The position numbers and the translations under genes were made by a program. Positions 1 to 64,000 of a stretch of 64,000 nucleotides of DNA are shown here, piece after piece. The stretch lies in IMG/VR virus record IMGVR_UViG_3300021364_000012, positions 11,909 through 75,908 of that record. One strand, written 5' to 3'. The number at the start of each line of letters is the position of its first letter. The stretch's first letter is position 1. Source of the DNA: a virus. The notes beneath the pieces are model-generated. The model saw only the letters and a program-made list of their open reading frames with translations, was not told where the DNA came from and did not search any database.

Positions 1-173
1 ACCCAAGAAAGAAGCCTGTTCTTTTCAGACTCTGAGATGACGGCTTCAAGAAATAAAACAACCGTGTCTTCAGAGGCTTTCTTTAGGTAGCTTGCAATCT
101 TCTGTCTCAACTCAGGACGCTCTTTTGCAATCCTAATCAATTTTTTTTCGGATTTGGTCAATCTCTCGTACAT
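1..173 (-). CDS. Partial CDS (runs off window), putative virion/internal protein with N-terminal LIRIAxxxPELR motif
   Basis: Hand translation from ATG at 173: MYERLTKSEKKLIRIAKERPELRQKIASYLKKASEDTVVLFLEAVISESEKNRLLSW...; purine-rich RBS and TAGTTTTTTTAT motif upstream; not in the ORF track. Confidence 0.7.
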   Translation of the reverse strand, partial: MYERLTKSEKKLIRIAKERPELRQKIASYLKKASEDTVVLFLEAVISESEKNRLLSW

Positions 174-225
174 GGTAGTATCTTCCCTTCTTAGAAAAAG
201 CTAACAACCTTAATAAATAAAAAAA

Positions 226-576
226 CTAACAATCTTTATAGGGGTGCTCACTAAAAGGCACAAAAATAGAGCGATACGGGAGAGAACAAGGTTCAAACTC
301 TCCAAACTTGACATATATGTCGCCTCTCTTCTCATAATAGTCTCCTAGTGGACTACGATACAGCTCATAGTCTAAAAGCAATTTTATATTTCTCACCATG
401 CTTCTTGAGTACATATCTTCGAGCACTTTACCCATGTGCTTCTCAAAGTCCAAGATCGTTTTGAAGTGACCACAGACTTCGGAATACTCTGAGTCTACAA
501 AGACGCTACCGTCCTTATAAATAGTGAATACATCTTTGGGATTGCGACACAAGTTGAAAGAAATAAGAATCTTCAT
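226..576 (-). CDS. Hypothetical protein
   Basis: 116-aa ORF with GGAG RBS; no recognisable motif. Confidence 0.6.
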   Translation of the reverse strand: MKILISFNLCRNPKDVFTIYKDGSVFVDSEYSEVCGHFKTILDFEKHMGKVLEDMYSRSMVRNIKLLLDYELYRSPLGDYYEKRGDIYVKFGEFEPCSLPYRSIFVPFSEHPYKDC

Positions 577-703
577 AGCAAGCTCTCCTACCGAAGTGAA
601 ACTTCAAAGAAAATGCCCAACATAAAAGAAGAAATAACAATGTTTTTTATTTTTTTATCTAAAGTCCAAAAGTAGAGTAAAACAATACTAAAGGTGAAAG
701 AAT

Positions 704-1114
704 ATGAGAGCATCAAGTAATAAAGTAGCTTCTAGTCAAGCGTCTTGGTCTATCCTAGCAGGTGGTGTTTCGGAGGCTAGAGTTGAAGCGTACAAGCTAA
801 GAGTTGCAATCAACCAAATGGAGAAAGCAATCAAGTCATCTCCAGAAATAAGAGATGAAGTCTATCGCTTATGTGGAGACAACTTCCTTTCCATTCCTCA
901 GATTTTATCTGAAATGGAGAGACAACTCGATAAGACCAACTACGCACTTATTACTATGGGAGAGGATTTCTACAGACAAAGACTCACCCACACAGACAGA
1001 GAAACAGTAGACATAGCGTCTAAAGCGACTCCTCTACCAAATGTCCCTATCACGAAAGACTCTGAGATGAAAGAACTGCTCTCTCAAGTTATCGAGAGAA
1101 TGAAGAATAGTTAA
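704..1114 (+). CDS. Hypothetical protein, probable virion-associated (N-terminal KVAS motif)
   Basis: 136-aa ORF; T-rich late-like motif upstream; NKVASS near the N-terminus. Confidence 0.6.
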   Translation: MRASSNKVASSQASWSILAGGVSEARVEAYKLRVAINQMEKAIKSSPEIRDEVYRLCGDNFLSIPQILSEMERQLDKTNYALITMGEDFYRQRLTHTDRETVDIASKATPLPNVPITKDSEMKELLSQVIERMKNS

Positions 1115-1806
1115 CTAAACATTCTTTTCATCATACGGAACCCACCTTTAGATAAGACTTCATTCGGGTCTTTGCCTCTGTATTTCCAAATAACAGAGCG
1201 TATCCCGTTCTCAGTAAACTTACGATGGAGCATCTGAGACTTATTTCTCCCTGTCTCATCATTATCGTAAGCAATATATATAGTAGAGCGTGGAGTATAA
1301 AATCTTAAAAGAGTGTCGAATGTGATCTGAGTCATACCTGCTCTCAGAGTACACATGACTGCATCTGATTGGGAAACAGCTTGTTCCACCGCAGTAAAGT
1401 CAAAAGAGCCTTCTACGAGCCAGACATCTCCAGTTCCTCGCCACAAGGTATCTATGACTTTCTTAGCTCCCAAGAAATAGGGGTTCCAAGAAGCCCTGTC
1501 TGTTTGATACTTAAGAACAAACTTAGACCCATCAGGAGAGATTTTACGAGCTTCAAAACCCAAGACACTCCCGTCGTAAGAACATATTGGGATGATTAAA
1601 AAGCCTTTCAGTTTCTGCCCTCTGTCTCCAAAAGAAGAAGCAAAGCGAGCACAAGGGCAAACTACAGAAGGAGGCTCCCAAACAAAGAAATCAAGACTAT
1701 TTAAGTCTGTAACCAATCTTCGTTTTAAGTAGTCCCTATAGTAAGAAGAGACTTCAGAAAAACCCAACCGAAGATAGTCTTTGATTTTCATACTGCTGGT
1801 GCCCAA
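1111..1806 (-). CDS. DnaG-type primase, Toprim domain
   Basis: VWLVEGSFD, IYIAYDNDETG and GKDPNE Toprim motifs; GFEAR..KY upstream as in the DnaG core. Confidence 0.8.
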   Translation of the reverse strand: MGTSSMKIKDYLRLGFSEVSSYYRDYLKRRLVTDLNSLDFFVWEPPSVVCPCARFASSFGDRGQKLKGFLIIPICSYDGSVLGFEARKISPDGSKFVLKYQTDRASWNPYFLGAKKVIDTLWRGTGDVWLVEGSFDFTAVEQAVSQSDAVMCTLRAGMTQITFDTLLRFYTPRSTIYIAYDNDETGRNKSQMLHRKFTENGIRSVIWKYRGKDPNEVLSKGGFRMMKRMFS

Positions 1807-2567
1807 GGAGGAGCCTCCTCTTCTCCACTTCTAACTTTAGCTCCTTTGTTGTACCCTTCCATATATAACGCAGAGTCACTCTGAGCCTCTTTCTCTTTGA
1901 TAGAGTCAACATAGCCCTGTATTTTCTCTAAAGGAACAGCAAGACTCGGAGCACCTGTTTTAATCATAGCCATAAATAACTCTCTTTCTTCACAGAAGTT
2001 CTTAGCAATAGAATAATAAGTGACCCAATAATCCACTCTATGTTTATAGAAACTAGAGCATTTCCCATAAAACCCACTGTTATGGTGGCAGATGTGTAAG
2101 TCTTTCTTGTCCATCATAGTCAGTAAACGATTAAGAGTGTCTATAGAGTAAGAGAGCTTTTCTAACTTACGGCACTCTTTTTGTATCTCAAGAGTGTTCT
2201 CACTCTCTTCCCACCCAACATAACCCCTCTTCCTGTGGAAGAGAGGATAGGAGTGTCGAGCGTGAATCTGAAAAGTACCACAAGCCTTTCCCTTGTCTCC
2301 ACGGCTTATATTGAGTCTTAATCTTGACTCGACCCAAGAAAGAGCAAGAACCCTCACGTCCGTATCTGCTCCTTCCCAAATATAACGCACAAACTTCTCA
2401 ACGTCTTTCCTTTTTGTCGGACGATGCTTATGAAACTCCAAAACTCTAGTCTTCTTGTAGTCTTTGCCTTTCGTGATGTGGTACTTAGAAGACTCATGTA
2501 CTGCATCTACGAAACACTGAAAAAAAGAAGAAAAAACAACAAGTAAACTCAACATAACAAAACTCAA
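1788..2567 (-). CDS. Lysozyme-like/lytic transglycosylase-fold protein with hydrophobic N-terminus
   Basis: ALSWVES (catalytic Glu-Ser), GDKGKACGTFQI and HHNSG motifs typical of SLT-like domains. Confidence 0.6.
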   Translation of the reverse strand: MSFVMLSLLVVFSSFFQCFVDAVHESSKYHITKGKDYKKTRVLEFHKHRPTKRKDVEKFVRYIWEGADTDVRVLALSWVESRLRLNISRGDKGKACGTFQIHARHSYPLFHRKRGYVGWEESENTLEIQKECRKLEKLSYSIDTLNRLLTMMDKKDLHICHHNSGFYGKCSSFYKHRVDYWVTYYSIAKNFCEERELFMAMIKTGAPSLAVPLEKIQGYVDSIKEKEAQSDSALYMEGYNKGAKVRSGEEEAPPWAPAV

Positions 2568-3577
2568 AGAAGCGGTAGTAAAGAAAGGTCTTCGGCTCTA
2601 TACATAATCAACATATGTGTTAAAAGAAAAATCCTACCTTGCATCTTCGTGGCTAAAGGTATTTCTTTGCTGTCCCAAAGACTACGGGCTTTAATCTGCT
2701 CTAATTGATTTCGGACGTATAAAACGACATCCTTAACTGCTTCTGAGTCTGAATGTTCGTCCCCTAAAATATCTGCACAAAGGCGTTGGATATTTTTAGC
2801 TTGGAAACACTTCTCCAAACCTCGACCAAGAAGAAGCATATTCTGAGGAGTGTTCGCATACGCACCGTCATCGTTTGTCTTTAGGTAAGATATTTTCTCA
2901 CAGTGATCGTGGAACAGAGAAACCAAAGAAGAGTTTAACACCACATTAACTCTCGAACCGTGAGCATCTACTAAGAAAGTGTCTGTCTCTGTCCCATCTA
3001 AAAAGTCATATGAGGAGAAATAATCAAGATCGACTTCATCTAAAGGCACACTCTTAGATATTTCTAGCATGTCCGAAAAAACACCCACATCCAAAGGTAT
3101 CTTGTAACGTGTCAAACTATTTCTTGTGTAGCGTAGAGGGTCTTTTACTCGAACTGAGGGAAAAGAGTTTTCTGAGAAATACCTACAAAACCTTGTTCTC
3201 AGGGTTTTGTTGGGGACACAATCAAAGAACTGGCATACTTCAAGAGAGGAAAGTAAAAGCTCAGAGGAGCCTTCCCACTCTAAAAAAGCGTTGGCGAACT
3301 TAAGTATTGCGTCAGGTTCTTCTACAGGTTCACTTGTAGCCGCCCCCTCAAGCTCAACCTCTCCCTCACCTTCGTCAGTTTTTTCACTGACGCAAAGTTG
3401 TAAAACTATCTCTTTTAACTGATCTTTTGAGAAGCCATATTTCTCACCTAAAGAATACAATTCAAGAGTATGCTTGACTTTCTCCAAGCCATGTATAGAA
3501 ATGACGTTGTGGAACAATCCGATTCCACTTTTTTCCAACTCATTTAGTTGGATGATTATGTTTTTTGTTTCTCCCAA
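2564..3577 (-). CDS. Hypothetical protein (probable TTG start at 3577; ORF extends to 3661)
   Basis: Long ORF; AAGGAG RBS precedes TTG at 3577. Confidence 0.65.
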   Translation of the reverse strand: MGETKNIIIQLNELEKSGIGLFHNVISIHGLEKVKHTLELYSLGEKYGFSKDQLKEIVLQLCVSEKTDEGEGEVELEGAATSEPVEEPDAILKFANAFLEWEGSSELLLSSLEVCQFFDCVPNKTLRTRFCRYFSENSFPSVRVKDPLRYTRNSLTRYKIPLDVGVFSDMLEISKSVPLDEVDLDYFSSYDFLDGTETDTFLVDAHGSRVNVVLNSSLVSLFHDHCEKISYLKTNDDGAYANTPQNMLLLGRGLEKCFQAKNIQRLCADILGDEHSDSEAVKDVVLYVRNQLEQIKARSLWDSKEIPLATKMQGRIFLLTHMLIMYRAEDLSLLPLL

Positions 3578-3746
3578 AGCAAAAACTCCTTTGTTTTTAG
3601 TATTTCTCTCCAAGAAAGGGGATACCACTGTGCCGAGAACCTTATATAATACAAAGATCAAATCTCAAAGAAAACCTTGGCAAAAAGGAGTAATCCCTAT
3701 TCAAAGCTTAAGTTTGAAGTATGGAAGAAATCAGAAGCAGAGAAAG

Positions 3747-4265
3747 TTGGGGATTGACTTAAATGAGAAATACGAAGAGGTCAAAAAGCTTTTCTACAAA
3801 CATTGTGGGAAAATGTGTTTAGACGCAAAGTGCGACCCTCAAGACGTTCTTCAAGAAGTGTGCAAAGGTATTCTTATCCGAAACAAAGGAACATGCCCCT
3901 TCGATGAAAAGAAGTCTGCTTTCTCAACTTATGTCGTTATGGTGAGCAGATGTGTCACAACAAACTATATAAATAAAAGAAACAGACACTCGCAGAAAGA
4001 AACCACAGGAGTGGAAGACACAATCGAAAAAACAGATTACGCAATCGCACACAGTTGCACTGTAGAAGACTATGACACTATTTTAACAATCAAAGAAGTA
4101 AGAGACCACCTCGCAGGAAATATGAGGGACATTTTCGATGACTTATTACTAGGACACAACGTGTCACACATCTCTAAGAGTCGTGGGATAGACAGTCGAA
4201 AAATTAAAAACTACATAGAAAAAATAAAGAAGGTCTTAATACCACTCGGAGTAGCACCATGCTGA
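3747..4265 (+). CDS. Phage RNA polymerase sigma-70/ECF-like factor (start uncertain; ORF open from 3474)
   Basis: DPQDVLQEV...FDEKKSAFSTYV region-2-like segment and C-terminal HTH-like region 4 (GHNVSHISKSRGID). Confidence 0.65.
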   Translation: MGIDLNEKYEEVKKLFYKHCGKMCLDAKCDPQDVLQEVCKGILIRNKGTCPFDEKKSAFSTYVVMVSRCVTTNYINKRNRHSQKETTGVEDTIEKTDYAIAHSCTVEDYDTILTIKEVRDHLAGNMRDIFDDLLLGHNVSHISKSRGIDSRKIKNYIEKIKKVLIPLGVAPC

Positions 4266-4861
4266 CTTTTATATATTCCACCGTCAACGCAGGCAAAACT
4301 GCTAATCTTCTCATGAGAGCATATTCTTGCTGTGAGAGAAATATCTCCCACTCAATATATGTTCCAGACGTAGCTTCAGCGAGAGACGGTAAAAATCAAA
4401 TCGCATCAAGAATTGGATTCACTAAACAAGCCATCTCGGTGTCAGAAGAAGACAACCTCCTAGAAATAACCGTCAAGAAACTTATTAATGGTGGGAAAGA
4501 CGATGTGATCTTTGTAGATGAAGCACAGTTCTTAACCAAAGAACAGGTTATTCAGCTATCAAACATAGTCTCAGAGCTAGAAATAAAAGTCTATGCGTAT
4601 GGTTTACGCACAGACTTTAGAGGCGAGCCTTTTGAAGGTTCAGTATATCTAATGTCTTGGGCAGACGAGATACAGGAAATATCCACATTCGGAAGTAATG
4701 GAAGCAAAGCCATCTTTAATCAGAAGATAGACAAAAACGGAAACGGAGTCTCTGAAGGAGACTCCGTTGACGCAGGGTTCCACTATATCCCTGTAACTCG
4801 ATCTGAGTTCGTACTACTAAATCGAGCTACGGATGTTAAAGGTGAACTGGATATAGAGTAG
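4259..4861 (+). CDS. tdk: Thymidine kinase
   Basis: YSTVNAGKT P-loop, IFVDEAQFL, YGLRTDFRGEPFEGS. Confidence 0.93.
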   Translation: MLTFIYSTVNAGKTANLLMRAYSCCERNISHSIYVPDVASARDGKNQIASRIGFTKQAISVSEEDNLLEITVKKLINGGKDDVIFVDEAQFLTKEQVIQLSNIVSELEIKVYAYGLRTDFRGEPFEGSVYLMSWADEIQEISTFGSNGSKAIFNQKIDKNGNGVSEGDSVDAGFHYIPVTRSEFVLLNRATDVKGELDIE

Positions 4862-7800
4862 TGGGAACACAGGCTTGTAATAAACCTCTACAAGAAGACC
4901 TGTTGGGTCTTCGGGGTCTCTTACAACTGAAAGACCTGTGTAAGAATCAATGATCTGCTCTTTCACAAGGTCTTTAAAGAGCATATTGACTCTACCCTCA
5001 ATCTGACCAATCACAGAAGATAGGTATTTCTGACCAATATAACCTTCAAGAAGGTTTCTTGCTCTGAGATGTACCTCATCTGCAATCTGCACTACGGTAG
5101 GAACCTTGGTCAAGGTAGAGCTAACATCCGTAGTCAAACCATGTCTGATCTTCAGATTATTTCCTGCGGGGACAAGAACACTCACACCTGAGTTCGCCAC
5201 TTGATTAGCATCTACAGCATCAAGAGTTCTCAAGAGAGAATCGAAGCCAACAACAAGACGGTTTGTCCAAGGAGTCGCCGCATCAATTGTCGAAGAAGTT
5301 GTCGCACAAGCCACTGCAACTGCGAGGTATCTTCCGTCTACAATCAAATTCTGAGAAACACCCTGTGTGTTGGTGAAAGTCAAGCTCAAGATGTCAGGGT
5401 AAACAAGACGAACTCTTGAGTTATTTGTCACACTAGCAAGATGACTTGCTCTCTCAGGTAAAGTGCCTGCACTCATACCCAAAATAGCAGTACGCTCTGA
5501 TCTAAATCTGAGACTAGACTGAACATCGCAGTGCTTAGAAATCTCAGAAAGAATAACCTCGTCAGCAGGTACAAGCGGAACGATAATGTTCGGCTGAATC
5601 GCATTCTGAACAATATCACCTTCAACATCTGCAAGAGCGTTAGCTACTTGAAGTGAAGTTAGGCTTGTCGCACCCTCCTCAAGAGGAACCTGATGCAAGG
5701 CAACAGCGTTAGCTCCATTTAAGAATGCAAGGTAAGCACCCAAAGAAAGAGGATTCTCTGCACCTACTTCACCGAACGCAGAAACAACATCTGAAAGACG
5801 AGTGAACACACTTGTACCAAACACAGATTTCTTACGAACAAGGTTCATATAATAAAGAGTGCCGATAGAAGGTTCACTACCACTCTTATTAAACGTCTCA
5901 ACAATCGCAGTGTCACCACTTGCAGTCCCTAGCGTATTGCTTACGAAAAGCTGAACACCTGGAACCACATTAACAGGGATGTTTGCGTTTGCAGTTAATG
6001 TCTTGGAGACCTTGAAAGTAAGAGTCGCATTAGCCCCTGTAGGATAAGGTTGCTCTCCGTCTCTAGGCAGAAGCGTGAAGGTGAAGCCTGTCACACTGTC
6101 CACATAAGTTTGACCAATAACACCGTCTGCACCCACTCCTGCATTAAGAGTAGAAGTATTGGCAGAGCCTGTTCCGTTAGAAACAGAAGATACTACAAAG
6201 AACCCTTGATAAGGAGCTTCACCTACAGCACCATCTGCGGTAGTGATCTTCAGTCCATTCCCAACGGTAGTGATCGCATTTCCACCTGTAAAGTTAATTA
6301 CAGATTGAACTCCGCCTCTCAACTGCTCGAAAGAAACAAACTCTGAGCCTGCTTCATTTCTTGTAACGTAAGAAATACCATGTGCTCTGTATTTATCCGC
6401 TTCCACACCGTCAAGCATAGCCCAAGCAAAATCAGTCGCAACACTATAGTTGTTGTTGAGAGCTGAAGAAACTGCACTTGCAGAAACAAGACGAGGCGTG
6501 AAAATCTGACCCTCTGAAAGACCGAAGACAGAGTTCGCACTACCATCGAGAACTTCAATGAAAGAGTCTACAGTCTCAAGAGTATCTACAATACGAAGAC
6601 GTACACCCTCTCTCTTCAGAGAAACATTAGCCAAGCCCCCTAGAGCGGTGTGGATGTCACCATTGATGCTTGTGACTTCCCCATTCGCAGAACCTAAGAA
6701 AGTTATTTCTTGTGCTACACCTGAAATGTTTAATCTTAAAACATTGTTAGCTGGGAAATCTCCGCTACCGTCATAGAATTTAACCGCAGGGTCTGTGTCC
6801 ACTTGAAGACCTTGCCAAGAAGAGCGAAGTACAAGAGATGCAGGCTCAACTACAGATTGTCTCGCTGACTTAGTGAACCCAAGCTGTAGTCCGAGCTTCG
6901 GAAGAATATCTCCACCAACAACCTCAATACCAAGATCAACAGGTGGGAAATAGTTGTCTCCAATAAGAGTTCTGCTTCTCAGTAAGATACGAGCCTTAGC
7001 AGTGTTAGTACCATCGCTATCAAGAGAAATAGTAATGTCTTCTGCAATAGGGAGAATACCCCACTTAGTCTGAGTCCCATTTGACGCCACATCGGTGTCA
7101 ATACCTGCAATAGAAGCAAAATCGGTTATGGCAACACCTTGTGCAACAAACTCAAGATACCCAAAAGTATCTGCATCAGCTACGGTATTCATTCTGAATA
7201 CAAGACGACCATCCTCTACTACGCAGTCTACGTCCAACCCTGCGGTAGCATTCGCATCAAGTTGATCGAGTTCTGTAGAAATAGCCGTTGCCAACTCATC
7301 TGGAGTATAATCATCAGCAGGTACGGTAATCGTAAATTCAGTCGCCGCTACAGTATCACCTACATAATTCAACTTAATCTTATCGTATGAACCTGCAACA
7401 ACAGTCAAGTTGCCGATTGGAGACATACAATGATACTTTGCACCTGTTAAACTCGAAGAAGCATTTAAAGCTGCTACGATGTGAGATGCTTTTGCATTTG
7501 CTTGCCCTAGAATAGACGAAGAAATAGCGACCCCATCTATTTCTAACTCAACAGCTCCAGTTAAAGTGCCAAGATGAGAATTATCTGAAGCGGCGGTGTA
7601 AGGGAGAGGCTCACTCACTAAGGTAGTAAAGAAACCCTTTTGAGCAAGACCTGTTGGGTTGCTCAAGTCTACAGTCTTTGACTTATCTGCACTCGTACCA
7701 AGATCAACTCTAATTGTATCTGAGTGTGAGTCTACAATACGATAAGGAGCAGAACCATGAGAAGTGAATACCGCAGGGGTTGCTTCAAAGCTCTCAATCT

Positions 7801-9580
7801 GAACAGTCACAGTCTCTTCTACAGGAGAGCCACCTTCGACTCTTGCGTCAGAAATAGCCTCTGAGCCTGAAGGGAAAGAAAGGAACGTAGTCGTTAAATC
7901 TGAGCCTTTCCCTGTAAATCTAGGTGCAAAAAGACTCTTACCGCTATTAGAAATAGTGTAAGTGCCTTCTGTGCTACCACCAACAGAAACTACAGAGAGA
8001 GTATAACCTTCACCCGCAAGAGAAATCTCATCTTGGATGTTGTTGTAGTAGAAAGTAGCAAAGACTTTCTGACCAACAGGTACAGGAGTCTCCAAAACAA
8101 TAGTGGAGTCCGAAGGATTAACTCTTACTACTCTAACAGGCTCTTTGTCGAGAGCGTCTGAAAGACTCACACCGACTCTAGCAGTAATAAGGTTAGGGTT
8201 GGAAGTTGCAAGACCTCTACCCGAACCATCAGTAGCTTGATGTGGGAGCTTGAAAGAAATAGCAGAAGTAGAAGTATCTACTACAGAAGAACACTCCATT
8301 AAGAATGCTCTTTCGTCTCTCAATACAGGGTTAATCTGATTAGAGCCAAAAGAGACATCACCAATCTGACCTGCACCTGCTGATGCAAGTGCAGAAGTCC
8401 CCCAATAGATTTTATCATCTCTGAGAACCCAATCAACACCTTCTAAGAAGTTAGAAGAAGAGCCACCACCTCCTGGAACCAAGGAAACGAGACCAAGAGA
8501 AACCACGTCTCTACTAGGAACGTAGTCAAAAGAATCTCTGAAAGTATTGTGGTGGTAGCTTATTTCTACGCTAGAACCTACAAGCGGTGCAGAAGGAAGA
8601 ACTATAGCACCTGTTGCCCCATCGACAGATGAAGGCACAACTGCCACTCCGTCAACTAATACGGTAACGTCCGAAACGTCTGTGGTTACAATACCACCAT
8701 TCGTACCATCAACAAGTGGTGTGTTGTGGGTATAGAAAGTACTATTTCTTGAAGAACCTGTCTGACCTTCAACCACGCCAAGAGACGAGTTTGCAGAGCC
8801 AGAACCGATCAAGATAGAACCTTTTGCAGAGAACTTAAGATTCTTAGAGCCTTCTTGGTCTGTATAAGAAGTAACTGTAAGAGAACCTAAGCTCTGTGCG
8901 TCAAATCGAGATACGATAACATCAACATGGTCATCTCTTGTAGTACCTTCACCCTTTAGAGGAAGAGTCACTACATAAGAAGCACCATCTACAGACACCA
9001 TGAAAGTACGGCTCTCAGGCCCAATCGCCATATCACCCTGCCCCCCAAACAAATCAGAGTTTGTTGGGGTTACTTGAGATGAAAGGTCTTCGAGACTTAC
9101 AGAAGTATCTTCACGATTGAAGAAATAACTGATTCTAACATCGTCACCAAGGCTAGGAGCTTCAGAAAGAGTGACTACACCTAGCCCACCATCTACAGAA
9201 AGAACTACAACAAGGTTTCCATTGATTGTAGCTGTAACCGAGCTAGGAGAAAGTGTAGTAGTCCCTGTGCCATCTCCCGTAACTAATGGGAAATGACGTG
9301 CTCGTACTTGCTGAGAAGTCCCGTCAAAATCCCCTAAGATCAGGGAGCCGTCAGGGTTAGTGCCAAATACCGCACGACCTGTAGCATCCTCCTCTACCAT
9401 AGTCTGATCTACAGTAGAAGAAGAGCCTCTAACCAAGCTGACTCCCTCAACAGAAAAAGTCTCTTTGCCTGATCCAATCAAAAGAGGGACTCGACCTACG
9501 ACGCCTGCTGTGACGGTAGGACTCTCAAAAACAGATTCAGTGTAAACTCCGGGAGGAGCGTATCCACCTCTAATAGCCAT
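4817..9580 (-). CDS. Contractile tail sheath protein, very large (1587 aa)
   Basis: N-terminal YAPPGVYTE; C-terminal sheath core (IADEVHL..LEGYIGQK...DPEDPT.LLVEVYYKPVFPLLYI). Confidence 0.85.
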   Translation of the reverse strand: MAIRGGYAPPGVYTESVFESPTVTAGVVGRVPLLIGSGKETFSVEGVSLVRGSSSTVDQTMVEEDATGRAVFGTNPDGSLILGDFDGTSQQVRARHFPLVTGDGTGTTTLSPSSVTATINGNLVVVLSVDGGLGVVTLSEAPSLGDDVRISYFFNREDTSVSLEDLSSQVTPTNSDLFGGQGDMAIGPESRTFMVSVDGASYVVTLPLKGEGTTRDDHVDVIVSRFDAQSLGSLTVTSYTDQEGSKNLKFSAKGSILIGSGSANSSLGVVEGQTGSSRNSTFYTHNTPLVDGTNGGIVTTDVSDVTVLVDGVAVVPSSVDGATGAIVLPSAPLVGSSVEISYHHNTFRDSFDYVPSRDVVSLGLVSLVPGGGGSSSNFLEGVDWVLRDDKIYWGTSALASAGAGQIGDVSFGSNQINPVLRDERAFLMECSSVVDTSTSAISFKLPHQATDGSGRGLATSNPNLITARVGVSLSDALDKEPVRVVRVNPSDSTIVLETPVPVGQKVFATFYYNNIQDEISLAGEGYTLSVVSVGGSTEGTYTISNSGKSLFAPRFTGKGSDLTTTFLSFPSGSEAISDARVEGGSPVEETVTVQIESFEATPAVFTSHGSAPYRIVDSHSDTIRVDLGTSADKSKTVDLSNPTGLAQKGFFTTLVSEPLPYTAASDNSHLGTLTGAVELEIDGVAISSSILGQANAKASHIVAALNASSSLTGAKYHCMSPIGNLTVVAGSYDKIKLNYVGDTVAATEFTITVPADDYTPDELATAISTELDQLDANATAGLDVDCVVEDGRLVFRMNTVADADTFGYLEFVAQGVAITDFASIAGIDTDVASNGTQTKWGILPIAEDITISLDSDGTNTAKARILLRSRTLIGDNYFPPVDLGIEVVGGDILPKLGLQLGFTKSARQSVVEPASLVLRSSWQGLQVDTDPAVKFYDGSGDFPANNVLRLNISGVAQEITFLGSANGEVTSINGDIHTALGGLANVSLKREGVRLRIVDTLETVDSFIEVLDGSANSVFGLSEGQIFTPRLVSASAVSSALNNNYSVATDFAWAMLDGVEADKYRAHGISYVTRNEAGSEFVSFEQLRGGVQSVINFTGGNAITTVGNGLKITTADGAVGEAPYQGFFVVSSVSNGTGSANTSTLNAGVGADGVIGQTYVDSVTGFTFTLLPRDGEQPYPTGANATLTFKVSKTLTANANIPVNVVPGVQLFVSNTLGTASGDTAIVETFNKSGSEPSIGTLYYMNLVRKKSVFGTSVFTRLSDVVSAFGEVGAENPLSLGAYLAFLNGANAVALHQVPLEEGATSLTSLQVANALADVEGDIVQNAIQPNIIVPLVPADEVILSEISKHCDVQSSLRFRSERTAILGMSAGTLPERASHLASVTNNSRVRLVYPDILSLTFTNTQGVSQNLIVDGRYLAVAVACATTSSTIDAATPWTNRLVVGFDSLLRTLDAVDANQVANSGVSVLVPAGNNLKIRHGLTTDVSSTLTKVPTVVQIADEVHLRARNLLEGYIGQKYLSSVIGQIEGRVNMLFKDLVKEQIIDSYTGLSVVRDPEDPTGLLVEVYYKPVFPLLYIQFTFNIRSSI

Positions 9581-9582
9581 AG

Positions 9583-10014
9583 TTATTTCTCCTTGGTTTC
9601 TATGTTATTCTGAGCCTTAATATTGTCCATAGCAGAAATCCTGCTAGTACGCATTTTAGAACTTACTTCAGGAATGGAGTCATACGAACCATCTTCCATT
9701 CTTACGATCTCTTTACCTGTGACATTATTTCTATTGATAATGTCCCATTTATCTCTTCTTCTTTGATAGATCGTTTCCCATTTTTGACGTGCGTCTTCTC
9801 CGATAACTCGATCAAAATCTAAATCGAAGGACTCTATCCCTGTTTCTTGTGTCTTCATCGTTTTATTAACAGTAGATACGAAACCTACAGACAACGAAGA
9901 ACCTTCTGCCACAGCTTTTTCCCCACAGTCGCAAGTAACGCTGTGTGTTTCTTTTGAAGTTCGTCTTCTAAGACTTAAACCACAAACTTGGCATTGGAAT
10001 TTCTTCAAGGGCAT
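9583..10014 (-). CDS. FmdB-like zinc-ribbon protein
   Basis: MPLKKFQCQVCG...CDCG; GGAG RBS before ATG 10014. Confidence 0.65.
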   Translation of the reverse strand: MPLKKFQCQVCGLSLRRRTSKETHSVTCDCGEKAVAEGSSLSVGFVSTVNKTMKTQETGIESFDLDFDRVIGEDARQKWETIYQRRRDKWDIINRNNVTGKEIVRMEDGSYDSIPEVSSKMRTSRISAMDNIKAQNNIETKEK

Positions 10015-10063
10015 AAAAGTATTCTTTCTCCACACGACCAATAAAACAAACTACATAGAAAAA

Positions 10064-11164
10064 CTATAAGAGACGCTGTATCAAACTTCTATTTCCTAAG
10101 CCCACCACAGGCTTCTCTAACGTATCTAGCTGAATGCCTTGCCTAGAGATACTCTGAATCGGCGTCACTAAAGGATAATGAAGAAACCAATCTGTTTGTA
10201 ACGTAAAAGAAATAGATGCGGTATAGAAATAATCGTCACCATTATCATCATACACCTCTTCGGCTTCGCCACCGAGAGACACGTCTGAAAGTTCGATCCC
10301 CATCGTAGCCAACCGAGGTCTAAGAGTAGACCAAATCCAAACAGCAGTATTATCCGCAATATCTGCTTGGCTGTGTACATCTCTAGCGATCATATCCAAG
10401 TCTACGCTCACATCCCACCTCCCACCATATTCATGGGCTACCTCTTCCCTTTCCTCCGTCACTATAATCGCCATTTCATCTCCACCTCTAAGTCTACGAC
10501 CAAAGACAATATTAACACCCTCAACGATTTCCCTATAAGCCATAGCAGGGCGTACCTTAAAAGGACCTGTCTGTTCTTTTTTTGAGGTGTAAAGAACCTT
10601 GTAGCTCAAAACTTTAGATGGCTCTTCGAGAAGAGTAACTTTATCCTCCTCAAGAATATACTCTGAAAGACCAAGCGATCTACCTGAAGGATACTCAACC
10701 ACTCTCAAACTGTCTTCTATGGGAAGATCAGAAAGCATTATTTCTGTTTTAGAAATAAAAGTAGGAGAAGACTCTACATTCCTAACATATTTCTGAACAT
10801 ATACGTCATGTTCTCGGACACTAGGGTCTGTGTGATCGGGTTCATAAACAGAAATAATATAAACACCCGGCTCTCTAGGTTTGAATGTGTCCTCTCGCAC
10901 CCACTCTATAGAGCCATATGTTTTGTCGGGAACTTTAGCTAAAGAAACAAAACCTTCCACTGTAGCAATAAAATTGTTTGGGCTGAGAACAACATTGCTC
11001 GCTCCGCTAGTCTTTACAACCATCCCAAACTGAGGACGCTCTTCAAAAGAATATTTCCCCTGTATATTCTTAGCGAAATCCTCATATCTAGGATGGTCTG
11101 ACCAATACGCCCTAAGTTCTCTTATAATACGATCTCTTACTGCAAGTGAAAGGTGGTGGTACAT
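10064..11164 (-). CDS. Putative tail completion/neck protein
   Basis: 366-aa ORF upstream of sheath; C-terminal beta-rich segment (WDVSVDLDMIARD...YTASISFTLQTDW) like tail terminators; call is positional. Confidence 0.45.
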   Translation of the reverse strand: MYHHLSLAVRDRIIRELRAYWSDHPRYEDFAKNIQGKYSFEERPQFGMVVKTSGASNVVLSPNNFIATVEGFVSLAKVPDKTYGSIEWVREDTFKPREPGVYIISVYEPDHTDPSVREHDVYVQKYVRNVESSPTFISKTEIMLSDLPIEDSLRVVEYPSGRSLGLSEYILEEDKVTLLEEPSKVLSYKVLYTSKKEQTGPFKVRPAMAYREIVEGVNIVFGRRLRGGDEMAIIVTEEREEVAHEYGGRWDVSVDLDMIARDVHSQADIADNTAVWIWSTLRPRLATMGIELSDVSLGGEAEEVYDDNGDDYFYTASISFTLQTDWFLHYPLVTPIQSISRQGIQLDTLEKPVVGLGNRSLIQRLL

Positions 11165-11167
11165 ATC

Positions 11168-11377
11168 TTACTCCTCTCTTTTTATGTGCAATTCTAAAGT
11201 ATTATTCTTCATCTTTACATAGATAACACCTTTAAGGTGTTGCTCAGAATAAACTAAGCCCTTCGAGTCTTCGCACAATATCTTTACTGTATCGAAGCCT
11301 TTTGCATGTTGGCTTTCAACTCCTATGTAAATTACAGGTTGCGTTTCTGTACAAGCTTCTTCGTATTTCTTGGGCAT
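11168..11377 (-). CDS. Hypothetical protein
   Basis: 69-aa ORF with AGGAG RBS, abuts next gene. Confidence 0.6.
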   Translation of the reverse strand: MPKKYEEACTETQPVIYIGVESQHAKGFDTVKILCEDSKGLVYSEQHLKGVIYVKMKNNTLELHIKREE

Positions 11378-11380
11378 AGC

Positions 11381-11409
11381 TATTTCTCCTGTCTCACACG
11401 GGAGAAATA
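11381..11409 (-). promoter_or_regulatory. RBS-occluding hairpin
   Basis: TATTTCTCC...GGAGAAATA 9-bp inverted repeat containing the SD of the ORF starting at 11377. Confidence 0.5.
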
Positions 11410-11487
11410 TATAAAGATTTTAAAAAGAAGCCCTCTATGTAGTTTTTTTATAGCTCATAATAGAGGGTAAGAAACACAAAAAAGAAA

Positions 11488-11832
11488 GTGAAAACCATGA
11501 AATCAGTAATTGAAGAACTAGAATCAAGAGTTGCACAGCTAGAAAAACAAGCAAAGGCTGAAAGTGCAGGAGACAAGATAATAAAAGAAACCAAAAAGGA
11601 CCTTGAAGAGATGGAAATGTCTCTTAATATGTGGGGGAAAATTATAGAGGGACATTACACAAAAAACAAAGAGGCATATGGGAGTGAAGGTTCTTCTATG
11701 GAACTTTACATAAACACGCTGACAGGTAGAGGCAAAAGAGACATCCAAATGTCGATTATGAAGTTAATCACAGCCTTAACTGCGGTAAAAGAAGCCTATG
11801 ACCGCATAGACACGGTTGAGAAAAACAAATAA
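11488..11832 (+). CDS. Hypothetical coiled-coil protein, probable virion-associated
   Basis: 114 aa; ELESRVAQLEKQA N-terminus; TAGTTTTTTTAT at 11440-11451. Confidence 0.6.
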   Translation: MKTMKSVIEELESRVAQLEKQAKAESAGDKIIKETKKDLEEMEMSLNMWGKIIEGHYTKNKEAYGSEGSSMELYINTLTGRGKRDIQMSIMKLITALTAVKEAYDRIDTVEKNK

Positions 11833-11856
11833 GAAGGACACTCTATTGGCTTCATT

Positions 11857-14766
11857 TTAGGGTGTCACGGCATCTACAAAGATACCTAAAGCCTTTGCCC
11901 AATTCTTACGCTTATATCTCTTGAGACTCACCCAAAAAGGACGATCTGAAACCCATTTGCGTATCTCGCTATTGAGCTTATCCGCACTAACCTTACGCCT
12001 CTTAAATTCTGTGACCTCATCGAGGAGGCGAGAGTAAAACTCAATGTCATCCAAAGCATGAATAGAAATCAGCTCGGAGTCCATACCCTCTCTCGCATAC
12101 TGTACTCTTAACTCTTTCTGTTTCTGTTTCATATCCAAACGAAACTTTTTTCCTCTTGTTTGACCTGGTAACCCTGCTTCCTCTATGTTCGCTTTGTTAG
12201 CGTAATGCTGTTGCATGGCGTGGACTAGCTCATGTCCTGCTATCGTTTCCCGATCTTGTAGATACCTGAGAGGGAGTTCAGTCATATTCTTGAGAACATT
12301 AAAGATGATGTGGTGAATACCATCCCAATAATAGTTAGCTGCACCATGTGAGGACTCTTGAAGATGCACTGCGATTAAACCTAGTTCATCATCTTCAATG
12401 TAGTATCTACCTCCGTCTTTAACCTTGTACTTTGACAGTCGCTCAACCGCTTCTAGGTAATCATCACGCATTATGGCGAGGATGTATTTCTTATCCCCTG
12501 TTGTCCATTTTTTAAGCTCACGAATTATTTCGATTTGCATGTCTGAGATCGTCCCAATGAGAGCCTTATTCCCTCTTGGGTTATTAAAGATGCTCTGTGC
12601 ATCAAGTTGATCTACTTTTGCCTTAAGCTTATAGAAATCAGGGTAGGTAAGATTTGCAGACTTTAACTGATCTGCTATTTCTGAAAACGCACGTTGTGCG
12701 TTATTTACTTGGAAGATGACCTCTTCCTCATCATGCTCACCTCTTTTGACCCCAAGGGGTAGGTATCCAAGGTCTTCAAGTATCCATTCAAGACCCTCAA
12801 CGGACTCAGCGTTCAGCCCCCCTTTGGAGCTATCCTCTTTTTCCCTTCTAAGCCAGTATTGGGCGAGTAAGCCTTTACCTATTTCTGATACTTGGTCGAT
12901 GAGATGTTGTGGGGGTCTGATTAATCCTGCTTTTCTTAAAGGAGAGCCGTTGTTCTCAAAACCACTGTCATAAGGTATGACTCTAGCAGAACCGCTACCA
13001 CTATCATGCACATAACCTAAATCTAAGTTATTAGCGGGCTTTCTGCCATTAGCCTCTGACTTGTCAAGATTACGATACTTCAAGTTCGGAGAGTCGGGGG
13101 AAGGTCTGCCAATATTTCTAGCAGTGTCTCCATTCGGTAAAGAGCTTCTGTTTTTACCTTTAGGATTCTCTGAATCTCCGACAGGAGTCCCTGTCGTAAA
13201 GCTAGAAAGAGAGTCGGGTGGCGAGACTTCCCTATAGAACTCAGCTCTCTTATTGATTTTACTATTTCTCTCATAGAGCCGTTTAGCTAGTAGAACACCT
13301 GCCTCATTATCTGAATAATAATGGACTCCACGATCTATCCGAGACTGTGCCACCATATTTGCCACCTCTAATAACTCTCGCCTTAAAGAGGGGTATTTCT
13401 CAGATAGCAAATAAGCAACATAATACGCCTGTGTCGTATGTCCACTAGGATATGAAGGAGTCTGTGCTGACTCTAAGTAGTCAAACTTAAAGTCAAAACC
13501 GTACATTTGTGCGAGCACGTTTGGTCGAACGACGTTGAAATAGTTTTTATGGGAATAAATAATATCTGATATTTCTTCCATAGTATTTCTAATAGTAACA
13601 GCGTCCTCTGAAATACCATATTCACTTAAAAGAGAAGAAAAAAGATACTCTGATTTCTGATCTAAAAAGTAACGGAGACTCTCGGAGTTATATTTATTCT
13701 CATATTGATGAGAGATTAAAGGCAACTCACTGAGTAAATACTCATAAGTAGGTGGGCTAGGGATCAAAATCTCAGTAAGATTCGCCTTCTTCTTCTTGAT
13801 CTCTTTAGCCTCCTCACTAAAAGTCGGAGTGTTAACAGGCTTTTGCCCACGATGTTTAGCCTCTTCCCTCCTCTTATTCTTAGCAAGCTCTGCCCTTTCT
13901 TCTTTGGGCATCCCGTATGCTTTTTCTCTTGGCATACATTTGAGGGGTTTCTTTCCGTTGCTTGTAACAGTAGCCCATTCTTTCGTACTAGACACGCCGC
14001 ATGGGCCAACAATGTCACCTGGTTCATACTCTTTCTCGTCTCCGTCTTTTTTCTTAACAGTGTGTTTGATTGGAGTGATAGCGATCCAATCCCCCCAAGT
14101 AGCTCGCTCATCGGGTTTACCACCACCATGCCCCGAGAACCAAGTATCTAAGCCACCATGCCCCGTATTTTTCATTTTAGAGTCATCTCGCTTCGACACC
14201 TTCAAGTATCGAGAAACAATTTTAGTACCCATATCTTGACTCTTAGAGCCTGTTTTGCCCCCATAGCAGTCAACATATGGACGACAAGAAGCCTTCTCTG
14301 AGAACCCCATGTCCTCACAACTCTTAGACTCACAATGCTCTCTATCCCACTTACGAGGCATCTTGTACGAGGTGTCTTTCCCCGAAGAGTTCTTTCTCAG
14401 AGAAGGATTTCTGAGCATGGTATCTCTTGTCCTGAAATCCTTGTTCCTACCCTTGTTAGGCTTGAACCCAAATCTCCTATAAAATTTAGTCAAACGAGAC
14501 ACCGAACTAGCACCAAAGTCTGTGGAGGGAGAAAGAGATAACATAACCCCATTATCATCTGCCCAAGAGATAATCTGAGACATAACCTCTGAGCCTAAGC
14601 CTCGTTTTCGGTTTTCAGAGGGAATCTGAACTGTCATGATCCTGACGATAGGGGCGTGATATTCATCGCCACTCGATAGGAAAGAAGTCCATAAGACAAG
14701 ACCCTGATATTGGCTCTCTAAGTTACCTTCTAGTGTCTTTAGCGATTGCTCTAAAGTAGGCGACAT
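11857..14766 (-). CDS. Multidomain (polyvalent) protein: GNAT acetyltransferase, Cys-rich modules, PAP2 phosphatase, zincin metallopeptidase-like
   Basis: RKRGLGS..LTKFYRRFGF (GNAT); RP...TPSYPSGH...SRIDRGVHYYSD (PAP2); GHELVHAMQ (HExxH). Confidence 0.8.
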   Translation of the reverse strand: MSPTLEQSLKTLEGNLESQYQGLVLWTSFLSSGDEYHAPIVRIMTVQIPSENRKRGLGSEVMSQIISWADDNGVMLSLSPSTDFGASSVSRLTKFYRRFGFKPNKGRNKDFRTRDTMLRNPSLRKNSSGKDTSYKMPRKWDREHCESKSCEDMGFSEKASCRPYVDCYGGKTGSKSQDMGTKIVSRYLKVSKRDDSKMKNTGHGGLDTWFSGHGGGKPDERATWGDWIAITPIKHTVKKKDGDEKEYEPGDIVGPCGVSSTKEWATVTSNGKKPLKCMPREKAYGMPKEERAELAKNKRREEAKHRGQKPVNTPTFSEEAKEIKKKKANLTEILIPSPPTYEYLLSELPLISHQYENKYNSESLRYFLDQKSEYLFSSLLSEYGISEDAVTIRNTMEEISDIIYSHKNYFNVVRPNVLAQMYGFDFKFDYLESAQTPSYPSGHTTQAYYVAYLLSEKYPSLRRELLEVANMVAQSRIDRGVHYYSDNEAGVLLAKRLYERNSKINKRAEFYREVSPPDSLSSFTTGTPVGDSENPKGKNRSSLPNGDTARNIGRPSPDSPNLKYRNLDKSEANGRKPANNLDLGYVHDSGSGSARVIPYDSGFENNGSPLRKAGLIRPPQHLIDQVSEIGKGLLAQYWLRREKEDSSKGGLNAESVEGLEWILEDLGYLPLGVKRGEHDEEEVIFQVNNAQRAFSEIADQLKSANLTYPDFYKLKAKVDQLDAQSIFNNPRGNKALIGTISDMQIEIIRELKKWTTGDKKYILAIMRDDYLEAVERLSKYKVKDGGRYYIEDDELGLIAVHLQESSHGAANYYWDGIHHIIFNVLKNMTELPLRYLQDRETIAGHELVHAMQQHYANKANIEEAGLPGQTRGKKFRLDMKQKQKELRVQYAREGMDSELISIHALDDIEFYSRLLDEVTEFKRRKVSADKLNSEIRKWVSDRPFWVSLKRYKRKNWAKALGIFVDAVTP

Positions 14767-14768
14767 GA

Positions 14769-16730
14769 CTACCCTCTCAACCTTTGTCTGAGAAGATAAA
14801 CATTCGTCTCATGAGCTGAAGCTAAAGACATGATGAAATCGTCCATCCCTAAAGAAAGAGTCTCTTGCTGTTGAAGGTAGTCGTAAACTCTCTTAAACAC
14901 CTTCTGAAGTGCCTCTTCCACAAACAACGCTCTTAAAATAGGATGATCTTGAGATTGCATCTCTACAATAGGAAGTAAAGCATTTGCCATAATCTGAGCT
15001 TGATCTACAGGAGCCACTGCTTCTGGACCATAAGAACCGACTATCTTTTCTGCAAGAGTGTCTATTTCTTCCACAAGTCCTGTGTAGAGTCTTTCCATAA
15101 GAAGGTGATCACCATAGTAAGGAGAGCCTTTAACTTGCCAATGTGATGTCCAATGTGCCCAATGAGCACCACGAAGACAAGCTAGAAATATCTGAAGGGC
15201 AGTTAGACTGTTCATTGGCATACTCGCTTTCTTTTTTCTCCACTTACCACCTAGTCGCTTATATTCTTTGGCGGCGTATCCATTCGCATAAGCACTAGGA
15301 TAAGTCTCAAAACCTTCACCACCCTTTACAGGTTGAGAACACTCTCCATTCTTACATACCTCTTTAGAACGATCTCCTCGAACTAAGTCGAGAATGTCTT
15401 CCCAAAGGTCAGGGTCGATAGGCTCATTGTCTCCTGCGGTTCGCATAGAGAAATAATCTGAAAGACTCTCAACATATATTTCTTCGAGCATCTTCTCTTG
15501 GTTTGGTTCTTGCCAATCCACAAAAGCAAAGAAATGAGAAAGAGGCATCTCTAAGTAACCTACCTCAGAACCCATAGAAATAATATTTTGAATTGGGTTT
15601 AAATGATACAAAACCACATCGCAACCTAAAACCTTACATGAGATGTTGAGCAACATCTGTAAATCTGAAGCTCTGCGAGTTCCTGGTCTTTTGTATCGCT
15701 TAAGTGTATTCTTGTGCTTTCTTCTCCAACTTTTAACTCTTCGCTTAATCTTAGATTTGTTTTTTCTATAGTAAGCTCTAGCTCTTCTTCTAGCCTGTTG
15801 AATAGAGCCACCTGTTTGTCTCTTTCTTTTTGCTCTCTGCCTCTGCTGTTTAGGTCTCGAACGACTACCCGGACCTTTCTTGTAAATAGCACCTGCATCT
15901 ATTTCTTCAGAGAATTTAACCTCTGAGGTTCCTTCTAAAGGAACCAAAACTTCTTTATACATCGCAGACATGACATCAAGAACAGCCTGTTTCTTCATTT
16001 CCTCAAACAACATATAACTAGCCTTTCTTTTATTTCTCATATCTTTATTCTTTTTAGCAGGCGAAGAATATCCACCACCTTCGTATCTCTTATATCTTTC
16101 AGGAGATTGCCTTCTTCTTTTCTGATACATAAGAATACGTCTTTTATTTCTTCGGTAGTATCGTCTTCTTTGTTGTATTTGCTTACTACGATTTGTACGC
16201 ATAACTTTCTTGCGATAAAGATCGTAAATCCTTCTGACTCTGCCTTTTGTTTTGCGTTGTCTTCTTTTAGGAGGACGAATATTTATTTTTCCACGACCTG
16301 TATAAGCACTTTCTATTTCTGAAGAAAGAACTCTTCTTTTCAGTCCTGTGGACTGAGATTGATCTATATGTGGGTTTCCGTATTCATCTCCAGGAACTCC
16401 CGAAGACCTTGGTCTTTTATGTAAGGGCTTTCCATCAGGATGGTCAGAAATAGCAAACTCACTCTTGGGCTTTTTATTCGTATTCCCTGCTGAGTCTGAA
16501 GGCACATTATGTATAGGAGGACCAGCTCTTTGCTCGTCTCTACCTTTCGGATGACCACTCGGTAAAGGTAAGACTCGATCTCTTTGAGGTTCACCATCAG
16601 CGTAGTCTGGACGACTTGGGTCAGGACTAGAAGAGTCTTCTTGAAGACCGTCTTGACGGTTCTTCTCTACCCAAGTCTTCACCCCTGCTAAATCTTGAAA
16701 GGGCTGACTATGTGAATAACTGCGATCCAT
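14769..16730 (-). CDS. Multidomain protein with Arg-rich segments and C-terminal Dps/ferritin-like domain
   Basis: HWTSHWQVKG..YGDHLLM...EEIDTLAEK Dps ferroxidase signature; RRYYRRNK-type basic tracts; YPSAYANG..KEYKRLGGKW module. Confidence 0.75.
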   Translation of the reverse strand: MDRSYSHSQPFQDLAGVKTWVEKNRQDGLQEDSSSPDPSRPDYADGEPQRDRVLPLPSGHPKGRDEQRAGPPIHNVPSDSAGNTNKKPKSEFAISDHPDGKPLHKRPRSSGVPGDEYGNPHIDQSQSTGLKRRVLSSEIESAYTGRGKINIRPPKRRQRKTKGRVRRIYDLYRKKVMRTNRSKQIQQRRRYYRRNKRRILMYQKRRRQSPERYKRYEGGGYSSPAKKNKDMRNKRKASYMLFEEMKKQAVLDVMSAMYKEVLVPLEGTSEVKFSEEIDAGAIYKKGPGSRSRPKQQRQRAKRKRQTGGSIQQARRRARAYYRKNKSKIKRRVKSWRRKHKNTLKRYKRPGTRRASDLQMLLNISCKVLGCDVVLYHLNPIQNIISMGSEVGYLEMPLSHFFAFVDWQEPNQEKMLEEIYVESLSDYFSMRTAGDNEPIDPDLWEDILDLVRGDRSKEVCKNGECSQPVKGGEGFETYPSAYANGYAAKEYKRLGGKWRKKKASMPMNSLTALQIFLACLRGAHWAHWTSHWQVKGSPYYGDHLLMERLYTGLVEEIDTLAEKIVGSYGPEAVAPVDQAQIMANALLPIVEMQSQDHPILRALFVEEALQKVFKRVYDYLQQQETLSLGMDDFIMSLASAHETNVYLLRQRLRG

Positions 16731-16778
16731 TTAGAACTCCTCACTCCAACACTTGAAGTAAAGAGTTTTATCAATAAA

Positions 16779-17054
16779 CTACAACTCTAAAGTTTCAAAC
16801 TCGGAGTTAGAAATATAAACGGGAGTGTGTTTCCCGACATATGACCCTAAAATATTAAAGTCAAAGTGCTCTACTGCCATAGTATAAGCATCTTCTTCAG
16901 AAATACCTTCCTCTCCTGAAAATATTTCTTTTTGTAGATGTTCTAAAATCTTATCTTTATCATAAGCTACAACATGTCCGTCTATAGAATAGCAGAGTCC
17001 TATAATCATAGAGTCAAAAACAGATCGTGGTTCTAAAAACATTAAATTTTCCAA
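16779..17054 (-). CDS. Conserved phage hypothetical protein
   Basis: FDSMIIG...VVAYD...HFDFNILGSYVGKHTP pattern common in phage small proteins. Confidence 0.65.
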   Translation of the reverse strand: MENLMFLEPRSVFDSMIIGLCYSIDGHVVAYDKDKILEHLQKEIFSGEEGISEEDAYTMAVEHFDFNILGSYVGKHTPVYISNSEFETLEL

Positions 17055-17068
17055 GGGAAGTACTCGCT

Positions 17069-17347
17069 ATGAAAGATTATGTAAAAAAAAGAGCAGACAA
17101 AATATACAATGAAATATCTTCTGCAAAAAAACAATGGATTACCTTAATATACCCAAGCGAATCTTATAATAGCAAAAAAGGCTACGAGCTTTGGGTAGAA
17201 GACTATAAAGAAAACGTACTCATAATAAAATGCGACTTTGAAGAAACATACTTAATCCAATATGAGATGGTGGAAATAAGAATGTACTCTTTTGATACAG
17301 TCCTGAAGTTCCTAGACATCATTATACTCGAAGGGAAAATCATTTGA
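17069..17347 (+). CDS. Hypothetical protein
   Basis: ORF overlapping next gene start; AGGGA RBS before ATG 17069. Confidence 0.55.
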   Translation: MKDYVKKRADKIYNEISSAKKQWITLIYPSESYNSKKGYELWVEDYKENVLIIKCDFEETYLIQYEMVEIRMYSFDTVLKFLDIIILEGKII

Positions 17348-17565
17348 GTGATTACGAAAAAATAGACCATCCAGATCATTATCAAGGCGTAAATATGGAA
17401 GCCATTGATGTGATAGAACAGTATAATCTTAACTTCTCATTAGGGTCGGCTCTTAAATATATTTTAAGAGCAGGAAAGAAACCTAATGAGAAAGCATCTG
17501 AAGACCTCAAGAAAGCAGTATGGTATCTCCAAAGGGAGATAAGCAGAAAAGGAGAAAGCAATTGA
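17344..17565 (+). CDS. DUF3310-like protein (T7 gp1.7/SaV-like family)
   Basis: DHPDHY..EAID..LNFSLG.ALKY..RAGKK...EDL.KA.WYL. Confidence 0.8.
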   Translation: MSDYEKIDHPDHYQGVNMEAIDVIEQYNLNFSLGSALKYILRAGKKPNEKASEDLKKAVWYLQREISRKGESN

Positions 17566-18581
17566 ACTACATTGCAGAATACTTATGGATTGACGGGGGG
17601 AACCCAACATCAAGAATAAGGTCTAAGACCAAAGTTTTTGAGACAGACAAAGAATTAAGCTTAGAGGTTTTCCCTGAGTGGTCTTTTGATGGCTCTTCTA
17701 CAGAACAAGCAGTAGGAAATAACTCAGACTGCGTTCTAAGACCTGTGTTCTTTTGTTTCGATCCTACAAGGAAGGGAGTCAACACTGTCATCGTCCTATG
17801 TGAAGTGTACGATGTAGATGGAAACCCACACCCTTCAAACCATCGAGCTAAGTTAAGAGAGACTCTTAACCAAAAGCCTAACCTCGACGCTTGGGTAGGT
17901 TTTGAACAAGAATACACTCTATTTCTTGGATCAAGACCTTTAGGATTTCCTTCAGAAAGAAGATTCCCTCCCGCACAAGGTCCTTATTATTGTGGCGTTG
18001 GTGCAGATGAAGTATCTGGAAGAGAACTTGTAGAAGAGCACCTCAACGCATGTATTTCTGCTGAAATACCAATCACAGGGATCAATGCTGAAGTGATGCC
18101 GGGTCAGTGGGAGTTTCAAATCGGAGGACCTGGAGTAGACCCACTTACAGGTTCAGATTGTCTATGGGTGGCTCGTTGGTTGCTCTATAGACTTGGAGAG
18201 AAATACAATATTTCTGCGACTCTCGAACCTAAGCCCGTGACTGGAGATTGGAACGGTGCAGGTATGCACACAAATTTCTCAACAGAGTCTACAAGAGCAG
18301 AAGGAGGTCTTTCAGTGATAGAGCAAATCATGCACACCATGAAAGAAAGAATCTCTGAACACCTTGCAGAATACGGAGAAGGTTACGAAATACGTCTCAC
18401 CGGCAAGCATGAGACTTGTCGATATGACGAGTTTAAATGGGGAGTGTCAGACAGAACTGCGTCTGTAAGAATCCCCGTGACCACATCCAAAGAAGGAAAA
18501 GGCTACTTTGAAGATAGAAGACCCAACGCCAACGCAGACCCATACAGAGTCGCTAGAGTTATCGTTGAGTCCTCTAAATAA
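17562..18581 (+). CDS. glnII: Glutamine synthetase type II
   Basis: AEYLWIDG, PEWSFDGSSTEQA, GFEQEY, NAEVMPGQWEFQIG, DWNGAGMHTNFST, YFEDRRP; TTG start at 17562 after GGAG, overlapping the previous stop. Confidence 0.93.
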   Translation: MNYIAEYLWIDGGNPTSRIRSKTKVFETDKELSLEVFPEWSFDGSSTEQAVGNNSDCVLRPVFFCFDPTRKGVNTVIVLCEVYDVDGNPHPSNHRAKLRETLNQKPNLDAWVGFEQEYTLFLGSRPLGFPSERRFPPAQGPYYCGVGADEVSGRELVEEHLNACISAEIPITGINAEVMPGQWEFQIGGPGVDPLTGSDCLWVARWLLYRLGEKYNISATLEPKPVTGDWNGAGMHTNFSTESTRAEGGLSVIEQIMHTMKERISEHLAEYGEGYEIRLTGKHETCRYDEFKWGVSDRTASVRIPVTTSKEGKGYFEDRRPNANADPYRVARVIVESSK

Positions 18582-18584
18582 GAA

Positions 18585-19550
18585 TCAAAGTTCAGCAAGA
18601 GCCTTGTCAATCGCTTTAACGACACCCTGAGACTCTACTTCTTTAATAGCATCTAAAATCTCAGAGTGGCTTGCATATCTCTCCACTGCGATCTTTGCTC
18701 TCTTAGACCAATGTGGAGACATATCCCAATCTACACCTACAGGTAAAGAGACTACCTTAGACTCGTCTGCCCCAATCGTCACAGCACCTTGAGTCGGGCT
18801 AACGTCCCCATCAATTGCTTGTAACAACTGAGCGTCCTCTACTTGTTGTGCGTCAGGAGTAGACATACTCTCTAAGAGTCCGTCAATAGCCTCGTCTGAT
18901 ACCTCAACGCTATCCGAAACTTCTGCTTCTTCTGCCGAAGCAGTCTTAACGACAGGAGAAACCTCTACAGCATCTTCAACTTGTTGTACTACAGGGAACT
19001 CTTCTCGGGCAGTCACATTGGCAGAAATACTATCGAGCTTGTTGATCTCAGAACTCGCTTGGTTCCCATCTGAGATTACAGTCTTAACCTTAGATGAAGT
19101 CTTTAGAGAAATAGCAATCTCTTCACCCTCAGAAGCAGAAGGAGCATCACTCGCAATGGTAGCTCCACTCTTATTCTCAATCTTTGCAACAGGGATAATA
19201 TCATCCTCTTGTTGCTCAACCACAACCTGAAACTTCTTCTTCTCAGGGGTAGCCTCTTTCTTAATCTCAGAGACGGCTCTCTCTTCGTCATAGACTTTCT
19301 GAACCGCCATCTTCGGCTTTTCTTCCACAGGTTGCTCTTGTGGAAGAGCAGAAGAACCGTCAAAAATCTTCAACCAACCACGCTTCACACCTGCCTTCAG
19401 CTCTGGCATCTGAACAGTCTGACCAAACACCTTAACCTCAAAACCATCGAACTCCACAACATCATCTTTTGAGAGATTCTTTTCGATTTTCCCAAGATGA
19501 ATAGTCGTAGTTGCGACTAATTTTACAAAGTTACCTTTTTGAAACGACAT
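18585..19550 (-). CDS. Hypothetical acidic protein
   Basis: 321-aa ORF, AGGAG RBS, low-complexity E/S/A-rich middle. Confidence 0.7.
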   Translation of the reverse strand: MSFQKGNFVKLVATTTIHLGKIEKNLSKDDVVEFDGFEVKVFGQTVQMPELKAGVKRGWLKIFDGSSALPQEQPVEEKPKMAVQKVYDEERAVSEIKKEATPEKKKFQVVVEQQEDDIIPVAKIENKSGATIASDAPSASEGEEIAISLKTSSKVKTVISDGNQASSEINKLDSISANVTAREEFPVVQQVEDAVEVSPVVKTASAEEAEVSDSVEVSDEAIDGLLESMSTPDAQQVEDAQLLQAIDGDVSPTQGAVTIGADESKVVSLPVGVDWDMSPHWSKRAKIAVERYASHSEILDAIKEVESQGVVKAIDKALAEL

Positions 19551-19639
19551 ATTTCTTTACTCCTATGGAACGTGTACTAGACCATACCGATTAAAAGATA
19601 TAAAAGAACCATAAATGTAATTCAAACAGGAAAGAAACT

Positions 19640-20221
19640 ATGGATTTGTCATACCAAGAAACCAAGTACCAACAATATGCAGAAAAAATAATAAGGGAGT
19701 CCACAAAAATAAAAATACCCCCCGATAAAGATTTAGAAATAAAAGCAAGAGTAAGGGAAATAGTCAAAGAGAAAAAGAAAGAAATAGGATATGTCCGAGA
19801 CCCAAAGTCCATGATAAAAAGATGGTACACAGGGTGGGGTGGGGAATGTGCCTTAGAAATATTCTTAAACGAGAAGTTCGTGGATTTCACGATTGGAGAA
19901 TCTCTTAAGTACAACGTATGTGACTTATCTAAACTTGGACTTGAAGTAGGTGTGAAGTCGGTAGAAATAGGACACTTCCCCCTCTTAAAAAAACCAAGCC
20001 CCTCTTCTCCCACACACAGCCCACAAATCATCTTAGTAAAAGAAGACTCAAGCACCTTCTACCTATGTGGGCTTGCCACAACCCAAACCGTAAACGACCC
20101 TAAAAACTTCAACGACAACTTGGTTAAGAGTAAAGACGTAAGAAATAAGTCAGCGTTTTTCAGGTTCGATCTTTTAACAAGGTTTAAAAACCTTGAGGAG
20201 TTGAGAAATCTACTCACATGA
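19640..20221 (+). CDS. Hypothetical protein, possible PD-(D/E)XK nuclease fold
   Basis: GECALE...CDL...EVGVKS spacing resembles a degenerate E..D..xVK active site. Confidence 0.45.
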   Translation: MDLSYQETKYQQYAEKIIRESTKIKIPPDKDLEIKARVREIVKEKKKEIGYVRDPKSMIKRWYTGWGGECALEIFLNEKFVDFTIGESLKYNVCDLSKLGLEVGVKSVEIGHFPLLKKPSPSSPTHSPQIILVKEDSSTFYLCGLATTQTVNDPKNFNDNLVKSKDVRNKSAFFRFDLLTRFKNLEELRNLLT

Positions 20222-20431
20222 GCAAATTACTTTCCCACCTTCAATTCTAACTATGAAGTTACCAGGAAATACAAACTTCTTATTGTTCTTGTCTGAAATG
20301 TGTATCTCAGAAGCCCTTATCTCCTTGGGTGCAGGCTCACGCACTTCAGAGATTTCTTCCCATTCGTTCCTTGGGTTTAAAATACTGCGTACTATTTCAT
20401 CGACATCGAACCCATCTTTACTCATATGCAC
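20210..20431 (-). CDS. Hypothetical protein
   Basis: 73-aa ORF, GAGG RBS. Confidence 0.55.
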   Translation of the reverse strand: MHMSKDGFDVDEIVRSILNPRNEWEEISEVREPAPKEIRASEIHISDKNNKKFVFPGNFIVRIEGGKVICSCE

Positions 20432-20522
20432 CTCTCAAAAGTATAATTATTATTTCAAGTTAAGTGTCTGCATTTAGAGTTGTCAATCTTTTTTATAAAA
20501 CCCTAGAAGCATTGTATATAAA

Positions 20523-21068
20523 CTAAAATCTCGTACCTACCCCATAGACAAATCCCACAACTAAATCTCCATCTGCATTATATGGAGAAGTAGTCGCACC
20601 CGCATATATTGAGGTGTCTTCATTAATGAAGATTTTAATACGAAAAGCACCCACAGGAAATAACTGACCTACTTTAGCCAAAGACCTACCTATAGAGACA
20701 CCTGTATCTATTCCTAAACTCTTTTTATCATCAATCTTAAGTTTAGCAATCTCATAGCTGACACCTAACATCAACGAGGGTGGGGTTTGAGTGTCTTCAA
20801 GCACCCCTTCTTCTGTTATTCTCTTGTTTGGTACGAGTGGTAAATTAACTACGCCCCACAGAGCGAAATGACTAAACACAGTACGAGAAAGAATAAGAGT
20901 AGTTGAAGCAGTAGGAACAGGAAAAGCACCCTCTCTGTTCCAACCAAGAAACATCTGAGTTGTACCAAAGCTCACTTCCCATTTGTTTTCCTCAACTGTT
21001 TCCTCAGCTAGAGTAGTTGTGGGAAATAGAAGAATTAAGCTCAGAATCATTAGTGGCATGTATTTCAT
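20523..21068 (-). CDS. Putative outer-membrane beta-barrel protein with signal peptide
   Basis: Sec signal (MKYMPLMILSLILLFPTTTLA-EE), amphipathic beta strands, C-terminal YGVGTRF beta-signal. Confidence 0.6.
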   Translation of the reverse strand: MKYMPLMILSLILLFPTTTLAEETVEENKWEVSFGTTQMFLGWNREGAFPVPTASTTLILSRTVFSHFALWGVVNLPLVPNKRITEEGVLEDTQTPPSLMLGVSYEIAKLKIDDKKSLGIDTGVSIGRSLAKVGQLFPVGAFRIKIFINEDTSIYAGATTSPYNADGDLVVGFVYGVGTRF

Positions 21069-21142
21069 CTTTATCTCCATATCTTATTTATCTTCGTATG
21101 CTCTAAAAAGAGAAGATAAAAGAAATACAACCCCTAGAAACG

Positions 21143-21173
21143 AAAAAACCCCGTTTCCGAAGAAACAGGGTTT
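21143..21173 (-). terminator. Rho-independent terminator after major capsid gene
   Basis: minus strand AAACCCTGTTTC-TTCG-GAAACGGGGTTTTTT (cUUCGg loop, U tract); second cUUCGg hairpin at 21190-21207. Confidence 0.85.
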
Positions 21174-21231
21174 AATCTGAGATCAACTCAGCCCACCGAA
21201 GTAGGCTTCGTCATTCGCTATTTCTTAAAGA

Positions 21232-22107
21232 TTAGCGAGTAACGGTGAGTCGTGCAAGACCCTTCGGGTTATAGGCCCCAATACCCAAGTTCTCAAATAC
21301 GCTGAAGCCAATGGTACGAGCCTTTGGATCGTCAGCAGAGAGAACGGTAAGCTCAGTACGAACAGGAATACGACCGAACATCTCAGGCTCACAGCAGACG
21401 TAAACAGTTCCAACAGGAACAAGACGGCTAGTGATAATCTGAGCACCCCAAAGGGTAGCCTGAAGACCTGTCTTGAGAAGTGCCGCTTGGCTCTCAATGT
21501 CGAGAATGTCACGACCGAACTTACGGATGTCAGCGTAGTCACGAGCATTCATGAATACACGGGCAACACGAAGATCGTGACGCTCGATGAGGCTGTATGC
21601 GTCAGCAAGAACAGCACCATTAAGTGGAGCAATAACAGGGATGTCAGCGTTAGTCTGACCAGGAACGCTGTCAAAGCCAGAAGTCGCAACAGCATCAAGA
21701 ATAGCGAATACACGCTCGTCCTCTGCCGCCTGAATCTGTGCTCTAGCGAGGTCCTGTGCTCTCTCGATGAGATCGAAGCGTCTTTCCTTAATCTGAGTCA
21801 ATGGAATCTCAGGGTTAGAAGCAATCTCAAAGAGAGGGAAGATCACACGACGTGGCTTGGTGATAGCGAGGATGTTCTCACCCTCTTCACCAACTACAAA
21901 AGCAGTCACGTCTGGATCTTTGTCATAAATCGGCAAAGCACCATCAGGAAGTTGCTCTACGAGGAAGGTCTTACGACCAACGCTCGTATAGTCTCTTCTT
22001 AGTCTGAGAGGCTGAGTCATGCTCGCCGCTAACTTACTACGACCCTGTGGAGTCTTGATGTAGTCAGAAATAATCTTCTGCTTTACTGCGTTATCTACTG
22101 TACTCAT
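21232..22107 (-). CDS. Major capsid protein (HK97 fold)
   Basis: Last gene of protease-scaffold-decoration-capsid order, strong AAGGAG RBS, biased codons, followed by terminator; LWGAQIITS..VP.GTVY and GFSVFENLGIGAYNP motifs. Confidence 0.85.
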   Translation of the reverse strand: MSTVDNAVKQKIISDYIKTPQGRSKLAASMTQPLRLRRDYTSVGRKTFLVEQLPDGALPIYDKDPDVTAFVVGEEGENILAITKPRRVIFPLFEIASNPEIPLTQIKERRFDLIERAQDLARAQIQAAEDERVFAILDAVATSGFDSVPGQTNADIPVIAPLNGAVLADAYSLIERHDLRVARVFMNARDYADIRKFGRDILDIESQAALLKTGLQATLWGAQIITSRLVPVGTVYVCCEPEMFGRIPVRTELTVLSADDPKARTIGFSVFENLGIGAYNPKGLARLTVTR

Positions 22108-22125
22108 ATCTCTAACTCCTTTCTA

Positions 22126-22755
22126 TCAGATGCGTTGATCGTAAACCAACTCGTCAGAGTCAGAATCGGGTACAATTTTAAGAATAGCAATCTCAGTAGT
22201 AGTTGCGATACCATGTTCAGCATCGTGACGGTCTTCTGCCACAATGCTGTTAGTGAGATAGCCGTTCACAGAAGCAACGAGTGAGTCACCGACACGATAG
22301 TCGAGATCGTTCCCTGCTCCAGCTCCGGTGAGAACCTGAGTCTCATAGAGCTTGTTGCCGTAAGAACCCTGTGCAGAAACATAAGGTCCTCTGTTGCTTG
22401 CAACGCCAGGCTGATTCTCAAAAGCATTTCCACTAGCATTGTTAATGAAAATGCCAAGTACACGCTCACGCTCGTCTGCTTGTACACCTGAGTCAGTTGG
22501 GCCACCATGCGTATTGCCGTCTGCTGAAGAACGTGCAAATGCAACAGAACCACTTAGTACACCAAGTACGCCTGAAACGAGTGAAAGACCGCTAGACTGA
22601 GATACAGTCGATGTGGTTGTAATAATTGGGGGGTTAGTCTGAGTGAAGCTGTCAGACGTAAGTTGACCAAGGGTGTTACGAACACCGATGTGCAAAATAC
22701 GAAGAGCAGAGCTACTCTCAGTAAACCCACCACTAGCTTGTCCAAGTAGAGCCAT
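22126..22755 (-). CDS. Putative head decoration/cement protein
   Basis: 209 aa directly upstream of MCP with its own late motif and AGGAG; GIFINNASGNAFEN...Y.VGD.L.AS.NGYLTN beta-rich pattern. Confidence 0.6.
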   Translation of the reverse strand: MALLGQASGGFTESSSALRILHIGVRNTLGQLTSDSFTQTNPPIITTTSTVSQSSGLSLVSGVLGVLSGSVAFARSSADGNTHGGPTDSGVQADERERVLGIFINNASGNAFENQPGVASNRGPYVSAQGSYGNKLYETQVLTGAGAGNDLDYRVGDSLVASVNGYLTNSIVAEDRHDAEHGIATTTEIAILKIVPDSDSDELVYDQRI

Positions 22756-22870
22756 AGTATTTCTCCTAGAAGCTCATACTCTCTGTTTCCAAGAGAGTAG
22801 TGTGTTGGTTAAAAAGGGATGGGCTAAACCAACCCCCAAAAAAAAGAATTCAACAATATAGCAAAGAAAT

Positions 22871-22882
22871 ATAAAGGAACTA
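22871..22882 (-). promoter_or_regulatory. Late-promoter-like motif TAGTTCCTTTAT (capsid operon)
   Basis: Same 12-mer class recurs upstream of many structural genes (217, 10055, 11440, 16770, 26955, 40827, 58444). Confidence 0.55.
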
Positions 22883-22913
22883 TTAAGCCTCACTTTATAT
22901 TTCTCAACATTTC

Positions 22914-25196
22914 TCAGAAGAACTTGCTTACGTCAGGAGCTGACTCCCAAAGCTTGCTGAGTTCATCTGAAGCAGAGCTTGCTTCACGAGAAATATTTCC
23001 TAAAGTCTTAACAGAAGACTTACGAGCTGTGGTCTGAGGGCGGAAAGAAGCAGACTTCGCAGATGGAGACTCGCCACCATTCTCTGAAGCGTTGCCTGGA
23101 CCAACATCCTCACCCTCATGTCCTGTGGCTTCCTGCATCTCATCACCTGCCATAAAGATACGAGCCAACTTAGGATCAAGACCTGCTTCTTCGTCAGAAA
23201 GACCCATCATGTCCTCTGCAAAATGATCTGGATCATTCTGATCTGCAACAGGCTCTTCACCTGCCATGAGGTCAGTCATGGAAATCTCTTCCTCAGCCAT
23301 AGGCTCCTCTGAAGCTACAGGCTCTTCTTCTGAGAACATCATAGCCATCTCTTCCTCAGCCATAGGCTCCTCTGAAGCAACGGCTTCTTCCTCAGCCATA
23401 GGCTCCTCTGAAGCCATAGGCTCCTCTGAAGCTACAGCTTCTTCCTCAGCCATAGTCTCAGCTTGCTCGATCTCTGCAAGCATCTCCGCTAGGATTTCTT
23501 CGTCTGAAGACTCCATATCTTCTGCTTGTCTCTTATCACGCCACATAGACTGATATGCCGCATGGTAGTCTTTATCTGAGTGATCGCCCTCGCCCCAAGT
23601 ATCACCAGAAATAGTTGAAGCAGTCTCTTTCGTAGCGTGATCCTTGTGCTTAGTACCAGCCTCAAGCTCTGCAAGCATCTCTGCAAGCATTTCACGCTCT
23701 TCAGCATTAAGATTCATAGCTTGCTTCTTCCAACGATCCTTGTTCTGTGCGTAATACTCCGCATTATACTGCTCTTTCACAGAAACAGGCCAACCGCTCT
23801 TACCTTTAGTAGACTGATTGTCAGCTCTTTCTTCAGGAGTCATATATCCGAAAGCCTTACCTAGAGCTTCAGCATATCCTTTGCTTTTGTTCCAATCCGC
23901 TCTTGTACCCTTGTTATTGCCTCTAGCAACCATCTCAAGAGTAGCCATAAGAGTTGCGAACTGCTCCTCAGAAAGGATGTTCTCTGCTTCTCTAGTGCGA
24001 GTCTTAACAACTCTCTTAGTCTCGTTTTGTGCAGTAGAAACAGACTTAGCACCACCCTCACCGATAGTACGGTTTACGTTTTTCTTGGTGTAATTAGGCT
24101 TCTCACCTGGTGCACGACTCTTAACACCCCAAATTTGAGGGTTATCTCGGTAATAAAGGTCATTGTGGTTCTGCTTTACTTGCTTATCCCACATACCTCC
24201 ACCTTTTTGTGAGCGGCGAGCACCTCTCTCAGCAGGCTTCTGATAGAAACTATCGTCATCAATAGCTTCACCATACGCATTGTGCTTCTTGTAAGACTTA
24301 GCAAGAAGCTCCAAATCTGCAAGAAGGTCTGCCATAAGCTCATGTGACTCAGAGTCATGCTCTTCAGCCATCATCTCGTCAAGGACTGAAGCTAAACGTG
24401 CAAGACCTGCGAGCTTCTTAGTAGGAACACCGTCCTCCTCAGACTCGTCAAGAACATCTACGCTCTCGTCGTCCCCTTCGTATCCAGTCTCATCTTGAAC
24501 TTCGTCGTCTGCTTTTTTTTTTAACTCTGAACGAAGGTGAAGATTTGCTTGGCGAAGCATAGCGATTTCCTCTGCAAGAACTTCAGCAGGACTCATAGCC
24601 ATATCTTCATCTGCCATGATGTCTTCATCTGCCATAAGGTCTTCATCTGCCATGATGTCTTCATCTGCCATAAGGTCTTCTGCCATGACATTACCTGGAC
24701 CGACATCATCTCCCTCGTAGCCTGTCTCTTCCTGCATCTCGTCGCCTGCTAAGAAATCAGAAGCAATTCTCTGAAGTCTAGCGTTGATAGCACGATTAGG
24801 AAGGTCCATGAAACGAAGTGCGAGGTCTTCTACTTCATCCTGAGAAGCATATTTCCCAAGACGATGCTCTGCAATCTCAATGCACTTAGCAGCCTTACGC
24901 TCCATAGCGAGCTTAAGGTTCTGCTCCTTGAGAGAACGAGTCTCCTCATAGTCAGAAATAGTCTGCTCTTGGGTTGCGGGGTGATCAGGCATCCAACCAT
25001 AAGAAGCTGGAGCAGGACCTGAGCTGTAAGGGCCATCAGTGACACCCTCTCCAAACTCTGAATCAATACCGTAGGCATCTACAGAGGGTTGACCTTGAGA
25101 AGCAGGGTGTCCGAAATCCTCATAGCCAAGATTATCATAGCCGGGGATTGCAGAGTTAGCCCTGCGATTAAAAGCTGGATATCTACGTTTTGACAT
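22914..25196 (-). CDS. Putative scaffolding protein (acidic, repetitive)
   Basis: Between protease and decoration/MCP; very acidic; MADED and EEPMA repeats; C-terminal LSKLWESAPDVSKFF. Confidence 0.65.
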   Translation of the reverse strand: MSKRRYPAFNRRANSAIPGYDNLGYEDFGHPASQGQPSVDAYGIDSEFGEGVTDGPYSSGPAPASYGWMPDHPATQEQTISDYEETRSLKEQNLKLAMERKAAKCIEIAEHRLGKYASQDEVEDLALRFMDLPNRAINARLQRIASDFLAGDEMQEETGYEGDDVGPGNVMAEDLMADEDIMADEDLMADEDIMADEDMAMSPAEVLAEEIAMLRQANLHLRSELKKKADDEVQDETGYEGDDESVDVLDESEEDGVPTKKLAGLARLASVLDEMMAEEHDSESHELMADLLADLELLAKSYKKHNAYGEAIDDDSFYQKPAERGARRSQKGGGMWDKQVKQNHNDLYYRDNPQIWGVKSRAPGEKPNYTKKNVNRTIGEGGAKSVSTAQNETKRVVKTRTREAENILSEEQFATLMATLEMVARGNNKGTRADWNKSKGYAEALGKAFGYMTPEERADNQSTKGKSGWPVSVKEQYNAEYYAQNKDRWKKQAMNLNAEEREMLAEMLAELEAGTKHKDHATKETASTISGDTWGEGDHSDKDYHAAYQSMWRDKRQAEDMESSDEEILAEMLAEIEQAETMAEEEAVASEEPMASEEPMAEEEAVASEEPMAEEEMAMMFSEEEPVASEEPMAEEEISMTDLMAGEEPVADQNDPDHFAEDMMGLSDEEAGLDPKLARIFMAGDEMQEATGHEGEDVGPGNASENGGESPSAKSASFRPQTTARKSSVKTLGNISREASSASDELSKLWESAPDVSKFF
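23285..23455. repeat. Coding tandem repeats (ASEEPMAEEE units)
   Basis: Repeated CTCAGCCATAGGCTCCTCTGAAGC units. Confidence 0.85.
24598..24688. repeat. 18-bp coding tandem repeat (MADED[I/L])
   Basis: TCTTCATCTGCCAT-based 18-mers, 4-5 copies. Confidence 0.9.
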
Positions 25197-25227
25197 AACG
25201 TGTTTCCTTTCCTATTAAAGAGCAGGA

Positions 25228-26577
25228 CTACTGCTCAGAGTTTAGTGAGATCAGTTTTGCTAATCTAACAAGACGAATTGAATCTTTACGATTAAGCTTA
25301 AAGCCTAGAATGCTCTCTGCTTCCTTAATCAAAGAACCTACACTACTATATTTCTTTGTAAAGGACATTTGTTTAGCCACTTTATAAATATAGTTTGGTA
25401 GATATACATCAAAGTGATCATTAACTATCTGTATATTACGAATAGCATGATCTTTAGTCGAAGCTTTCTTAATTGCAAAGCTAAGATTTCTCAGATATTT
25501 CTGAGAGGCTTCTTTGATAACTGTGTCATCCGTAGTCGTAGCAGAAGCTGTTGGAGGGTTCTGTTGACCACCACCCATGCTTTCGCTTATTTCTTTCTCA
25601 AGCTTTTTCTTTAGCTTGTCAAGAACAGCATCTTTAATGACATCTTCTATCTGATTTAAGAATGACTCAGGAGTCTCATTCTTTGAGCCTTCCTCTTCAT
25701 CATCCTCATCATCGCCCATACCAAAGGCACTCTTTTCAATCCACTTAGATGGAACAGAATTCAAAGAAGCTCTATTTGTAGGTATCTCCAAAGTATTTCT
25801 TGCGACCGCACCTCTAAATGCAGGAACAGAAACCCAAGACGCTTCAATAAAAGTGACGCCACCTGTGTCACCTTCCGTCTCATGACCACAAAGCTCTGCA
25901 ACTCTGTGCTTGTTCCCACTCTCATCGTAGAAAGTGTTACCCTTTTCATACTTAACGTGCGTACACATTTGTGCTTCATCTGAAGCGACATGACCACACT
26001 TAGTGCAGATTGTAAAATCCACACTACAGCCCATTGACATCCCGTTCATTTCACCAGAAATAATCTGACTTACGAGGTCTTCGTGCTTTTTATCTGTGGC
26101 AACAAGTATGTCTACATAGATAGACTCTCCAATGTCTCGGAGAACTGCGTCAATAATACGACCTTTAGAGAGTTCTTCAATCTGAACATGCTCTACAAAG
26201 TTATGAGCACCTACAAAAGTCTTGTAAGATTTCTTAATAACACCCCTAGACCAACAATCTAGGTTGTTATTGATATACTTGTCTGTTTCAGAAGTAACTC
26301 TATAATCTGAGTACTTCCTGTTTATTTCTGTGTTCCCTTCTGTGACGGAACCTGTCTTAGTTCCGGGAACTTGAACTGCATCTACAGAGCAAACAATAGT
26401 TGCATGTGAAAGAAGAAATCTTTCTGGAGTAAAAGGCTCTCCAAGAATATCCTCAGCTTTTTTTCGCAGAGAATCATTCAGCTTAGAAGAACCTGAAGCA
26501 ACTCTTACTTTGTCCCACTCCCTAGTACGAAGTTGAGGGTGGACAATATTTGCTCTTGCATATCTAAGAAAAGCCAT
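25228..26577 (-). CDS. Putative prohead maturation protease
   Basis: NNNLDCW, NFVEH (His), GRIIDA, MSMGC (Ser), zinc-finger insert CTKCGH..CTH, FIEASWVSVPAF; position upstream of scaffold. Confidence 0.7.
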   Translation of the reverse strand: MAFLRYARANIVHPQLRTREWDKVRVASGSSKLNDSLRKKAEDILGEPFTPERFLLSHATIVCSVDAVQVPGTKTGSVTEGNTEINRKYSDYRVTSETDKYINNNLDCWSRGVIKKSYKTFVGAHNFVEHVQIEELSKGRIIDAVLRDIGESIYVDILVATDKKHEDLVSQIISGEMNGMSMGCSVDFTICTKCGHVASDEAQMCTHVKYEKGNTFYDESGNKHRVAELCGHETEGDTGGVTFIEASWVSVPAFRGAVARNTLEIPTNRASLNSVPSKWIEKSAFGMGDDEDDEEEGSKNETPESFLNQIEDVIKDAVLDKLKKKLEKEISESMGGGQQNPPTASATTTDDTVIKEASQKYLRNLSFAIKKASTKDHAIRNIQIVNDHFDVYLPNYIYKVAKQMSFTKKYSSVGSLIKEAESILGFKLNRKDSIRLVRLAKLISLNSEQ

Positions 26578-26581
26578 CTTC

Positions 26582-29497
26582 TTATCTCCTTCTCTTTAGG
26601 GATAAGTACAGAGATGCGACTTTTTCTTTAGAAGGTCTTTTACCTGCCGAGACAGGATAACTTCTACTTTGGGATTTCTCATCTATCATAGAGTTATAGT
26701 CGCCGGATGTATCTAAGACCAAATCTTCAGCGGGGTATCGAGAAACGCCATGTGGGAACTGTAAATCTACCATCCCAATCGCAGGAAATACCGCCACGAT
26801 CACACCACCAGTCTTAGGGTCTCCCTTGAAAAATGGATATGCTCGCATACCAACTTCAAAACGAGAAGCCCTTTCTTGGTAGTCCGTATCGTAAACCGTG
26901 GCTTTTTTCTGCATGTATTTTATTTCTCCCTCACTATCTAAATAGCACCCTCGAATAAACAAACTATTAAAAATATCTGAACCTCTCTTCGTTTTTCCTA
27001 ATTTAAGAAAAGTATCGTCTGTAGAGAGGTCTGCTTTCATAGCCTCGTCTAAGTTTGAAAGCATTTCTCGGATGTCTTCTTCCTTGTTTTTCTTAATCAT
27101 TTCGAGAATAGCGTCTCTTTTCGCTTTTTCTCTTGAATCTTGGTCTTTCCCTTTATTCTTCTTTGACGAATAAGAACCAAAATCCATGTCTTTTATCCGC
27201 TCTATCCTCATCTGATATATAAGATAAGCAAGAGACTCCTCTTTCTCTTTCTCAGTGCCTTGTGTAAGAATCTTTTGAAACTTCTCAGGAGACACCTCAA
27301 AAATCTGCTTCATCTTTTTATGTTTCTTAGCCTCCTCCTTCTCTCCCTTAGATTCTTGTTTACGAGAGGAGGATGAGAAGGAAGAACTCCCCAAAGGTGC
27401 AGTAGGTGTAAGAACGTGATGGTCAACCATCATTTGAATGACATGCTTCTTTAAAGTTGCCTTGACTTCAGCCCCGACAGGATAAGGACAAACATCTCCC
27501 GGACCTATAGGCTCTCCTGCCATGTCGCCGTTAATTGGGATATTGGGACACACCTCGCCTTGAATTATTTCTAAAGCGTCTGCAAAAGGACCCGAGTCTC
27601 CTCCAAGGGCTTGTGAAAGTTGATCGTCACTTAGACTACTTAAGACTTGGGTCTGCACGTCGCTTTTTTTCTGATCAGAAGCTCCACCTTTAAGACTTTT
27701 GATTGCATCGTATGCCGCATCTAAGTCTGTTTGCTTCGCTAATTCCACAAGATATTTCATGGCTGGTGATAAGTTATTTGGAAGAGGCTTCACTTCTTGA
27801 ACTAAAAGAGAAACCTCAATGCCGTCTTTCACAGACTGCAAAGAAAGATATTCCGCAGAGCCTTCATCTCCTTTTTTCTCAAGAGACCTCATTTTGCTCT
27901 CAACATCATCAAGAGCACCTCTTGTTTCAGACTCTCCCATCCTGTTGTATCTCCTAGCAGAGAAACGGCTCGTTTCGTCTAGTAACAACTCGTTTATTTC
28001 TTCGATCTCCCTACCCATTGAGTCTCTAGTAGTCTTAAACACAGAGCTAGGTTCTGTGTTTACTCCAAATAGAGGATTTCTTGTGTAAGCCATCTCCATC
28101 GCACCAGCGGCGATGGAAGCCCCTAACTCAGCCCCCTCTTTATTATTGATGGCGTCATCGAAAATATCATTTATTTCTTCTTGGAGTTCTGAAAGCTTTT
28201 CGAGCAGACCTTTATCTTCGTCGTCATTGTTCTCCAAGATAGCCTGTAACTTCGTGGACGCTGCTTTGAAGCCTTCAGCAACTTGATCCATATCTTCTTG
28301 CGACAGCTTATCTATATCTATTTTAGAAATCATTTTGGAGATCATAGCTTTTGAGTCTACATCAGAGCCTGTCATAGACTGACCAGAACCAAAAGCACCT
28401 AAGCCTGCAACAGAACCCACAAGACTCTCTAAGAAATTAGTCCTCAGTTGTTTTTGTTGCCGTTCATTTAGATTTGTCTTCTCGTCTTCAGCCTCTTGTC
28501 TTGAAACCGTTTGTCTGAAAGAAGACATCAACCTCAGAACAGGATTGTTTTTTAGTATTTCTTGGTCTTGCTCTGTCTCACCTTTTAATACTCGCTCTAT
28601 GTTTTCAGTAACATCACCTTGAGTAAGTTCAGGATAACGCTCTCCTGCGATCTCTTTCTTTTTTCTAGCGATTTGAGCTTTAGCTTTATTTCTTTCTTTC
28701 GCAGACATAAGATTGAGCTTCTTTTTTGAAAGACCAAGCTCACCCATCGCTTCTTCATCTGAAATATTTGGAAAACTCATCCCCTTCAGACCATCCAAAG
28801 CTCGGATTATTTCTTTCTTTCGCTCTTTCTTTCGCAGCTGTTGCTTGGCTTTGCGTCTCTGCTCAAGACGAGTAAAATCAAGCTTAGTTATTTCACCGTC
28901 TTTTAATTTTCTCTTATTTTCTTTGGCTTGCTCTTCATTTTCTTTTTTCTCTCGATCTGTAGCGGTAAATTTAGAAGAGTCTAAGCCTAAAATCTCTTCG
29001 AGAGAAGGCATGTCAGGATTGCGTTTAGCCACGGCATCGTAACTGTCTGCTAGGTCTTTTGCGACTTCATGGGCATACTGCACATGAATGGCTTTTTCTC
29101 TTGATCCTCCAAGTAAATTCTGAATGAACCTTTGAGGGTCGTCATACATGTCAAGTCGGAACTGATCCTTCGTCGCCTTTATCTCGTCCAACTCCTTCTG
29201 CCGGTCTACCCTTTTATCTTCCCTAGCTTCCGCTTCAGATTGCAACTGTTCTGTAGACTTCCTACGTCGATTTTCAGACTTCTCTTTTCCTTTATTAAAA
29301 CTTTCAACTTCTTTGTTGTAGTCTTCCACTGCTTTATCGTGTTGACGACTGTACGCAGTAGTGAAAAGAATATCATTCCCCGAATCCTTATCTCTGTAAG
29401 TGTTCGGGGCAAGCTTCTTCATTATTTTCTTGTGAAGTTTCGGAGATACTTTGTCTGAAGCATACCGATATATTATTTCTCTAAATAAGTTATACAT
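26582..29497 (-). CDS. Large hypothetical virion-associated protein with nested in-frame C-terminal gene
   Basis: 971-aa ORF, helical/charged; internal promoter motif, RBS and ATG at 26914. Confidence 0.7.
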   Translation of the reverse strand: MYNLFREIIYRYASDKVSPKLHKKIMKKLAPNTYRDKDSGNDILFTTAYSRQHDKAVEDYNKEVESFNKGKEKSENRRRKSTEQLQSEAEAREDKRVDRQKELDEIKATKDQFRLDMYDDPQRFIQNLLGGSREKAIHVQYAHEVAKDLADSYDAVAKRNPDMPSLEEILGLDSSKFTATDREKKENEEQAKENKRKLKDGEITKLDFTRLEQRRKAKQQLRKKERKKEIIRALDGLKGMSFPNISDEEAMGELGLSKKKLNLMSAKERNKAKAQIARKKKEIAGERYPELTQGDVTENIERVLKGETEQDQEILKNNPVLRLMSSFRQTVSRQEAEDEKTNLNERQQKQLRTNFLESLVGSVAGLGAFGSGQSMTGSDVDSKAMISKMISKIDIDKLSQEDMDQVAEGFKAASTKLQAILENNDDEDKGLLEKLSELQEEINDIFDDAINNKEGAELGASIAAGAMEMAYTRNPLFGVNTEPSSVFKTTRDSMGREIEEINELLLDETSRFSARRYNRMGESETRGALDDVESKMRSLEKKGDEGSAEYLSLQSVKDGIEVSLLVQEVKPLPNNLSPAMKYLVELAKQTDLDAAYDAIKSLKGGASDQKKSDVQTQVLSSLSDDQLSQALGGDSGPFADALEIIQGEVCPNIPINGDMAGEPIGPGDVCPYPVGAEVKATLKKHVIQMMVDHHVLTPTAPLGSSSFSSSSRKQESKGEKEEAKKHKKMKQIFEVSPEKFQKILTQGTEKEKEESLAYLIYQMRIERIKDMDFGSYSSKKNKGKDQDSREKAKRDAILEMIKKNKEEDIREMLSNLDEAMKADLSTDDTFLKLGKTKRGSDIFNSLFIRGCYLDSEGEIKYMQKKATVYDTDYQERASRFEVGMRAYPFFKGDPKTGGVIVAVFPAIGMVDLQFPHGVSRYPAEDLVLDTSGDYNSMIDEKSQSRSYPVSAGKRPSKEKVASLYLSLKRRR

Positions 29498-29508
29498 ACA
29501 GAGACACC

Positions 29509-30405
29509 TTAGATTTCAGCTAACTTCAAAACACGCTCACTCACGAAAAAATAAGGGAGCGACTTTAACCCTATTTCTTTGGCTTTTTGTAAACGATGTA
29601 GCCCATCAACAACGGTTGGAAGTCCTGATTTGCTAGGTGCAATAAGAATAGGTGCGGAAACGTCAGCCCTTCTGACTCTAATAGGGTCTGCATCAGCGAA
29701 ATCTAAAACCCAAATAAGGCGACCTATTTCCATTCTTTGAATTGGATCGTCTTCCACAAGAGAAAGAACAGCATTTAAACTATATTTACGACCTTCATGT
29801 GTGAAAGTAGAACTCTCTTCTTCTCTGTAAGACGCCACCCTCTTGTGGTTTAAAGAAAGGTCTCTATCCCCACCAGCTCCTCCACCCATATACTGAATGT
29901 CAGGGTCTTCAACCTTCATTCTTTTTCGCATCAAATCTTTGCGTGGAGGCTTCTTTTTTGGTTTCTGCTTTACTAGACGCTCTGTCTCTCTTGTTTCTTT
30001 CTCTTCTGTAGAGAGTGTTGCGTATTTCTTGTGTGTGCAAAGGTCTACACTAGCCATCTTACGAACATCAAAACAAAGAGGAGCAAACTCTTTTCTGAGC
30101 TTCCTCAAAATCTGAGCGATTACTAAATAAGCAAGGTGCGACCTATCTGTGTCTTTTAGATCAATCCAACACCCTTGGAGGAGACGTATCTTCTCTGCCT
30201 TGCCATCTAGTAATTCTACGAACTCAAATCTCTTATCTAAAGAAATAGCTTCTTCAAACAAAGCCTCTATCGTTAAGAAATGCTTTCGGATACAGTCTGG
30301 ACATCTTTTTCTAGGATTGTTTAAGTGATCTTCTAAAAGAGACATCTGTTTTACGGACTCTCTCAAATTAAAGAGAGGACTCATTATCGGTAATAAGTTT
30401 CCCAT
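29509..30405 (-). CDS. Multidomain protein: Cys/His helical domain plus C-terminal ParB/Srx-like domain
   Basis: NLRE..KQM.LLEDHL...KRCPDCIRKHFL; PILI...VVDGLHRL.KA (ParB-N-like). Confidence 0.65.
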   Translation of the reverse strand: MGNLLPIMSPLFNLRESVKQMSLLEDHLNNPRKRCPDCIRKHFLTIEALFEEAISLDKRFEFVELLDGKAEKIRLLQGCWIDLKDTDRSHLAYLVIAQILRKLRKEFAPLCFDVRKMASVDLCTHKKYATLSTEEKETRETERLVKQKPKKKPPRKDLMRKRMKVEDPDIQYMGGGAGGDRDLSLNHKRVASYREEESSTFTHEGRKYSLNAVLSLVEDDPIQRMEIGRLIWVLDFADADPIRVRRADVSAPILIAPSKSGLPTVVDGLHRLQKAKEIGLKSLPYFFVSERVLKLAEI

Positions 30406-30458
30406 TTTCTATACGCTCCTATTTTTTGTCACCACAGGAAATAAGAGCGTATAGAAAA
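30405..30458 (-). promoter_or_regulatory. Long RBS-occluding hairpin overlapping a late-promoter-like motif
   Basis: Perfect 14-bp inverted repeat TTTTCTATACGCTC/GAGCGTATAGAAAA, extendable, covering the GGAG and A of ATG of the 298-aa gene. Confidence 0.65.
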
Positions 30459-30462
30459 TATA

Positions 30463-32139
30463 TTAGAATCTTCCGTCATCACCCTCATCCGGAGGAGTAT
30501 ATTTCAAACCAATATTCTGAGCAATCTTCTCTATTACTTCAGTGTTCTCAGCGAGCATACGTCCTGCTTCTCCATAAATACCACGGAGAACTTCATTGAA
30601 CTGAGAGTCGTTGAGAGTCCACATATCTCTCTCTAGCTTTCTCTTAGTTGACTCAGGGTCAACATTCAAAAGCTCAAGGATAATGTCAATATCCAAAGAA
30701 CCCTTCTGATAAAGATTAAAGAGAGCATCGAAGGTGTCTTGGTTATCTCTCAAACCAAGACGAGTAAAGCTAAGACTTGGATGAACGACTATTTCCTCCC
30801 CATCGTCATCTTCTTCTATGAAGCCCATGCGTCTGCACATCGGCTTCAAGATGTTCTCCTCTACCATCTCTTGAAGAACTTCACGCATCAGCATGTAGCG
30901 TGTATTGATCACTTCAAGATTGATACGATCTCCACTATAGCTCGACTCCCCTGAAAGTAGAGACTCAGTTACGCCAAGACCTGCATACATCTGTCTGTCG
31001 GTCATGTCATACTCTGAGCCAAGGTCAAGAAGACGTTGGTCTGACCCCATCTCTTCCCAAGAAATTTGAAAGTTAGCTATGATAGAGTAATCGGGGTCTT
31101 GAAGAGCTAAATCCACTTGCTCTCTCAAGGCTTCGACATCTGCCATGTCCATATCTTCTGCATAAACCAACCGAATAGGCGTCATATGTCGAGAAGCAAT
31201 AGAGGTGTTAGCTTGCCTCAACTTATCTCTGTACACCAATATTCTGAGACAACGCTCCAACATAGAGTGTCCTCTCGGCTCGTATTGGGATTTCTTACGA
31301 GCCATATAATAAACAAAAGAACCCTTCTCGGCATCACTATTTAAAGGGATATTTCTCCCTTCCCGAATAGCATCCACCACATCTTCAGGCATCGACTCCA
31401 CAATTCTCATTGCTTCAGGGTCTTGGACAGAAGCTCTCTCCACGACATTCTTAGTCTTAGAATCAGGAATAAGCTCTATGATTTTTTGATCTGTAAAAGG
31501 AAAAGACTCCATATGTACTTGCTCTGGAGGAAGCACACGAATACCTGTCCAACCCTTGTAGTTTTTCTTCATCCAAACATAAGCACGATCATCAGCGTCT
31601 TCATATCTCTCCCAAAGAACTTCAATCTCTCCATCGGGAGTAAGCTGATTCTTTTTTTTATGTGTAACTTCTTTAGGCATGTCTGGATTATTGTCTTCAC
31701 AAAAAACAAAAACCTCACCTAGAAGATTATACTCATGCAATATTTCTATGAGACGGTGGAGCAACCCCACTCTTCTTGCCCATTTCTCACAAAAACGAAG
31801 AGAAGCCCAAGCCATCTCTCTATTCTTAGACTTAGGCATACCAAGTCTAATCTTGGAAAGCGGTAGCTCCGTGTGAAGGTCTACAGCTTGACCCACGAAA
31901 GGGTCTGTCCGATAGAAGAAACGGAAATAATTACGTTGTTCGTCTTGGCTCTGCGGAAGCTCTAAAAAATCCGTAGATAGCTCTGGAGAATAAAAGTTAC
32001 CTCCGGAACCCATCTGTGTTCCACTCGTTGTCATCGCCACTTTAACACGGGACTTCATCTGAGAAGGCTTAAGAGGTCGAGTAGTTACGTCTCCTTTAGT
32101 CTTAACTTCTCCTACTTTTAAAGGCTCATCACTAGACAT
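30463..32139 (-). CDS. Portal protein
   Basis: 558 aa directly after terminase; FYRTDPFVGQAVDLHTELPLS, Y.LLGEVF, RGHSMLERCLR, GLGVTESLLSGE. Confidence 0.8.
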   Translation of the reverse strand: MSSDEPLKVGEVKTKGDVTTRPLKPSQMKSRVKVAMTTSGTQMGSGGNFYSPELSTDFLELPQSQDEQRNYFRFFYRTDPFVGQAVDLHTELPLSKIRLGMPKSKNREMAWASLRFCEKWARRVGLLHRLIEILHEYNLLGEVFVFCEDNNPDMPKEVTHKKKNQLTPDGEIEVLWERYEDADDRAYVWMKKNYKGWTGIRVLPPEQVHMESFPFTDQKIIELIPDSKTKNVVERASVQDPEAMRIVESMPEDVVDAIREGRNIPLNSDAEKGSFVYYMARKKSQYEPRGHSMLERCLRILVYRDKLRQANTSIASRHMTPIRLVYAEDMDMADVEALREQVDLALQDPDYSIIANFQISWEEMGSDQRLLDLGSEYDMTDRQMYAGLGVTESLLSGESSYSGDRINLEVINTRYMLMREVLQEMVEENILKPMCRRMGFIEEDDDGEEIVVHPSLSFTRLGLRDNQDTFDALFNLYQKGSLDIDIILELLNVDPESTKRKLERDMWTLNDSQFNEVLRGIYGEAGRMLAENTEVIEKIAQNIGLKYTPPDEGDDGRF

Positions 32140-32143
32140 TCAG

Positions 32144-32395
32144 TCACCTCTTATTTTTCTTGTCTATTTTTTCTTTCATTTTCACAGCCAATATAGCTCT
32201 CTTTAAAAGCTTTATTGTTTGTGGGTCTCCCTCAAAGAAAGAATACCAACTCCCCCCTGCGTTAATGAACACTTTTGAACATAAGTCCAATTTTTCTTCT
32301 GAAGGACTCTTATCCCCATGAGAAAGTTCTAGTATCCTAGCAATGACACGATGGTCTGCAAAGTCTCTGCTCTTAGGTCTTATTTCTTTACTCAT
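32144..32395 (-). CDS. Hypothetical protein
   Basis: 83-aa ORF between terminase and portal. Confidence 0.65.
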   Translation of the reverse strand: MSKEIRPKSRDFADHRVIARILELSHGDKSPSEEKLDLCSKVFINAGGSWYSFFEGDPQTIKLLKRAILAVKMKEKIDKKNKR

Positions 32396-32397
32396 AG

Positions 32398-35300
32398 TTA
32401 CTTCCTTTTTCCTAATATCCTATTTCTTAAAGAATACTTATTTTCTCTAGGAGCTGTCCTTTGAGAGGACACACCTCGACCACGCATTCTAGGATAAGAA
32501 GACGCAAAACCTTTTCCGCTAATAGAAGTATTATTAGGAGTTCCACTCGCAAAATATTTCTGTTTCCCAAAGTTCCTTGAAGCTACCCACACCATTCTTA
32601 TTAGTGCATCGGACATATCGTCATGCTTACCCTGCACTTGAGGAGCTTCGACTGTAATCACATGCTTACTGTGTACATGTGCTTGTAGCTCAAAAAGCTC
32701 AGAGATATAGGGTGCGTGTCCTTCAACTTCAGGGTTAGGGTTGTCGTATAACGCTAATTTCTCATCCCACATCAAAGACTTGAAGTTCTGATACATATCC
32801 GAAGTCTTATTCTTAGTCATGTGTTCCGACTTCATCTGACCCAAGCCTCTTTTTGAGAGAGCTTGTTCCAAAGGAATACCAGCCCATTGGTCAAATATAC
32901 CCTCAGAAACATAAAACTTCTTAGTCAGTTGCAAAATCCAATCAGCAACATCGTCAAAATCGAGCCTGTCCTTATCAGCGTAATCACCTTCCCCTGCTTT
33001 AATCTGATCTACAAGATCAACCACCACCTTGTTTTCTTCTAAATGACCAATCGCTATAGCGGTTCCGTCGCCTACGAGACCTAAGTCGATACCCATAAAA
33101 TGTGGCTTTCTTGCAGGTGCTCTATTTCTTTGTCTGAGACTAGGGTCTACACACGCTAGGAGGTCTTCTTCTTTCTCTATCCAACCCCTCGTTCTATCCG
33201 TAAACTCTCCACCATACTCCGTAAAGAAAACAGCGGCGTTCTTTAAATAATGCTTCTCAAACTCTTCCGCAGGGACGGTGGGGTTCACCTCCCAAGTAGG
33301 GGCTTGAACACAAAGCATATTTGAAGAAGCCCCTCCACCTTGCATACCTATATTAAATAGCTTGTAGAAGAGTCCCTGTTTGCCCAATGGAGAAGAAATA
33401 AGAATAACCCGACCTTCCACGTCTCCAATGGGCTTTGTTGGGTTTGTAGGGTCTTTCGGAGAATATGCCGAAGTTGAAGGCACTACCGCATTATAGACTT
33501 CTTCAGCTCCCGACTGTCCACTCTCAGTAAAGTGAGCTACCTCGTCAAGTATCACGCAAATATTACCTGCACCACGAAGACCTTTAGCGACACAAGATCG
33601 GAAGGTTACTTTAAGAGTGGCTTTTGCATCTGCGTTCTCAATATACCTCCCGTATTTCTCCACATCGTTTGGTGTTTGAAAACGTGCATAAGACAGTGTG
33701 TTATTTGCTGTGTAAGGACCAAAAAAAGCACAGTTCCGATAGTGACCTGAAACTTCTTGATAAAGAAGACCCGCTTGGTCTTTGTCTGTAGCGACAGAAA
33801 TAATCTGAATATTATTGCTCGCAGGAAGACCATAGTATTTCTGAGGGTCGCCTTTTTTGATCAGCTTGTAAGTCTCATAAGCGGCGATGCAAGCAGAAAT
33901 AGTAGTGTTATGGTTTGTAAAGCAATTCCCCACAAACATAGAGCCTTCAGGCACGTTCAAGTCATAAACATGACACTCTGAATCTTCGACACTTTTAATA
34001 GTGTCGAAGAAATAGTGGGTATCTAAAATATGCTCAAGCTTATCTTTTATTGAGTTAGACAAACGCTCGGAGTCAAGCACCTTCTTTATACGAGGGAAAG
34101 AAAGAGAATCTGAGTTATTTAAAAGTCGAGTCGGTACACCTCTTTCTTTTAAGTACCCACCTAAACCACGAACATAGAAATCATGAGAGCTTCTCAAAGT
34201 GGACTCAAGTTCTTTGAGTACCTTTTTCTTTCTATCTGAAATAAATCCGATCTCCCTACAGAACACACGATAGGACTCTAAACCTTTTACCCGAACACGA
34301 CCTCTAACCTGACCTTCCTCATTTTTTGAATGGGAAAATGAAGAAACGACACCTAAGTTCATAAGAATTATGTGGACTTGTCGTAAAAGCTCCAAAGAGG
34401 CAGAACACAAAGAAATCTCTTTTGATTGCTTTTCAGAGCAAACGTAGCCGTCCGTCTCAAAGAGTCCCCTTAAAAAAGCACAGATAACAGGTTTGGGGCT
34501 TCTAAGAATTACTTCTGGAACACACTTCTGTTGTAGCGGTGTTTTAATTCCCCAACCAATCTGATGTAAGAAATCCCTGTGCTTCTTACTGTGACACACG
34601 ACACGATACGCATTTGCTTCCAATACAGGATAACAAGAAACCTTGCCAAAGAGGTGTACCATCTTAAGCACTAATATATCTTTAAAGTCTTTCTCCCCAA
34701 CAGTAACCACAACATCTTTTTCTGAAGCCCATGTCCCATCTCCCACTAGGACACCAAGCATCTCCCCCCAATCTTCATTCAAATATTCTGGAAGGTTCTT
34801 CACACCTTCAACGATATGCTCTGAGAAAGAAACATAATCTTCTGCAAATATGCCCCTCTTGTAATTAAGACAAGCAACATCCCCCTCAACCACATCCTCT
34901 AAATACTTCCAAGAAATATTAAAGTCAGAGTCTAGCACCTTTATACGATGATTTGGAGTTCCTTCTATTTCAAAACCCGAACGTGTTGTTATTCTTTTAG
35001 TTTCCTTGATGCCTCCATTATAGAAAAAGGCCGCCCTAGACTTTCTCCCACCCTCTTGTAAGACTTCCGTAGAAATAGGTTGATACTCAGGAGCACCCAA
35101 AGACGCATCACCTAGTGTGTCTATTCTTACTAGACCCCTACTCGTAGGTATAAGAGTGTCTCCCCGAACACACTTTCCCGAGCGTCTCCCTATTGAGAGA
35201 ATCATCTCTCTTCTTTGCTGTCCCGGAATCACTTCTCCGATGTTACAGCGTCCTTCATCAAACAGTTTCTTCAAATAAGTCTTTTCAGTGTGTTCTTCCC

Positions 35301-35511
35301 AATCTTCCCTCCTCCAATCACTTATTTTGAAGGTGTAAGTGTCGTCTAGCTCTAAGCCGTAGTGAGCTTTAAGAATGATTTTCTGTATTGGAAATAAAGT
35401 CATCTTCAAGCCCCAAGGGGCTTCTACAAACTCTATAATGTCTGCATCTCTCTCAGACTGCTTGCCCATTCGAGCCGAAGCACCAATGGCTAAAGAAGAA
35501 AGACTCATCAC
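32398..35511 (-). CDS. terL: Terminase large subunit (intein-containing)
   Basis: Walker A GRRSGK|T, Walker B VILDEVAH, ISSP motif III, nuclease MGIDLG, FDQW, HDDMSDA. Confidence 0.92.
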   Translation of the reverse strand: MMSLSSLAIGASARMGKQSERDADIIEFVEAPWGLKMTLFPIQKIILKAHYGLELDDTYTFKISDWRREDWEEHTEKTYLKKLFDEGRCNIGEVIPGQQRREMILSIGRRSGKCVRGDTLIPTSRGLVRIDTLGDASLGAPEYQPISTEVLQEGGRKSRAAFFYNGGIKETKRITTRSGFEIEGTPNHRIKVLDSDFNISWKYLEDVVEGDVACLNYKRGIFAEDYVSFSEHIVEGVKNLPEYLNEDWGEMLGVLVGDGTWASEKDVVVTVGEKDFKDILVLKMVHLFGKVSCYPVLEANAYRVVCHSKKHRDFLHQIGWGIKTPLQQKCVPEVILRSPKPVICAFLRGLFETDGYVCSEKQSKEISLCSASLELLRQVHIILMNLGVVSSFSHSKNEEGQVRGRVRVKGLESYRVFCREIGFISDRKKKVLKELESTLRSSHDFYVRGLGGYLKERGVPTRLLNNSDSLSFPRIKKVLDSERLSNSIKDKLEHILDTHYFFDTIKSVEDSECHVYDLNVPEGSMFVGNCFTNHNTTISACIAAYETYKLIKKGDPQKYYGLPASNNIQIISVATDKDQAGLLYQEVSGHYRNCAFFGPYTANNTLSYARFQTPNDVEKYGRYIENADAKATLKVTFRSCVAKGLRGAGNICVILDEVAHFTESGQSGAEEVYNAVVPSTSAYSPKDPTNPTKPIGDVEGRVILISSPLGKQGLFYKLFNIGMQGGGASSNMLCVQAPTWEVNPTVPAEEFEKHYLKNAAVFFTEYGGEFTDRTRGWIEKEEDLLACVDPSLRQRNRAPARKPHFMGIDLGLVGDGTAIAIGHLEENKVVVDLVDQIKAGEGDYADKDRLDFDDVADWILQLTKKFYVSEGIFDQWAGIPLEQALSKRGLGQMKSEHMTKNKTSDMYQNFKSLMWDEKLALYDNPNPEVEGHAPYISELFELQAHVHSKHVITVEAPQVQGKHDDMSDALIRMVWVASRNFGKQKYFASGTPNNTSISGKGFASSYPRMRGRGVSSQRTAPRENKYSLRNRILGKRK
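33907..35172 (-). mobile_element. Intein with LAGLIDADG homing endonuclease in terL (422 aa)
   Basis: N-terminal CVRGDT, block B GTPNH, LGVLVGDG and FLRGLFETDG, C-terminal VYDLNV...NHN followed by Thr+1. Confidence 0.93.
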
Positions 35512-36185
35512 TCACCCTTCTCTAACTTGGCTTTCGCTTCTTTCATCCAATCAATGTCATCTACAAGCTTGCCAAATACTGCAAAGACACTCTCACTCAT
35601 TTCGGGTCGAATACCTGCTTCATCGCAGGCTTTCCTAAATGTCTCGGCTATAAAGATAAAGATAATCTTAAAGGCAGGAGACTCTAAGTCTATAGAGGAG
35701 TTTGAAATAAGCTCTTTCTTCTTTAGCCAAGTGTCGCCAACAGCTTTCAAAGCATTCACACGTCTCAAAGAAATCTGAGACGTGGACTCTCCTCTTCTCT
35801 CTGCCTCTGCTCTTTCAAAAGCTAGAGACGCAGACTCCTCTGCCAAACCGACCAAAACAGAAGTAAGAACCTCTGAGGAGTCGGGGTTTAAGCTAGTCGT
35901 ACTTAAAACAGGGTCTCTGCTTAGTGCGTCTTGTTTCTTGCTTTGTATTTTCTGAATTGTAGCTTGAGGCGAGCCTGCTACAGGGAGATTATTCGGATTA
36001 GTAACGCTTGGCTTCCCTGGAGAACCAAACATAACGAACAACTCCCCTGTAGAAGGGTTAAACTGTAGTGTGTCTGAAGGCTTCAAATCCGTGGGTTTTC
36101 TCCAAACCGTCTTACCGATTTCATCTCGAACTTGGACTCTTGTGACACCTTCTGGTATTAAAGCTAAATCTTCAGACTTGATCAT
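35508..36185 (-). CDS. Possible terminase small subunit
   Basis: 225-aa helical protein overlapping the terL start; call is positional. Confidence 0.4.
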   Translation of the reverse strand: MIKSEDLALIPEGVTRVQVRDEIGKTVWRKPTDLKPSDTLQFNPSTGELFVMFGSPGKPSVTNPNNLPVAGSPQATIQKIQSKKQDALSRDPVLSTTSLNPDSSEVLTSVLVGLAEESASLAFERAEAERRGESTSQISLRRVNALKAVGDTWLKKKELISNSSIDLESPAFKIIFIFIAETFRKACDEAGIRPEMSESVFAVFGKLVDDIDWMKEAKAKLEKGE

Positions 36186-36199
36186 GTGTGTGACTCCAT

Positions 36200-36856
36200 T
36201 TAAAATTCTTTAATCGGGTCAACGTCCTCATTTCTTTTTACAACTACACCTACCCCACGATCATCCTCGTCAGGGTCGTAAACTACGTTGCCGTCTGAAT
36301 CTTTGACTACAAAAGGAGGAACCCCGTTTAAAAGTTTATAAGAATAACTTACTATAGTTAATACCAAGTCGTCGTCTATAGATTCCGTTTTTATATTAAC
36401 TAAAGTGTTATCTACATCATCTACGCTTGCAGAAACGCCAATTCGCTTCTCGTTCAGTGCTCTTGCAAGCTCAGAAGCAACGTCGGCAACCACACCCACA
36501 CCACCACCTGCTAATTGACCAAAGTTATCCCCTGCCTTTAATGAAGGCAACTGATCGAGAGTTGGAATTCGAGAAGCATACGCCTGTATTTCATCCTTAT
36601 CATAGAAAGGCGGAGCACCCCCGAGTCTATCATTAAAGAAATCAACAGAATTGACTTGGATAGCTAACTTTACTTTCTTTTCAGAAAATAAACCGATCTG
36701 AGAAAAGCCTGTAGTGTTTGAGATATTCTGACACTCGAAGCCTCTCCTTATTGGAGAAGGATTACCAGAGACGCCTTTACTTGGGTCGGAAGCTCTCCTG
36801 TGGTGTGCTACAAGGAGTTGGTATTTCTGAGAAGTATTAACTTTATTATACTGCAT
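36200..36856 (-). CDS. Hypothetical virion structural protein
   Basis: 218 aa, AGGAG RBS, in late operon. Confidence 0.6.
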   Translation of the reverse strand: MQYNKVNTSQKYQLLVAHHRRASDPSKGVSGNPSPIRRGFECQNISNTTGFSQIGLFSEKKVKLAIQVNSVDFFNDRLGGAPPFYDKDEIQAYASRIPTLDQLPSLKAGDNFGQLAGGGVGVVADVASELARALNEKRIGVSASVDDVDNTLVNIKTESIDDDLVLTIVSYSYKLLNGVPPFVVKDSDGNVVYDPDEDDRGVGVVVKRNEDVDPIKEF

Positions 36857-36867
36857 AAGTATTTCTC

Positions 36868-39219
36868 CTATAGCTCAATACCGCCAAACAACACCTCGCC
36901 TATTTTTTCAGGACTCGGAGACTCCTCAGAAATAGTGAAGTTGTCATTGGCAGTTAGATTGAATTCCGACTGATCGTAATCATTCACAAAAAGAGAAGCT
37001 GTCCTCTCAGCGTCAGAAGAGTTAGCTAACCTAATCATCTCTTTCTGATAGCTGTCTTTATCTTCTACGATTTCCTGTGATTGATCCACTGCGTATTTAT
37101 TATATTTCTGACACTTACCGCCAACATTAAACACACAGCCTCCGCACTTAGCGTTCTTAAGAATTGCAGGAATCTGATTAGCTCGATGAATTAAAGCCCC
37201 CTTGTCACAACCCTCAGTGCCTGTCGTCATGTAGGCTTGAGAGTCTACATAAGCGTGTCCAGAAATACCTTCATGCTCTAACCTCAAAGATGCAACTCTC
37301 TCCTTGTGAAGGTCTAGGATATTCTGAGAGAACCTTGAAGCTAAGAGCACATCAAGCTCTTGACCTGCACTACCTTCTGACATCTTCTGTCTAAGCCAAG
37401 TAGCTACTTTATCCGACTGTACCTCATGTGCAGTCTTCATAGGAGCTGAAGCACTCTTAGAAATATGTGCCTCATATTTATGCCCACTAAACTCGACTTT
37501 TTTTGCAGAAACACCTTCTTTAGCAAGCCTAGAGAGCGAAACATATTTATCATCACCCTCAAGAGACATCGCACGATTAGCGTCTGACTCTGAGATAAAT
37601 CCATTAGAAACAAAGTGATCTATTCGGCTCGCAATCTTCTTCCCCTCTACCACATCTAAAGAAGACACTTCCCCGACAACCTTATTTCTTACATCTGTGA
37701 GGACGTGTGCTTTTACAGAGCCTTCATAACTCTGAGTCTCTTTAGGTCGTGCTAAATACTCAAAGACCGATGCCACTTTTTCTTCTGGCGTGTTCTTGCC
37801 TGAAGTAACCTTCTCTACTTCATCATAAGAAATAAGCCCACTAGAAATAAGTTTAGCCACTTTAGCCATTGCCATCTTATTTCTTTTACCCAACTCCACC
37901 TTTTCAGAAGGCGTGAGAGATGCAGATACGCTACTTCTCTTTGGAACTAAGTAATGAGCTTCTTTGCCCTGACCTTCATATACTGAAGACTTGTTTGGAG
38001 TAGACGCTAGATCATAGAGACGGTCTATCTTCTGCTGTGCAGTCTTGTCCGAAGAAATAACAGCACCAACTTGCTCCGAGTCTAAAAAACCTTCCGAAAC
38101 AAGTTGTGAAGCAATCCTATCTAAACGAACCTGTTTAGGGTCTGTTTTTTCCTCAATAAAGAAATCACTATACTCAGAAGCTTGAAGCTCTCTCTGTGCT
38201 TCTTCTGAAGAAATAGACTCAAAATCAAAAGATTGTGTAGGAAACCATGTGTTAGCAACATGAGTATTACCCTCTAAAGACTTAGAGTCTAAAAACGCTT
38301 GTTGAAGCATAGACTTATAACTAGAGCCTGAAACTTTAGTGACTCCAAGAGATTGAAGTCTAGGCATCAAAGTAGAGTAAGCCTTCTTCCAAGGAATTAC
38401 ATCTACAACCTCTTTCCCTAAGAATCTATCAAACGCACACCCCTGTTTTGAAGGGACAATGTAGAGAGAAGAAGCACATCTTTTATTTATAACTTCATCC
38501 CATTTGCCGTTAAACAGACCTGGGAAGTACGCTTCTTTTAAGTACACCGTACCATGAAGACCATACTCGGAAGCCAACAACTCTGAAGCACTCTTTCTTT
38601 GTTGCTCAGAAGGAATTATTTCTTCTAAGTCTTTCAAGAGGTCTTCTAGGCTTTCACCGTAAGCCATCTTACGCATCGACTGCTCCACTTTTTCTCGATA
38701 GTCATCGGCAGGAAGCTCAGATACTTCTTCATATGTATTAGTGTATTTCTCGTGGACTCTGTTTTTATTGGGAACCCTCTTCAAGCCGTCTGTAGACTCT
38801 CCTAAGCCCCAAGATTCTTCAAGAGCTTTCATCTGATTAACTTGAGGGTGCTCAAACCTACCTTCAGCAAACTGCTCAAGAACTTCTTCATGCGTTCTTG
38901 AGCCTCCTTCATCTTCTTTAGGCAGAGTCGCCAGCCAAGTGTGATCTACAAGAGGAACAAGCTGACCTGCATCTTTTGTAAAATCCGAAAGGTCTAAATC
39001 TATTTCTCTCTCGACACCTGTAGGTAAATCTGAGTTTAGTTCACCTTCAGGTGGAACCATCCCAAAAGGAAGAGAAGAAATACCCTTAGCTTCAGGAAGA
39101 CGTGCCTTATCTTCGACACCATTCCCATACTCAGTGTCGAAATGAAACCCGTCTAGCATATAGTTAGAGCCGTTCGTGAGTGAAAACCCACCATTTGGAA
39201 GTTTGCTGTTCTTACTCAT
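36868..39219 (-). CDS. Hypothetical virion protein with three internal helical repeats and C-terminal Cys cluster
   Basis: Repeats (L/F)(V/I)SxG(F/L)(L/I)...Y/F-x-G...AH; CGGCVFN..GKCQKY. Confidence 0.7.
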   Translation of the reverse strand: MSKNSKLPNGGFSLTNGSNYMLDGFHFDTEYGNGVEDKARLPEAKGISSLPFGMVPPEGELNSDLPTGVEREIDLDLSDFTKDAGQLVPLVDHTWLATLPKEDEGGSRTHEEVLEQFAEGRFEHPQVNQMKALEESWGLGESTDGLKRVPNKNRVHEKYTNTYEEVSELPADDYREKVEQSMRKMAYGESLEDLLKDLEEIIPSEQQRKSASELLASEYGLHGTVYLKEAYFPGLFNGKWDEVINKRCASSLYIVPSKQGCAFDRFLGKEVVDVIPWKKAYSTLMPRLQSLGVTKVSGSSYKSMLQQAFLDSKSLEGNTHVANTWFPTQSFDFESISSEEAQRELQASEYSDFFIEEKTDPKQVRLDRIASQLVSEGFLDSEQVGAVISSDKTAQQKIDRLYDLASTPNKSSVYEGQGKEAHYLVPKRSSVSASLTPSEKVELGKRNKMAMAKVAKLISSGLISYDEVEKVTSGKNTPEEKVASVFEYLARPKETQSYEGSVKAHVLTDVRNKVVGEVSSLDVVEGKKIASRIDHFVSNGFISESDANRAMSLEGDDKYVSLSRLAKEGVSAKKVEFSGHKYEAHISKSASAPMKTAHEVQSDKVATWLRQKMSEGSAGQELDVLLASRFSQNILDLHKERVASLRLEHEGISGHAYVDSQAYMTTGTEGCDKGALIHRANQIPAILKNAKCGGCVFNVGGKCQKYNKYAVDQSQEIVEDKDSYQKEMIRLANSSDAERTASLFVNDYDQSEFNLTANDNFTISEESPSPEKIGEVLFGGIEL

Positions 39220-39815
39220 CTTTTGCTCCTCATATATCTATCTGCTAAGATTGTACATCTAGCTTTCTTACGGACACTTGCAGTTCTGACGTTAGAAGCT
39301 TCGTTCACTTTTTTAGCTTCTTCTTCCATCTGCTTCTGTGCGTGTTTTTCAGGGTCATCTTTCAACTCGTTAATGGACTCCACCTCTTCGGGACTTCTAG
39401 TAGCCAAAGCCCAATGAGGTGCTTGTACTTCATCATTAAGAGTATCAGAAATAGCAGAGAGAGCCTCAACACAGTTCATAAACTGTTTACGGATATGTTT
39501 GACTTCTTGAATGTAGCCCTTCCCCCCTAAGCTACCATCGGGAGAAATATCTCTACTCTTAAGTTTTGCAAAAATATCATACGCATGGAGCGTATGACCT
39601 AAAGCAAAAAGAGTACTCTTCAAAACAGTAACAAGCTTCTCGTTACAATCTGGATTGAACTTGAAGTTAGGGTTTATTTCTCTTGAGCTAGGTGGAAAAC
39701 CACCCCACGCCCAATTCCCTGCGTTCATTGGAGAGTTAGAGTCATCCTTGATGAAGCGAACTTCACCCGCTGTTTTTATGTATTTCTTATTTATTTTGCT
39801 ATCGAAGTCCGACAT
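39216..39815 (-). CDS. Hypothetical virion-associated protein
   Basis: 199 aa; IKTAGEVRFIKD, ISPDGSLGGKGYI. Confidence 0.7.
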   Translation of the reverse strand: MSDFDSKINKKYIKTAGEVRFIKDDSNSPMNAGNWAWGGFPPSSREINPNFKFNPDCNEKLVTVLKSTLFALGHTLHAYDIFAKLKSRDISPDGSLGGKGYIQEVKHIRKQFMNCVEALSAISDTLNDEVQAPHWALATRSPEEVESINELKDDPEKHAQKQMEEEAKKVNEASNVRTASVRKKARCTILADRYMRSKR

Positions 39816-39816
39816 C

Positions 39817-40785
39817 TTAACCTCTTCTTCTCTTCTTCAGCTTAGGGTTCTTCTTTGGTGTCGGAGAAGGAGTTTGAGTAGGTGCTTTCTTGGCATCCTC
39901 TCTCTTAAGCTCATTCTTCTGTGTGTCTCTTTCTTTCTGAACATTGAGCTTAGAAGGATTATTCTCCCCCTTAACCTTACCAGCCCAATCAGGGACATCA
40001 CTACGACTATCAGAGCCTTTATCTGAAGAAACTTCTTTCTTCTCATCCTTGTCATAAACAAGAAAACCCTTAGCTCTATAGTCCCTCATATACTGAGCCA
40101 TATTTTTAGAAGCTCCAGAGCCGTAGTCGTTGATCTTACGGTTACAAGAGCCGGTTGGAGAAGGCTCGCCCTTCTTCCTAGCCCTCTCCATCTCTATTTT
40201 TTCTTCTTTTGTCAGCTCAGAGCGGTCTTTAAATACTTCACTACACCCTCTTTGCTGTGCTTTAGAAGAAGGTGACTTAAATCCACTATCTAATGCTGTT
40301 TTGAAAAAAAAAAGTTTTAAGATCGGCTCTCTTAACTCAGGTAGCTCATGTGCAAGTCTCACTAAATCTGAGCTTGCGTTCCTAGTGGCACTTTGACCCC
40401 AAGGTTTTGGTACAGTAGACCGATCCTTGCCATTAGCAGGACCCTTCTCTGCATCGTAGTTACCTTTATTCTTTTGCTTGTCTCGATATTCTTTCATGTA
40501 ATCGGCTCTTTCAGTAGAACCATTTTCTCCACTATTTGCCGAACCATACTCGTTGTGTGTCTGATAACAAGTACCGTAACCGGGACGTGGTTTACCTCTT
40601 ACATGTGGGTTACTACAATCCCCTCTAGGATTCTTAAGGGGTCTTGAGCCTGAAAGTCTCTCAAAAGATTCCAATTCTTCTGCTTCCTCTCCTAGCATTG
40701 GAGGGAGGATTTCAGCCAGTATCTCTTCTCTTAGCTCTGGACTATTATATGCAAGCCTAATCAAATCTGAAAGCCGTGATGACAT
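39817..40785 (-). CDS. Hypothetical basic protein with internal duplication, putative head-internal
   Basis: Two copies of DL(I/V)RLA...PELRE.IL followed by C..C..N(E/D)YGS...YM(K/R)(E/D)YR; late motif at 40827. Confidence 0.7.
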   Translation of the reverse strand: MSSRLSDLIRLAYNSPELREEILAEILPPMLGEEAEELESFERLSGSRPLKNPRGDCSNPHVRGKPRPGYGTCYQTHNEYGSANSGENGSTERADYMKEYRDKQKNKGNYDAEKGPANGKDRSTVPKPWGQSATRNASSDLVRLAHELPELREPILKLFFFKTALDSGFKSPSSKAQQRGCSEVFKDRSELTKEEKIEMERARKKGEPSPTGSCNRKINDYGSGASKNMAQYMRDYRAKGFLVYDKDEKKEVSSDKGSDSRSDVPDWAGKVKGENNPSKLNVQKERDTQKNELKREDAKKAPTQTPSPTPKKNPKLKKRRRG

Positions 40786-40850
40786 CTCAAACTCCTTATT
40801 TTTTCCGATTCTTCAATAAAGAGAACATAAACAAACTAAAAATGAGCACA

Positions 40851-41306
40851 CTATAAAAGCATTATCGAAACCAAAACCCCATTTGACTCCAAGTAAGAAA
40901 TACCATCCGTGTGGCTGTTAGGCACACTAGAAATAATAACTCTTGTAATACCAGCATGGTGGATTGCCTTCGCACACATCAAACAAGGACTACAAGAAAC
41001 AATCATCCACTTACCTAAAGTAGCTTGCCCTCTCCTTGAGCTGTTAAGAATTGCGTTCATTTCTGCATGGTGGCAACCCACATCATTCTGAGTGCCACTC
41101 ACTACCGAAATGCTATTTCTAAGACACACTTCTCCCCCACAAAGAGAGTCTTTAGAACCTCTAGGTGTCCCATTATATCCATCACTTAAAACCACACCAT
41201 CCCGTGGGTCGATGATGATTGCACCTACAGACCTCCGAGGACAAGGTGAGGCTTCTGAAAGCAAAGCACACTGCTTTATTCTTATTTTTAGTAGTTTGTC
41301 TTTCAC
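40851..41306 (-). CDS. dCMP deaminase
   Basis: SPCPRRSVGA, GYNGTPRG, HAEMNAI, SPCLMCAK; probable GTG start at 41306 after GGGGAG. Confidence 0.9.
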   Translation of the reverse strand: MKDKLLKIRIKQCALLSEASPCPRRSVGAIIIDPRDGVVLSDGYNGTPRGSKDSLCGGEVCLRNSISVVSGTQNDVGCHHAEMNAILNSSRRGQATLGKWMIVSCSPCLMCAKAIHHAGITRVIISSVPNSHTDGISYLESNGVLVSIMLL

Positions 41307-41391
41307 GTCTCCCCAAACTTTCTGGTCAATTAAAGACCGAAAAAGTATATAATACAGACAAGCAACCGACAAAAATATAAAGGAGACTAAA

Positions 41392-42099
41392 ATGGAAGAT
41401 ATTCGGTTTAGTTTTTTTCACTTTACAAAAAAACCGTTAAGCCACGACTCTCAAAGTGAGACGTTTCTGAACTGCTCCAAAATTCAAAGAGAAGTCTCAA
41501 ACAAAATGATGATGGGTTTTGACGAAAACTTCAAAGACAGAAACATCGGAGTTTCTGTACTCAAAGAGTCCAATTTGCGATCACTCTTTAACCTCAGATT
41601 TTTCTCAAGATCGGAAGAGATACCTCACGTCAAATATGAGGGTTGCCACTTAAGTCTTTCAAAAAAAGACGATGGCTTTTTTGAGGTCTATTTCTGCCCT
41701 ACAGAAACAGGATACGTCTCATTGACCCACAACAACAAAAAAGCGAAAGTAACTTGGGAGAAGATACAAAAAACAGAAGCACCTGTTTTTTCTCTCAGAG
41801 AGACAGAAAGTTGCTTCAAGGTTACAGATTTTTCAGGAAGAAGCATTTTGCTTTGGGTCTATGAAGATATGGCAGTAGTTGAAGAAATCTTAAAGAGAGA
41901 TGAGAAAGACACACATCTAATCAAGAAGCAAGCAATCTCAGAGATCATGGATTTCAACGAGGGTGGTGGGGGAGACTACGAAAGATACAAAGAGAACATA
42001 AAGACGCTCTCTAACATCAAGAATATTTCTGAAGAGGAAGTCGAAAGGCTAATTTGGGGCTTCACCTCCTCTTTCACAAAAGGCGTCGTATACCACTAG
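41392..42099 (+). CDS. Hypothetical protein
   Basis: 235 aa, AAGGAG RBS. Confidence 0.65.
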   Translation: MEDIRFSFFHFTKKPLSHDSQSETFLNCSKIQREVSNKMMMGFDENFKDRNIGVSVLKESNLRSLFNLRFFSRSEEIPHVKYEGCHLSLSKKDDGFFEVYFCPTETGYVSLTHNNKKAKVTWEKIQKTEAPVFSLRETESCFKVTDFSGRSILLWVYEDMAVVEEILKRDEKDTHLIKKQAISEIMDFNEGGGGDYERYKENIKTLSNIKNISEEEVERLIWGFTSSFTKGVVYH

Positions 42100-42162
42100 A
42101 CAGTTGAGATTAGTTTCTTAATAGGAGAATCCTTTCTTGTAAACAAAAGAAAGGATTCTCCT

Positions 42163-43452
42163 ATGAAAGCAGTCTTACTAGACACTTCTATTCTTATCCA
42201 TGACCCTGAAAGTGTGAACGCATATGAGGATAAAAAAGTCCTCATACCTATCTTTGTCGTCATGGAACTCGACCTGCTTAAAGATGCCCCCAAAAGAGAA
42301 AAGGGACATGTGTCCCATCTCGCAAGAAAAGCATCTTCTATAATACTGTCGAAACTTGAAGAAGAAGATGAGAGTCTTGAGATCGTGTCTCTTGGAGACG
42401 AAATAAATCTGAAAGACCTAGACCAAGCAAGCAAAATCAGATATGTGGACTTGCTTATCTTACGCACAGCAATGGAGCAAAACGAGAAATACGAAGACTT
42501 CACCGTTGTAAGTAAGGACGTAAACTTAAGGATCATAAGCGAGAGTGTTGGACTAAAGTCAGAAGACTACAATATTGATAGACCCGATAATCTGAATGTT
42601 GGGATGATTGAGGTAGTCCCTGACGATAGATTAGAGAAGATGATCCCCTCTTCTTATTGGCAAGGTGCGATAAGATACGATGACTCTATGGCTTACATAG
42701 GAGAACTGTACGAAAACAGATATGTCCACTTCGTCAGCCATACGACTGAAAAGACACACCTCTTTATCTACAAAGACGGCTCATTCAGTAACGTCAACAA
42801 AAAACTCAAAGTCGAAAGAGCAAAGCCAAGAAATATCGAACAAGTAGCAAGTCTCGACCTTTTATTGGATCCAGAAATACAGCTAATAGCCCTTCTTGGT
42901 AAAGCAGGAACAGGTAAGACATTCTTAGCTCTAGCAGCTGCTCTTGAGCAACAAGCAAACTACAGTAAAATCTTACTGAGCAAGCCTGTTGTAGATGTAG
43001 GTAGAGGCATCGGCTTCCTTCCCGGAAGCCTAGACGAGAAACTAGAGCCTTGGATGCAGTCTTTCTTTGACAACCTCGATCAAATCAACCCTTATTGGGA
43101 CGTGAGAAAATCTGAGGATGATCGTGGGGCGTTGATGGATAAGTGTAATATAGAGATACAACCCATCCACTCTATCCGAGGAAGATCACTTAAGAATGCG
43201 TTTATGATCATAGATGAAGCACAAAACCTCACTAAGCATGAAATAAAAAGCATCATCACAAGAGCGGCTGAAGGAACCAAAGTTGTTCTTCTAGGAGACC
43301 CGTACCAAATCGACCACCCCTACTTAGACTCGAAGTCAAATGGTCTTGTCCATGTCATAGAGAGAATGAAAGACCAACCTATTTTCGGTTGTATGGAGCT
43401 ACATAAGTCTGAAAGATCAACACTATCAGACATTACGGCAGACCTACTTTAA
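42163..43452 (+). CDS. phoH: PhoH2-type PIN-PhoH protein
   Basis: PIN: VLLDTSIL, ELD, SKDVNLR; PhoH: GKAGTGKT, GFLPG, RGRSL, IDEAQN, GDPYQID. Confidence 0.92.
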   Translation: MKAVLLDTSILIHDPESVNAYEDKKVLIPIFVVMELDLLKDAPKREKGHVSHLARKASSIILSKLEEEDESLEIVSLGDEINLKDLDQASKIRYVDLLILRTAMEQNEKYEDFTVVSKDVNLRIISESVGLKSEDYNIDRPDNLNVGMIEVVPDDRLEKMIPSSYWQGAIRYDDSMAYIGELYENRYVHFVSHTTEKTHLFIYKDGSFSNVNKKLKVERAKPRNIEQVASLDLLLDPEIQLIALLGKAGTGKTFLALAAALEQQANYSKILLSKPVVDVGRGIGFLPGSLDEKLEPWMQSFFDNLDQINPYWDVRKSEDDRGALMDKCNIEIQPIHSIRGRSLKNAFMIIDEAQNLTKHEIKSIITRAAEGTKVVLLGDPYQIDHPYLDSKSNGLVHVIERMKDQPIFGCMELHKSERSTLSDITADLL

Positions 43453-44091
43453 ACCGTAAAACCCTTCTTTTTTAAGGAACCTAGCGTAGTCTTCCTTTAA
43501 CCAAGGGTGCTTAGAAACGTCATAGTTCAAGTCTAACTCTACGGTAAAATGGAAAGTATCGTAAAAGCCGTTAACTAACTTATCTTCCACAATGTAACTG
43601 TATGAGGAGGAGCTAGAGACTCTTAAACTTTCCTCATACATATTCTGTACTTTGATTTGCCAGTTTTTAATAGTGGGCTTTAGTTGAAAGCTCCCCTCCA
43701 CCAACGAGGTTCCTTTTAAGAAAACTTTTCCACCCACCTGTTCATACTTATAGTCTCCGAATGGTTTACAACCCTCAATTTGTAAGTCCTTAGACCCAAA
43801 AAGACCACAGAGCCACTTGTCTTTTAAGTGCTTTGGAATGTCGAACGTGTTTAAGAAACTCTTGTACTCAAAGAACAAATCATCGACTCCGTTGTGGAAG
43901 CAATGCGTATATTTAAAGATTGTTTCAATTCGAGGTTTAAAAATAGCATATAAATTTTTAATAACAAAGGAGCCGTGTATTACAGTAGGGTCTACACTGC
44001 CATCAGAGCGTATATTACGATAGTTTGCATTCTTCAAAGAAGCCCTACGGACGGCTTCAAAAAGTATGCGATTGTTCTCTGTGTTTCCCAT
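43444..44091 (-). CDS. Hypothetical protein
   Basis: ORF with GAGGGG RBS before ATG 44091. Confidence 0.6.
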   Translation of the reverse strand: MGNTENNRILFEAVRRASLKNANYRNIRSDGSVDPTVIHGSFVIKNLYAIFKPRIETIFKYTHCFHNGVDDLFFEYKSFLNTFDIPKHLKDKWLCGLFGSKDLQIEGCKPFGDYKYEQVGGKVFLKGTSLVEGSFQLKPTIKNWQIKVQNMYEESLRVSSSSSYSYIVEDKLVNGFYDTFHFTVELDLNYDVSKHPWLKEDYARFLKKEGFYGLK

Positions 44092-44202
44092 AACATACCC
44101 CTCAAACAAAAGTGAATATCTCGGTATAACATACACACATCAAAAGATACTCAGAATAGTAGCAAGACATAAGAAGCACCCTCCAACATAGAAATAAATG
44201 TA

Positions 44203-45486
44203 ATGTTACAAAGATACCAAGATCAAAGAATTAGTAAAATATTCAGCCAGAGAAAAAGAGTAGCAATCTTCACTCAAATAGAAGAAATAGTCTGCCTCTT
44301 TTATAGTACTAAAGAAGAAATGCCCGAGGAGGTCTATCTTTCACTGAGAAATATAGACCACGAACTCATCACAGAGAGAATGCCTGAACTAGAGCGACAA
44401 ACAAAGCACGAAACAGTTGCCTATCTAAGAGCAATCTCTGAACAGATTGGAGAAGAAAACTCAAAGTACTTACACAAAGGACTAACTAGCTCTGATATTT
44501 TAGACACATGTCTCGCTCTCCAAATGAAAGAGAGCTTAGAACACTTGTTAGATTTAGTACAATCGTTCTTAGACACACTGAGGCACAAAGCTTGTGTCCA
44601 CAAGCACACCAAAATGATAGGAAGATCACACGGAAGAGCTGGAGAAATAACTACCTTCGGACTCGTACTACTTTCTTTCTATACTGAATGGGCTAGAAAC
44701 AAAGAACGAATTGAAATGGCATTGTCTGAAATAAGCTTCGGGTGTATTTCTGGACCTATGGGGAACTTCAGCTTAACTTCCCCAAAGCTCGAAGAAGAAA
44801 TATGTAAGCATCTAGGACTCAAACATGAACCTGTTTCTAGTCAAGTAATCCCAAGAGACAGACACGCATTTTTGTCCTGTGTCCTTTCTTTAGTTGGTGC
44901 TTCCCTAGAAAGAATTTCTACCGAAATTAGAAATCTCAGCCAATCTGGAATAGATGAAATATCAGAGAAATTCTCAGACAAGCAAGCAGGAAGCTCTGCG
45001 ATGCCTCACAAAGTGAATCCTATATTGTCTGAAAATGTAACAGGATTGGGCAGATTACTAAAAGGATATGTCTCTCCAAGTTTAGATAACGTATCTCTTT
45101 GGTATCAAAGAGACATGAGCCACTCTTCGGTAGAAAGAGTAACCATAGAAGACTCTCTCCATCTAGCGTGTTTTGGGATAAAAAGAATGGAGAAAGTCAT
45201 TAAAAACATGACGGTTTATTCTGAGAACATGCGAAGAAATATAAACCGAGAGAAAGGTTCATTTCTTTCCCACAGCATACTCTATTATCTAATGGATCGT
45301 GGGTATGGTAGGAAAGAAGCCTATGAGATCACTCAAGAGCTTACGAAAGAAGAAAACAACTTGATTGAGACTCTGAACAAGCTAAAAGACACATACTTCA
45401 CTAGCGAAGAAATTGAGAACATAGTCAGCGAAGAAAAGTACATCTCTAATGTAGACTACATCTTCAAAAGAACACTAGGAGGCTGA
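44203..45486 (+). CDS. purB: Adenylosuccinate lyase
   Basis: TKHE, HKGLTSSD, GRSHG, GSSAMPHKVNP signature, RDMSHSSVER. Confidence 0.95.
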   Translation: MLQRYQDQRISKIFSQRKRVAIFTQIEEIVCLFYSTKEEMPEEVYLSLRNIDHELITERMPELERQTKHETVAYLRAISEQIGEENSKYLHKGLTSSDILDTCLALQMKESLEHLLDLVQSFLDTLRHKACVHKHTKMIGRSHGRAGEITTFGLVLLSFYTEWARNKERIEMALSEISFGCISGPMGNFSLTSPKLEEEICKHLGLKHEPVSSQVIPRDRHAFLSCVLSLVGASLERISTEIRNLSQSGIDEISEKFSDKQAGSSAMPHKVNPILSENVTGLGRLLKGYVSPSLDNVSLWYQRDMSHSSVERVTIEDSLHLACFGIKRMEKVIKNMTVYSENMRRNINREKGSFLSHSILYYLMDRGYGRKEAYEITQELTKEENNLIETLNKLKDTYFTSEEIENIVSEEKYISNVDYIFKRTLGG

Positions 45487-45488
45487 AA

Positions 45489-46544
45489 ATGCGTATGGAA
45501 AACGAGTTGAAGCTAGACTTCAAAGATGTCCTTTTCAAACCTAAGAGGTCTACTCTTACTTCAAGAAGAGAAGTCAATCTCGATAGGTCATTTAAGTTGA
45601 AATGGTCTAATAGGACTTGGAAAGGGATACCCATAGTAGCTTCAAACATGGATACAGTAGCCACTTTTGAAGCTGGGAAAGTTCTCACTAATCTTAATAT
45701 GATGATCTGCTTGCACAAGCACTACACCGAAGCAGAGTATGTTAAGATATATGAATGGGTCTGCGAAAGAGGAGGAGATTTCTCGCAACATTGGGCTTAT
45801 TCTATGGGAATATCAGACGCAGAGTTTGATCGCCTAAGAAGCATCCAATCTCTAACAGAAAACGCAATCTCCACCATCTGCATTGATGTGGCGAACGGAT
45901 ACACTGAGAGATTTATCAATTTTGTCTCTAAAGTGAGAAGAGAGTACCCTGACAATATAATTATCGCAGGAAATGTCGTAACCGCTGAAATAACAGAACA
46001 GTTAATCTTAGCAGGTGCAGACATTGTTAAGGTTGGAATCGGGTCAGGCTCCGCCTGTACCACTAGAATACAAGCAGGTGTGGGATTTCCCCAACTTTCA
46101 GCCGTCATAGAGTGTGCAGATGCCGCACATGGTCTTGGAGGACGTATCATGTCCGATGGGGGGTGTACTTGTGCAGGAGATGTGTCTAAAGCCTTTGGAG
46201 GTGGAGCAGATTTCGTAATGCTTGGAGGTATGCTCGCAGGGCATACAGAGAACCTCAGATTAAACGAAGAGGGCAAAGCAGTCTTCTATGGTATGTCGTC
46301 TAGTACAGCTATGGAGAAATATCACGGAGGCGTGAGCAGTTACAGGTCTTCTGAAGGACGCACAGTGACACTCAACCCAAGAGGACCTTTAAAAGACACA
46401 ATGCTAGAAATACTCGGCGGTGTTCGATCTACATGTACCTATATTGGAGCAAAAGAACTTAGAGAGCTGAGTAAATGCACAACATTCATTCGAGTACTTC
46501 AGCAATACAACCCCGTATATGAAGCACAGACAAAGGAGAAATAA
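45489..46544 (+). CDS. guaC: GMP reductase (E. coli GuaC type)
   Basis: LKLDFKDVLFKPKRSTL.SR, SNMDTV, IDVANGY, GIGSGSACTTR, FYGMSS, YRSSEG, GGVRSTCTY. Confidence 0.95.
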   Translation: MRMENELKLDFKDVLFKPKRSTLTSRREVNLDRSFKLKWSNRTWKGIPIVASNMDTVATFEAGKVLTNLNMMICLHKHYTEAEYVKIYEWVCERGGDFSQHWAYSMGISDAEFDRLRSIQSLTENAISTICIDVANGYTERFINFVSKVRREYPDNIIIAGNVVTAEITEQLILAGADIVKVGIGSGSACTTRIQAGVGFPQLSAVIECADAAHGLGGRIMSDGGCTCAGDVSKAFGGGADFVMLGGMLAGHTENLRLNEEGKAVFYGMSSSTAMEKYHGGVSSYRSSEGRTVTLNPRGPLKDTMLEILGGVRSTCTYIGAKELRELSKCTTFIRVLQQYNPVYEAQTKEK

Positions 46545-46545
46545 G

Positions 46546-47721
46546 ATGAGCACCGTTGCAGTTATCGGAACACAGTGGGGTGACGAAGGTAAAGGTAAGA
46601 TCGTAGACACTATTTCTGAAAGCTCGAACTACTGTGTAAGATTCCAAGGCGGTTCAAACGCAGGACACACAATCATAGCCAACAATAAAACATTCAAATT
46701 AAGATTGACCCCAAGCGGAGTGATACAAGGAGCAATCGGAATCGTAGGGTCAGGTTGTGTTGTAAACTTAGATGTCCTTGAACAAGAAATAACGAGCCTT
46801 GAACTCCCAAAAGAAAAGCTTTTGTTAGACAACAAGAGCACTTTAATCCTCCCCCTCTATTTAAGAATAGACTCGGAGAGAGAAGAGAAGAGAAATAAAC
46901 CTATCGGCACAACAAAGAACGGTATTGGAGTTGCCTACGAACAAAAAGCATCTCGAAGTGCTTTTAGAGCAGAAGACCTAAAAAACCCTAGTGTTTGGGT
47001 AGACAAAGCAAGAGGTGTCGTAACTAGATATTTCTCAGACAAAGAAACAATAAACAGAGAGGTTGACGAAATCATAACACACCTCTCACACCACGCATCT
47101 TTCTTCAAAGAGAGAATTAAAGACACAGGGGAAATCCTCCACCAAGCATTTCTTAGGGAGGAAAGAGTAGTCATAGAAGGTGCTCAAGGCACTCTCTTAG
47201 ACATAACTCACGGCACATATCCTTTCGTCACAAGCTCCACAACTATTTCTGGAGGAATAAGTGCTGGAATAGGATGTGCCCTACCAAGAAACTCTGAAAT
47301 TATCGGAGTAACAAAAGCCTATTGTACTAGAGTTGGTGCAGGTGAGTTCCCTTCTGAAGAAGAGGGAGAGATTGAAAAACTGCTACAAACAAAAGGTAAA
47401 GAAATAGGTGTGGTGACAGGAAGAAGAAGAAGATGTGGCTGGCTTAATCTTGACGAGCTAAAGTACGCCCACAGGCTTAATGGGTTCACACAAATCGCTA
47501 TTACAAAAGTAGATGTATTAGACGACTTCGAGCAAGTCAAAGTCTTAGTAAATGGCGAATTAGTTGCTTTTGAGGGTTGGGAAAACAGCTCAAACGCTAC
47601 AAGCTATAGCGACTTACACCCCAACTTGAAGAAATACCTCTCATATATCGAAGGTCAAGTGGGAGTGAAAATAGGAATAGTCTCAACAGGACCAAGAAGA
47701 GAAGACACTATTTTCGTCTAA
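46546..47721 (+). CDS. purA: Adenylosuccinate synthetase
   Basis: QWGDEGKGK (canonical Asp), GGSNAGHT, IGTTKNGIG, EGAQG, GTYPFVTSS, TRVGAGEFP, TGRRRRCGW. Confidence 0.95.
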   Translation: MSTVAVIGTQWGDEGKGKIVDTISESSNYCVRFQGGSNAGHTIIANNKTFKLRLTPSGVIQGAIGIVGSGCVVNLDVLEQEITSLELPKEKLLLDNKSTLILPLYLRIDSEREEKRNKPIGTTKNGIGVAYEQKASRSAFRAEDLKNPSVWVDKARGVVTRYFSDKETINREVDEIITHLSHHASFFKERIKDTGEILHQAFLREERVVIEGAQGTLLDITHGTYPFVTSSTTISGGISAGIGCALPRNSEIIGVTKAYCTRVGAGEFPSEEEGEIEKLLQTKGKEIGVVTGRRRRCGWLNLDELKYAHRLNGFTQIAITKVDVLDDFEQVKVLVNGELVAFEGWENSSNATSYSDLHPNLKKYLSYIEGQVGVKIGIVSTGPRREDTIFV

Positions 47722-48005
47722 GAATAGAACAGAGTCTTCAAAAGAAAAAATGGGATTTGACTTTCATTGAAAGAGGAGCCATCGACGCTCAACTCGATTT
47801 CGTAAAGGTCTTCGCCCTCAAGAGGAGAAGAGAAAAACACACTCTTGTATTTCTCGGTACGGTACTCGCCTCTCACCCAAATATGATCCGCTTTAAGAAC
47901 CCATACTTCATTGATGAGATCATAGAAATCTTTAAAGACCCTAGTTGATATAATATATCTGCCTTTTTGTGTGACAGATATAAAGGTGCAAGTATATTCA
48001 GACAT
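47718..48005 (-). CDS. Hypothetical protein
   Basis: GGAGG RBS before ATG 48005 (MSEYTCTF...). Confidence 0.6.
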   Translation of the reverse strand: MSEYTCTFISVTQKGRYIISTRVFKDFYDLINEVWVLKADHIWVRGEYRTEKYKSVFFSSPLEGEDLYEIELSVDGSSFNESQIPFFLLKTLFYS

Positions 48006-48015
48006 CTCAAACCTC

Positions 48016-48186
48016 CTAAAAAAGAGATAGGAATAGTGCGAAATATCCAAACAAAGTAAAAAACAACATCTCAGGCAAATGCTCTTTAAACTGTATCTCT
48101 GTCTTCCCTGCACAGTTCTTATGAAAAACACTTCGAGCACGAAGGAAACATGCAACAGAGACTAGAGCACAGTAAACCTTTAACAT
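48016..48186 (-). CDS. Possible small membrane protein
   Basis: MLKVYCALVSVACFL...MLFFTLFGYFALFLSLF, two hydrophobic stretches; stop overlaps next RBS. Confidence 0.35.
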   Translation of the reverse strand: MLKVYCALVSVACFLRARSVFHKNCAGKTEIQFKEHLPEMLFFTLFGYFALFLSLF

Positions 48187-48257
48187 TTGAAACCCCAATC
48201 ATTTCCTATATTTCACTTCAAGCTATCTCTAAGAAATAGCTACAGATAAACGAAATA

Positions 48258-49001
48258 TTAATCTAAGGGTGGAATCTTCCCATGCTTCACAAGATTCGCA
48301 TGAGCAAGAGGCCACACTTTTTCAATCTGCCTAGAAATCTCCCGAGCTAAAATCTTAATCTCCCATTGTGCGTCCTCATGGTCACGCTTGGCGATGAAGC
48401 TGTTAGCCCAATTATGGAGCGAACCCGTACACCAATAGGTGGCATAAAGGTTCTGAGGTAAAATCATCCTAGCTTGCTCTCTCGCAACACCTAGCTCCAC
48501 CATTTGATCAAAAAGACGTACAGAATCTTTAACATGATTCTTAACCGCAGAAACAGCATCTAGTCTTAGGAACTTCGGATATTCATATGGGTCGTACTCA
48601 ATCGTAGGATTGAAAGTCTCGTCAAGGCTCGCTTGACGATTCTTAACGTCTTGCTTTCTCATCTCAGAAGGAAGATAAAACTCCAACTTCTCAGAAGTAT
48701 ATCTACGAGAAATCTCGTTAAAAGAAAAAGTGCGATGTCTCATGTGTTGTCGAGCAACAAACATCGGAACCTTTATCCAAAAAGTAATAACATTATGCTC
48801 GGTAGTTGAAGTATGACCGCTTCGGATAAGGAAGTTTGAAAGTCGCTCTTCACGCTCACCCATCTCAGTGCTGACTTGATCGAGACTAGCCCGAGCCGCA
48901 TTGACGATGGTTAGGTCATCGCCCATATGCTGAATGAGGGCAACCCCTCCAATCCCATCACCATAAATGGGAACCATATTTTCTCTGAAATCTTTTGCCA
49001 T
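48258..49001 (-). CDS. thyX: Flavin-dependent thymidylate synthase
   Basis: VNAAR, GHTSTTEH, RQHMRHRTFSFNEISRRY, REQARMILP, AQWEI. Confidence 0.95.
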   Translation of the reverse strand: MAKDFRENMVPIYGDGIGGVALIQHMGDDLTIVNAARASLDQVSTEMGEREERLSNFLIRSGHTSTTEHNVITFWIKVPMFVARQHMRHRTFSFNEISRRYTSEKLEFYLPSEMRKQDVKNRQASLDETFNPTIEYDPYEYPKFLRLDAVSAVKNHVKDSVRLFDQMVELGVAREQARMILPQNLYATYWCTGSLHNWANSFIAKRDHEDAQWEIKILAREISRQIEKVWPLAHANLVKHGKIPPLD

Positions 49002-49094
49002 GTAGATTGCCTTTCAAAAACTTGAGCACAAGAAGATATACCGAAAAAGCTATATTGTTTTTTGCTCAATTTGACTAGCACTCTACACAAAAAA

Positions 49095-49616
49095 TTAAAC
49101 TTCAGAGTCTCCTTCTTTTTCTTCTCCGTCCCACTCTATTTCCACCTTCTCTTCTTTATCTTTATTATCTTTTGGGTTGATCCATTGACTGACCACACCT
49201 TTAAGCTGAACTTGATCTTCTGTCCTAGTCTTAATGACAGTCTCCCCCTTAAACACGGAGAGCTTGTCTATCACAGCAGACTGAAGCTCAAAGATTTGCT
49301 CTCTAAGCAGTTGCATTTGTATCTGTGCATCCCTCAAACGGGCTATTAGAGCTTCACGATCTCCATTGGCGTTAGCCAACTTGTCTTTAAGCTCTTCTAC
49401 TTCTGAAGGGTCTCTACCCGAAGCTATCGCAAGCATCGAAGAAATACTACCCGTAAGCATACCTATTATTCCAATAAGAATGTCTCGGTTCTCCTCCACA
49501 ATCTTTGTGGTAGATAAAAAATAAATCAACTCACAGATAGCCAACATAAAGACGACACTAGCCCACCACCCTCTCTTGGCTTTTTCTGACTGTGTGAACT
49601 GTTTGTTTGTGCTCAT
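49095..49616 (-). CDS. 2-TM membrane protein with coiled coil, coupled to the cyclase gene
   Basis: Two hydrophobic helices then heptad repeat; ATGA overlap with upstream cyclase stop. Confidence 0.7.
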   Translation of the reverse strand: MSTNKQFTQSEKAKRGWWASVVFMLAICELIYFLSTTKIVEENRDILIGIIGMLTGSISSMLAIASGRDPSEVEELKDKLANANGDREALIARLRDAQIQMQLLREQIFELQSAVIDKLSVFKGETVIKTRTEDQVQLKGVVSQWINPKDNKDKEEKVEIEWDGEEKEGDSEV

Positions 49617-50473
49617 TTCCTACCTCTCTTCTTAGGTTTCTTTTCCTCTTTTTGATTAAAAATATATTCTATGAAAGCGTCATACTCAGGCATGTAATAA
49701 GGAAGACCAATCCAAGTCCTCACCATTGGTCTCAAAGACATTTGAAATAAAAAATAGAGAATAAAAACAAGCTCAACTATGGCAAGTCTCCAAATAAACC
49801 ACCAAAACCAATCCAACAACTTACGATCTCTAGCTCTTTTCTTTATATACTTCGGACCTCCAAGTCTTTTGACTTTCTCTGAACCTGGAGGAGGCTGTAG
49901 CGATTCGATGGTTTGCCCTACCGCATATATTTCTTGAGGTGAAGAAACGCCCTTAAATTTATACATGCCTACACAGACATATCTTGTGTTTTTTGGTGTG
50001 AACTGATTTGTTCTATTTCTTATAACTTGAAAAGCCTCTTTAGTCAGAAGAACCTGACCTGCTTGACATAAAGACATAGTTCGAGCGGCGATATTCTTAG
50101 AAAGACCCTCCAACTCAACTCTCTTAGCTCCCACACCAACATAAAGATCATCTTGCTGTACTTCTATGACTTTCCCCCAATGAACTCCAATCCTTGTGTT
50201 CAGCTTAACTTTTTTAGGGATTGTTTCTTGGTACGCCAAAGCGAAATTTACTGCGTCTATTACTCTTTCAAAAGAAAGAAGAAAACCGTCAGACCTGTCT
50301 ATTTCTCTACCATCATACTTATATACAAGAGAGCGAGCGAGTCGATCATGGACTTGAAACCACTGTGCGGCAACCTTTGCACCTGCTCTTTGAACAAATG
50401 CGGTAGAGCCAATTATGTCTAAAAGAACAATCGCTAAGTATCGCTCTTTCATTACTATTCCATGATGTGACAT
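49613..50473 (-). CDS. Class III nucleotidyl (adenylate/guanylate) cyclase with C-terminal TM anchor
   Basis: LLDIIGST, GREIDRSDGFLL, RIGVHWG, GLSKNIAAR, GQVLLT, YKFKGV; hydrophobic WFWWFIWRLAIVELVFILYFLF. Confidence 0.85.
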   Translation of the reverse strand: MSHHGIVMKERYLAIVLLDIIGSTAFVQRAGAKVAAQWFQVHDRLARSLVYKYDGREIDRSDGFLLSFERVIDAVNFALAYQETIPKKVKLNTRIGVHWGKVIEVQQDDLYVGVGAKRVELEGLSKNIAARTMSLCQAGQVLLTKEAFQVIRNRTNQFTPKNTRYVCVGMYKFKGVSSPQEIYAVGQTIESLQPPPGSEKVKRLGGPKYIKKRARDRKLLDWFWWFIWRLAIVELVFILYFLFQMSLRPMVRTWIGLPYYMPEYDAFIEYIFNQKEEKKPKKRGRK

Positions 50474-50529
50474 TTCTCATCTCAACTTAATACAAGAGCA
50501 ATCTCCCCTTCAGACATGAAAGAAATAGC

Positions 50530-51069
50530 TTAAACTTTAAGAGGATTCCCATCGTCGTCAAAAAGACGCTCAATGTCGTATGTGCCGTCTTCCGCCAACT
50601 TAACCGTCCAAAGGTCTTTCGTTGACTTGTGTACAAGATCACCCGACTGTGCTCCTGTCAGCATTGTATTAGACAAGAGGGAAGGACCTGAGAGAACGAT
50701 GAAATCTTCAAGACCTGCTACTTTTTTAGAAGCAATTCTTAAGAAATCAGGAGATACGCAATGCACCTTATCTCCCTTACCATCCCACTGAATGAAGATA
50801 CCCTTCTCAAAATGAGTAACCTCTCCACTTGCAGTCCTCACTTTGACTACAGTCCCTTTAGTACCAGAAATAGGAAGATCGTTCGGGATCAGTAGACCAT
50901 TGTTCGTGTTAGCTACAACACGAACACCCTCTACAAAATCTTTTACTTTTTCTGAACTCAACTTCTCTCTTGTTCGGTCTACTAAAGCACTAACACTTGG
51001 CGTATTAAGACACTCATCCAAGCTAGATGTTTTAGAACTTGAAAAAGAAAAATCATCTATAAAGCTCAT
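50530..51069 (-). CDS. Hypothetical virion-associated protein
   Basis: 179 aa; RTASG, RIASKKVAG, LVHKSTKDLW; AAGGAG RBS. Confidence 0.65.
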   Translation of the reverse strand: MSFIDDFSFSSSKTSSLDECLNTPSVSALVDRTREKLSSEKVKDFVEGVRVVANTNNGLLIPNDLPISGTKGTVVKVRTASGEVTHFEKGIFIQWDGKGDKVHCVSPDFLRIASKKVAGLEDFIVLSGPSLLSNTMLTGAQSGDLVHKSTKDLWTVKLAEDGTYDIERLFDDDGNPLKV

Positions 51070-51144
51070 AGTGGTTACTCCTTGTACTTCTTATATGTAT
51101 AAGAAAAGTGAAATATAAAAAAACAAAAGAAAAGGAAGTGGACA

Positions 51145-52089
51145 ATGTTGTCGTGGGACACAAAAGAGATATTTCTAAATAAGGTCAAATCAAAAGGCGG
51201 TTTTGCTTGTCACCACGCACATTTCGACAAGGCATATCTCATCAATGAAGAAGCTCTGGAAATATCCCAAAGCTCCTTACAAGAAAAATGGAAACTCTAT
51301 CGGAAGTATAAGTCTGAGTACACAGAAGAAGACTTAGAAAGAAGAATGACCCTGTGCATAGAGAATATGATCTCTCAAGGTGCTAAATACTGTAAGACTT
51401 TTGTGGATGCAGATTCTATTGTGGGACTATTACCCGTAAAAGTAATGTCTTCTTTGAAAGAGAAATACAAAGAACAGATAAAGCTAGAAATCGCAATACA
51501 GCCCTTAGAGGGAGTCCTTAACCCTAAGACTCAAAAAACATTTATTGATGCGTGTGAGATTGCAGATGTTATTGGCGGTCTCCCCGACAGAGACGAAAAC
51601 CCAAGACAACACGTCGATTTCTTAATGGGACTTTCTAAAGAAATGAACAAGCCCATTGACATCCATGTAGGTCAAAACAACATCCCTTCAGAACAAGAAA
51701 CAGAGATGGTAGTGGATCGGATAACCTACCACCGATTAGAAGGAAGAGTTAATTTAGTACATGCGATTTCTCTTTCCTGTCAGCCTAAAAGAGACAGAGA
51801 AAGAATCATTTCTAAATTAAGAGACACAAATACAAGCGTTATTGTCTGTCCCTCAGCGGCTCTTAGTATGAAACAACAATCTGAGAAATATGCTCCAATA
51901 CACAACTCAATAGCTCCTGTAATGGAGCTATTGGAGCAGGATGTGAATGTACTACTCGGAGTAGATAACATCCACGATCTCTTCATGCCTCTAGTAGATG
52001 GAGACCTCTACTTCGAGAGTCGCCTACTCATGGAAGCAATAAGATACTATGACTTAGATAAAATAGCAGAAATAGTATCTAAGTCTTAA
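51145..52089 (+). CDS. Amidohydrolase-superfamily deaminase (cytosine deaminase CodA-like)
   Basis: HAHFDKA (HxH), DIHVG, HAISL, CPSA, GVDNIHD.FMP. Confidence 0.75.
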   Translation: MLSWDTKEIFLNKVKSKGGFACHHAHFDKAYLINEEALEISQSSLQEKWKLYRKYKSEYTEEDLERRMTLCIENMISQGAKYCKTFVDADSIVGLLPVKVMSSLKEKYKEQIKLEIAIQPLEGVLNPKTQKTFIDACEIADVIGGLPDRDENPRQHVDFLMGLSKEMNKPIDIHVGQNNIPSEQETEMVVDRITYHRLEGRVNLVHAISLSCQPKRDRERIISKLRDTNTSVIVCPSAALSMKQQSEKYAPIHNSIAPVMELLEQDVNVLLGVDNIHDLFMPLVDGDLYFESRLLMEAIRYYDLDKIAEIVSKS

Positions 52090-52916
52090 GCCAAAGGCTT
52101 ATCTGATAGCATATGAGTAGTAATGACGTTCAAAGACGTAGAGTCTCTACCCTCTGAGGTAAACTTAAACTTAGCTCCATTACCTGCTGAACCTGCAAAC
52201 TTCACAAAAAGAGTTTTCGTAGATGCAGGTCTACCTGAAGAAACAAAGGTCAACTCTGCCATATTGCTCTGCATGTCTAAAGCAGAAGAAGACATACTCC
52301 AACGCACCTTAGATTTATCTTTTAGAAGAGAAGCGACTTCTTTCCCCAACTTAGTAGTATCGGGAACAACAAGTGCGACAGGGATTTCAAATTTCAAGCT
52401 AGATCGTCCTGAGAATTCATAGACAGGACGAATAGGTGCAACCTCTGTGCCTGAGAGACGAGCCTGTTCAAATTCAGACTTCTCCGCATCTGCAACTTTA
52501 ACCAAGAAAGAAACAGCAGTTGCCAAGTTCTTCTGCTCATAAACCTGAGAACCAGTTGTTACCATAGTCTTAAAGCTTCGAGAAGAATTCCCCGTACCTT
52601 GGTGCTTAACTACCAAAACTTCTTGCTCAAATCGACTGTTTGCAAGGTCATTATGTTTACAAATGATAACCGTCTGAAGAGAGTCGGCTGAATGTCCGAT
52701 TGTAACAGTCCATTTTCTTTTAGAGCTATCTACAGACTTCAAAATCTTTGCGACAACTGCACGAAGTCTCTCTTTATCTGGAATTGCATTAAGAGTGACA
52801 GAAGACATCATCAGCTTCTTGCTTGCAAGACGAGTCTCACCGCCAAATTCAACTTCGCCCTCTAATCTCTCAAGACGGGCAATTCTCATCATCAAATTTC
52901 GGATTCTGTTTTCCAT
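52086..52916 (-). CDS. Hypothetical protein with tandem duplicated domain
   Basis: IPDKERLRAVVAKIL..KRKW / VPDTTKLGKEVASLL..KVRW; GGAG RBS before ATG 52916. Confidence 0.65.
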   Translation of the reverse strand: MENRIRNLMMRIARLERLEGEVEFGGETRLASKKLMMSSVTLNAIPDKERLRAVVAKILKSVDSSKRKWTVTIGHSADSLQTVIICKHNDLANSRFEQEVLVVKHQGTGNSSRSFKTMVTTGSQVYEQKNLATAVSFLVKVADAEKSEFEQARLSGTEVAPIRPVYEFSGRSSLKFEIPVALVVPDTTKLGKEVASLLKDKSKVRWSMSSSALDMQSNMAELTFVSSGRPASTKTLFVKFAGSAGNGAKFKFTSEGRDSTSLNVITTHMLSDKPLA

Positions 52917-52974
52917 TTTAGGTCTCCACAACAAAGGATAAAACACATACTAGAAAACAGATATAAAAAAACAA

Positions 52975-53006
52975 AAAACCCGTACTCTCACTAAGAGTAC
53001 GGGTTT
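52975..53006 (-). terminator. Rho-independent terminator
   Basis: AAACCCGTACTCT...AGAGTACGGGTTTTTTGTTTT on minus strand. Confidence 0.85.
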
Positions 53007-53106
53007 AGGTTTGTACAGTTAGTACAAACCTAACTCCTCCCCCGTTGTCCAACAACGCTTACCTTTACACCCACAGTAAAAAGAAGTAGATCGAGGGAGG
53101 AGTTAG
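53007..53106 (-). ncRNA. Candidate structured RNA / 3'UTR element
   Basis: 12-bp closing stem CTAACTCCTCCC/GGGAGGAGTTAG with two internal hairpins, plus AGGTTTGTAC/GTACAAACCT hairpin. Confidence 0.35.
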
Positions 53107-53119
53107 CCTGTTTTATTTA

Positions 53120-53833
53120 TCAACCAAGAACATCGTCAAGAATGTCATCAGCGTCAATAGAGGAGCTAGAGAAACCTGCATTGTCTCCAATCGGTGAACC
53201 AACCTCACCACTCAGCTTCTCACGGATTTCTTCGAGAGTAAGGTCTTGAGCAATATCAGTCCAAACCCCATCGTAAACATCCTTAACCTCAGATGCGATA
53301 CTCTTGAAAAGGCTATCGTCCTTCTTTGAGATCGTTTGGTACAGAGACTCACGACAAGCCACAAAGTTCATCTTGTGATACTGCTCGTCTAAAACAGAAA
53401 TCTTAATGTCATAGAGAGCGAGACTCCCCTCAGAGTGGATTTCAATGAGCTGATTGTATTTGTCAGCACTCATAGGATAATACTTAACTTCAAACTCGCC
53501 ATTCTTGAGACGATCTTTGTCGAGCTGTCCGTTAGAGTCTGTAGGCCAAAAGATAAGTACAAAAGGAATCTTCTCTTGGGGCTTAGTCGCACCTGCAACC
53601 TTCAAGTACTCACTCTTAGGAGAGTTGCAGTAGAAAGAACCAACCCCTTGTCGATAAAGAATTTGAACCTTACGGCAGTCGGGGATTGCTGACTCTGAGA
53701 ATTCTGGTGAAAGATTCTCCCAACCTTGAATGTTTCCAACAGAAACACGATACTTACCCTTCTTTGGCTTCCACTTTGTTGTGGTGAATTTTGAGAGAGG
53801 GCGAGAGAAATCAAGTTTTTCAAAGCTTGGCAT
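53120..53833 (-). CDS. Putative single-stranded DNA-binding protein
   Basis: 237 aa, aromatic-rich core, acidic C-terminal tail (IDADDILDDVLG), strong AAGGAGG RBS, in replication cluster. Confidence 0.55.
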   Translation of the reverse strand: MPSFEKLDFSRPLSKFTTTKWKPKKGKYRVSVGNIQGWENLSPEFSESAIPDCRKVQILYRQGVGSFYCNSPKSEYLKVAGATKPQEKIPFVLIFWPTDSNGQLDKDRLKNGEFEVKYYPMSADKYNQLIEIHSEGSLALYDIKISVLDEQYHKMNFVACRESLYQTISKKDDSLFKSIASEVKDVYDGVWTDIAQDLTLEEIREKLSGEVGSPIGDNAGFSSSSIDADDILDDVLG

Positions 53834-53970
53834 TGTGCCTCCTTAAATCGCTTTGGTTTGTGTGGTTGTGAGTGGAAAGGAACAGTGTCAACTCTGACTT
53901 AGTTTTGTTCGCCTCACGAAACCCTTATATAGTTTTTCTGAAGTTTTTCTTCTTTTTTTTTACTTTTTTT

Positions 53971-54699
53971 TCAAACGCTGAAGTCATCGAAAAGAGAGTC
54001 AAGGTCAAAGTCCTCTACTTTCTCCTCAACAGACATATCTTCGGTAGGCGTGTTAAGAAATGCGTCTATTTCATCAGAAGAAATAGAAGACCCTTCGACC
54101 TTCTTAAGATTAGACTGTCGTGTAGAGAATATTTCTTCGATAACAGCGTCTTCTTCTCTCAAGGAAGAGTCTGCCTGTATAACAGTCTCACCTGTAATAT
54201 TAACATCTACTTTCACACCCCATCTCTGCCCTAAAGAAATCTGCTCTTGGCAGAGTTTTAGCTGATCTCTAAGCCTACCTTGTATGTCTTTCAAGTCAGC
54301 TCTTTTAGCTTTAATAACTTTCAGAGCATCCTCAAGATCATGGACAGATAGAGTAAGACTGTTAATCGTCTCTTGTTCCGTCATTAAGCGAGTAGACGCA
54401 AGGGCTTCTCTTTCTCCTTGGCTTCTCCCACTACGGACATGGGGGTCAGTCGCCATAAGATTAGTCTGAAGGAGCTTATACTCTGTTTCAGAACGCAACA
54501 AGTCACGCTTGAACTTTGCAAGGTTGTGGGAAACTTCCATGAATATTTTTTCTGTCTGTGACAGTAGTGCTCTCACTTGAGCTATTTTCTTATTCAATCT
54601 CCCCGGACCGTACTCAATTGGATTTACATCCAAAGAAATATCCATAGCCGTAAGAGAACCGTAAATACGGTCAATATACTCAACATCAACGCTCAACAT
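53971..54699 (-). CDS. Coiled-coil protein, possible UvsY-like recombination mediator
   Basis: Long heptad helices, acidic tail (DFDLDSLFDDF); AAGGAG before ATG 54699. Confidence 0.45.
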   Translation of the reverse strand: MLSVDVEYIDRIYGSLTAMDISLDVNPIEYGPGRLNKKIAQVRALLSQTEKIFMEVSHNLAKFKRDLLRSETEYKLLQTNLMATDPHVRSGRSQGEREALASTRLMTEQETINSLTLSVHDLEDALKVIKAKRADLKDIQGRLRDQLKLCQEQISLGQRWGVKVDVNITGETVIQADSSLREEDAVIEEIFSTRQSNLKKVEGSSISSDEIDAFLNTPTEDMSVEEKVEDFDLDSLFDDFSV

Positions 54700-55057
54700 A
54701 TTTCTCCTTGATGATTTGATTGAAGTTACTTGCGATCTTCTTGTTAACAATCCTCATCTGTTCTTCTGAAAGAAGACCCGATGCCGACGCTTGTTCATGT
54801 GCCAAAATGTTTACTTCTTTACCTAAGAGTAGAGAAGCGACTTTCGCATCTTCCAAAGATAGCATTTCCTCTGAAACTGAGTCCTCGTTTGAGCCATAGT
54901 TTGCCGTCATAGAAACAAAGACATCTCCACCTGTTCTCGGACTCTTAACAATACGACTTACTGTGATTTGGCTGATCTTAGCCCCCTCTTTTAGGGAAAT
55001 AAGGTTATCTCTGATTTGATTAATATCCACTTCTGACCCCTTCAAATGTTGTGACAA
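54686..55057 (-). CDS. Hypothetical protein
   Basis: 123-aa ORF in operon. Confidence 0.6.
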   Translation of the reverse strand: MSQHLKGSEVDINQIRDNLISLKEGAKISQITVSRIVKSPRTGGDVFVSMTANYGSNEDSVSEEMLSLEDAKVASLLLGKEVNILAHEQASASGLLSEEQMRIVNKKIASNFNQIIKEKYVER

Positions 55058-55064
55058 TATGTTC

Positions 55065-57143
55065 TTATTGTATATCGTACTTAAGCCGTTTTTTTAGCCC
55101 ACAGAAGTTATTTTGTGTGGTGTTGTTAGAAACAGAGATAGAAATACTCTCTCTATCACCAAAGACATAGACCTTATCCGTAGCTCTAGTGACAGCCGTG
55201 TAATAAAGGCTTCTTTTTAAGAGTGTCTTGCCATGCTCTACCACCATAGGCATCACAACAGTATGATACTCCTGCCCCTGTGCCTTATGCACTGTAGTCG
55301 CATAAGCAAGACGCAGAAGAGAGCTGACTCTATTTCTTGGAATGTTGACAAGTATTTCCTTTTTAGCCCCTTTCAAGATAACCTCAACACCACTCTTAGA
55401 AATATGGTGGATATAACCAATATCCCCATTGAACACATCGAGGTTATAGTCATTTTGTGTGACCATGATGCGATCTCCCTCTCTGATCTCATCTTTGCCC
55501 ACTTTAAGTGTATTCTTGTTAAGAGAACGAGGGTTCAAAGCTGAACGTATTTCTTTATTTAATCGTGTCACGCCAAGAGTGCCGTGGTGTGTAGGACTCA
55601 TGACGTGGAAATCTACCCCGTCGAGCTTAAGTCTCTTACAAAGAGAGACTACTTGCTCTAGGACTAAATAGTTATCATTTATTTGAATGAAGTTATAGTC
55701 CTCACACTCTGAAGGAACTTCCCCCCTATAAATGTTGTGTGCTGAACGCACTACACCACTACCCTCTCCTTGTCGAAATATGTCTTCCAAATGAATTCTA
55801 GGTATCACGTCAGAGTCGATTATTTCTCTCAAGGAAAAACCAGCCCCTACAGGAGGCAACTGTGCTACGTCTCCAACCAAAATAACACGACAAGTAGGAG
55901 AAATACCTCTTAAAAGTCTCCACATAAGATGAAGGTCTACCATAGAGGCTTCATCTACAATCACAACTCCTTCAGGTCGTGTATTCTTAGGATGGTACTT
56001 CCAAAAAGAAGAATAACGCCCCTCGCTATCTTCTTCCAAGTCCTCAGAACCTTCTTCTTTCTTAACACCCTCATAGTCAGAGCTTTTGCTTTTCTCTTGA
56101 GAAGGAATACCCGCCCCAAACGCTCTGTGTATGGTGTAAGCAGGAATTCCTGTGACAGAACTCGCTCTTTTTGCGGCGATACCCGTAGGTGCAACCAATA
56201 ATACCTGCTCCCCTTCCGAAGAAAGAATCTTTACCAAGGTGTTAAGAATTGTGGTCTTACCTGTACCTGGAAGTCCTGTGAGAACTGAAACACCTTCCGT
56301 CAGACCTCTCTTTATTGCAAGGATTTGATCTTTCGTTAGTGCATATCTTGAGTGTGAAGAAATAAATTCGTCAGTTATTTCTTCTTTCAGAGGTTTAGAA
56401 ATATTTGAACGGTTCAAATATTCAGCTACCTCACACTCCATGTTATATAGACGAGGAGAATACAGAATATTCTTACCCTCTTCGTCTTTGTCTACAACAA
56501 GAGTATTCTCCTCTTTCATTTTTTTAACAGAAAGAGCAATGTCTCTGACCTCTACTCCTGTAAGCAAGTTACAATCTCTGAAGACAGTATTCGCATCAAG
56601 ATAAGTATGTCCGTTCTGAAGTCCTTGTTTCAAAGACCAAGAAATACTAGCTTCCACTCTTCTTGGATCACCTATATCAAAGTGATCTAAAAGTTTTTTC
56701 GCAATCTGATCTACCGCTTTGAAAGAAATACCTTTATCTACTAGAAACCAAGGATTCTCTGAAATAATGTCAGGGTTCTTCTCAACATCTCTCCAAATAG
56801 AGTTGATAAGTTTGACACTCGCTCCACTCTCGGAAAGAGTGGAAAATACATGAACACTATTTCTTGCATCTTCTGAAGACCAATCTAACCAAGATGAAGA
56901 CGCAGAACCTTTCAACCACTTTGGATTGATAGGTGTCCTATCTATCTCAATAGCAGGTCTTCCACTCTTATCTCTCGTCTTCTTACCTTTAAAGGTAAAG
57001 ACATAACCTCTCGAAACAGGTCCGGGCACTTCGCCTTTTACTACTTCAGAGTCAATCCCACTTTCATCTGCAACAAGACAACGTAAAATATAAAAAGGAG
57101 GGTTTGCAAACACTACCCCCATTACTTTCGCAGAATAAAACAT
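55065..57143 (-). CDS. recD2: RecD2-like SF1B helicase
   Basis: LTGLPGTGKT, APTGIAAKR, VDEASMVD, GDVAQLPPVG, IFRQ, AYATTVHKAQGQE, YTAVTRA; N-terminal extension. Confidence 0.92.
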   Translation of the reverse strand: MFYSAKVMGVVFANPPFYILRCLVADESGIDSEVVKGEVPGPVSRGYVFTFKGKKTRDKSGRPAIEIDRTPINPKWLKGSASSSWLDWSSEDARNSVHVFSTLSESGASVKLINSIWRDVEKNPDIISENPWFLVDKGISFKAVDQIAKKLLDHFDIGDPRRVEASISWSLKQGLQNGHTYLDANTVFRDCNLLTGVEVRDIALSVKKMKEENTLVVDKDEEGKNILYSPRLYNMECEVAEYLNRSNISKPLKEEITDEFISSHSRYALTKDQILAIKRGLTEGVSVLTGLPGTGKTTILNTLVKILSSEGEQVLLVAPTGIAAKRASSVTGIPAYTIHRAFGAGIPSQEKSKSSDYEGVKKEEGSEDLEEDSEGRYSSFWKYHPKNTRPEGVVIVDEASMVDLHLMWRLLRGISPTCRVILVGDVAQLPPVGAGFSLREIIDSDVIPRIHLEDIFRQGEGSGVVRSAHNIYRGEVPSECEDYNFIQINDNYLVLEQVVSLCKRLKLDGVDFHVMSPTHHGTLGVTRLNKEIRSALNPRSLNKNTLKVGKDEIREGDRIMVTQNDYNLDVFNGDIGYIHHISKSGVEVILKGAKKEILVNIPRNRVSSLLRLAYATTVHKAQGQEYHTVVMPMVVEHGKTLLKRSLYYTAVTRATDKVYVFGDRESISISVSNNTTQNNFCGLKKRLKYDIQ

Positions 57144-57154
57144 ACTTTTTTCTC

Positions 57155-57190
57155 CTATATAAGAGAGACATCTCTACCTCTCTTATATAG
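57155..57190. promoter_or_regulatory. 13-bp inverted repeat abutting the recD2 RBS
   Basis: CTATATAAGAGAG / CTCTCTTATATAG; no downstream U tract on either strand. Confidence 0.5.
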
Positions 57191-57204
57191 AAAAAAAAGT
57201 CTTT

Positions 57205-58389
57205 TTAGAGCTTTTGCAAGCGTTGTTTTCTCAAAACACGTCTGAGAGCGGCCTTTTTCTGCATCTCAGAAGCTGTTCTGTTTGCATCATCCATCATGTT
57301 TTGGAGGTCAATTTCAGTCAGATCAAGTACGTTCTCTTCCATTAAGAACTTCACGATGCTTCGAGCCAAAACACGGGAGCCATTCTTAGACTTTAACACT
57401 CGGTCTATCCAACCTACAAATCTAGCAGAAGCTCTGAAAGCTGGAAGCAAGTCTTCCGCAATTCCTTGAAGAGAAGATCGAGTGATACCCTCACCAGGTC
57501 TAAAGTGGTCGAAGATAGCAGAACGATAAGCTCTACCTAGACTCTCACTATTTCGGATCGCTTCCCCAACCATCTCTGAATAATCAGTCTTATCAGACTG
57601 CATGATAGACTTTACTCTTGAAGAAGAAACACCTTGAGCAAGATTACGGTCTGCTTTGACGATATTTCTATCCGTCAACTTAAGAATCTGACCAAGCATC
57701 TTACCGTGTTTGACGAAGAAACTATTCAAGACCTTATCTACATCAGAGACATCTCCCGACAAAGAAACAATCCCCCTAAGTACTCTGATCTTTTTTGCCA
57801 CACCCTCTTGCTTATGCTTGAATTTCTTCTGTGGGTTAGTAGCTCTCTCTGATTTCTTTTTAGACTCTTCTGAGATTTTAGCCATCTCTTTATTCACTGA
57901 GTCAAATAAGAAATAACCATCTCCATCAAGGAGGTATTTCTTAACCTCATCAAGAAGGTAAGGTAGAGCGTTTGCTCTCAAACCACCCATCAATCTCGCT
58001 AAAGTTCTAGGCTCCGCTTTAAGAAGAGCAATCGCTCTATTTGCGGCATTCTGTCTAGTACTACTATCGTTGACGGTAAAAGCAGAAATAATTCCTGCGT
58101 TCGATTTATCTTCTTGGGCTTTTCTCCAAAGGAAATCTAAAACATTCCTAACATTCAGAGAATCATACATAAGTCCAGGCTTAAACATATGAGAAGCAAA
58201 CTGCTCTGAAAGACAATCGAAACCAGATGCGGTAGCAGGATAGTCGCTAAGAGAGTTGTATTCGCAACTTGAAGGTGAACTAAACCCTTGGTTCTCTAAT
58301 TCTCTGAGAGAAATAGCCTCTCTATACAAAGAAGCTACTCGAATTGCAGGGCTTCTATTTTCAGAAGTCAACTTATTGTCAAAATACAT
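57205..58389 (-). CDS. Hypothetical protein, probable virion-associated
   Basis: 394 aa; IRVASLYREA N-terminal and NRTAS C-terminal motifs; TAGATTATTTAT at 58444-58455. Confidence 0.65.
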   Translation of the reverse strand: MYFDNKLTSENRSPAIRVASLYREAISLRELENQGFSSPSSCEYNSLSDYPATASGFDCLSEQFASHMFKPGLMYDSLNVRNVLDFLWRKAQEDKSNAGIISAFTVNDSSTRQNAANRAIALLKAEPRTLARLMGGLRANALPYLLDEVKKYLLDGDGYFLFDSVNKEMAKISEESKKKSERATNPQKKFKHKQEGVAKKIRVLRGIVSLSGDVSDVDKVLNSFFVKHGKMLGQILKLTDRNIVKADRNLAQGVSSSRVKSIMQSDKTDYSEMVGEAIRNSESLGRAYRSAIFDHFRPGEGITRSSLQGIAEDLLPAFRASARFVGWIDRVLKSKNGSRVLARSIVKFLMEENVLDLTEIDLQNMMDDANRTASEMQKKAALRRVLRKQRLQKL

Positions 58390-58459
58390 AAATCCAACTC
58401 ACTTTCAACGGATAAAAATAATTCACCTTCAAAAATAAGTCAGATAAATAATCTACAAA

Positions 58460-60382
58460 TTAAACCTCACAGCCTCCACCACCACAGGCTATTTCTCTGC
58501 TACCCTCACCCATATCTTCAAGCTCAAAGTCTGAAAGAAGATCAAAGTTGATTGGAACATGACTCTCCATCGCCTTCTCGTACTCTTCCTCAGAAATCTC
58601 TACATATGGAGCCAATCTGTATTTCCCACCGTCATAAGGTAAGAAACTCAGACCTACAACCTCATCAAAGTGATCCCACAGCCACTGACCAACCTTATCC
58701 CAATCTCCGTCCTTGACGTAAATCGTGGCAGATTGATTGTGTCCTTTCTCTGAAATCCAAGACTTCATGATGCCAAGGTATCTCTCCATCTGCTGAATAG
58801 AGTCTTCATCATCTCTAGTCATGCACCCTTCAGGCGACTTAACTGGAAATCTAGCCACCCATGTGTCCACTTCGCTGTCGGGTCTGTCTTCTTGACCATT
58901 CTCCTTATGCAAAGGAATTCCTTGGTGCTGAAGAACCTTACAAAGAGGGTCGTTTGCTGAAACACGAACATGGCGGAAATAGTACTTACTATAACGAGGG
59001 TGAAACCCACTCGCACAGTCTACAAACTGAGAGCTATTTCCACTAGGCTTCCCACAAGTAATCGCCGCAGGATAGTTAATTCCGAGTAACTCTGAAGCTT
59101 CTTTAGCTGTCTCTAAAGCTACTTGGTTGAATTTCTTCATCGCAACCCAATCCGTAGAAAGCTTAGGGTTGTCGCATTGGCCTGTAATGTCTACTCCAAG
59201 TAGACGATCTTCTTGGCACAGGTTCTTCCATCCTTCTCTAAGATAGTTAAAGTTAGTCTTAGAAGCCTGTACGCAACCAATCCATGTAGCGAGTCTTACT
59301 TTCTCGCACATGCTTTCTACGGTATCTTCTGCTCTCATCACACAAGCAGAGAGATTACAGAACTGACCTGCACCGCCCTCTCCTGTCCAAGGGTCTTGTG
59401 AGGGAAGATAACGAAGTCGTATCTCATGGCATGGGTTGCTTCTCACCATCCCTTTCGGACTGCCACAGTATCTCCACCAATTGTCAATAGAGAAACCACG
59501 CTCACCGCTACCGCTCTCTGCAAGTGCTTTCCACTCTGCCCAAAAAACTTCCTCTGAAGGTCTCTCAGGATAAAACGCACTATTGTTTGCCATATATCTA
59601 ATCGTAGGGAAAGAACCTAGCTTCCAATTCTTAGCATGACGTAAATCACTATCATCTGGATCAGAGAAAGAAATCATCGCCGCTCTGCGAACACCACCGA
59701 CTACAACTACTTCTGCGATCTGACACATGAGATCATGACACTCTAGGGTTGTAAGCTGACGACCTCTCGCTTGATTAAGTATTTCTTCTGCGAAAGAAAC
59801 AGCTTTGAGCAGAGGTTCAGGGCCACTACTTCTACCGCCCTTAGTCTCAAGTACTGCCCCTTTCGGGCGAATATTGGAAACATCAAGCTCAACAGAGCCT
59901 CCTCGCCACATATGGACGAAAGCAGTGTCGAGAGCCGAAGCCCAACCTAAAGTAGAATCTTCAACTGTAATAAGGAGAGGAGTCTCCTCATCATCTCTTT
60001 CGGAAAAAACCGCTGGAAGATTAGACACAAACTTGCTCTCTACTGAGAAGCCAACACCTGTCCCTTGCATAAGAATATATAAAGCCTCTGAGAAAGCCCT
60101 AACACAATCAATAGGGAGAAAAGAGCAGTTATAAATGCTGACATTCTCTCTCTCTGCATTCGCACCCGCAGACCATAAAGCTCTCATAGAAGGCATGATG
60201 GACTTAGAAAAAATCGCATCTCTTATTTCCTTCTGTAAGTCTGAAGGGATTTTTGTAGGTAAGAACGCCCAAGACATAAAGCGATCTACAGTCTCACCCC
60301 AAGTCTCTCTTCTTTTTTCTTCTCTCAACCAACGAGAATATGTCCGATAATACACAAATGAGGACAAATCAGTATTTTCCAT
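58460..60382 (-). CDS. nrdJ: Class II (adenosylcobalamin-dependent) ribonucleotide reductase
   Basis: RTYSR, PSMRALW, YNCSF, VGGVRRAA, SNPCHEI, QFCNLS, CGKPSGN, C-terminal ACGGGGCE. Confidence 0.92.
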   Translation of the reverse strand: MENTDLSSFVYYRTYSRWLREEKRRETWGETVDRFMSWAFLPTKIPSDLQKEIRDAIFSKSIMPSMRALWSAGANAERENVSIYNCSFLPIDCVRAFSEALYILMQGTGVGFSVESKFVSNLPAVFSERDDEETPLLITVEDSTLGWASALDTAFVHMWRGGSVELDVSNIRPKGAVLETKGGRSSGPEPLLKAVSFAEEILNQARGRQLTTLECHDLMCQIAEVVVVGGVRRAAMISFSDPDDSDLRHAKNWKLGSFPTIRYMANNSAFYPERPSEEVFWAEWKALAESGSGERGFSIDNWWRYCGSPKGMVRSNPCHEIRLRYLPSQDPWTGEGGAGQFCNLSACVMRAEDTVESMCEKVRLATWIGCVQASKTNFNYLREGWKNLCQEDRLLGVDITGQCDNPKLSTDWVAMKKFNQVALETAKEASELLGINYPAAITCGKPSGNSSQFVDCASGFHPRYSKYYFRHVRVSANDPLCKVLQHQGIPLHKENGQEDRPDSEVDTWVARFPVKSPEGCMTRDDEDSIQQMERYLGIMKSWISEKGHNQSATIYVKDGDWDKVGQWLWDHFDEVVGLSFLPYDGGKYRLAPYVEISEEEYEKAMESHVPINFDLLSDFELEDMGEGSREIACGGGGCEV

Positions 60383-60409
60383 TTTCCATTTCCTTTGTTC
60401 ACTCACACA

Positions 60410-60444
60410 AAAAATAAAAACGCTCTTTCCACATCGAAGAGCGT
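60410..60444 (-). terminator. Possible terminator between holA-like gene and nrdJ
   Basis: ACGCTCTT/AAGAGCGT stem followed by T tract on minus strand. Confidence 0.55.
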
Positions 60445-60459
60445 CAAAGAAGGCCGGTA

Positions 60460-61398
60460 TTAAAAAACCATTACAGATACAACCGAACTTTTAAAGAAAG
60501 TTAAAGGATCAAACCCTTCAAAGTTCACGTTTTTCTCCATCTCAAAAAGAACACGAAGCAAGCCCTTCGCTCTTTTCTTACCAAAAGACAAGGACTTAGG
60601 GACTATTTTATTTTCCACGACCCAACGATTCTTTCCAAGAAGAGAAGATATTTCATCGTATGGTTTTTTTTGCTCTACACAAAGACATACAAGATATGTC
60701 TCGTACATACTGTTGAACAACAAACCCTCTGTAAAAGATTTCATGTTCTTATACCGCATCGTTTGCTCAAGACGCCTCATTACTCTGAGAAAGTTTTTTG
60801 GATTACAAGAATAAATAGCGTCTATGACAAGCATACCTGATATTTCCTGAAGAGGTGAGATCACAAGACCTACTTCTTGTGCGGTTATTTCTTCTTGTTC
60901 TGAAACTTGAAGAATCTTCTCTAATTCCCATCGAAGCACACCTAAGTCATGCCCAACTCTTGATACAATCGCATCAGAGAGTTCCTTGGAAATAGTCTTA
61001 CCTTCGGAAGAAACCATAGAACGAAATAAGTTGCTCGCCCATGCTTGTTTTTTGTGTTGTTGAGGAGGCTCTTCCAAAATCTCTTTGTTCTTGACCGCTG
61101 TCAAACTCTTAGTCAAGTTCCCTGAATGTATAAGAACAAGACTGTAGTTAGCACCTGCCTCAGAAATCCTCTGATCAATATTTTTTAGCTTAGATGCGTT
61201 ATCTACAACGACACACCTCTTAGTAGTATCAAACAAACCAAAGCTAAACGCATCTTCTATTTCTGAGGATGAAGACTTCTTTGCGTCTATTTCTGCTATG
61301 TCGTAACCCAAGGTCAGATACTTATTTATAAGCTCCACTCTCCTCAAAGAAATAAGGTCTTTGGAAGAGCCATAAAGCAAAACAGAATGTTTCTTCAT
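60460..61398 (-). CDS. holA: DNA polymerase III delta-like clamp-loader subunit
   Basis: LLYG, GLF...VVV, G..IS..L...VG.DLG.L..ELEKI pattern. Confidence 0.7.
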   Translation of the reverse strand: MKKHSVLLYGSSKDLISLRRVELINKYLTLGYDIAEIDAKKSSSSEIEDAFSFGLFDTTKRCVVVDNASKLKNIDQRISEAGANYSLVLIHSGNLTKSLTAVKNKEILEEPPQQHKKQAWASNLFRSMVSSEGKTISKELSDAIVSRVGHDLGVLRWELEKILQVSEQEEITAQEVGLVISPLQEISGMLVIDAIYSCNPKNFLRVMRRLEQTMRYKNMKSFTEGLLFNSMYETYLVCLCVEQKKPYDEISSLLGKNRWVVENKIVPKSLSFGKKRAKGLLRVLFEMEKNVNFEGFDPLTFFKSSVVSVMVF

Positions 61399-61979
61399 CG
61401 GAGCACCTCATTAAAATAACCCACAAGGAGAGTTCGAGATATTCTTTTGACGCCCATGACCTCTTTCAAGAGGTCATCGTACTTGGCATAGTCTGACTTA
61501 TCTACTAGCACCTCTAAGTAAGCCTCCAAAACACCCCTCTCAGAGCCTTTCTCCACTTTAGACAGTAAAGAGAACAGCTCTAACGGCTTCTGCTCTTTAA
61601 CTGCCTTATAAAGGCTCTCAGCAACACTCTTCTTTTCGTGTGAGAATTGAGGTGCGTAGTGATACTTCTCTCCACACCTTGATCTTATAGTTAAAGGAAC
61701 ACTCCCATAATCCTTAGCCCACAAGATTAACTCAGGAGCATACTTCACAGGCTCCTCAATACGCTTTAAAAGAATATCGAGCGTAGAAGGATCAGCGTCA
61801 TCAAGTGGGCCGGCTACGAGACAAGGGTTTGATTGTGGGTGGTTCTGTGAGAACAGGTCTACCAAACTCTTAACAGCGTCCACTTTCAAATCTCTAAACG
61901 GAGGGTGGATCAACGTCTTATCTTCTAAGATGTCACCTAACGCAGTCTCCACACCATTACCATGATGTATCACGATCAT
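61395..61979 (-). CDS. holB: DNA polymerase III delta-prime-like clamp-loader subunit (short)
   Basis: LKVDAV, DILLKRIEEP, VPLTIRSRC (SRC motif); GGAG before ATG 61979. Confidence 0.65.
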   Translation of the reverse strand: MIVIHHGNGVETALGDILEDKTLIHPPFRDLKVDAVKSLVDLFSQNHPQSNPCLVAGPLDDADPSTLDILLKRIEEPVKYAPELILWAKDYGSVPLTIRSRCGEKYHYAPQFSHEKKSVAESLYKAVKEQKPLELFSLLSKVEKGSERGVLEAYLEVLVDKSDYAKYDDLLKEVMGVKRISRTLLVGYFNEVLR

Positions 61980-62507
61980 AAAACTCTCCAAATAAGTACA
62001 TTCTTTGCCTCTATATCGTTTTTTCTTGTATTGTTGGAGAACTGACGATATACGGTGAAACGAACTTACTCTTAACGAGTACAGAGAGCAATCCCTCCCG
62101 ACGCTAATCAATCTTGACGCAAAGGGGGTAAGTAAAGAAACTTGAGATGTTTCTCTACAAGGAACTCTAAAGGCGAAAGCCTTCTAGTCTGAAGTACGGT
62201 CTAGCAGTTCAAAAAATAGTATCTCAGTTCGGCAACTATTTCTTCACAGAAACAAGTACCCATTACAGAGTGGCTCTTACTTGAGTAGACTCTTTCTCCC
62301 CTCCCGATATTTCTCAGCTCTAACAAATATATTAAGTATTATAAGAGACATCTATATTTAGTATAGATATAGAGGGAACTAAAGAGAATGACGTATTAAC
62401 AGAAATAAAACAACTCAACATACATCACATACTACATATACTAATAGTAGTAGTACTAATACTAAAACAATAAGTAGAAATAATACATAATGAAGAAATA
62501 ATACAAA

Positions 62508-62849
62508 TTAATAAATTTTTGGATTTTCATCTTGTGGGTATTTCTGAACCCACAGGTTTGTGAGGATATTAATTTTATTTCTAGCCTCAACAGACATTTC
62601 TATTAGTGTGTTAATAGAAACCTCTTTTGAGGAAATATCTCCACGATTGAGAGCTTCAAAAATGTGAGTCTTCACATGATTGAGTGCAAAGTCATTTAAC
62701 TCATCTTCTGATGTTGAGTAGTACTCTCTGAATTTCTCTGCACCGGCCAACACCTCTTCTGTTGAAGGAAGAGGTGAATCGTTTAACTCTGAAAGTACAT
62801 ACAAGAAGTCCGTGGACTGTACGATAGCTTCTCTATCTAAATCTCGCAT
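62508..62849 (-). CDS. Hypothetical protein
   Basis: 113 aa, AAGGAG RBS. Confidence 0.65.
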   Translation of the reverse strand: MRDLDREAIVQSTDFLYVLSELNDSPLPSTEEVLAGAEKFREYYSTSEDELNDFALNHVKTHIFEALNRGDISSKEVSINTLIEMSVEARNKINILTNLWVQKYPQDENPKIY

Positions 62850-62905
62850 GGCATAACTCCTTATTCTTCTTGGATTGAAAGATAAAGAGTTATACCATGT
62901 GAGTC

Positions 62906-63214
62906 CTAAGAATCTTTCAGCTCTTTTTCGAGCTGAAGTTGCTCGGCTAACTGATAATAGTTGACAGAACAGTTTTCCATATTTCTAGGGATTCTTACAC
63001 CTTCAACTAAAAACCTACGAACCACTGCATTATGGATGGCTTCTATATCTTTATTTTCAAAGCCCTCTTCTTTAAGGACTCTACTAAAGATATTGGAACC
63101 CATCACTCTTGCTTGGTGGATGAGCTGACTTGATGGTATTTCGTTTTGAATGAAATCCACCCACTCCTCAATAGTCTGAGGACCTTCTATCTTTGGTCTA
63201 TTGTAGTCGTACAT
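62906..63214 (-). CDS. Hypothetical protein
   Basis: 102 aa, AAGGAG RBS. Confidence 0.65.
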   Translation of the reverse strand: MYDYNRPKIEGPQTIEEWVDFIQNEIPSSQLIHQARVMGSNIFSRVLKEEGFENKDIEAIHNAVVRRFLVEGVRIPRNMENCSVNYYQLAEQLQLEKELKDS

Positions 63215-63219
63215 ATCTA

Positions 63220-64000
63220 TTACTCCTTCTCTAACATCTCTTGAGCTTCAACATCGAGGTTGTCGCTCTCAAGAATTTCAGCGTAAGCTACATTTGCCGA
63301 GATCGTCTTACTTCTTGTCTTCCAAAGGTCATCGAGAGTTTTAGTTTCACGATCATGTACCTCTCTCATCACAAGCTCATTTGCGTATCTCTGAATCTGA
63401 ATTGGGTCTGAGAACAAGTCTTCCCCCTCCTCATTTAGTTCTTGTACGCTCTTAAGTCTTTGCAGTCTTTCAAGCTTACTCTTAGGGAGCCTTTCTAGGT
63501 AGTTGCTAGATCGTCTTCTAATCTCACCTCTACTCAAATACGCAAACACGAAGGCTTCAAAGTATTCATTGATCACCTTAAGTGGGTCTGAAGGATTCCC
63601 TCTCTCGTCAAGAATCTCATCACTGTTCTTTAAGAAATCAAGCCAACAAGCTGGCTGATCTACATCAAAAGGCTCCACTTTTAGTGAAAGATACTCATTT
63701 GTCTCAACTTCAAGCTCCTCACATTTTCTGAGGAAATAGTTGTTGAAGAACTTCAATGAGCTATTTCTTGGATTACTGAGGTCGATCTTTAGCTCAACAT
63801 CAGTTCCATTTTCTTTCCAATACTGTTGACCGATAAGATCGCCTGAAAGGTCTACACAAGAGTAAAGGTCAAGCAAACAGACTTCACCATTAGACCCAAT
63901 ACGTCTACGGTTCTCCTCAAACCAATCTCGGATGCGAATCTGAGTACGACCTTCTTTGGTGTTGTCCTGCTCATCTAGCCGAGGGTCTACTAAGAATGGC
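63220..64000 (-). CDS. Hypothetical acidic protein, 5' truncated by window
   Basis: Frame stays open from 63999 to the stop at 63220. Confidence 0.65.
   Translation of the reverse strand, partial: PFLVDPRLDEQDNTKEGRTQIRIRDWFEENRRRIGSNGEVCLLDLYSCVDLSGDLIGQQYWKENGTDVELKIDLSNPRNSSLKFFNNYFLRKCEELEVETNEYLSLKVEPFDVDQPACWLDFLKNSDEILDERGNPSDPLKVINEYFEAFVFAYLSRGEIRRRSSNYLERLPKSKLERLQRLKSVQELNEEGEDLFSDPIQIQRYANELVMREVHDRETKTLDDLWKTRSKTISANVAYAEILESDNLDVEAQEMLEKE

What the first reader, a model, noticed from the sequence alone, without database searches (positions are those of the whole stretch)
11857..40785. Putative polyprotein cargo system: late proteins built from modules joined by [K/R]-x-A linkers
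Seen: a basic-x-Ala motif recurs at N-termini and apparent domain boundaries of many non-enzymatic late ORFs: KKKANL, NKRAEF, LRKAGL (969 aa); KRKASY, TRRASD, MRTAGD, KKKASM immediately before the Dps domain (653 aa); RKMAS, KKYAT, KRVAS before the ParB-like domain (298 aa); NRRANS, KKKADD, KKQAMN, KRQAED (scaffold); RVASG, EKSAFG, IKEASQ (protease); IKTAGE, RTAS, FKTALD and KVASS elsewhere. Established: T4 and phiKZ prohead proteases cut many internal proteins at short consensus sites, but after Glu. Inference: the protease at 25228-26577 cuts after K/R-x-A, releasing enzyme modules inside the head for packaging and ejection. That would be a modular delivery system with a different specificity.
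Basis: inference. Interest (0 to 1): 0.8.

Follow-up and report, generated by a model that had tools for sequence, protein, structure and literature searches.

The report
Predicted Lys/Arg-x-Ala|Ser head-protease cutting code
The head-assembly and probably capsid-packaged proteins of this uncultured giant phage carry a conserved Lys/Arg-x-Ala-Ser signal at their ends and at the joints between modules, most likely the cutting site of the phage's herpesvirus-like capsid protease, although no cut has been measured.

Summary
Loose [KR]-x-A is only about 1.4-fold over chance. [KR]-x-A-S occurs 29 times against 6.1 expected in the late minus-strand ORFs, and R.AS is the top pattern in an unbiased scan.

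The signal sits in the scaffold, protease, p653, p298, p971 and p783. It is absent from the capsid, portal, terminase and sheath proteins. It recurs in 41 related contigs, LR745208.1, Tunturi_5 and cultured phage G.

Key sites are conserved where their flanks diverge:
- both sides of the protease catalytic domain;
- the scaffold N-terminus;
- a site 21 residues from the scaffold C-terminus, before a conserved tail, as at the herpesvirus M site.

The modules of p969 and p653 are permuted among relatives exactly at [KR]-x-A junctions. A neighbouring Ntn-hydrolase keeps its nucleophile Cys directly after [KR]-x-[A/S/G] in 77 of 84 homologues with a leader, which places the cut after Ala.

The protease model matches VZV protease (Z 11.4) and T4 gp21 (Z 10.2).

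Best reading: prohead-protease sites, a new specificity for a known kind of system. Cleavage, packaging and ejection are all inferred. This scan has already noted the same K-x-A(S) code in at least 105 other genomes. I found no published description.

The parts
25228..26577 (-). Prohead protease, 449 aa. Leader residues 1-27, catalytic domain about 50-265 (window 25783-26430; His130, Ser181), disordered acidic linker, C-terminal helical domain about 358-449.
   Evidence: PHROG 18299 head maturation protease, E 6.6e-15. AF2 of the catalytic domain has pLDDT 90.8. VIA-align gives VZV protease Z 11.4 and T4 gp21 Z 10.2. H130 and S181 are invariant in 26 and in 80 homologues.
26494..26505 (-). Protease N-terminal site RVA|S (aa 25-28).
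   Evidence: Kept as R-[VIT]-A-S in 24 of 28 homologues; R25 and A27 are invariant in A1. It lies in the low-confidence segment before the catalytic domain.
25723..25734 (-). Protease post-domain site KSA|F (aa 282-285), with NRA|S at 268-271 just upstream. Predicted release of the catalytic domain.
   Evidence: A284 is invariant inside an otherwise variable linker. Homologues read KSA|S, KVA|G, KAA|S or RAA|S here. pLDDT falls below 50 from about residue 281. Phage G gp19 has EKVA|S and LKIA|S at the same place.
25459..25515 (-). Protease C-terminal-domain sites KEA|S (355-358) and KKA|S (370-373).
   Evidence: KKAS is kept in 15 of 27 homologues and KEAS in only 2 of 27. Both lie at the start of the confident helical domain.
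22914..25196 (-). Scaffold-like acidic protein, 760 aa. Sites: RRA|N 11-14 (25155-25166), KYA|S 115-118 (24843-24854), RIA|S 143-146, RQA|N 215-218, RLA|S 267-270, KSA|S 714-717 (23046-23057), REA|S 737-740 (22977-22988).
   Evidence: It lies directly downstream of the protease and has no Pfam or PHROG match. It has 5 strict sites against 0.7 expected. Conservation: 28/28, 27/28, 23/28 (RQAN), 22/28 (KSAS) and 27/28 (REAS).
22917..22979 (-). Conserved 21-residue scaffold C-terminal tail SSASDELSKLWESAPDVSKFF, released by the last site. Candidate capsid-binding tail.
   Evidence: The tail is nearly invariant across scaffolds that are otherwise 34-72% identical. It is always preceded by [KR]-x-A-S with a variable P2. 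It parallels the herpesvirus M site, 25 residues from the scaffold end (PMC12474303).
26582..29497 (-). p971. Leader site RYA|S 11-14 (29456-29467), KAA|S 411-414, KKA|T 864-867 (26897-26908) before a small beta module, KVA|S 959-962 (26612-26623) before a basic tail.
   Evidence: The C-terminal module is preceded by [KR]xAT and followed by [KR]VAS in relatives. In L016, L022, L034, L037 and L042 it is a separate gene that starts within 8 residues of the junction.
29509..30405 (-). p298. N-domain, then KMA|S 116-119 (30049-30060), KYA|T 127-130 (30016-30027), a basic linker, RVA|S 189-192 (29830-29841), then a ParB/Srx-like domain (DGLHR).
   Evidence: PHROG 17560 matches 191-277. There is a weak SbnI (ParB-like) match. 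KMAS is kept in 7 of 11 homologues and KYAT in 13 of 14. The N-domain is fused to p971-like proteins in L009, L010 and L012.
14769..16730 (-). p653. N-module, two Arg/Lys-rich tracts, and a Dps/ferritin-like domain. Sites RKA|S 235-238 (16017-16028), RRA|S 352-355 (15666-15677), RTA|G 430-433 (15432-15443), KKA|S 500-503 (15222-15233).
   Evidence: Dps-like matches: PHROG 3636, DUF5856 and NF006975. RRAS is kept in 4 of 4 aligned relatives. The Dps domain is preceded by KKAS, RVAS or RRAC in relatives and is a stand-alone gene in L082.
11857..14766 (-). p969 multi-enzyme protein: GNAT-like, Cys-rich peptide, PAP2, then a module with HELVH at residue 845. Junctions KKA|N 326-329 (13780-13791), KRA|E 506-509 (13240-13251), RKA|G 611-614 (12925-12936).
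   Evidence: PAP2 E 3.7e-12; GNAT weak. It has no strict [KR]xAS site. Its modules are permuted in L048, L049, L054, L064, L068 and L081 with breakpoints at these junctions, which read KKA|S, KRA|G, KKA|G, RNA|S or KHA|D there.
36868..39219 (-). p783, with 8 strict sites (aa 209, 247, 368, 481, 528, 588, 641, 739) plus KVA|T 604.
   Evidence: 8 sites against 0.7 expected. Four positions are kept in the 38%-identical LR745208.1 homologue. Several sites open repeated helical units, so some could be structural.
36200..36856 (-). p218, leader site RRA|S 20-23 (36788-36799).
   Evidence: N-terminal bias of sites over all loci: 59 in the first 30 residues against 6.3 expected.
39216..40785 (-). p199 (KTA|G 14-17, RTA|S 177-180 at 39276-39287) and p322 (RNA|S 135-138 at 40372-40383, in front of a second copy of its own N-terminal SDL[IV]RLA..PELRE segment).
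   Evidence: One site each, so not significant alone.
18585..19550 (-). p321, acidic protein with KTA|S 202-205 and RYA|S 291-294.
   Evidence: The sites are not kept in homologues (0/6 and 0/10). Weak candidate.
21232..22755 (-). Major capsid protein (291 aa, 21232-22107) and the upstream 209-aa protein, which occupies the position of the phage G decoration protein. Shell proteins without strict sites.
   Evidence: Weak Phage_capsid match. 47.8% identical to the annotated Tunturi_5 major head protein, and 89-98% identical across loci. 0 sites.
30463..35511 (-). Portal (30463-32139), an 83-aa ORF, and the large terminase with a LAGLIDADG intein (32398-35511). No strict sites.

Best explanation
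The 449-aa serine protease of the herpesvirus-assemblin / T4 gp21 fold, encoded between the portal and the scaffold, cuts after the Ala of [K/R]-x-A. Ser is strongly preferred as the next residue, with N, T, G, C and sometimes others tolerated. P2 is T, V, Q, K, L, F or I.

Proposed sequence of events inside the assembled procapsid:
- The protease trims its own 27-residue leader and frees its catalytic domain from the C-terminal docking domain.
- It clips the 21-residue capsid-binding tail off the scaffold and cuts the scaffold into pieces that can leave the shell.
- It removes short leaders from internal proteins.
- It separates the modules of large multi-module proteins: p653 (basic tracts plus a Dps-like domain), p298 (a ParB-like domain), p971, p783, and probably p969 (GNAT, PAP2 and HExxH modules).
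- It exposes the N-terminal Cys of a neighbouring Ntn-hydrolase.

Shown: the motif, its enrichment, its conservation, its placement at termini and at module or gene-fission boundaries, and the fold of the enzyme.

Inferred: that the motif is cut, that this protease does it, that the bond is Ala|Ser, and that the products are packaged and delivered to the host.
For: Enrichment and specificity:
- 29 against 6.1 in the late ORFs.
- R.AS is the top pattern of an unbiased scan.
- Position-specific preferences hold over 18 loci, 364 observed against 91 expected.

Distribution fits what is inside a procapsid:
- Scaffold 5, protease 3, p783 8, p653 3, p971 3, p298 2.
- Capsid protein, portal, terminase, the 209-aa protein upstream of the capsid gene and the tail sheath all have 0.

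Replication:
- LR745208.1: K.AS is the top pattern, 21 against 5.5.
- Tunturi_5: the sites concentrate in the annotated ejection protein, the post-protease protein and the protease.
- 41 IMG/VR loci are enriched about 4-8 fold.
- Phage G: K.AS 15 against 3.9.

Placement:
- Conserved sites flank the protease catalytic domain; R25, A27 and A284 are invariant.
- The scaffold has a conserved N-terminal site and a site before its conserved C-terminal tail.
- 59 sites lie in the first 30 residues against 6.3 expected.

Module boundaries:
- Separate genes begin at the junctions.
- p969 and p653 modules are permuted at the junctions.

Scissile bond:
- 89 of 89 aligned Ntn-hydrolase homologues keep the Cys. 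77 of the 84 with a leader of at least three residues have [KR]-x-[A/S/G] directly before it. Distant ones have [LIV]-x-E or Met there.
- P1 Ala stays fixed while P1' changes to F, G, N or C at aligned sites. That argues against a phospho-Ser motif.

Enzyme:
- AF2 pLDDT 90.8.
- VZV protease Z 11.4, T4 gp21 Z 10.2, HCMV protease Z 8.6.
- Herpesvirus proteases of this fold are known to cut Ala|Ser at the R and M sites (my own knowledge; the positions of the R and M sites are in PMC12474303).
Against: - There is no proteomic or biochemical evidence of any cut, and none that p969, p653, p298 or p783 are in the virion.
- Several p783 sites open repeated helical units and could be kept for structural reasons.
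- Some sites are not conserved: protease KEAS 2/27, p321 0/10, p298 RVAS 1/12.
- The rest of the contig is also about 2-fold enriched, 18 against 9.2. That means either more substrates or some background bias.
- p969 has no strict site. Its junctions rest on comparison with only six relatives.
- Ntn-hydrolases normally process themselves, so the Cys argument is suggestive rather than proof.
- The full-length protease model was poor, pLDDT 43. Linker placement in the substrates could not be checked by structure prediction.
Confidence: 0.72

Rival explanations
1. The motif is cut, but by a different enzyme: the HExxH metallopeptidase-like module at the end of p969 (as proposed for polyvalent proteins), a host protease, or self-processing of each protein.
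For: - p969 carries HELVH at residue 845.
- Iyer et al. 2017 propose metallopeptidase domains as the processing enzymes of capsid-packaged polyvalent proteins (PMC5512222).
- Ntn-hydrolases process themselves.
Against: - The motif is conserved around the catalytic domain of the prohead protease itself and in the scaffold.
- It is enriched in Tunturi_5 and phage G head proteins, where the shared component is this protease family.
- p969 homologues were found in only 10 contigs.
Confidence: 0.08
2. The motif is not a cleavage site. It is a docking or structural signal, for example a helix-start or capsid-binding element that targets proteins into the procapsid, conserved for binding rather than cutting.
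For: - Many sites are followed by an amphipathic stretch (RIASDFL, RLASVL, KVASLYL, KIASRIDHF).
- In p783 they open repeated units.
- Terminal placement would also suit a targeting signal.
Against: - Fixed P3 and P1, a permissive P2 and a variable P1' form a protease-like pattern.
- Sites sit in disordered linkers next to the catalytic domain.
- Separate genes start at the junctions.
- The Ntn-hydrolase nucleophile follows the motif directly, and the motif is replaced there by a T4-type [LIV]-x-E in distant homologues.
Confidence: 0.1
3. The motif is a phosphorylation site of a basophilic Ser kinase (R-x-x-S, as in the PKA substrate RRASL).
For: RRAS and RKAS fit the R-x-x-S consensus (my own knowledge of kinase motifs).
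Against: - At aligned conserved sites Ser is replaced by N, T, G, F or C while Ala stays.
- None of the ORFs scanned against Pfam or PHROGs matched a kinase; the rest of the window was not scanned.
- The restriction to head-internal proteins has no kinase logic.
Confidence: 0.03
4. The enrichment is a by-product of composition and shared ancestry (low-complexity Lys/Ala/Ser-rich linkers, internal repeats) and has no function.
For: - The scaffold and p783 contain repeats.
- The loose [KR]-x-A motif is only 1.4-fold enriched.
- Homologous families inflate pooled counts.
Against: - Local 30-residue shuffles give the same expectation.
- Permuted patterns such as [KR].SA, A.[KR]S and S.A[KR] are rare and not conserved.
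- The pattern recurs in phage G proteins that have no detectable similarity to the window's substrates.
- P2 varies while P3, P1 and P1' are kept.
Confidence: 0.04

Closest known systems
Herpesvirus assemblin / protease-scaffold precursor (HSV pUL26; R and M sites)
   Same: - The protease fold matches (VZV protease Z 11.4, HCMV 8.6, KSHV 7.2).
- The predicted scissile bond is Ala|Ser.
- One site lies just after the catalytic domain.
- One site lies about 21-25 residues from the scaffold C-terminus, releasing a conserved capsid-binding tail (PMC12474303).
   Different: - P3 is Lys/Arg here. The herpesvirus consensus has V/L/I at P3 (my own knowledge).
- Protease and scaffold are separate genes.
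- Many further substrates exist, including multi-enzyme proteins.
- No sequence similarity is detectable.
T4 gp21 and phiKZ gp175 / SPN3US gp245 head-maturation proteases
   Same: - The fold matches (T4 gp21 Z 10.2).
- The biology matches: one prohead protease trims itself, the scaffold and many internal or ejection proteins at a short motif. Leaders are removed from packaged proteins (PMC10052503, PMC13282480).
   Different: - Those enzymes cut after Glu ([L/I]-x-E; S/A/G-x-E). Here the predicted cut is after Ala, with Lys/Arg at P3.
- Here internal junctions between enzyme modules, and not only leaders, carry the motif.
HK97 gp4 (MEROPS S78)
   Same: - The His-to-Ser spacing is similar (H130-S181 here; H65-S114 in HK97, from my own knowledge).
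- The GMSMGC motif aligns with HK97 GMSVGF.
- The gene sits after the portal gene.
   Different: - No Pfam Peptidase_S78 match.
- hhalign probability is only 2%.
- HK97 gp4 cuts the capsid protein's own delta domain after Lys. Here the capsid protein has no delta domain and a separate scaffold exists.
Polyvalent proteins of phages and conjugative elements (Iyer, Burroughs, Anand, de Souza, Aravind 2017, PMC5512222)
   Same: - Large late-gene proteins string unrelated enzyme domains together (here GNAT, PAP2, HExxH; ParB-like; Dps-like).
- They lie next to virion genes and are predicted to be packaged and processed.
- A DdrB-like ParB domain beside structural genes is a named theme of that paper.
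   Different: - That work proposes self-processing by an embedded metallopeptidase. Here the junctions carry the motif that also marks the prohead protease and the scaffold.
- Module order is permuted among relatives at those junctions.
Adenovirus protease and core-protein precursors (pVII, pre-mu)
   Same: Very basic DNA-condensing polypeptides are made as precursors and trimmed inside the capsid by the maturation protease (PMC4246237). The Arg-rich tracts of p653 are bounded by predicted sites.
   Different: The enzyme class is unrelated (a cysteine protease) and so is the motif. This is an analogy only.

Membership tests
Assemblin / T4 gp21-fold prohead serine proteases (herpesvirus S21, T4 S77, HK97 S78) | Characteristic protease fold | tested here: met
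   The AF2 model of residues 50-290 has pLDDT 90.8. The top three of 48,161 chains are VZV protease (Z 11.4, rmsd 2.4, 112 aligned), T4 gp21 (Z 10.2, rmsd 2.4, 124 aligned) and HCMV protease (Z 8.6); unrelated rows are at 7.1 or below. The Foldseek top hits are the same families but weak, E 2.6e-3.
Assemblin / T4 gp21-fold prohead serine proteases | Catalytic His and Ser | tested here: inconclusive
   H130 and S181 are invariant in 26 and in 80 homologues. S181 aligns with the GMSVGF serine motif of HK97 gp4 in a weak hhalign match. I could not inspect the structural superposition of the residues.
Assemblin / T4 gp21-fold prohead serine proteases | Gene placed in the head module between the portal and the scaffold/capsid genes | tested here: met
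   The order is terminase, portal, p298, p971, protease, scaffold, 209-aa protein, capsid protein. The same order holds in about 40 loci and in phage G.
Assemblin / T4 gp21-fold prohead serine proteases | Cleaves itself, the scaffold and internal proteins in the procapsid | not testable with these tools
   Only the conserved candidate sites are seen.
HK97 gp4 family (Pfam Peptidase_S78, PF04586) | Match to the family profile | tested here: not met
   No Pfam match at E up to 1. hhalign against HK97 gp4 gives probability 2% and E 0.023 over 44 columns. Not filed as S78.
T4 / phiKZ-type cleavage code | Cut after Glu in [L/I]-x-E or [S/A/G]-x-E | tested here: not met
   The enriched and conserved motif has Ala, not Glu, at the position before the predicted cut. 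E is under-represented at P1, 0.48x.
Herpesvirus-type protease/scaffold processing | Ala|Ser scissile bond | not testable with these tools
   Inferred from A-S conservation and from the Ntn-hydrolase Cys that follows [KR]-x-A.
Herpesvirus-type protease/scaffold processing | Site about 25 residues from the scaffold C-terminus, in front of a conserved capsid-binding tail | tested here: met
   REA|S at 737-740 of 760, kept in 27 of 28 homologues, followed by a nearly invariant 21-residue tail. Binding to the capsid protein itself was not tested.
Herpesvirus-type protease/scaffold processing | Protease fused in frame to the scaffold | tested here: not met
   Protease and scaffold are separate ORFs (25228-26577 and 22914-25196). 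The protease has only a 165-residue C-terminal extension of its own.
Polyvalent proteins (Iyer et al. 2017) | Two to fifteen unrelated effector-type domains in one polypeptide, in a phage late or virion gene context | tested here: met
   p969 has PAP2 (E 3.7e-12), weak GNAT and HELVH. p653 is Dps-like. p298 has a ParB-like DGLHR. All lie between the head and tail genes.
Polyvalent proteins (Iyer et al. 2017) | Packaged in the capsid and delivered with the DNA | not testable with these tools
   No virion proteome exists for this uncultured phage.

The most novel reading that the evidence does not exclude
A very large clade of big phages uses one assemblin-fold protease and a [K/R]-x-A|S code as a plug-and-play joint. 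The clade comprises 1,863 protease cluster representatives at E <= 1e-3 and includes cultured phage G and Tunturi_5. Unrelated enzyme modules can be spliced in any order into capsid-loaded precursor proteins. They are then diced, and in at least one case (the Ntn-hydrolase) switched on, only inside the closed capsid before delivery to the host. That would amount to polyprotein processing, as in RNA viruses, operating as an evolvable cargo system in bacteriophages.
Probability: 0.5. Interest if true: 0.8.

Novelty: new variant of a known kind. Interest (0 to 1): 0.62.

Why it matters
If the code is real, the mature virion content of thousands of uncultured large phages can be read from sequence alone. 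That includes which proteins are head-internal, where they are cut, and which enzyme modules are released.

It would add a third specificity class to the assemblin/gp21-fold proteases. That class shares its Ala|Ser bond with the herpesvirus enzymes, which bears on the common ancestry of phage and herpesvirus capsid maturation.

It would also explain how multi-enzyme polyvalent proteins are processed, and why their modules shuffle so freely.

It is directly testable, because phage G and Tunturi_5 are in culture.

Tried and rejected
- **Loose motif.** [KR]-x-A is only 1.4-fold enriched, so I replaced it with [KR]-x-A-S.
- **Full-length protease fold.** With 26 sequences it gave pLDDT 43 and no usable catalytic domain. 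I redid it on residues 50-290 with 80 sequences.
- **Sequence searches of the protease.** PDB by single sequence and by profile, Pfam and NCBIfam gave nothing meaningful.
- **hhalign to HK97 gp4.** Only a weak local match.
- **p783.** No relatives in viral contigs by pattern scan and no significant similarity to the Tunturi_5 ejection protein gp328. Its identity stays open.
- **Ntn-hydrolase leaders ending in [LIV]-x-E.** The one locus found (L090) holds tail and lysis genes but no protease.
- **bS21 check.** I looked for the ribosomal protein bS21 that marks a related freshwater phage group (PMC9723584). Pfam gave no match for the plus-strand ORFs checked in the head module.
- **Literature.** Searches for a published Ala|Ser or K-x-A phage protease code found only the Glu-type codes of T4, phiKZ and SPN3US. 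The phage G proteome paper used strict tryptic searches, so it cannot show such ends.
- **Alignment script.** The first conservation script did not return. I repeated it with faster alignment settings.

Full report
**What the window is.**
The minus strand from about 40.8 kb to 11.9 kb holds the head module of a very large uncultured phage. The contig held is 75.9 kb. The same protease is on record on a 247.5-kb contig.

Gene order:
- large terminase with a LAGLIDADG intein;
- an 83-aa ORF;
- portal;
- p298;
- p971;
- a 449-aa prohead protease;
- a 760-aa acidic scaffold-like protein;
- a 209-aa protein;
- a 291-aa HK97-fold capsid protein;
- further on, p321, p653, p969 and a 1587-aa tail sheath.

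Relatives are LR745208.1 (a 485-kb uncultured phage), Tunturiibacter phage Tunturi_5 and Bacillus phage G. Their proteases are 57%, 43% and 32% identical by tblastn over the matched N-terminal part.

**Is the motif more than chance?**
The loose motif [KR]-x-A is barely enriched: 110 observed against 80 +/- 8 in shuffles. Adding Ser after the Ala changes the picture. The count is 29 against 6.8 +/- 2.6 under both global and local 30-residue shuffles, and 29 against 6.1 by composition, p 1.7e-11.

In the late ORFs R.AS is the single best a.bc pattern (16 against 2.45, p 8e-9). K.AS is fourth, VAS is the best tripeptide and AS the best dipeptide. None of these appears among the top patterns of the other 60 ORFs.

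The sites concentrate in p783 (8), scaffold (5), protease (3), p653 (3), p971 (3) and p298 (2). Capsid protein, portal, terminase, the 209-aa protein and the tail sheath have none. The rest of the contig has 18 against 9.2. Several of those sit in N-terminal leaders.

**Replication elsewhere.**
- In a 49-kb stretch of LR745208.1, K.AS is again the top pattern (21 against 5.5). It concentrates in the protease, the post-protease protein and the p783 homologue.
- In Tunturi_5 the sites concentrate in the annotated ejection protein gp328 (5), the post-protease gp332 (4) and the protease.
- Forty-one IMG/VR loci with proteases 43-98% identical are nearly all enriched 4-8 fold.
- In the first 45 kb of phage G, K.AS is the second-best pattern (15 against 3.9). 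Sites lie directly after the gp19 catalytic domain (EKVA|S, LKIA|S), in gp7 and gp4, and at both ends of the portal.

Pooled over 18 divergent loci (364 against 91 expected), the preferences are position-specific:
- P3 is R (4.8x) or K (3.4x).
- P2 is T or V (10x), then Q, K, L, F, I; G, P, D and H are avoided.
- P1 is Ala only (4.0x; Glu is 0.48x).
- P1' is Ser (4.0x), then N and M (1.8x).

Ser stays dominant in all three protease identity groups of the clade. Asn comes second in one of them. In the single Tunturi_5 stretch the overall P1' Ser signal is weak at 1.6x.

**Where the sites sit.**

*Protease.* R-V-A-S at 25-28 is kept in 24 of 28 homologues, and R25 and A27 are invariant. In the variable linker after the catalytic domain every homologue has a K-x-A-[S/F/G], and A284 is invariant. 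KKAS at 370 is kept in 15 of 27. The catalytic domain folds confidently to about residue 265, and confidence collapses from about 281. The leader is also of low confidence, and a separate helical domain starts at about 358.

*Scaffold.* This protein is otherwise 34-72% identical among relatives. The N-terminal RRA[N/S/T] is kept in 28 of 28. KYAS is kept in 27 of 28, and KSAS at 714 in 22 of 28. The last site, R-x-A-S at 737-740, is kept in 27 of 28 with a varying P2. It is followed by a nearly invariant 21-residue tail, SSASDELSKLWESAPDVSKFF.

*All loci.* 59 sites lie within the first 30 residues against 6.3 expected. Sites are also in excess near C-termini. Homologous families inflate these counts.

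**Modules and gene boundaries.**
The stretch between the portal and the protease is rebuilt from the same pieces in different relatives.
- The p298 N-domain is fused to p971-like proteins of 1146-1341 aa in L009, L010 and L012.
- The small C-terminal beta module of p971 is preceded by [KR]-x-A-T and followed by [KR]-V-A-S.
- That module is a separate gene in L016, L022, L034, L037 and L042, starting within 8 residues of the junction.

The same holds for the two cargo-like proteins:
- In L049 the GNAT module, which opens p969 in the window, follows an RKA|G junction.
- In L048 the module before the Dps domain of p653 is joined through KKA|G to the GLIRPP/HExxH module of p969.
- The segment ending KKA|N in p969 ends KKA|S or KRA|G in L081 and L068, and is followed there by the p653 N-module.
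- The Dps-like domain is preceded by KKAS, RVAS or RRAC, and stands alone in L082.

**Which bond?**
Sequence alone cannot fix it, but one neighbour helps. The 316-aa Ntn-hydrolase-like ORF lies upstream of the window on the contig. It has a weak AAT/C45 match. It reads ...QKKA|C34.

Among its 93 homologues, the Cys is invariant in the 89 that align at that column. Of the 84 with a leader of at least three residues, 77 have [KR]-x-[A/S/G] directly before the Cys (56 A, 17 S, 4 G). More distant members have [LIV]-x-E there, or start Met-Cys.

These enzymes need the Cys as their first residue, which places the cut after the Ala. The caveat is that this enzyme class can also process itself.

**The enzyme.**
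Close relatives have no Pfam domain, and the family is large: 1,863 cluster representatives at E <= 1e-3. With 80 sequences the catalytic domain folds at pLDDT 90.8. An all-against-representatives structural search puts VZV protease (Z 11.4), T4 gp21 (Z 10.2) and HCMV protease (Z 8.6) on top. Foldseek lists the same families weakly. His130 and Ser181 are invariant, and the Ser motif aligns with that of HK97 gp4 in a weak profile match.

Herpesvirus enzymes of this fold cut Ala|Ser (my own knowledge). They cut at an R site after the protease domain and at an M site 25 residues from the scaffold end, which frees the scaffold from the capsid protein (PMC12474303). The layout here is the same, except that protease and scaffold are separate genes and P3 is basic.

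**Rivals.**
- *Phospho-Ser motif.* Unlikely, because Ser is replaced by N, T, G, F or C at aligned conserved sites while Ala stays.
- *Docking or helix-start signal.* Cannot be excluded for some p783 sites, which open repeated helical units. It does not explain the linker sites, the gene-fission boundaries or the Ntn-hydrolase.
- *Another protease, such as the HExxH module of p969* (the proposal for polyvalent proteins, PMC5512222). Disfavoured because the motif marks the prohead protease and the scaffold themselves, and follows this protease family into phages where no p969 was seen.

**What is known and what is new.**
Head proteases that trim themselves, the scaffold and many packaged proteins are textbook for T4 and well documented for phiKZ and SPN3US. 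There the cut follows Glu (PMC10052503; PMC13282480). Multi-domain polyvalent proteins predicted to be packaged are also described (PMC5512222).

New here would be two things:
- the specificity, [K/R]-x-A|S, with the bond as in herpesviruses;
- its use as the joint at which enzyme modules are shuffled.

I found no paper describing it. This scan has noted the same K-x-A(S) code in at least 105 other genomes, with follow-ups reaching the same reading. So it is a clade-wide feature rather than a peculiarity of this window.

**Limits.**
Nothing here shows a cut, a virion location or ejection.

Noticed in passing
window 32398-35511 (-); also L040 7447-10059 and L041 10001-12724: The large terminase carries a LAGLIDADG intein (Pfam LAGLIDADG_3 and Intein_splicing). 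Many members of the protease family are 870-1850 aa with the catalytic domain split into 2-4 matched stretches, and one has intein Pfam domains (P0091). So inteins seem to invade the prohead protease gene repeatedly in this clade.
   Followed up: partly
window 21232-22107 (-): The 291-aa capsid protein is 89-98% identical across loci whose proteases are 42-83% and scaffolds 34-72% identical, which is unusually strong conservation. Its N-arm keeps GR[SA]KLA[AS]S, also in Tunturi_5 (K-L-A-A-S); phage G has ALAQ. Whether this is a leader cleavage site or a structural element is open.
   Followed up: partly
window 17520-18581 (+): A glutamine-synthetase-like gene (Gln-synt_N and Gln-synt_C, E 4.6e-12 and 3.8e-16) lies on the opposite strand inside the head/cargo module.
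   Followed up: no
contig upstream of the window (L045:4213-5163, -): An Ntn-hydrolase-like zymogen. Its invariant Cys follows [KR]-x-[A/S/G] in 77 of 84 homologues with a leader, while distant homologues have [LIV]-x-E|C or Met-Cys. The leader type may track the head-protease type of the carrier phage. I could not test this.
   Followed up: partly
window 39817-40785 (-), 25228-25290 (-), and the ORF that crosses the window start (to 173, -): An L[IV]R[LI]A..(PELR) segment recurs at the N-terminus and again after RNA|S in p322, in the ORF ending at 173 (LIRIAKERPELRQKIA|S), and as LVRLAKL at the conserved protease C-terminus. It is a possible capsid-targeting element. No statistics were done.
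   Followed up: no
window 14769-16730 (-), residues about 150-350: Two extremely Arg/Lys-rich tracts (RRQRKTKGRVRR..., QRQRAKRKRQ...) lie between predicted sites. They resemble protamine-like or adenovirus core-protein-like DNA-condensing peptides, and they are conserved in relatives.
   Followed up: no
window 4817-9580 (-): A 1587-aa ORF whose last 90 residues match the tail sheath C-terminal domain. That is a very long sheath protein, and it has no [KR]-x-A-S site.
   Followed up: no
L031/L032, L024-L039 proteins upstream of the protease: In one subgroup the p971-type C-terminal module lacks the closing [KR]VAS and instead carries a Cys4 zinc-ribbon tail (CPKC...CPSC).
   Followed up: no

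Follow-up and report, generated by a model that had tools for sequence, protein, structure and literature searches.

Three tightly spaced genes of nucleotide metabolism lie on the plus strand of a genome fragment from an uncultured aquatic jumbo phage. The window, the whole stretch of 64,000 nucleotides that was analysed, belongs to a viral record of 75.9 kb that covers about 24% of a genome with a GC content of 41%. By profile score and catalytic residues, the three genes are:

44203..45486, plus strand: purB, adenylosuccinate lyase, 427 amino acids
45489..46544, plus strand: guaC, type-1 GMP reductase, 351 amino acids
46546..47721, plus strand: purA, compact adenylosuccinate synthetase, 391 amino acids

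The purB stop (45486) is followed after 2 bp by the guaC ATG (45489), and the guaC stop (46544) after 1 bp by the purA ATG (46546), which is preceded by AGGAG; the Shine-Dalgarno sequences of the operon are located within the preceding genes. We set the purA start at this ATG, from which the family models align, the mechanical open reading frame beginning at 46519. The reading frames, the spacings and the intact catalytic motifs are all as the preliminary description had them. Scans around the operon for sigma-70 promoters and terminators returned nothing above chance, a tRNA scan of the whole window found none, and a megablast search of cultured phages with the operon gave no match. Two 151-nt contigs of one metatranscriptome match purA exactly, and DNA carry-over could account for both.

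Are the three proteins what their names say? PurB reaches 380 bits with TIGR00928 (cut-off 326) and 329 bits against the Thermotoga maritima ADSL structure 1C3U, an alignment in which the equivalents of His68 and His141 and the signature loop GSSAMPHKVNP are kept. GuaC scores 524 bits with the GMP reductase model NF003470 (cut-off 397), 476 bits with TIGR01305, slightly below the cut-off of 492, and 422 bits against human GMPR2 (2A7R). It keeps the loop GSGSACTTR with Cys186 and Thr188, as well as Glu289 (SSEG), which we take to be the catalytic residues in human GMPR2 numbering. The preliminary description had left room for this protein to be an IMP dehydrogenase, an identity that we reject: TIGR01302 gives only 192 bits against a cut-off of 481.5 and, at 351 amino acids, the protein has no CBS insert relative to GMPR. 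Judged from its sequence, it is a type-1 GMP reductase. Its identity to GuaC of proteobacteria and flavobacteria is 57-61% and, in a scan of a genome collection, its identity to proteins from bacteria of many phyla is about 60%, so neither donor nor host can be read from it.

PurA passes NF002223 (416 bits, cut-off 402) and falls slightly below the cut-off of TIGR00184 (380 bits, cut-off 396). Compared with E. coli PurA, it keeps GDEGKGK with Asp13, Gln34, Asn38, His41, Thr128/129, Arg143, Gln224, Arg303/305, the KxD motif of GTP specificity and Ser414. The P-loop with Asp13, His41, the IMP and aspartate ligands, KxD and Ser414 are moreover invariant in 23 members of its clade. The protein is nevertheless compact, with 391 amino acids against 432 in E. 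coli owing to two surface deletions, and its identity to cellular proteins does not exceed about 45%. PurA homologues are PurZ-like in many phages and PurB is the second enzyme there, so the pair might be imagined to make 2-aminoadenine for phage DNA, as the PurZ-PurB pathway of the S-2L/phiVC8 type does with, likewise, a phage PurA-family enzyme and PurB. We give this idea a negligible probability. PurZ acts on dGMP, whereas the window PurA has IMP as its predicted substrate and a normal adenine nucleotide as its product. It passes the PurA model but reaches only 118 bits with the PurZ model NF038379 (cut-off 300); solved PurZ structures match it with 65 bits and PurA structures with 270-306 bits; the P-loop Asp13 and the complete set of IMP, aspartate and GTP residues are kept; and GuaC would consume the very guanine nucleotide that feeds PurZ. 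The window PurA is, by these scores and residues, a compact true PurA and not a PurZ. On the same grounds, all three proteins are genuine members of their enzyme families, with complete predicted catalytic sites.

The chemistry of each step is well known. With NADPH as reductant, GuaC turns GMP into IMP in a reductive deamination that releases NH3; PurA joins IMP and aspartate into adenylosuccinate and spends GTP; PurB then converts adenylosuccinate to AMP and fumarate. For a genuine GuaC, PurA and PurB in one operon, the sole coherent joint chemistry runs from GMP through IMP and adenylosuccinate to AMP. We propose, with a probability of about 0.6, that with this operon the phage encodes a purine interconversion branch of its own, which follows this path and provides adenine during infection. 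The preliminary description had called it a GMP-to-AMP shunt, and genuine enzymes, a tight operon and relatives that keep the trio without guaA or guaB (see below) support that name. A purine nucleotide cycle was rejected as the two complete relatives have no AMP or adenosine deaminase, and a role of PurB in de novo purine synthesis as neither they nor the record have PurC, PurH or PurM. In fact, the absence of guaA, guaB and de novo purine genes first reported for the window extends to the whole 75.9-kb record (about 24% of the genome), which holds no second IMPDH-family gene, GMP synthase, PurC, PurH or PurM/L; the rest of the genome may nevertheless encode guaA or guaB.

The window encodes six further proteins that bear on nucleotide supply:

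4259..4861, plus strand: thymidine kinase, Tdk (PF00265 100 bits; NF003300 169 bits, below the cut-off of 195)
17520..18581, plus strand: GlnII-type glutamine synthetase (NF041605 461 bits, cut-off 500)
40851..41372, minus strand: dCMP/cytidine-family deaminase, the pyrimidine C-to-U arm (PF00383 76 bits)
48258..49001, minus strand: ThyX, flavin-dependent thymidylate synthase (TIGR02170 155 bits, PF02511 162 bits)
51145..52089, plus strand: CodA-like amidohydrolase, by neighbourhood a possible fourth member of the purine module (NF005365 365 bits, cut-off 340)
58460..60406, minus strand: class II RTPR-like ribonucleotide reductase (phrog_367 450 bits; TIGR02505 RTPR 219 bits, under the cut-off)

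To see the operon in complete genomes, we turn to relatives of the window phage. They have 59-67 of 126 ORFs in common with it and a capsid protein that is 97% identical; these phages are true relatives. Two of them are 100% complete. The first (G004, 312 kb with terminal repeats, GC 38.4%) carries the amidohydrolase, purB, purA and guaC in a row, and the second (G003, 376 kb, GC 44.9%) has the trio dispersed. Among the other relatives, purB, purA and guaC follow each other with overlapping stop and start codons in L070 (GC 29%), and guaC and purA lie 3.5 kb apart in G002. Neither complete genome contains guaA, a second IMPDH-family gene, PurC, PurH, PurM/L or an adenosine/AMP deaminase. Both thus carry the trio without the opposing guaB/guaA branch, which the preliminary description had allowed might lie elsewhere in the genome. 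Two further relatives (G005 and G006) keep purA and a linked amidohydrolase gene and only a remnant of guaC, so PurA is useful without a phage GuaC.

Could the trio be a passenger that does nothing for the phage, recently captured from a host, or even bacterial contamination of the viral bin? All three proteins do belong to ordinary cellular housekeeping families, and among the "phage" database matches of PurA and GuaC, several are plainly contigs from bacteria. At this locus, however, the operon is flanked by phage genes on a single contig of uniform GC. The closest relatives of its genes sit on viral contigs of 200-376 kb, one contig of 247,547 bp carries identical PurA and PurB, and the trio is conserved in the complete relatives. 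The compact PurA of jumbo phages forms one virus-only clade (support 100/100), separate from the cellular PurA from which it is so distant, and the trio-linked GuaC genes likewise form a clade (support 100/99). Population contigs recovered in other studies match the operon at 95-98% identity without indels; the 40 listed variants include 32 at third codon positions and 30 synonymous ones, a pattern by which we regard the trio as being under purifying selection in the jumbo-phage clade. Relatives, variants and the PurA tree effectively refute the passenger or artefact explanation, which we hold to be very improbable. A metagenome scan with the PurA alignment was dominated by cellular PurA (37-44% identity) and added no members to the clade, and a pattern scan of IMG/VR for PurB as a single protein gave no match.

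The relatives also show which of the other nucleotide genes travel with the trio. The dCMP/cytidine-family deaminase has homologues in both complete genomes, as does ThyX (78-80% identical). GlnII has a homologue in G003 and none in G004, and the window RTPR-like reductase is not orthologous to the reductases of the relatives, all of which have another RNR type. The nucleotide genes of the relatives are scattered, and linkage is conserved only for the purine trio and the amidohydrolase. The latter adjoins purB or purA in G004, G005 and G006, so that its neighbourhood groups it with purA and purB and not with the pyrimidine genes. Its metal ligands are kept. However, three residues of CodA are replaced (Glu217 by Gln, Gln156 by Leu and Asp314 by Asn), and the replacements are invariant across its family. 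As a cytosine deaminase it was rejected: NF005759 and NF006685 give 96 and 68 bits against cut-offs of 403 and 483, and the catalytic Glu of the HxxE motif is missing. Homologues in bacteria are fused to an MGS-like (nucleotide-binding) domain.

These comparisons support only in part the larger system that had been suggested, a single G/C-to-A/T converter with a purine and a pyrimidine arm. Its dCMP deaminase, ThyX, Tdk, class II RNR and glutamine synthetase are all located in the window. The CodA-like protein, placed in the C-to-T arm, is not a canonical cytosine deaminase, and GlnII and the RNR are not conserved together with the trio. Because GlnII is missing in G004 and the RTPR is swapped in all relatives, recapture of the released ammonia and one integrated system are speculation. 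A different extension, namely that an aquatic jumbo-phage clade carries a self-sufficient purine rebalancing system matching its A:G supply to its genome, with the HxxQ amidohydrolase as an undescribed fourth enzyme, is tentative and, in our judgement, rather unlikely.

How would the proposed branch act in the infected cell? GuaC, PurA and PurB would shift the flux of ribonucleotides from the guanylate to the adenylate pool. AMP would then be turned into dATP by host kinases and a phage ribonucleotide reductase, and the window RNR may serve as this downstream step, from ATP to dATP. At 41% GC, a genome consists of about 29% A and 21% G, a demand that the route would fit. The preliminary description had recycled host nucleotides as the purine input; the three enzymes act on ribonucleotides, so that the source must be RNA-derived or newly made GMP and not directly recycled host dGMP. 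We envision that rRNA turnover or a possibly GC-richer host, or both, would provide the G-rich material. Most GuaC phages carry GuaC alone; where the phage supplies PurA and PurB as well, the flux would probably depend neither on how much enzyme the host makes nor on its feedback control.

GuaC on its own is in fact far more widespread than the trio. It was found in at least 599 viral stretches, with a mean locus GC of 38%, and falls into several separate viral clades. No PurA was found on 36 large GuaC-bearing viral contigs or in seven cultured GuaC phages, so whatever GuaC does in phages, it can do outside the trio. The seven cultured phages have a GC content of 29-52% (in samples of 40 or 60 kb), and their hosts, which we take to lie at about 38-69%, are all GC-richer than their phages. 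This gives the idea of a GC-rich host its only, indirect support, in a comparison without a proper control since phages in general are somewhat AT-richer than their hosts.

The same chemistry, from IMP or GMP to AMP, could benefit the phage differently. The gain may lie in AMP, ADP and ATP for the energy demand of a 300-kb phage, in packaging, replication and translation, whatever the GC of the host. The decay of guaC beside a retained purA and linked amidohydrolase in G005 and G006 would fit such a gain, as would the presence of PurA and PurB together on many long contigs and the lack of any deoxynucleotide specificity in the trio genes. We nonetheless consider energy supply an unlikely main purpose, since GuaC, the enzyme that specifically removes guanylate, occurs in phages more widely than PurA or PurB and is found in AT-rich genomes, and since the operon lies among genes of dNTP supply (dCMP deaminase, ThyX, RNR). 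The two gains, in energy and in DNA composition, are mutually compatible. Quite improbable, in turn, is a role in host manipulation or counter-defence. PurA uses GTP and GuaC drains GMP, so that GMP/GTP, (p)ppGpp or GTP-derived signals could be lowered; alternatively, PurA and PurB could rebuild adenine nucleotides after a defence that destroys or deaminates ATP or dATP, remaking AMP from the IMP that deaminating systems leave. However, neither in the window nor in the relatives is the trio linked to an ITP/dITP pyrophosphatase, an anti-defence gene or a defence context, and across phages it is kept in differing neighbourhoods, like a metabolic module.

The proposed purine branch for adenine supply has clear precedents in its parts. 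The guaC/purA/purB branch of E. coli comprises the same enzyme families with the same catalytic residues and predicted reactions; there the three genes are unlinked, whereas in the phage they form one operon, PurA is shortened and belongs to a virus-only clade, and guaB and guaA are absent from the complete relatives. Among cultured phages, Xanthomonas phages XacN1 and Xoo-sp13, Stenotrophomonas phages RAS14/CM1 and Caulobacter phage Cr30, all large and AT-richer than their hosts, encode type-1 GuaC proteins that are 41-45% identical to that of the window. They have no PurA, neither purA nor purB lies beside guaC, and their GuaC falls into other clades; our literature search found no paper that gives these GuaC proteins a role. 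Phages are themselves well known to remodel nucleotide pools, on the pyrimidine side with dCMP deaminase and thymidylate synthases and, in cyanophages, with de novo purine genes. In T4, dCMP deaminase and thymidylate synthase form the classic case, in which the A/T-side pool of an AT-rich genome is fed by a phage deaminase from a G/C-side nucleotide. The logic is the same here, and the window phage also has dCMP deaminase, ThyX and Tdk. T4 is not known to have a purine equivalent, however, and the trio works ahead of the RNR step, on ribonucleotides and not on deoxynucleotides. As the preliminary description had suspected, the literature that we searched holds no description of the trio or of the full gene set as one phage system, and no complete virus-encoded guanine-to-adenine route.

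Culture systems for the GuaC step exist in Cr30 with Caulobacter and XacN1 with Xanthomonas. Should the route function as predicted, it would account for how large AT-rich phages obtain their adenine, for the repeated capture of GMP reductase by big phages, and for the further acquisition of PurA and PurB in some lineages.

The IMG/VR virus record that holds the window, as its bases 11909-75908, is linear, 75,908 bp long and 24% complete by CheckV, with a GC content of 41.4% overall and an even 40-45% along the window. The window is a jumbo phage fragment; among its products are a giant protein resembling a tail sheath, a capsid, a portal, inteins, a RecD2-like helicase and Pol III delta-like proteins. 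The portal shares 71% identity with its counterpart in an uncultured 485-kb phage, and the portals of Bacillus phage G and Tunturiibacter phage Tunturi_5 are distant relatives.

Features of the window
32398-35511, minus strand: 1037-aa protein containing an intein that has a LAGLIDADG endonuclease domain
40851-41372, minus strand: dCMP-type deaminase
42163-43452, plus strand: PhoH2-type PIN + PhoH protein (RNA helicase/RNase family)
44203-45486, plus strand: purB, adenylosuccinate lyase (PurB model 380 bits, cut-off 326)
45489-46544, plus strand: guaC, GMP reductase (GMP reductase model 524 bits, cut-off 397)
46546-47721, plus strand: purA, adenylosuccinate synthetase (PurA model 416 bits, cut-off 402)
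49613-50473, minus strand: nucleotidyl cyclase-like protein (PF00211, 29 bits)
51145-52089, plus strand: CodA-like amidohydrolase (NF005365, 365 bits, cut-off 340)
58460-60406, minus strand: RTPR-like class II ribonucleotide reductase

In a chiefly minus-strand region, purB, guaC and purA run head to tail on the plus strand with gaps of 2 bp (purB/guaC) and 1 bp (guaC/purA), and GGAGG and AGGAG are located within the upstream genes. They are flanked by a divergent gene upstream and a convergent gene downstream, which overlaps the purA stop. Coordinates, gaps, model scores and residues all agree with the preliminary description of three tightly spaced genes with intact catalytic motifs. The gene for the cyclase-like protein lies 1.9 kb downstream from purA and has homologues of 71-76% identity in the complete relatives G003 and G004; the counterpart of the intein-bearing protein is equally long in G004 and a longer ORF in G003.

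Judged by its sequence, GuaC is a GMP reductase, as originally proposed: its alignment with human GMPR2 spans the full length (422 bits), and it retains the Cys-Thr loop and Glu of the GMPR catalytic set. The IMP dehydrogenase (IMPDH) reading is rejected on a score of 192 bits against the IMPDH model (cut-off 481) and on the missing CBS insert. PurA, a predicted true PurA, has two deletions, around E. coli residues 165-185 and 350-372, and retains all E. coli catalytic and ligand residues (Asp13 P-loop, Gln34, Asn38, His41, Thr128/129, Arg143, Gln224, Arg303/305, KxD motif, Ser414). PurZ, the PurA-family enzyme of the 2-aminoadenine route, was rejected at 118 bits against the PurZ model (cut-off 300) and 65 bits against PurZ structures. 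PurB is intact, with both catalytic histidines and the SSAMPHK loop retained relative to T. maritima ADSL.

GMP synthase, a second IMPDH-family gene, PurC, PurH, PurM/L and adenosine/AMP deaminase were found neither in G003 and G004 nor in the 75.9-kb record (24% complete), so the lack of de novo purine genes and of guaA and guaB, first reported for the window, extends to all three. Since PurC, PurH and PurM/L are absent, PurB serves the AMP branch here; since GMP synthase and a second IMPDH-family gene are absent, the sequence covered holds no phage-encoded way of returning to GMP; and the missing deaminase rules out a purine nucleotide cycle. With enzymes that are canonical by models and residues, the joint chemistry very likely leads from GMP via IMP and adenylosuccinate to AMP, the route first suggested. 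The flux would start with GMP that is newly made or derived from RNA, rather than with host dGMP, because all three enzymes act on ribonucleotides, and the adenylate would reach DNA only via a reductase, in the window phage the RTPR-like class II enzyme. The PhoH2-type protein, encoded between the deaminase and the trio, could supply RNA-derived nucleotides; the deaminase-PhoH2 adjacency is preserved in G003.

Relatives were found by an alignment-based scan of IMG/VR using the compact PurA. G003 and G004 are real relatives of the window phage: they have 59-67 of the record's 126 ORFs in common with it, and identity is 97% for the capsid and 83-85% for the portal.

Purine genes in the window phage and other IMG/VR viral contigs
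Window phage (G000), 75.9 kb, 24% complete: purB-guaC-purA
G004, 312,136 bp, terminal repeats, 100% complete, GC 38.4%: amidohydrolase-purB-purA-guaC, consecutive
G003, 375,691 bp, 100% complete, GC 44.9%: trio present, dispersed (guaC near 65 kb, purA 104 kb, purB 130 kb)
L070, 18 kb, GC 29%: purB-purA-guaC with overlapping stop/start, next to ThyX and a nucleoside 2-deoxyribosyltransferase; in other respects unlike the window phage
G002, 227 kb, 73% complete: guaC to purA 3.5 kb
G005, 177 kb, 57% complete: purA retained; guaC a 45-residue remnant only
G006, 35 kb, 11% complete: purA retained; guaC a 45-residue remnant only

Thus co-occurrence of the trio holds while gene order varies, as the differing arrangements of the window phage, G004, L070 and G003 attest. 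In G005 the remnant (part L154, 9704-9877) keeps only the C-terminal 45-58 residues of GuaC, with an intact purA about 540 bp upstream of it; therefore phage GuaC can be lost and PurA kept. In a collection of 5.8 billion proteins, about 55 cluster representatives were retrieved for each of PurA and PurB (45-76% identity to the query, contigs up to 376 kb), and the longest-contig sizes common to both lists (247,547; 360,751; 105,297; 31,869; 5,686) suggest that they share contigs. L070 is a fragment of an unrelated jumbo phage, and its transferase (1148-1618), between ThyX and the purine cluster, could exchange bases between deoxynucleosides.

The compact PurA sequences, those of the window, L070 and G002-G005 among them, form a 100/100 clade of 27 rows; E. 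coli and the other cellular sequences lie outside it, as does a second set of short viral PurA, which is marine. In the GuaC tree, whose backbone is unresolved, the window, G004 and L070 form one clade (100/99); other viral GuaC fall into a large GuaC-only clade and a Xanthomonas/Stenotrophomonas phage clade, with that of Cr30 apart on a very long branch. These separate groups suggest that large phages captured GuaC more than once. GuaC alone was detected at 55-65% identity in no fewer than 599 IMG/VR stretches (mean locus GC 38%), and no PurA was found on 36 GuaC-bearing contigs of 41-278 kb or in seven cultured, complete GuaC phages. The usual state is GuaC relying on host PurA and PurB, and the trio is therefore an elaboration in one phage lineage. 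The operon itself recurs in wetland and marine metagenomes of other studies at 95-98% identity without indels; codon position 3 accounts for 32 of the 40 best-supported variant sites, and 30 of the 40 variants are synonymous, a pattern that fits purifying selection.

In G003, guaC is a "fractured gene" (locus L226, G003 60000-72000: 4805-5671, 5691-6668, 6658-7287), made up of an N-half that ends with a Hint N-part, an endonuclease ORF standing by itself (NUMOD3 plus Vsr-like, DUF559), and a C-half. In G002, guaC (locus L228, G002 178000-194000: 5937-7421) also has an intein at that site, next to the catalytic Cys, here as a contiguous mini-intein. Compared at the level of layout, the G003 arrangement is that of the IMPDH-1/-2 split-intein loci (Dassa et al. 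2009, PMC2677866). Because the layouts match, the widely used split intein of IMPDH-1 type probably has a GMP reductase from a jumbo phage as its extein, not an IMP dehydrogenase.

The preliminary description had placed the trio in one G/C-to-A/T system with ammonia recapture, which goes beyond the evidence. Its C-to-T arm stands in part: dCMP-type deaminase, ThyX and Tdk are real and have scattered homologues in both G003 and G004. The CodA-like protein, of the uncharacterised NCBIfam family NF005365, retains the metal ligands, but CodA Glu217, Gln156 and Asp314 are replaced by Gln, Leu and Asn. The family is highly conserved, with an invariant HxxQ where deaminases have HxxE, and 16 members, among them bacterial forms that carry a fused MGS-like domain, all share an unchanged H-V-G-Q-N-N motif. 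The CodA-like protein is thus no canonical cytosine deaminase. Homologues lie at G004 285402-286358, where the gene overlaps the purB start, and L154 6729-7655; the distance to purA is about 350 bp in G005/G006, 3.4 kb in the window and 6.4 kb in G003. By neighbourhood, this putative enzyme may belong to the purine module. Of the two complete relatives, only G003 has a homologue of the GlnII-type glutamine synthetase, invoked for ammonia recapture. No orthologue of the RTPR occurs in the relatives, where another reductase type takes the syntenic place, which weakens the single-system claim as well. That place adjoins holA-like genes, and the relatives' enzyme there is of Ribonuc_red_lgC type (G003 86657-88999; G004 240932-243289), carrying an insert of roughly 290 aa that may be an intein.

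As for the proposed AT-rich phage in a GC-rich host, the window GuaC is about 60% identical alike to those of Gamma- and Betaproteobacteria, Flavobacteriia and Desulfuromonadales, a spread that points to no single donor or host. We applied an indirect test by sampling 40 or 60 kb from each of seven cultured GuaC phages: XacN1 (GC 51.7%), RAS14 (44.1%), Xoo-sp13 (41.4%), Cr30 (39.0%), Mel-JY01 (33.9%), TMA (32.9%) and phage G (29.3%). Host GC is near 64-69% for Xanthomonas, Stenotrophomonas, Caulobacter and Thermus, about 38% for B. megaterium and about 42% for Microcystis. Against these general values each of the seven phages is richer in AT than its host, by at least 13 points in five cases, which agrees with the GC-rich-host idea, though the sample is small and uncorrected for the AT bias that phages show in general. 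Bacterial rRNA is G-rich, and therefore turning G into A could benefit a phage of 41% GC even if its host were not GC-rich; to require host GC above phage GC is too strict.

The observation of the trio is confirmed, and the literature searched contained no description of a phage-encoded guaC, purA and purB set. GMP reductase has been listed, without interpretation, as a unique gene of a deep-water pelagimyophage group (PMC7029224). It is reasonable to infer that the trio would serve to feed an AT-rich genome, to raise adenylate supply, or both.

Follow-up and report, generated by a model that had tools for sequence, protein, structure and literature searches.

Two overlapping genes on the minus strand of the window, the whole stretch of 64,000 nucleotides analysed here, form a compact module of 459 residues. 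The first gene (49613–50473, minus strand) encodes a 286-aa tail-anchored protein with a class III cyclase domain, identified from its open reading frame, its match to PF00211 and its resemblance to the N-terminal domain of TIGR04510. The second (49095–49616, minus strand) encodes a 173-aa protein with two transmembrane (TM) helices and a coiled coil, assigned by its reading frame and its homologues to a family found only in phages. The pair thus has the layout proposed in the original prediction, a membrane-anchored cyclase next to a 2-TM coiled-coil partner. The ATGA stop/start overlap that joins the two genes according to the same prediction is read directly in the sequence at 49613–49616 (minus strand), and a GAGG-like ribosome-binding stretch precedes it. 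A 179-aa gene without known function lies upstream on the same strand, thyX lies downstream, and genes for GMP reductase, adenylosuccinate synthase (PurA) and a cytosine-deaminase-like amidohydrolase surround the pair in the window. PurZ, of the 2-aminoadenine pathway, was rejected as an identity for the PurA-like neighbour, which reaches 117.6 of 300 bits for PurZ and scores above the own cut-off of the PurA equivalog. Promoter and terminator scans around the pair gave nothing better than shuffled sequence. A marsh metatranscriptome contains one identical contig of 175 nt that falls inside the cyclase ORF, which is too little for a claim of transcription and might be DNA carry-over.

The window comes from an IMG/VR viral record of 75.9 kb (IMGVR_UViG_3300021364_000012) estimated to be about 24% complete, which makes it a piece of a phage genome of some 300 kb. 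Its phage origin is supported by its place among IMG/VR viral records and by the tail sheath, portal, prohead protease and large terminase genes found in it. The nearest relative of the terminase belongs to an unannotated metagenomic phage of 485 kb. Searches with tblastn of 50,697 phage records, using the cyclase, the partner and a distant relative of the partner as queries, returned no match, and no cultured representative is therefore known.

The cyclase homology domain, delimited by AlphaFold2, Foldseek and conservation, spans about residues 8–190 (49904–50452, minus strand). Residues 15–165 match PF00211 (E 7.7e-7; 29.3 bits against a cut-off of 21.9), a match also obtained in a search of the whole record. 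The AlphaFold2 model, built with 48 sequences, has a pLDDT of 89.9, and Foldseek pairs it with Ma1120 (5d0e) and Rv1900c (1ybu) at E 1e-13 and TM ~0.9. These mycobacterial adenylyl cyclases (PDB 4wp8/5d0e and 1ybt/1ybu, respectively) are the closest solved folds and have the same Asp pair and Arg, but they are only 20–24% identical to the phage protein, which carries an 11-residue insert before Glu120. All residues needed for catalysis are present, namely the metal-binding Asp residues D19 and D62, the phosphate-binding Arg R94 and the transition-state pair N127/R131, and together with E120 they are invariant in 40 phage homologues. This extends to the phage family the retention of both metal Asp residues and of the NxxxR motif that had been noted in the single sequence. 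Because its catalytic residues are intact, the phage protein is probably an active nucleotidyl cyclase.

The canonical base-selecting pairs of these enzymes are Lys/Asp for ATP and Glu/Cys-type for GTP. The phage cyclase has no such pair, and the same holds for the XC_0250-type proteins discussed below. In the alignment, its EIDRSDG hairpin has a one-residue deletion exactly at the Lys position of adenylyl cyclases and Glu120, in the VELEG motif, stands opposite the specificity Asp of Rv1900c, in agreement with the earlier description of the base-specifying region as non-canonical. Ma1120, by contrast, selects ATP with Lys101 and Asp157 (PMC4215837), the two positions that are deleted and occupied by Glu120, respectively, in the phage protein. 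The domain is followed by a conserved linker, QPPPGSEKVKRLGGP (residues 192–207; 49853–49900, minus strand), which conservation shows to be common to bacterial relatives of the TIGR04510/STAND type. Then comes a stretch with a net charge of +9 by charge count and, just after it, the single hydrophobic helix of the protein (residues 222–248; 49730–49810, minus strand), found in a Kyte-Doolittle scan and covered by a model helix at residues 207–247. About 40 poorly conserved residues lead from there to the end. This charge distribution suggests that the catalytic domain is cytoplasmic, with the single C-terminal TM helix anchoring it at the inner membrane. At E values up to 1e-3 we found 790 cyclase homologues, those listed being about 280–300 aa long; the best 120 of the 790 are 63–82% identical to the phage protein and come mostly from metagenomes (ENA, Logan, JGI), on contigs of up to 360 kb.

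The affinities of the domain lie with the NCBIfam family TIGR04510 ("putative peptide modification system cyclase"), as positions 7–204 of this 814-position model are matched with an E value of 5.7e-47, far stronger than the Pfam match. Against the full model, however, the phage cyclase scores 160.7 bits where the cut-off is 400 and has no counterpart of the TPR region of about 600 residues. By this measure it is outside TIGR04510 as defined, and it has only the cyclase domain, not the full architecture, in common with XC_0250 of Xanthomonas campestris. Of 41 genomes sampled from the family of the Lysobacter MAG, 26 encode a full-length TIGR04510 protein. The best of these proteins (L067, 1237 bits) has D, D, L, A, L and A at the six positions published for XC_0250, at a fixed offset of 7, and this match of all six residues at one offset places XC_0250 in the TIGR04510 family. 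The cyclase domain of L067 is 40% identical to that of the phage over 180 residues (E 4e-40). Like the phage protein, XC_0250 and TIGR04510 proteins possess the IDRSDG hairpin with the Lys deleted, a (V/L)E(L/V)EG motif, a GAKxxExEG motif and a PPxxxxK..R.GG linker, and TIGR04510 proteins also share the TM helix after the cyclase domain. One difference is that the phage protein ends some 40 residues after this helix, where XC_0250-type proteins continue into the long TPR portion. All cellular relatives that we found are long proteins. Those from Burkholderiales and myxobacteria combine the cyclase with a STAND ATPase and TPR, another architecture joins a kinase to the cyclase, and a Lysobacter relative consists of cyclase, TM helix and then TPR; the IDRSDG, GAKxxExEG and linker motifs are common to them and the phage cyclase. 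The likeness to xanthomonad and myxobacterial cyclases named in the original prediction is correct and corresponds to the TIGR04510/XC_0250 subfamily.

This assignment bears on the product. Residues 1–220 of XC_0250 convert GTP into cGMP and do not use ATP (PMC3770947). Since the phage domain belongs to the subfamily of XC_0250 and XC_0250 makes cGMP in vitro, cGMP is our best guess for the product of the phage cyclase, held with moderate confidence. XC_0250-type proteins have a Pro where the phage protein has Asn127 and, given this difference and an identity of only 40%, the specificity of the phage enzyme may differ. XC_0250 lacks the Asn and is nonetheless an active guanylate cyclase (PMC3770947). 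The residues that this study calls substitutes of the Asn and the Arg would, in our reading of the alignment, lie downstream of the true positions, with the Arg kept and Pro replacing the Asn. The genetic surroundings differ as well: XC_0250 has as neighbour a cNMP-GGDEF receptor, whereas the cyclase described here is phage-encoded and has the 2-TM protein as neighbour.

The partner begins with a helical hairpin (49419–49571, minus strand) recognized by model, conservation and hydropathy, in which TM1 (residues 16–40) is linked by a short loop with an invariant Asn43 to a Gly/Ser-rich TM2 (residues 45–66). A long, highly conserved helix (residues 70–122; 49251–49409, minus strand) follows, with the signature DRxALIxRLRDxQI...LQ. 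It is predicted to be a cytoplasmic coiled coil on the basis of a model pLDDT of 83–96 and invariant columns, and is succeeded by an acidic tail with an invariant Trp145. In the model, the hairpin helices cover residues 7–36 and 41–65 and the long helix residues 70–122. Invariant positions comprise N43, G52, G56, G67-R68-x-P70, the DRxxLIxRLRDxQI block and W145. The flanking charges suggest an N-in/C-in topology, which would leave the coiled coil in the cytoplasm. We found 1475 homologues of the partner; when 1.8 billion representatives (50% clustering) were searched exhaustively with phmmer, only 71 family members emerged, and a protein-atlas look-up gave only viral clusters, without a Pfam family. 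The partner showed no sequence match to described holin families. The distant members of its family are shorter (110–145 aa) and have the loop and coiled-coil motifs in common with it; hhalign aligns the giant-phage type with the short type over 113 columns with 99.9% probability (E 4.6e-31). The conserved C-terminal extension that carries the invariant Trp145 is present in giant-phage partners and absent from the short forms, which lack a cyclase; the giant-phage partners have gained it.

The association of the two genes is not a peculiarity of the window. In all 20 giant-phage loci from IMG/VR the partner lies directly after the cyclase on the same strand, the junction varying between a 20-nt overlap and a 15-nt gap. 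The flanks, in contrast, vary across relatives in at least four contexts and differ from those of the window in most loci. Seven of ten inspected loci have upstream a gene for a Cys-rich lipoprotein and two small genes without known function, all absent from the window. None of the relatives' neighbours (proteins of 110, 106 and 458 aa, the Cys-rich lipoprotein and a 114-aa membrane protein) matched a Pfam or PHROG family, and none occurs in the window. Across relatives, the partner is the better conserved of the two proteins (70–91% identity, compared with 62–77% for the cyclase). In a clade with a partner only about 50% identical, the cyclase, which keeps its motifs and its TM helix, lies 1 kb away in convergent orientation with one gene between them, in four of four loci, implying that the linkage survives rearrangement. 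A wetland strain about 97% identical has both frames intact, the only indel in either ORF being a 6-nt in-frame insertion in the cyclase tail. The neighbourhood comparison that had been proposed as a check therefore came out in favour of the pair, and cyclase and partner are supported as a real, conserved two-gene module. One of the two outcomes that would have counted against the prediction, unlinked genes, did not materialize in either the 20 or the four loci. The other, a partner that is simply a holin, receives some support from the occurrence of the partner family without cyclase in lysis cassettes. The best explanation for these observations is a two-gene membrane module, presumably co-transcribed, that belongs to a clade of uncultured giant phages from marine and wetland habitats.

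These lysis cassettes give a clue to what the partner may do. The short type of partner is found on phage contigs of 20–70 kb, where no cyclase occurs within 4 kb of it; two of these records are 98–100% complete and have no cyclase at all. In 13 of the 17 small-phage loci, a Peptidase_M15_3 endolysin (phrog_894) lies at most 1.4 kb from the short partner, and nine of the 17 show the order endolysin, 2-TM gene, GTA_holin_3TM (phrog_3427), although these 17 loci represent about four gene arrangements and not as many independent cases. An intermediate, P0260-type partner (about 40% identity, with a Pro-rich tail) occurs on contigs of 98–133 kb, again with no cyclase in the record. Because the shorter members without cyclase sit in lysis cassettes beside an endolysin, this context suggests that the partner itself is most probably a membrane protein of the holin, antiholin or lysis-control type. 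Like class II holins and antiholins, it is small, with a predicted two-TM N-in/C-in hairpin, a Gly/Ser-rich TM2 and a charged cytoplasmic C-terminus; unlike them, it is larger than typical, has a coiled coil of 50 residues and matches no holin family. The context differs too: the short homologues are neighbours of an endolysin and a GTA-type holin, whereas neither the window nor the giant-phage relatives have an endolysin or a known holin beside the pair. Neither the source record nor any of four related ones, of which two are complete, gave a match in searches for Peptidase_M15_3, GTA_holin_3TM, Phage_lysozyme and SLT domains. As no endolysin or known holin was found near the pair in the giant phages, nor anywhere in them with these four common families, the link to lysis comes from the distant homologues only, and this is its chief weakness.

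Among the roles initially put forward for the pair, manipulation of host cNMP, exclusion of competing phages and timing of lysis, the genomic context favours a link to lysis. Our leading, though still tentative, interpretation is that of a lysis-coupled signalling module, in which a probable guanylate cyclase has been added onto a membrane protein of the lysis cassette. The partner would work without a cyclase in many phages, and a truncated signalling cyclase would have been added in one group of giant phages and kept linked from then on. Going beyond the observed domain identities, conservation and linkage, we infer a product and a physical contact, with control running in one direction or the other. 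Physical and functional coupling at the inner membrane would be the simplest mechanism. Cyclase and partner would meet there via their TM helices, and also through the coiled coil of the partner and the basic juxtamembrane helix of the cyclase. Since class III cyclases need to dimerise in order to act, the enzyme could be turned on or off by a partner forming oligomers in the membrane or, in the opposite direction, the cyclase product could act on the partner. Either way, a cNMP signal made by the phage would be tied to the timing of lysis or to the state of the membrane. A bolder version, which we regard as unlikely, is that giant phages run a lysis clock controlled by a second messenger, where a cNMP, probably cGMP, directly gates a holin-family membrane protein or is gated by it. 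The nucleotide signal would then set the timing or the inhibition of lysis, beyond holin concentration and membrane potential.

The most serious competitor of the lysis-coupled module, a possible but doubtful one, is signalling for host take-over. Here, the cyclase would flood the infected cell with cGMP or cAMP, which would act on host receptors, such as CRP/FNR-type regulators or cNMP-GGDEF proteins, and reprogramme metabolism or motility, and the 2-TM protein would only anchor, scaffold or regulate the enzyme. The phage genomes searched contain no cNMP-binding domain, PF00027 being missing from all five clade records examined, two of which are complete genomes (312 and 375 kb), so that a canonical receptor would have to be that of the host. 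This would resemble the situation in Xanthomonas, where the homologous cyclase signals via a separate cNMP-GGDEF protein (PMC3770947). The location of the pair in the window, among genes of nucleotide metabolism (GMP reductase, PurA, ThyX), points the same way, but this neighbourhood is not conserved in relatives. In addition, host signalling leaves unexplained both the higher conservation of the partner and the presence of its family, without cyclase, in lysis cassettes.

The pair also recalls Pycsar (PycC with a PycTM or PycTIR effector), in which a cyclase of class III fold likewise lies beside a small membrane protein. A comparable exclusion or abortive module would make a cNMP when triggered, for instance by superinfection, with the 2-TM protein acting as a nucleotide-gated, SLATT-like pore that kills the cell or blocks the competing phage. 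Apart from the layout, a faint match of the partner to SLATT_fungal is the only point in its favour, with an E value of 0.057 and 13.9 bits for a cut-off of 26.5. Only eight of 38 members of the partner family show this match, with E values no better than 0.021, and TM and coiled-coil families unrelated to SLATT score equally well; we reject it as noise. Neither protein is hit by a PADLOC model at E values up to 1, and the partner has no cNMP-binding domain, as had been stated from the start. Pycsar belongs to bacterial defence islands, whereas the pair described here is phage-encoded; its closest cyclases are TIGR04510/STAND proteins of the signalling type, not PycC, and its partner occurs without cyclase in small phages. 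The analogy with Pycsar drawn in the original prediction thus does not hold up, and we consider an exclusion module quite improbable.

Two further explanations carry even less weight. The two genes might have no functional coupling: the 2-TM gene would simply serve lysis, and the cyclase gene would be an independent accessory that happens to accompany it. The partner family does occur alone in many phages, and P0260-type relatives are found in records devoid of cyclase, but we give little credence to mere co-travel: the junction is tight in all 20 loci despite differing flanks, the two genes of a separate clade have stayed close even after inversion, and the giant-phage partners possess a conserved C-terminal extension and invariant Trp that the forms without cyclase lack. 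Some cyclase-like proteins of division or regulation use the fold as a sensor without making a second messenger. That the phage domain is likewise a non-catalytic nucleotide-binding or dimerisation sensor is scarcely probable since, even if its specificity residues are non-canonical and its bacterial relatives sit at the N-terminus of STAND/TPR proteins, many without the Asn, the phage family keeps D19, D62, R94, N127 and R131 without exception and a homologue devoid of the Asn retains guanylate cyclase activity (PMC3770947).

In a literature search, we came across no phage class III cyclase described together with such a partner, and BFVD contains only a few viral cyclase folds, with other architectures. 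Class III cyclases count among the classic signalling enzymes of cells, and in bacteria signalling by cGMP is uncommon and little understood; to our knowledge, the XC_0250 type is the only characterized type of xanthomonad guanylate cyclase. To the initial description of the pair, the present analysis adds the lysis-cassette context of the partner family, the linkage in a rearranged form and the negative tests for Pycsar and SLATT. What emerges is a widespread family, with the 790 cyclase and 1475 partner homologues coming from sources that include seawater, marine and wetland metagenomes, in which a truncated, tail-anchored cyclase of the XC_0250 type is firmly linked to a highly conserved membrane protein of a lysis-cassette family. 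If the enzyme is active, these phages would make their own second messenger at the membrane of their host and, if this signal is coupled to the partner, it would represent a new way to control phage lysis or to sense the state of the membrane.

The window encodes, 2 kb away from the probable guanylate cyclase, a GMP reductase (524 bits, exceeding the cut-off) and an adenylosuccinate synthase, whose genes overlap by 26 nt on the plus strand (45489-47721). The synthase is an ordinary PurA equivalog; its identification as PurZ was rejected, with a score of 117.6 bits versus the 300 required. Acting jointly, the two enzymes would convert GMP to IMP and onwards in the direction of AMP. This neighbourhood of the cyclase-partner pair is not kept among relatives. 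Also near the pair, positions 51145-52089 (plus strand) code for a cytosine-deaminase-like amidohydrolase matching NCBIfam NF005365 (PRK06886) with 365 bits for a cut-off of 340, and one relative (locus L021) carries a copy with 57% identity close to its own cyclase-partner pair.

A strain from a wetland metagenome, ~97% identical to the window, presents two small insertions in this region: 6 nt, in frame, at position 49636, within the cyclase's Lys-rich C-terminal tail, and 1 nt at position 49088, in the spacer ahead of thyX. Runs that carry the label of one coded organism contain near-identical fragments as well. Elsewhere in the window, the large-terminase ORF (32398-35511, minus strand) is 1037 aa long, and its terminase similarity is restricted to residues ~480-925. 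A long N-terminal or internal part (residues ~32-542) matches both Staphylococcus-phage DNA helicases that contain inteins and helicase-type PHROGs; the extra part may be an intein, or else a helicase-like insertion or fusion.

Relatives carry further genes near the pair. In two divergent ones, a phage-encoded DUF481 protein of the outer-membrane beta-barrel type, with a signal peptide, is encoded 0-3 kb downstream of the pair (L019:9473-10207 and L021:5714-6478). In the more distant clade with the convergent arrangement, the gene of a 97-aa multi-TM protein that matches no known family (L077:6213-6506, minus strand) directly precedes the cyclase gene, the start of which overlaps its end. In 7 of the 10 loci inspected, a gene for a ~70-aa lipoprotein lies immediately 5' of the cyclase gene (L007:4770-4985, L019:4742-4975, L012:4778-4984, and likewise L004, L005, L014 and L016), preceded by conserved genes for proteins of 110 and 106 aa. 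None of the three proteins matches a Pfam or PHROG family, and their genes are absent from the window. The lipoprotein, with its lipobox Cys and four more conserved Cys, might be an outer-membrane partner, for instance o-spanin-like.

Also clustered close to the pair in relatives are several paralogous genes (L007:7872-8273, L012:7869-10112, L016:7197-8108, L017:9829-10776) that share an N-terminal motif of ~25 residues, MRR(S/T)ASE(I/V)..LE.R(I/V)ARLE, followed by unrelated sequence. This pattern suggests a shared leader for targeting or packaging.
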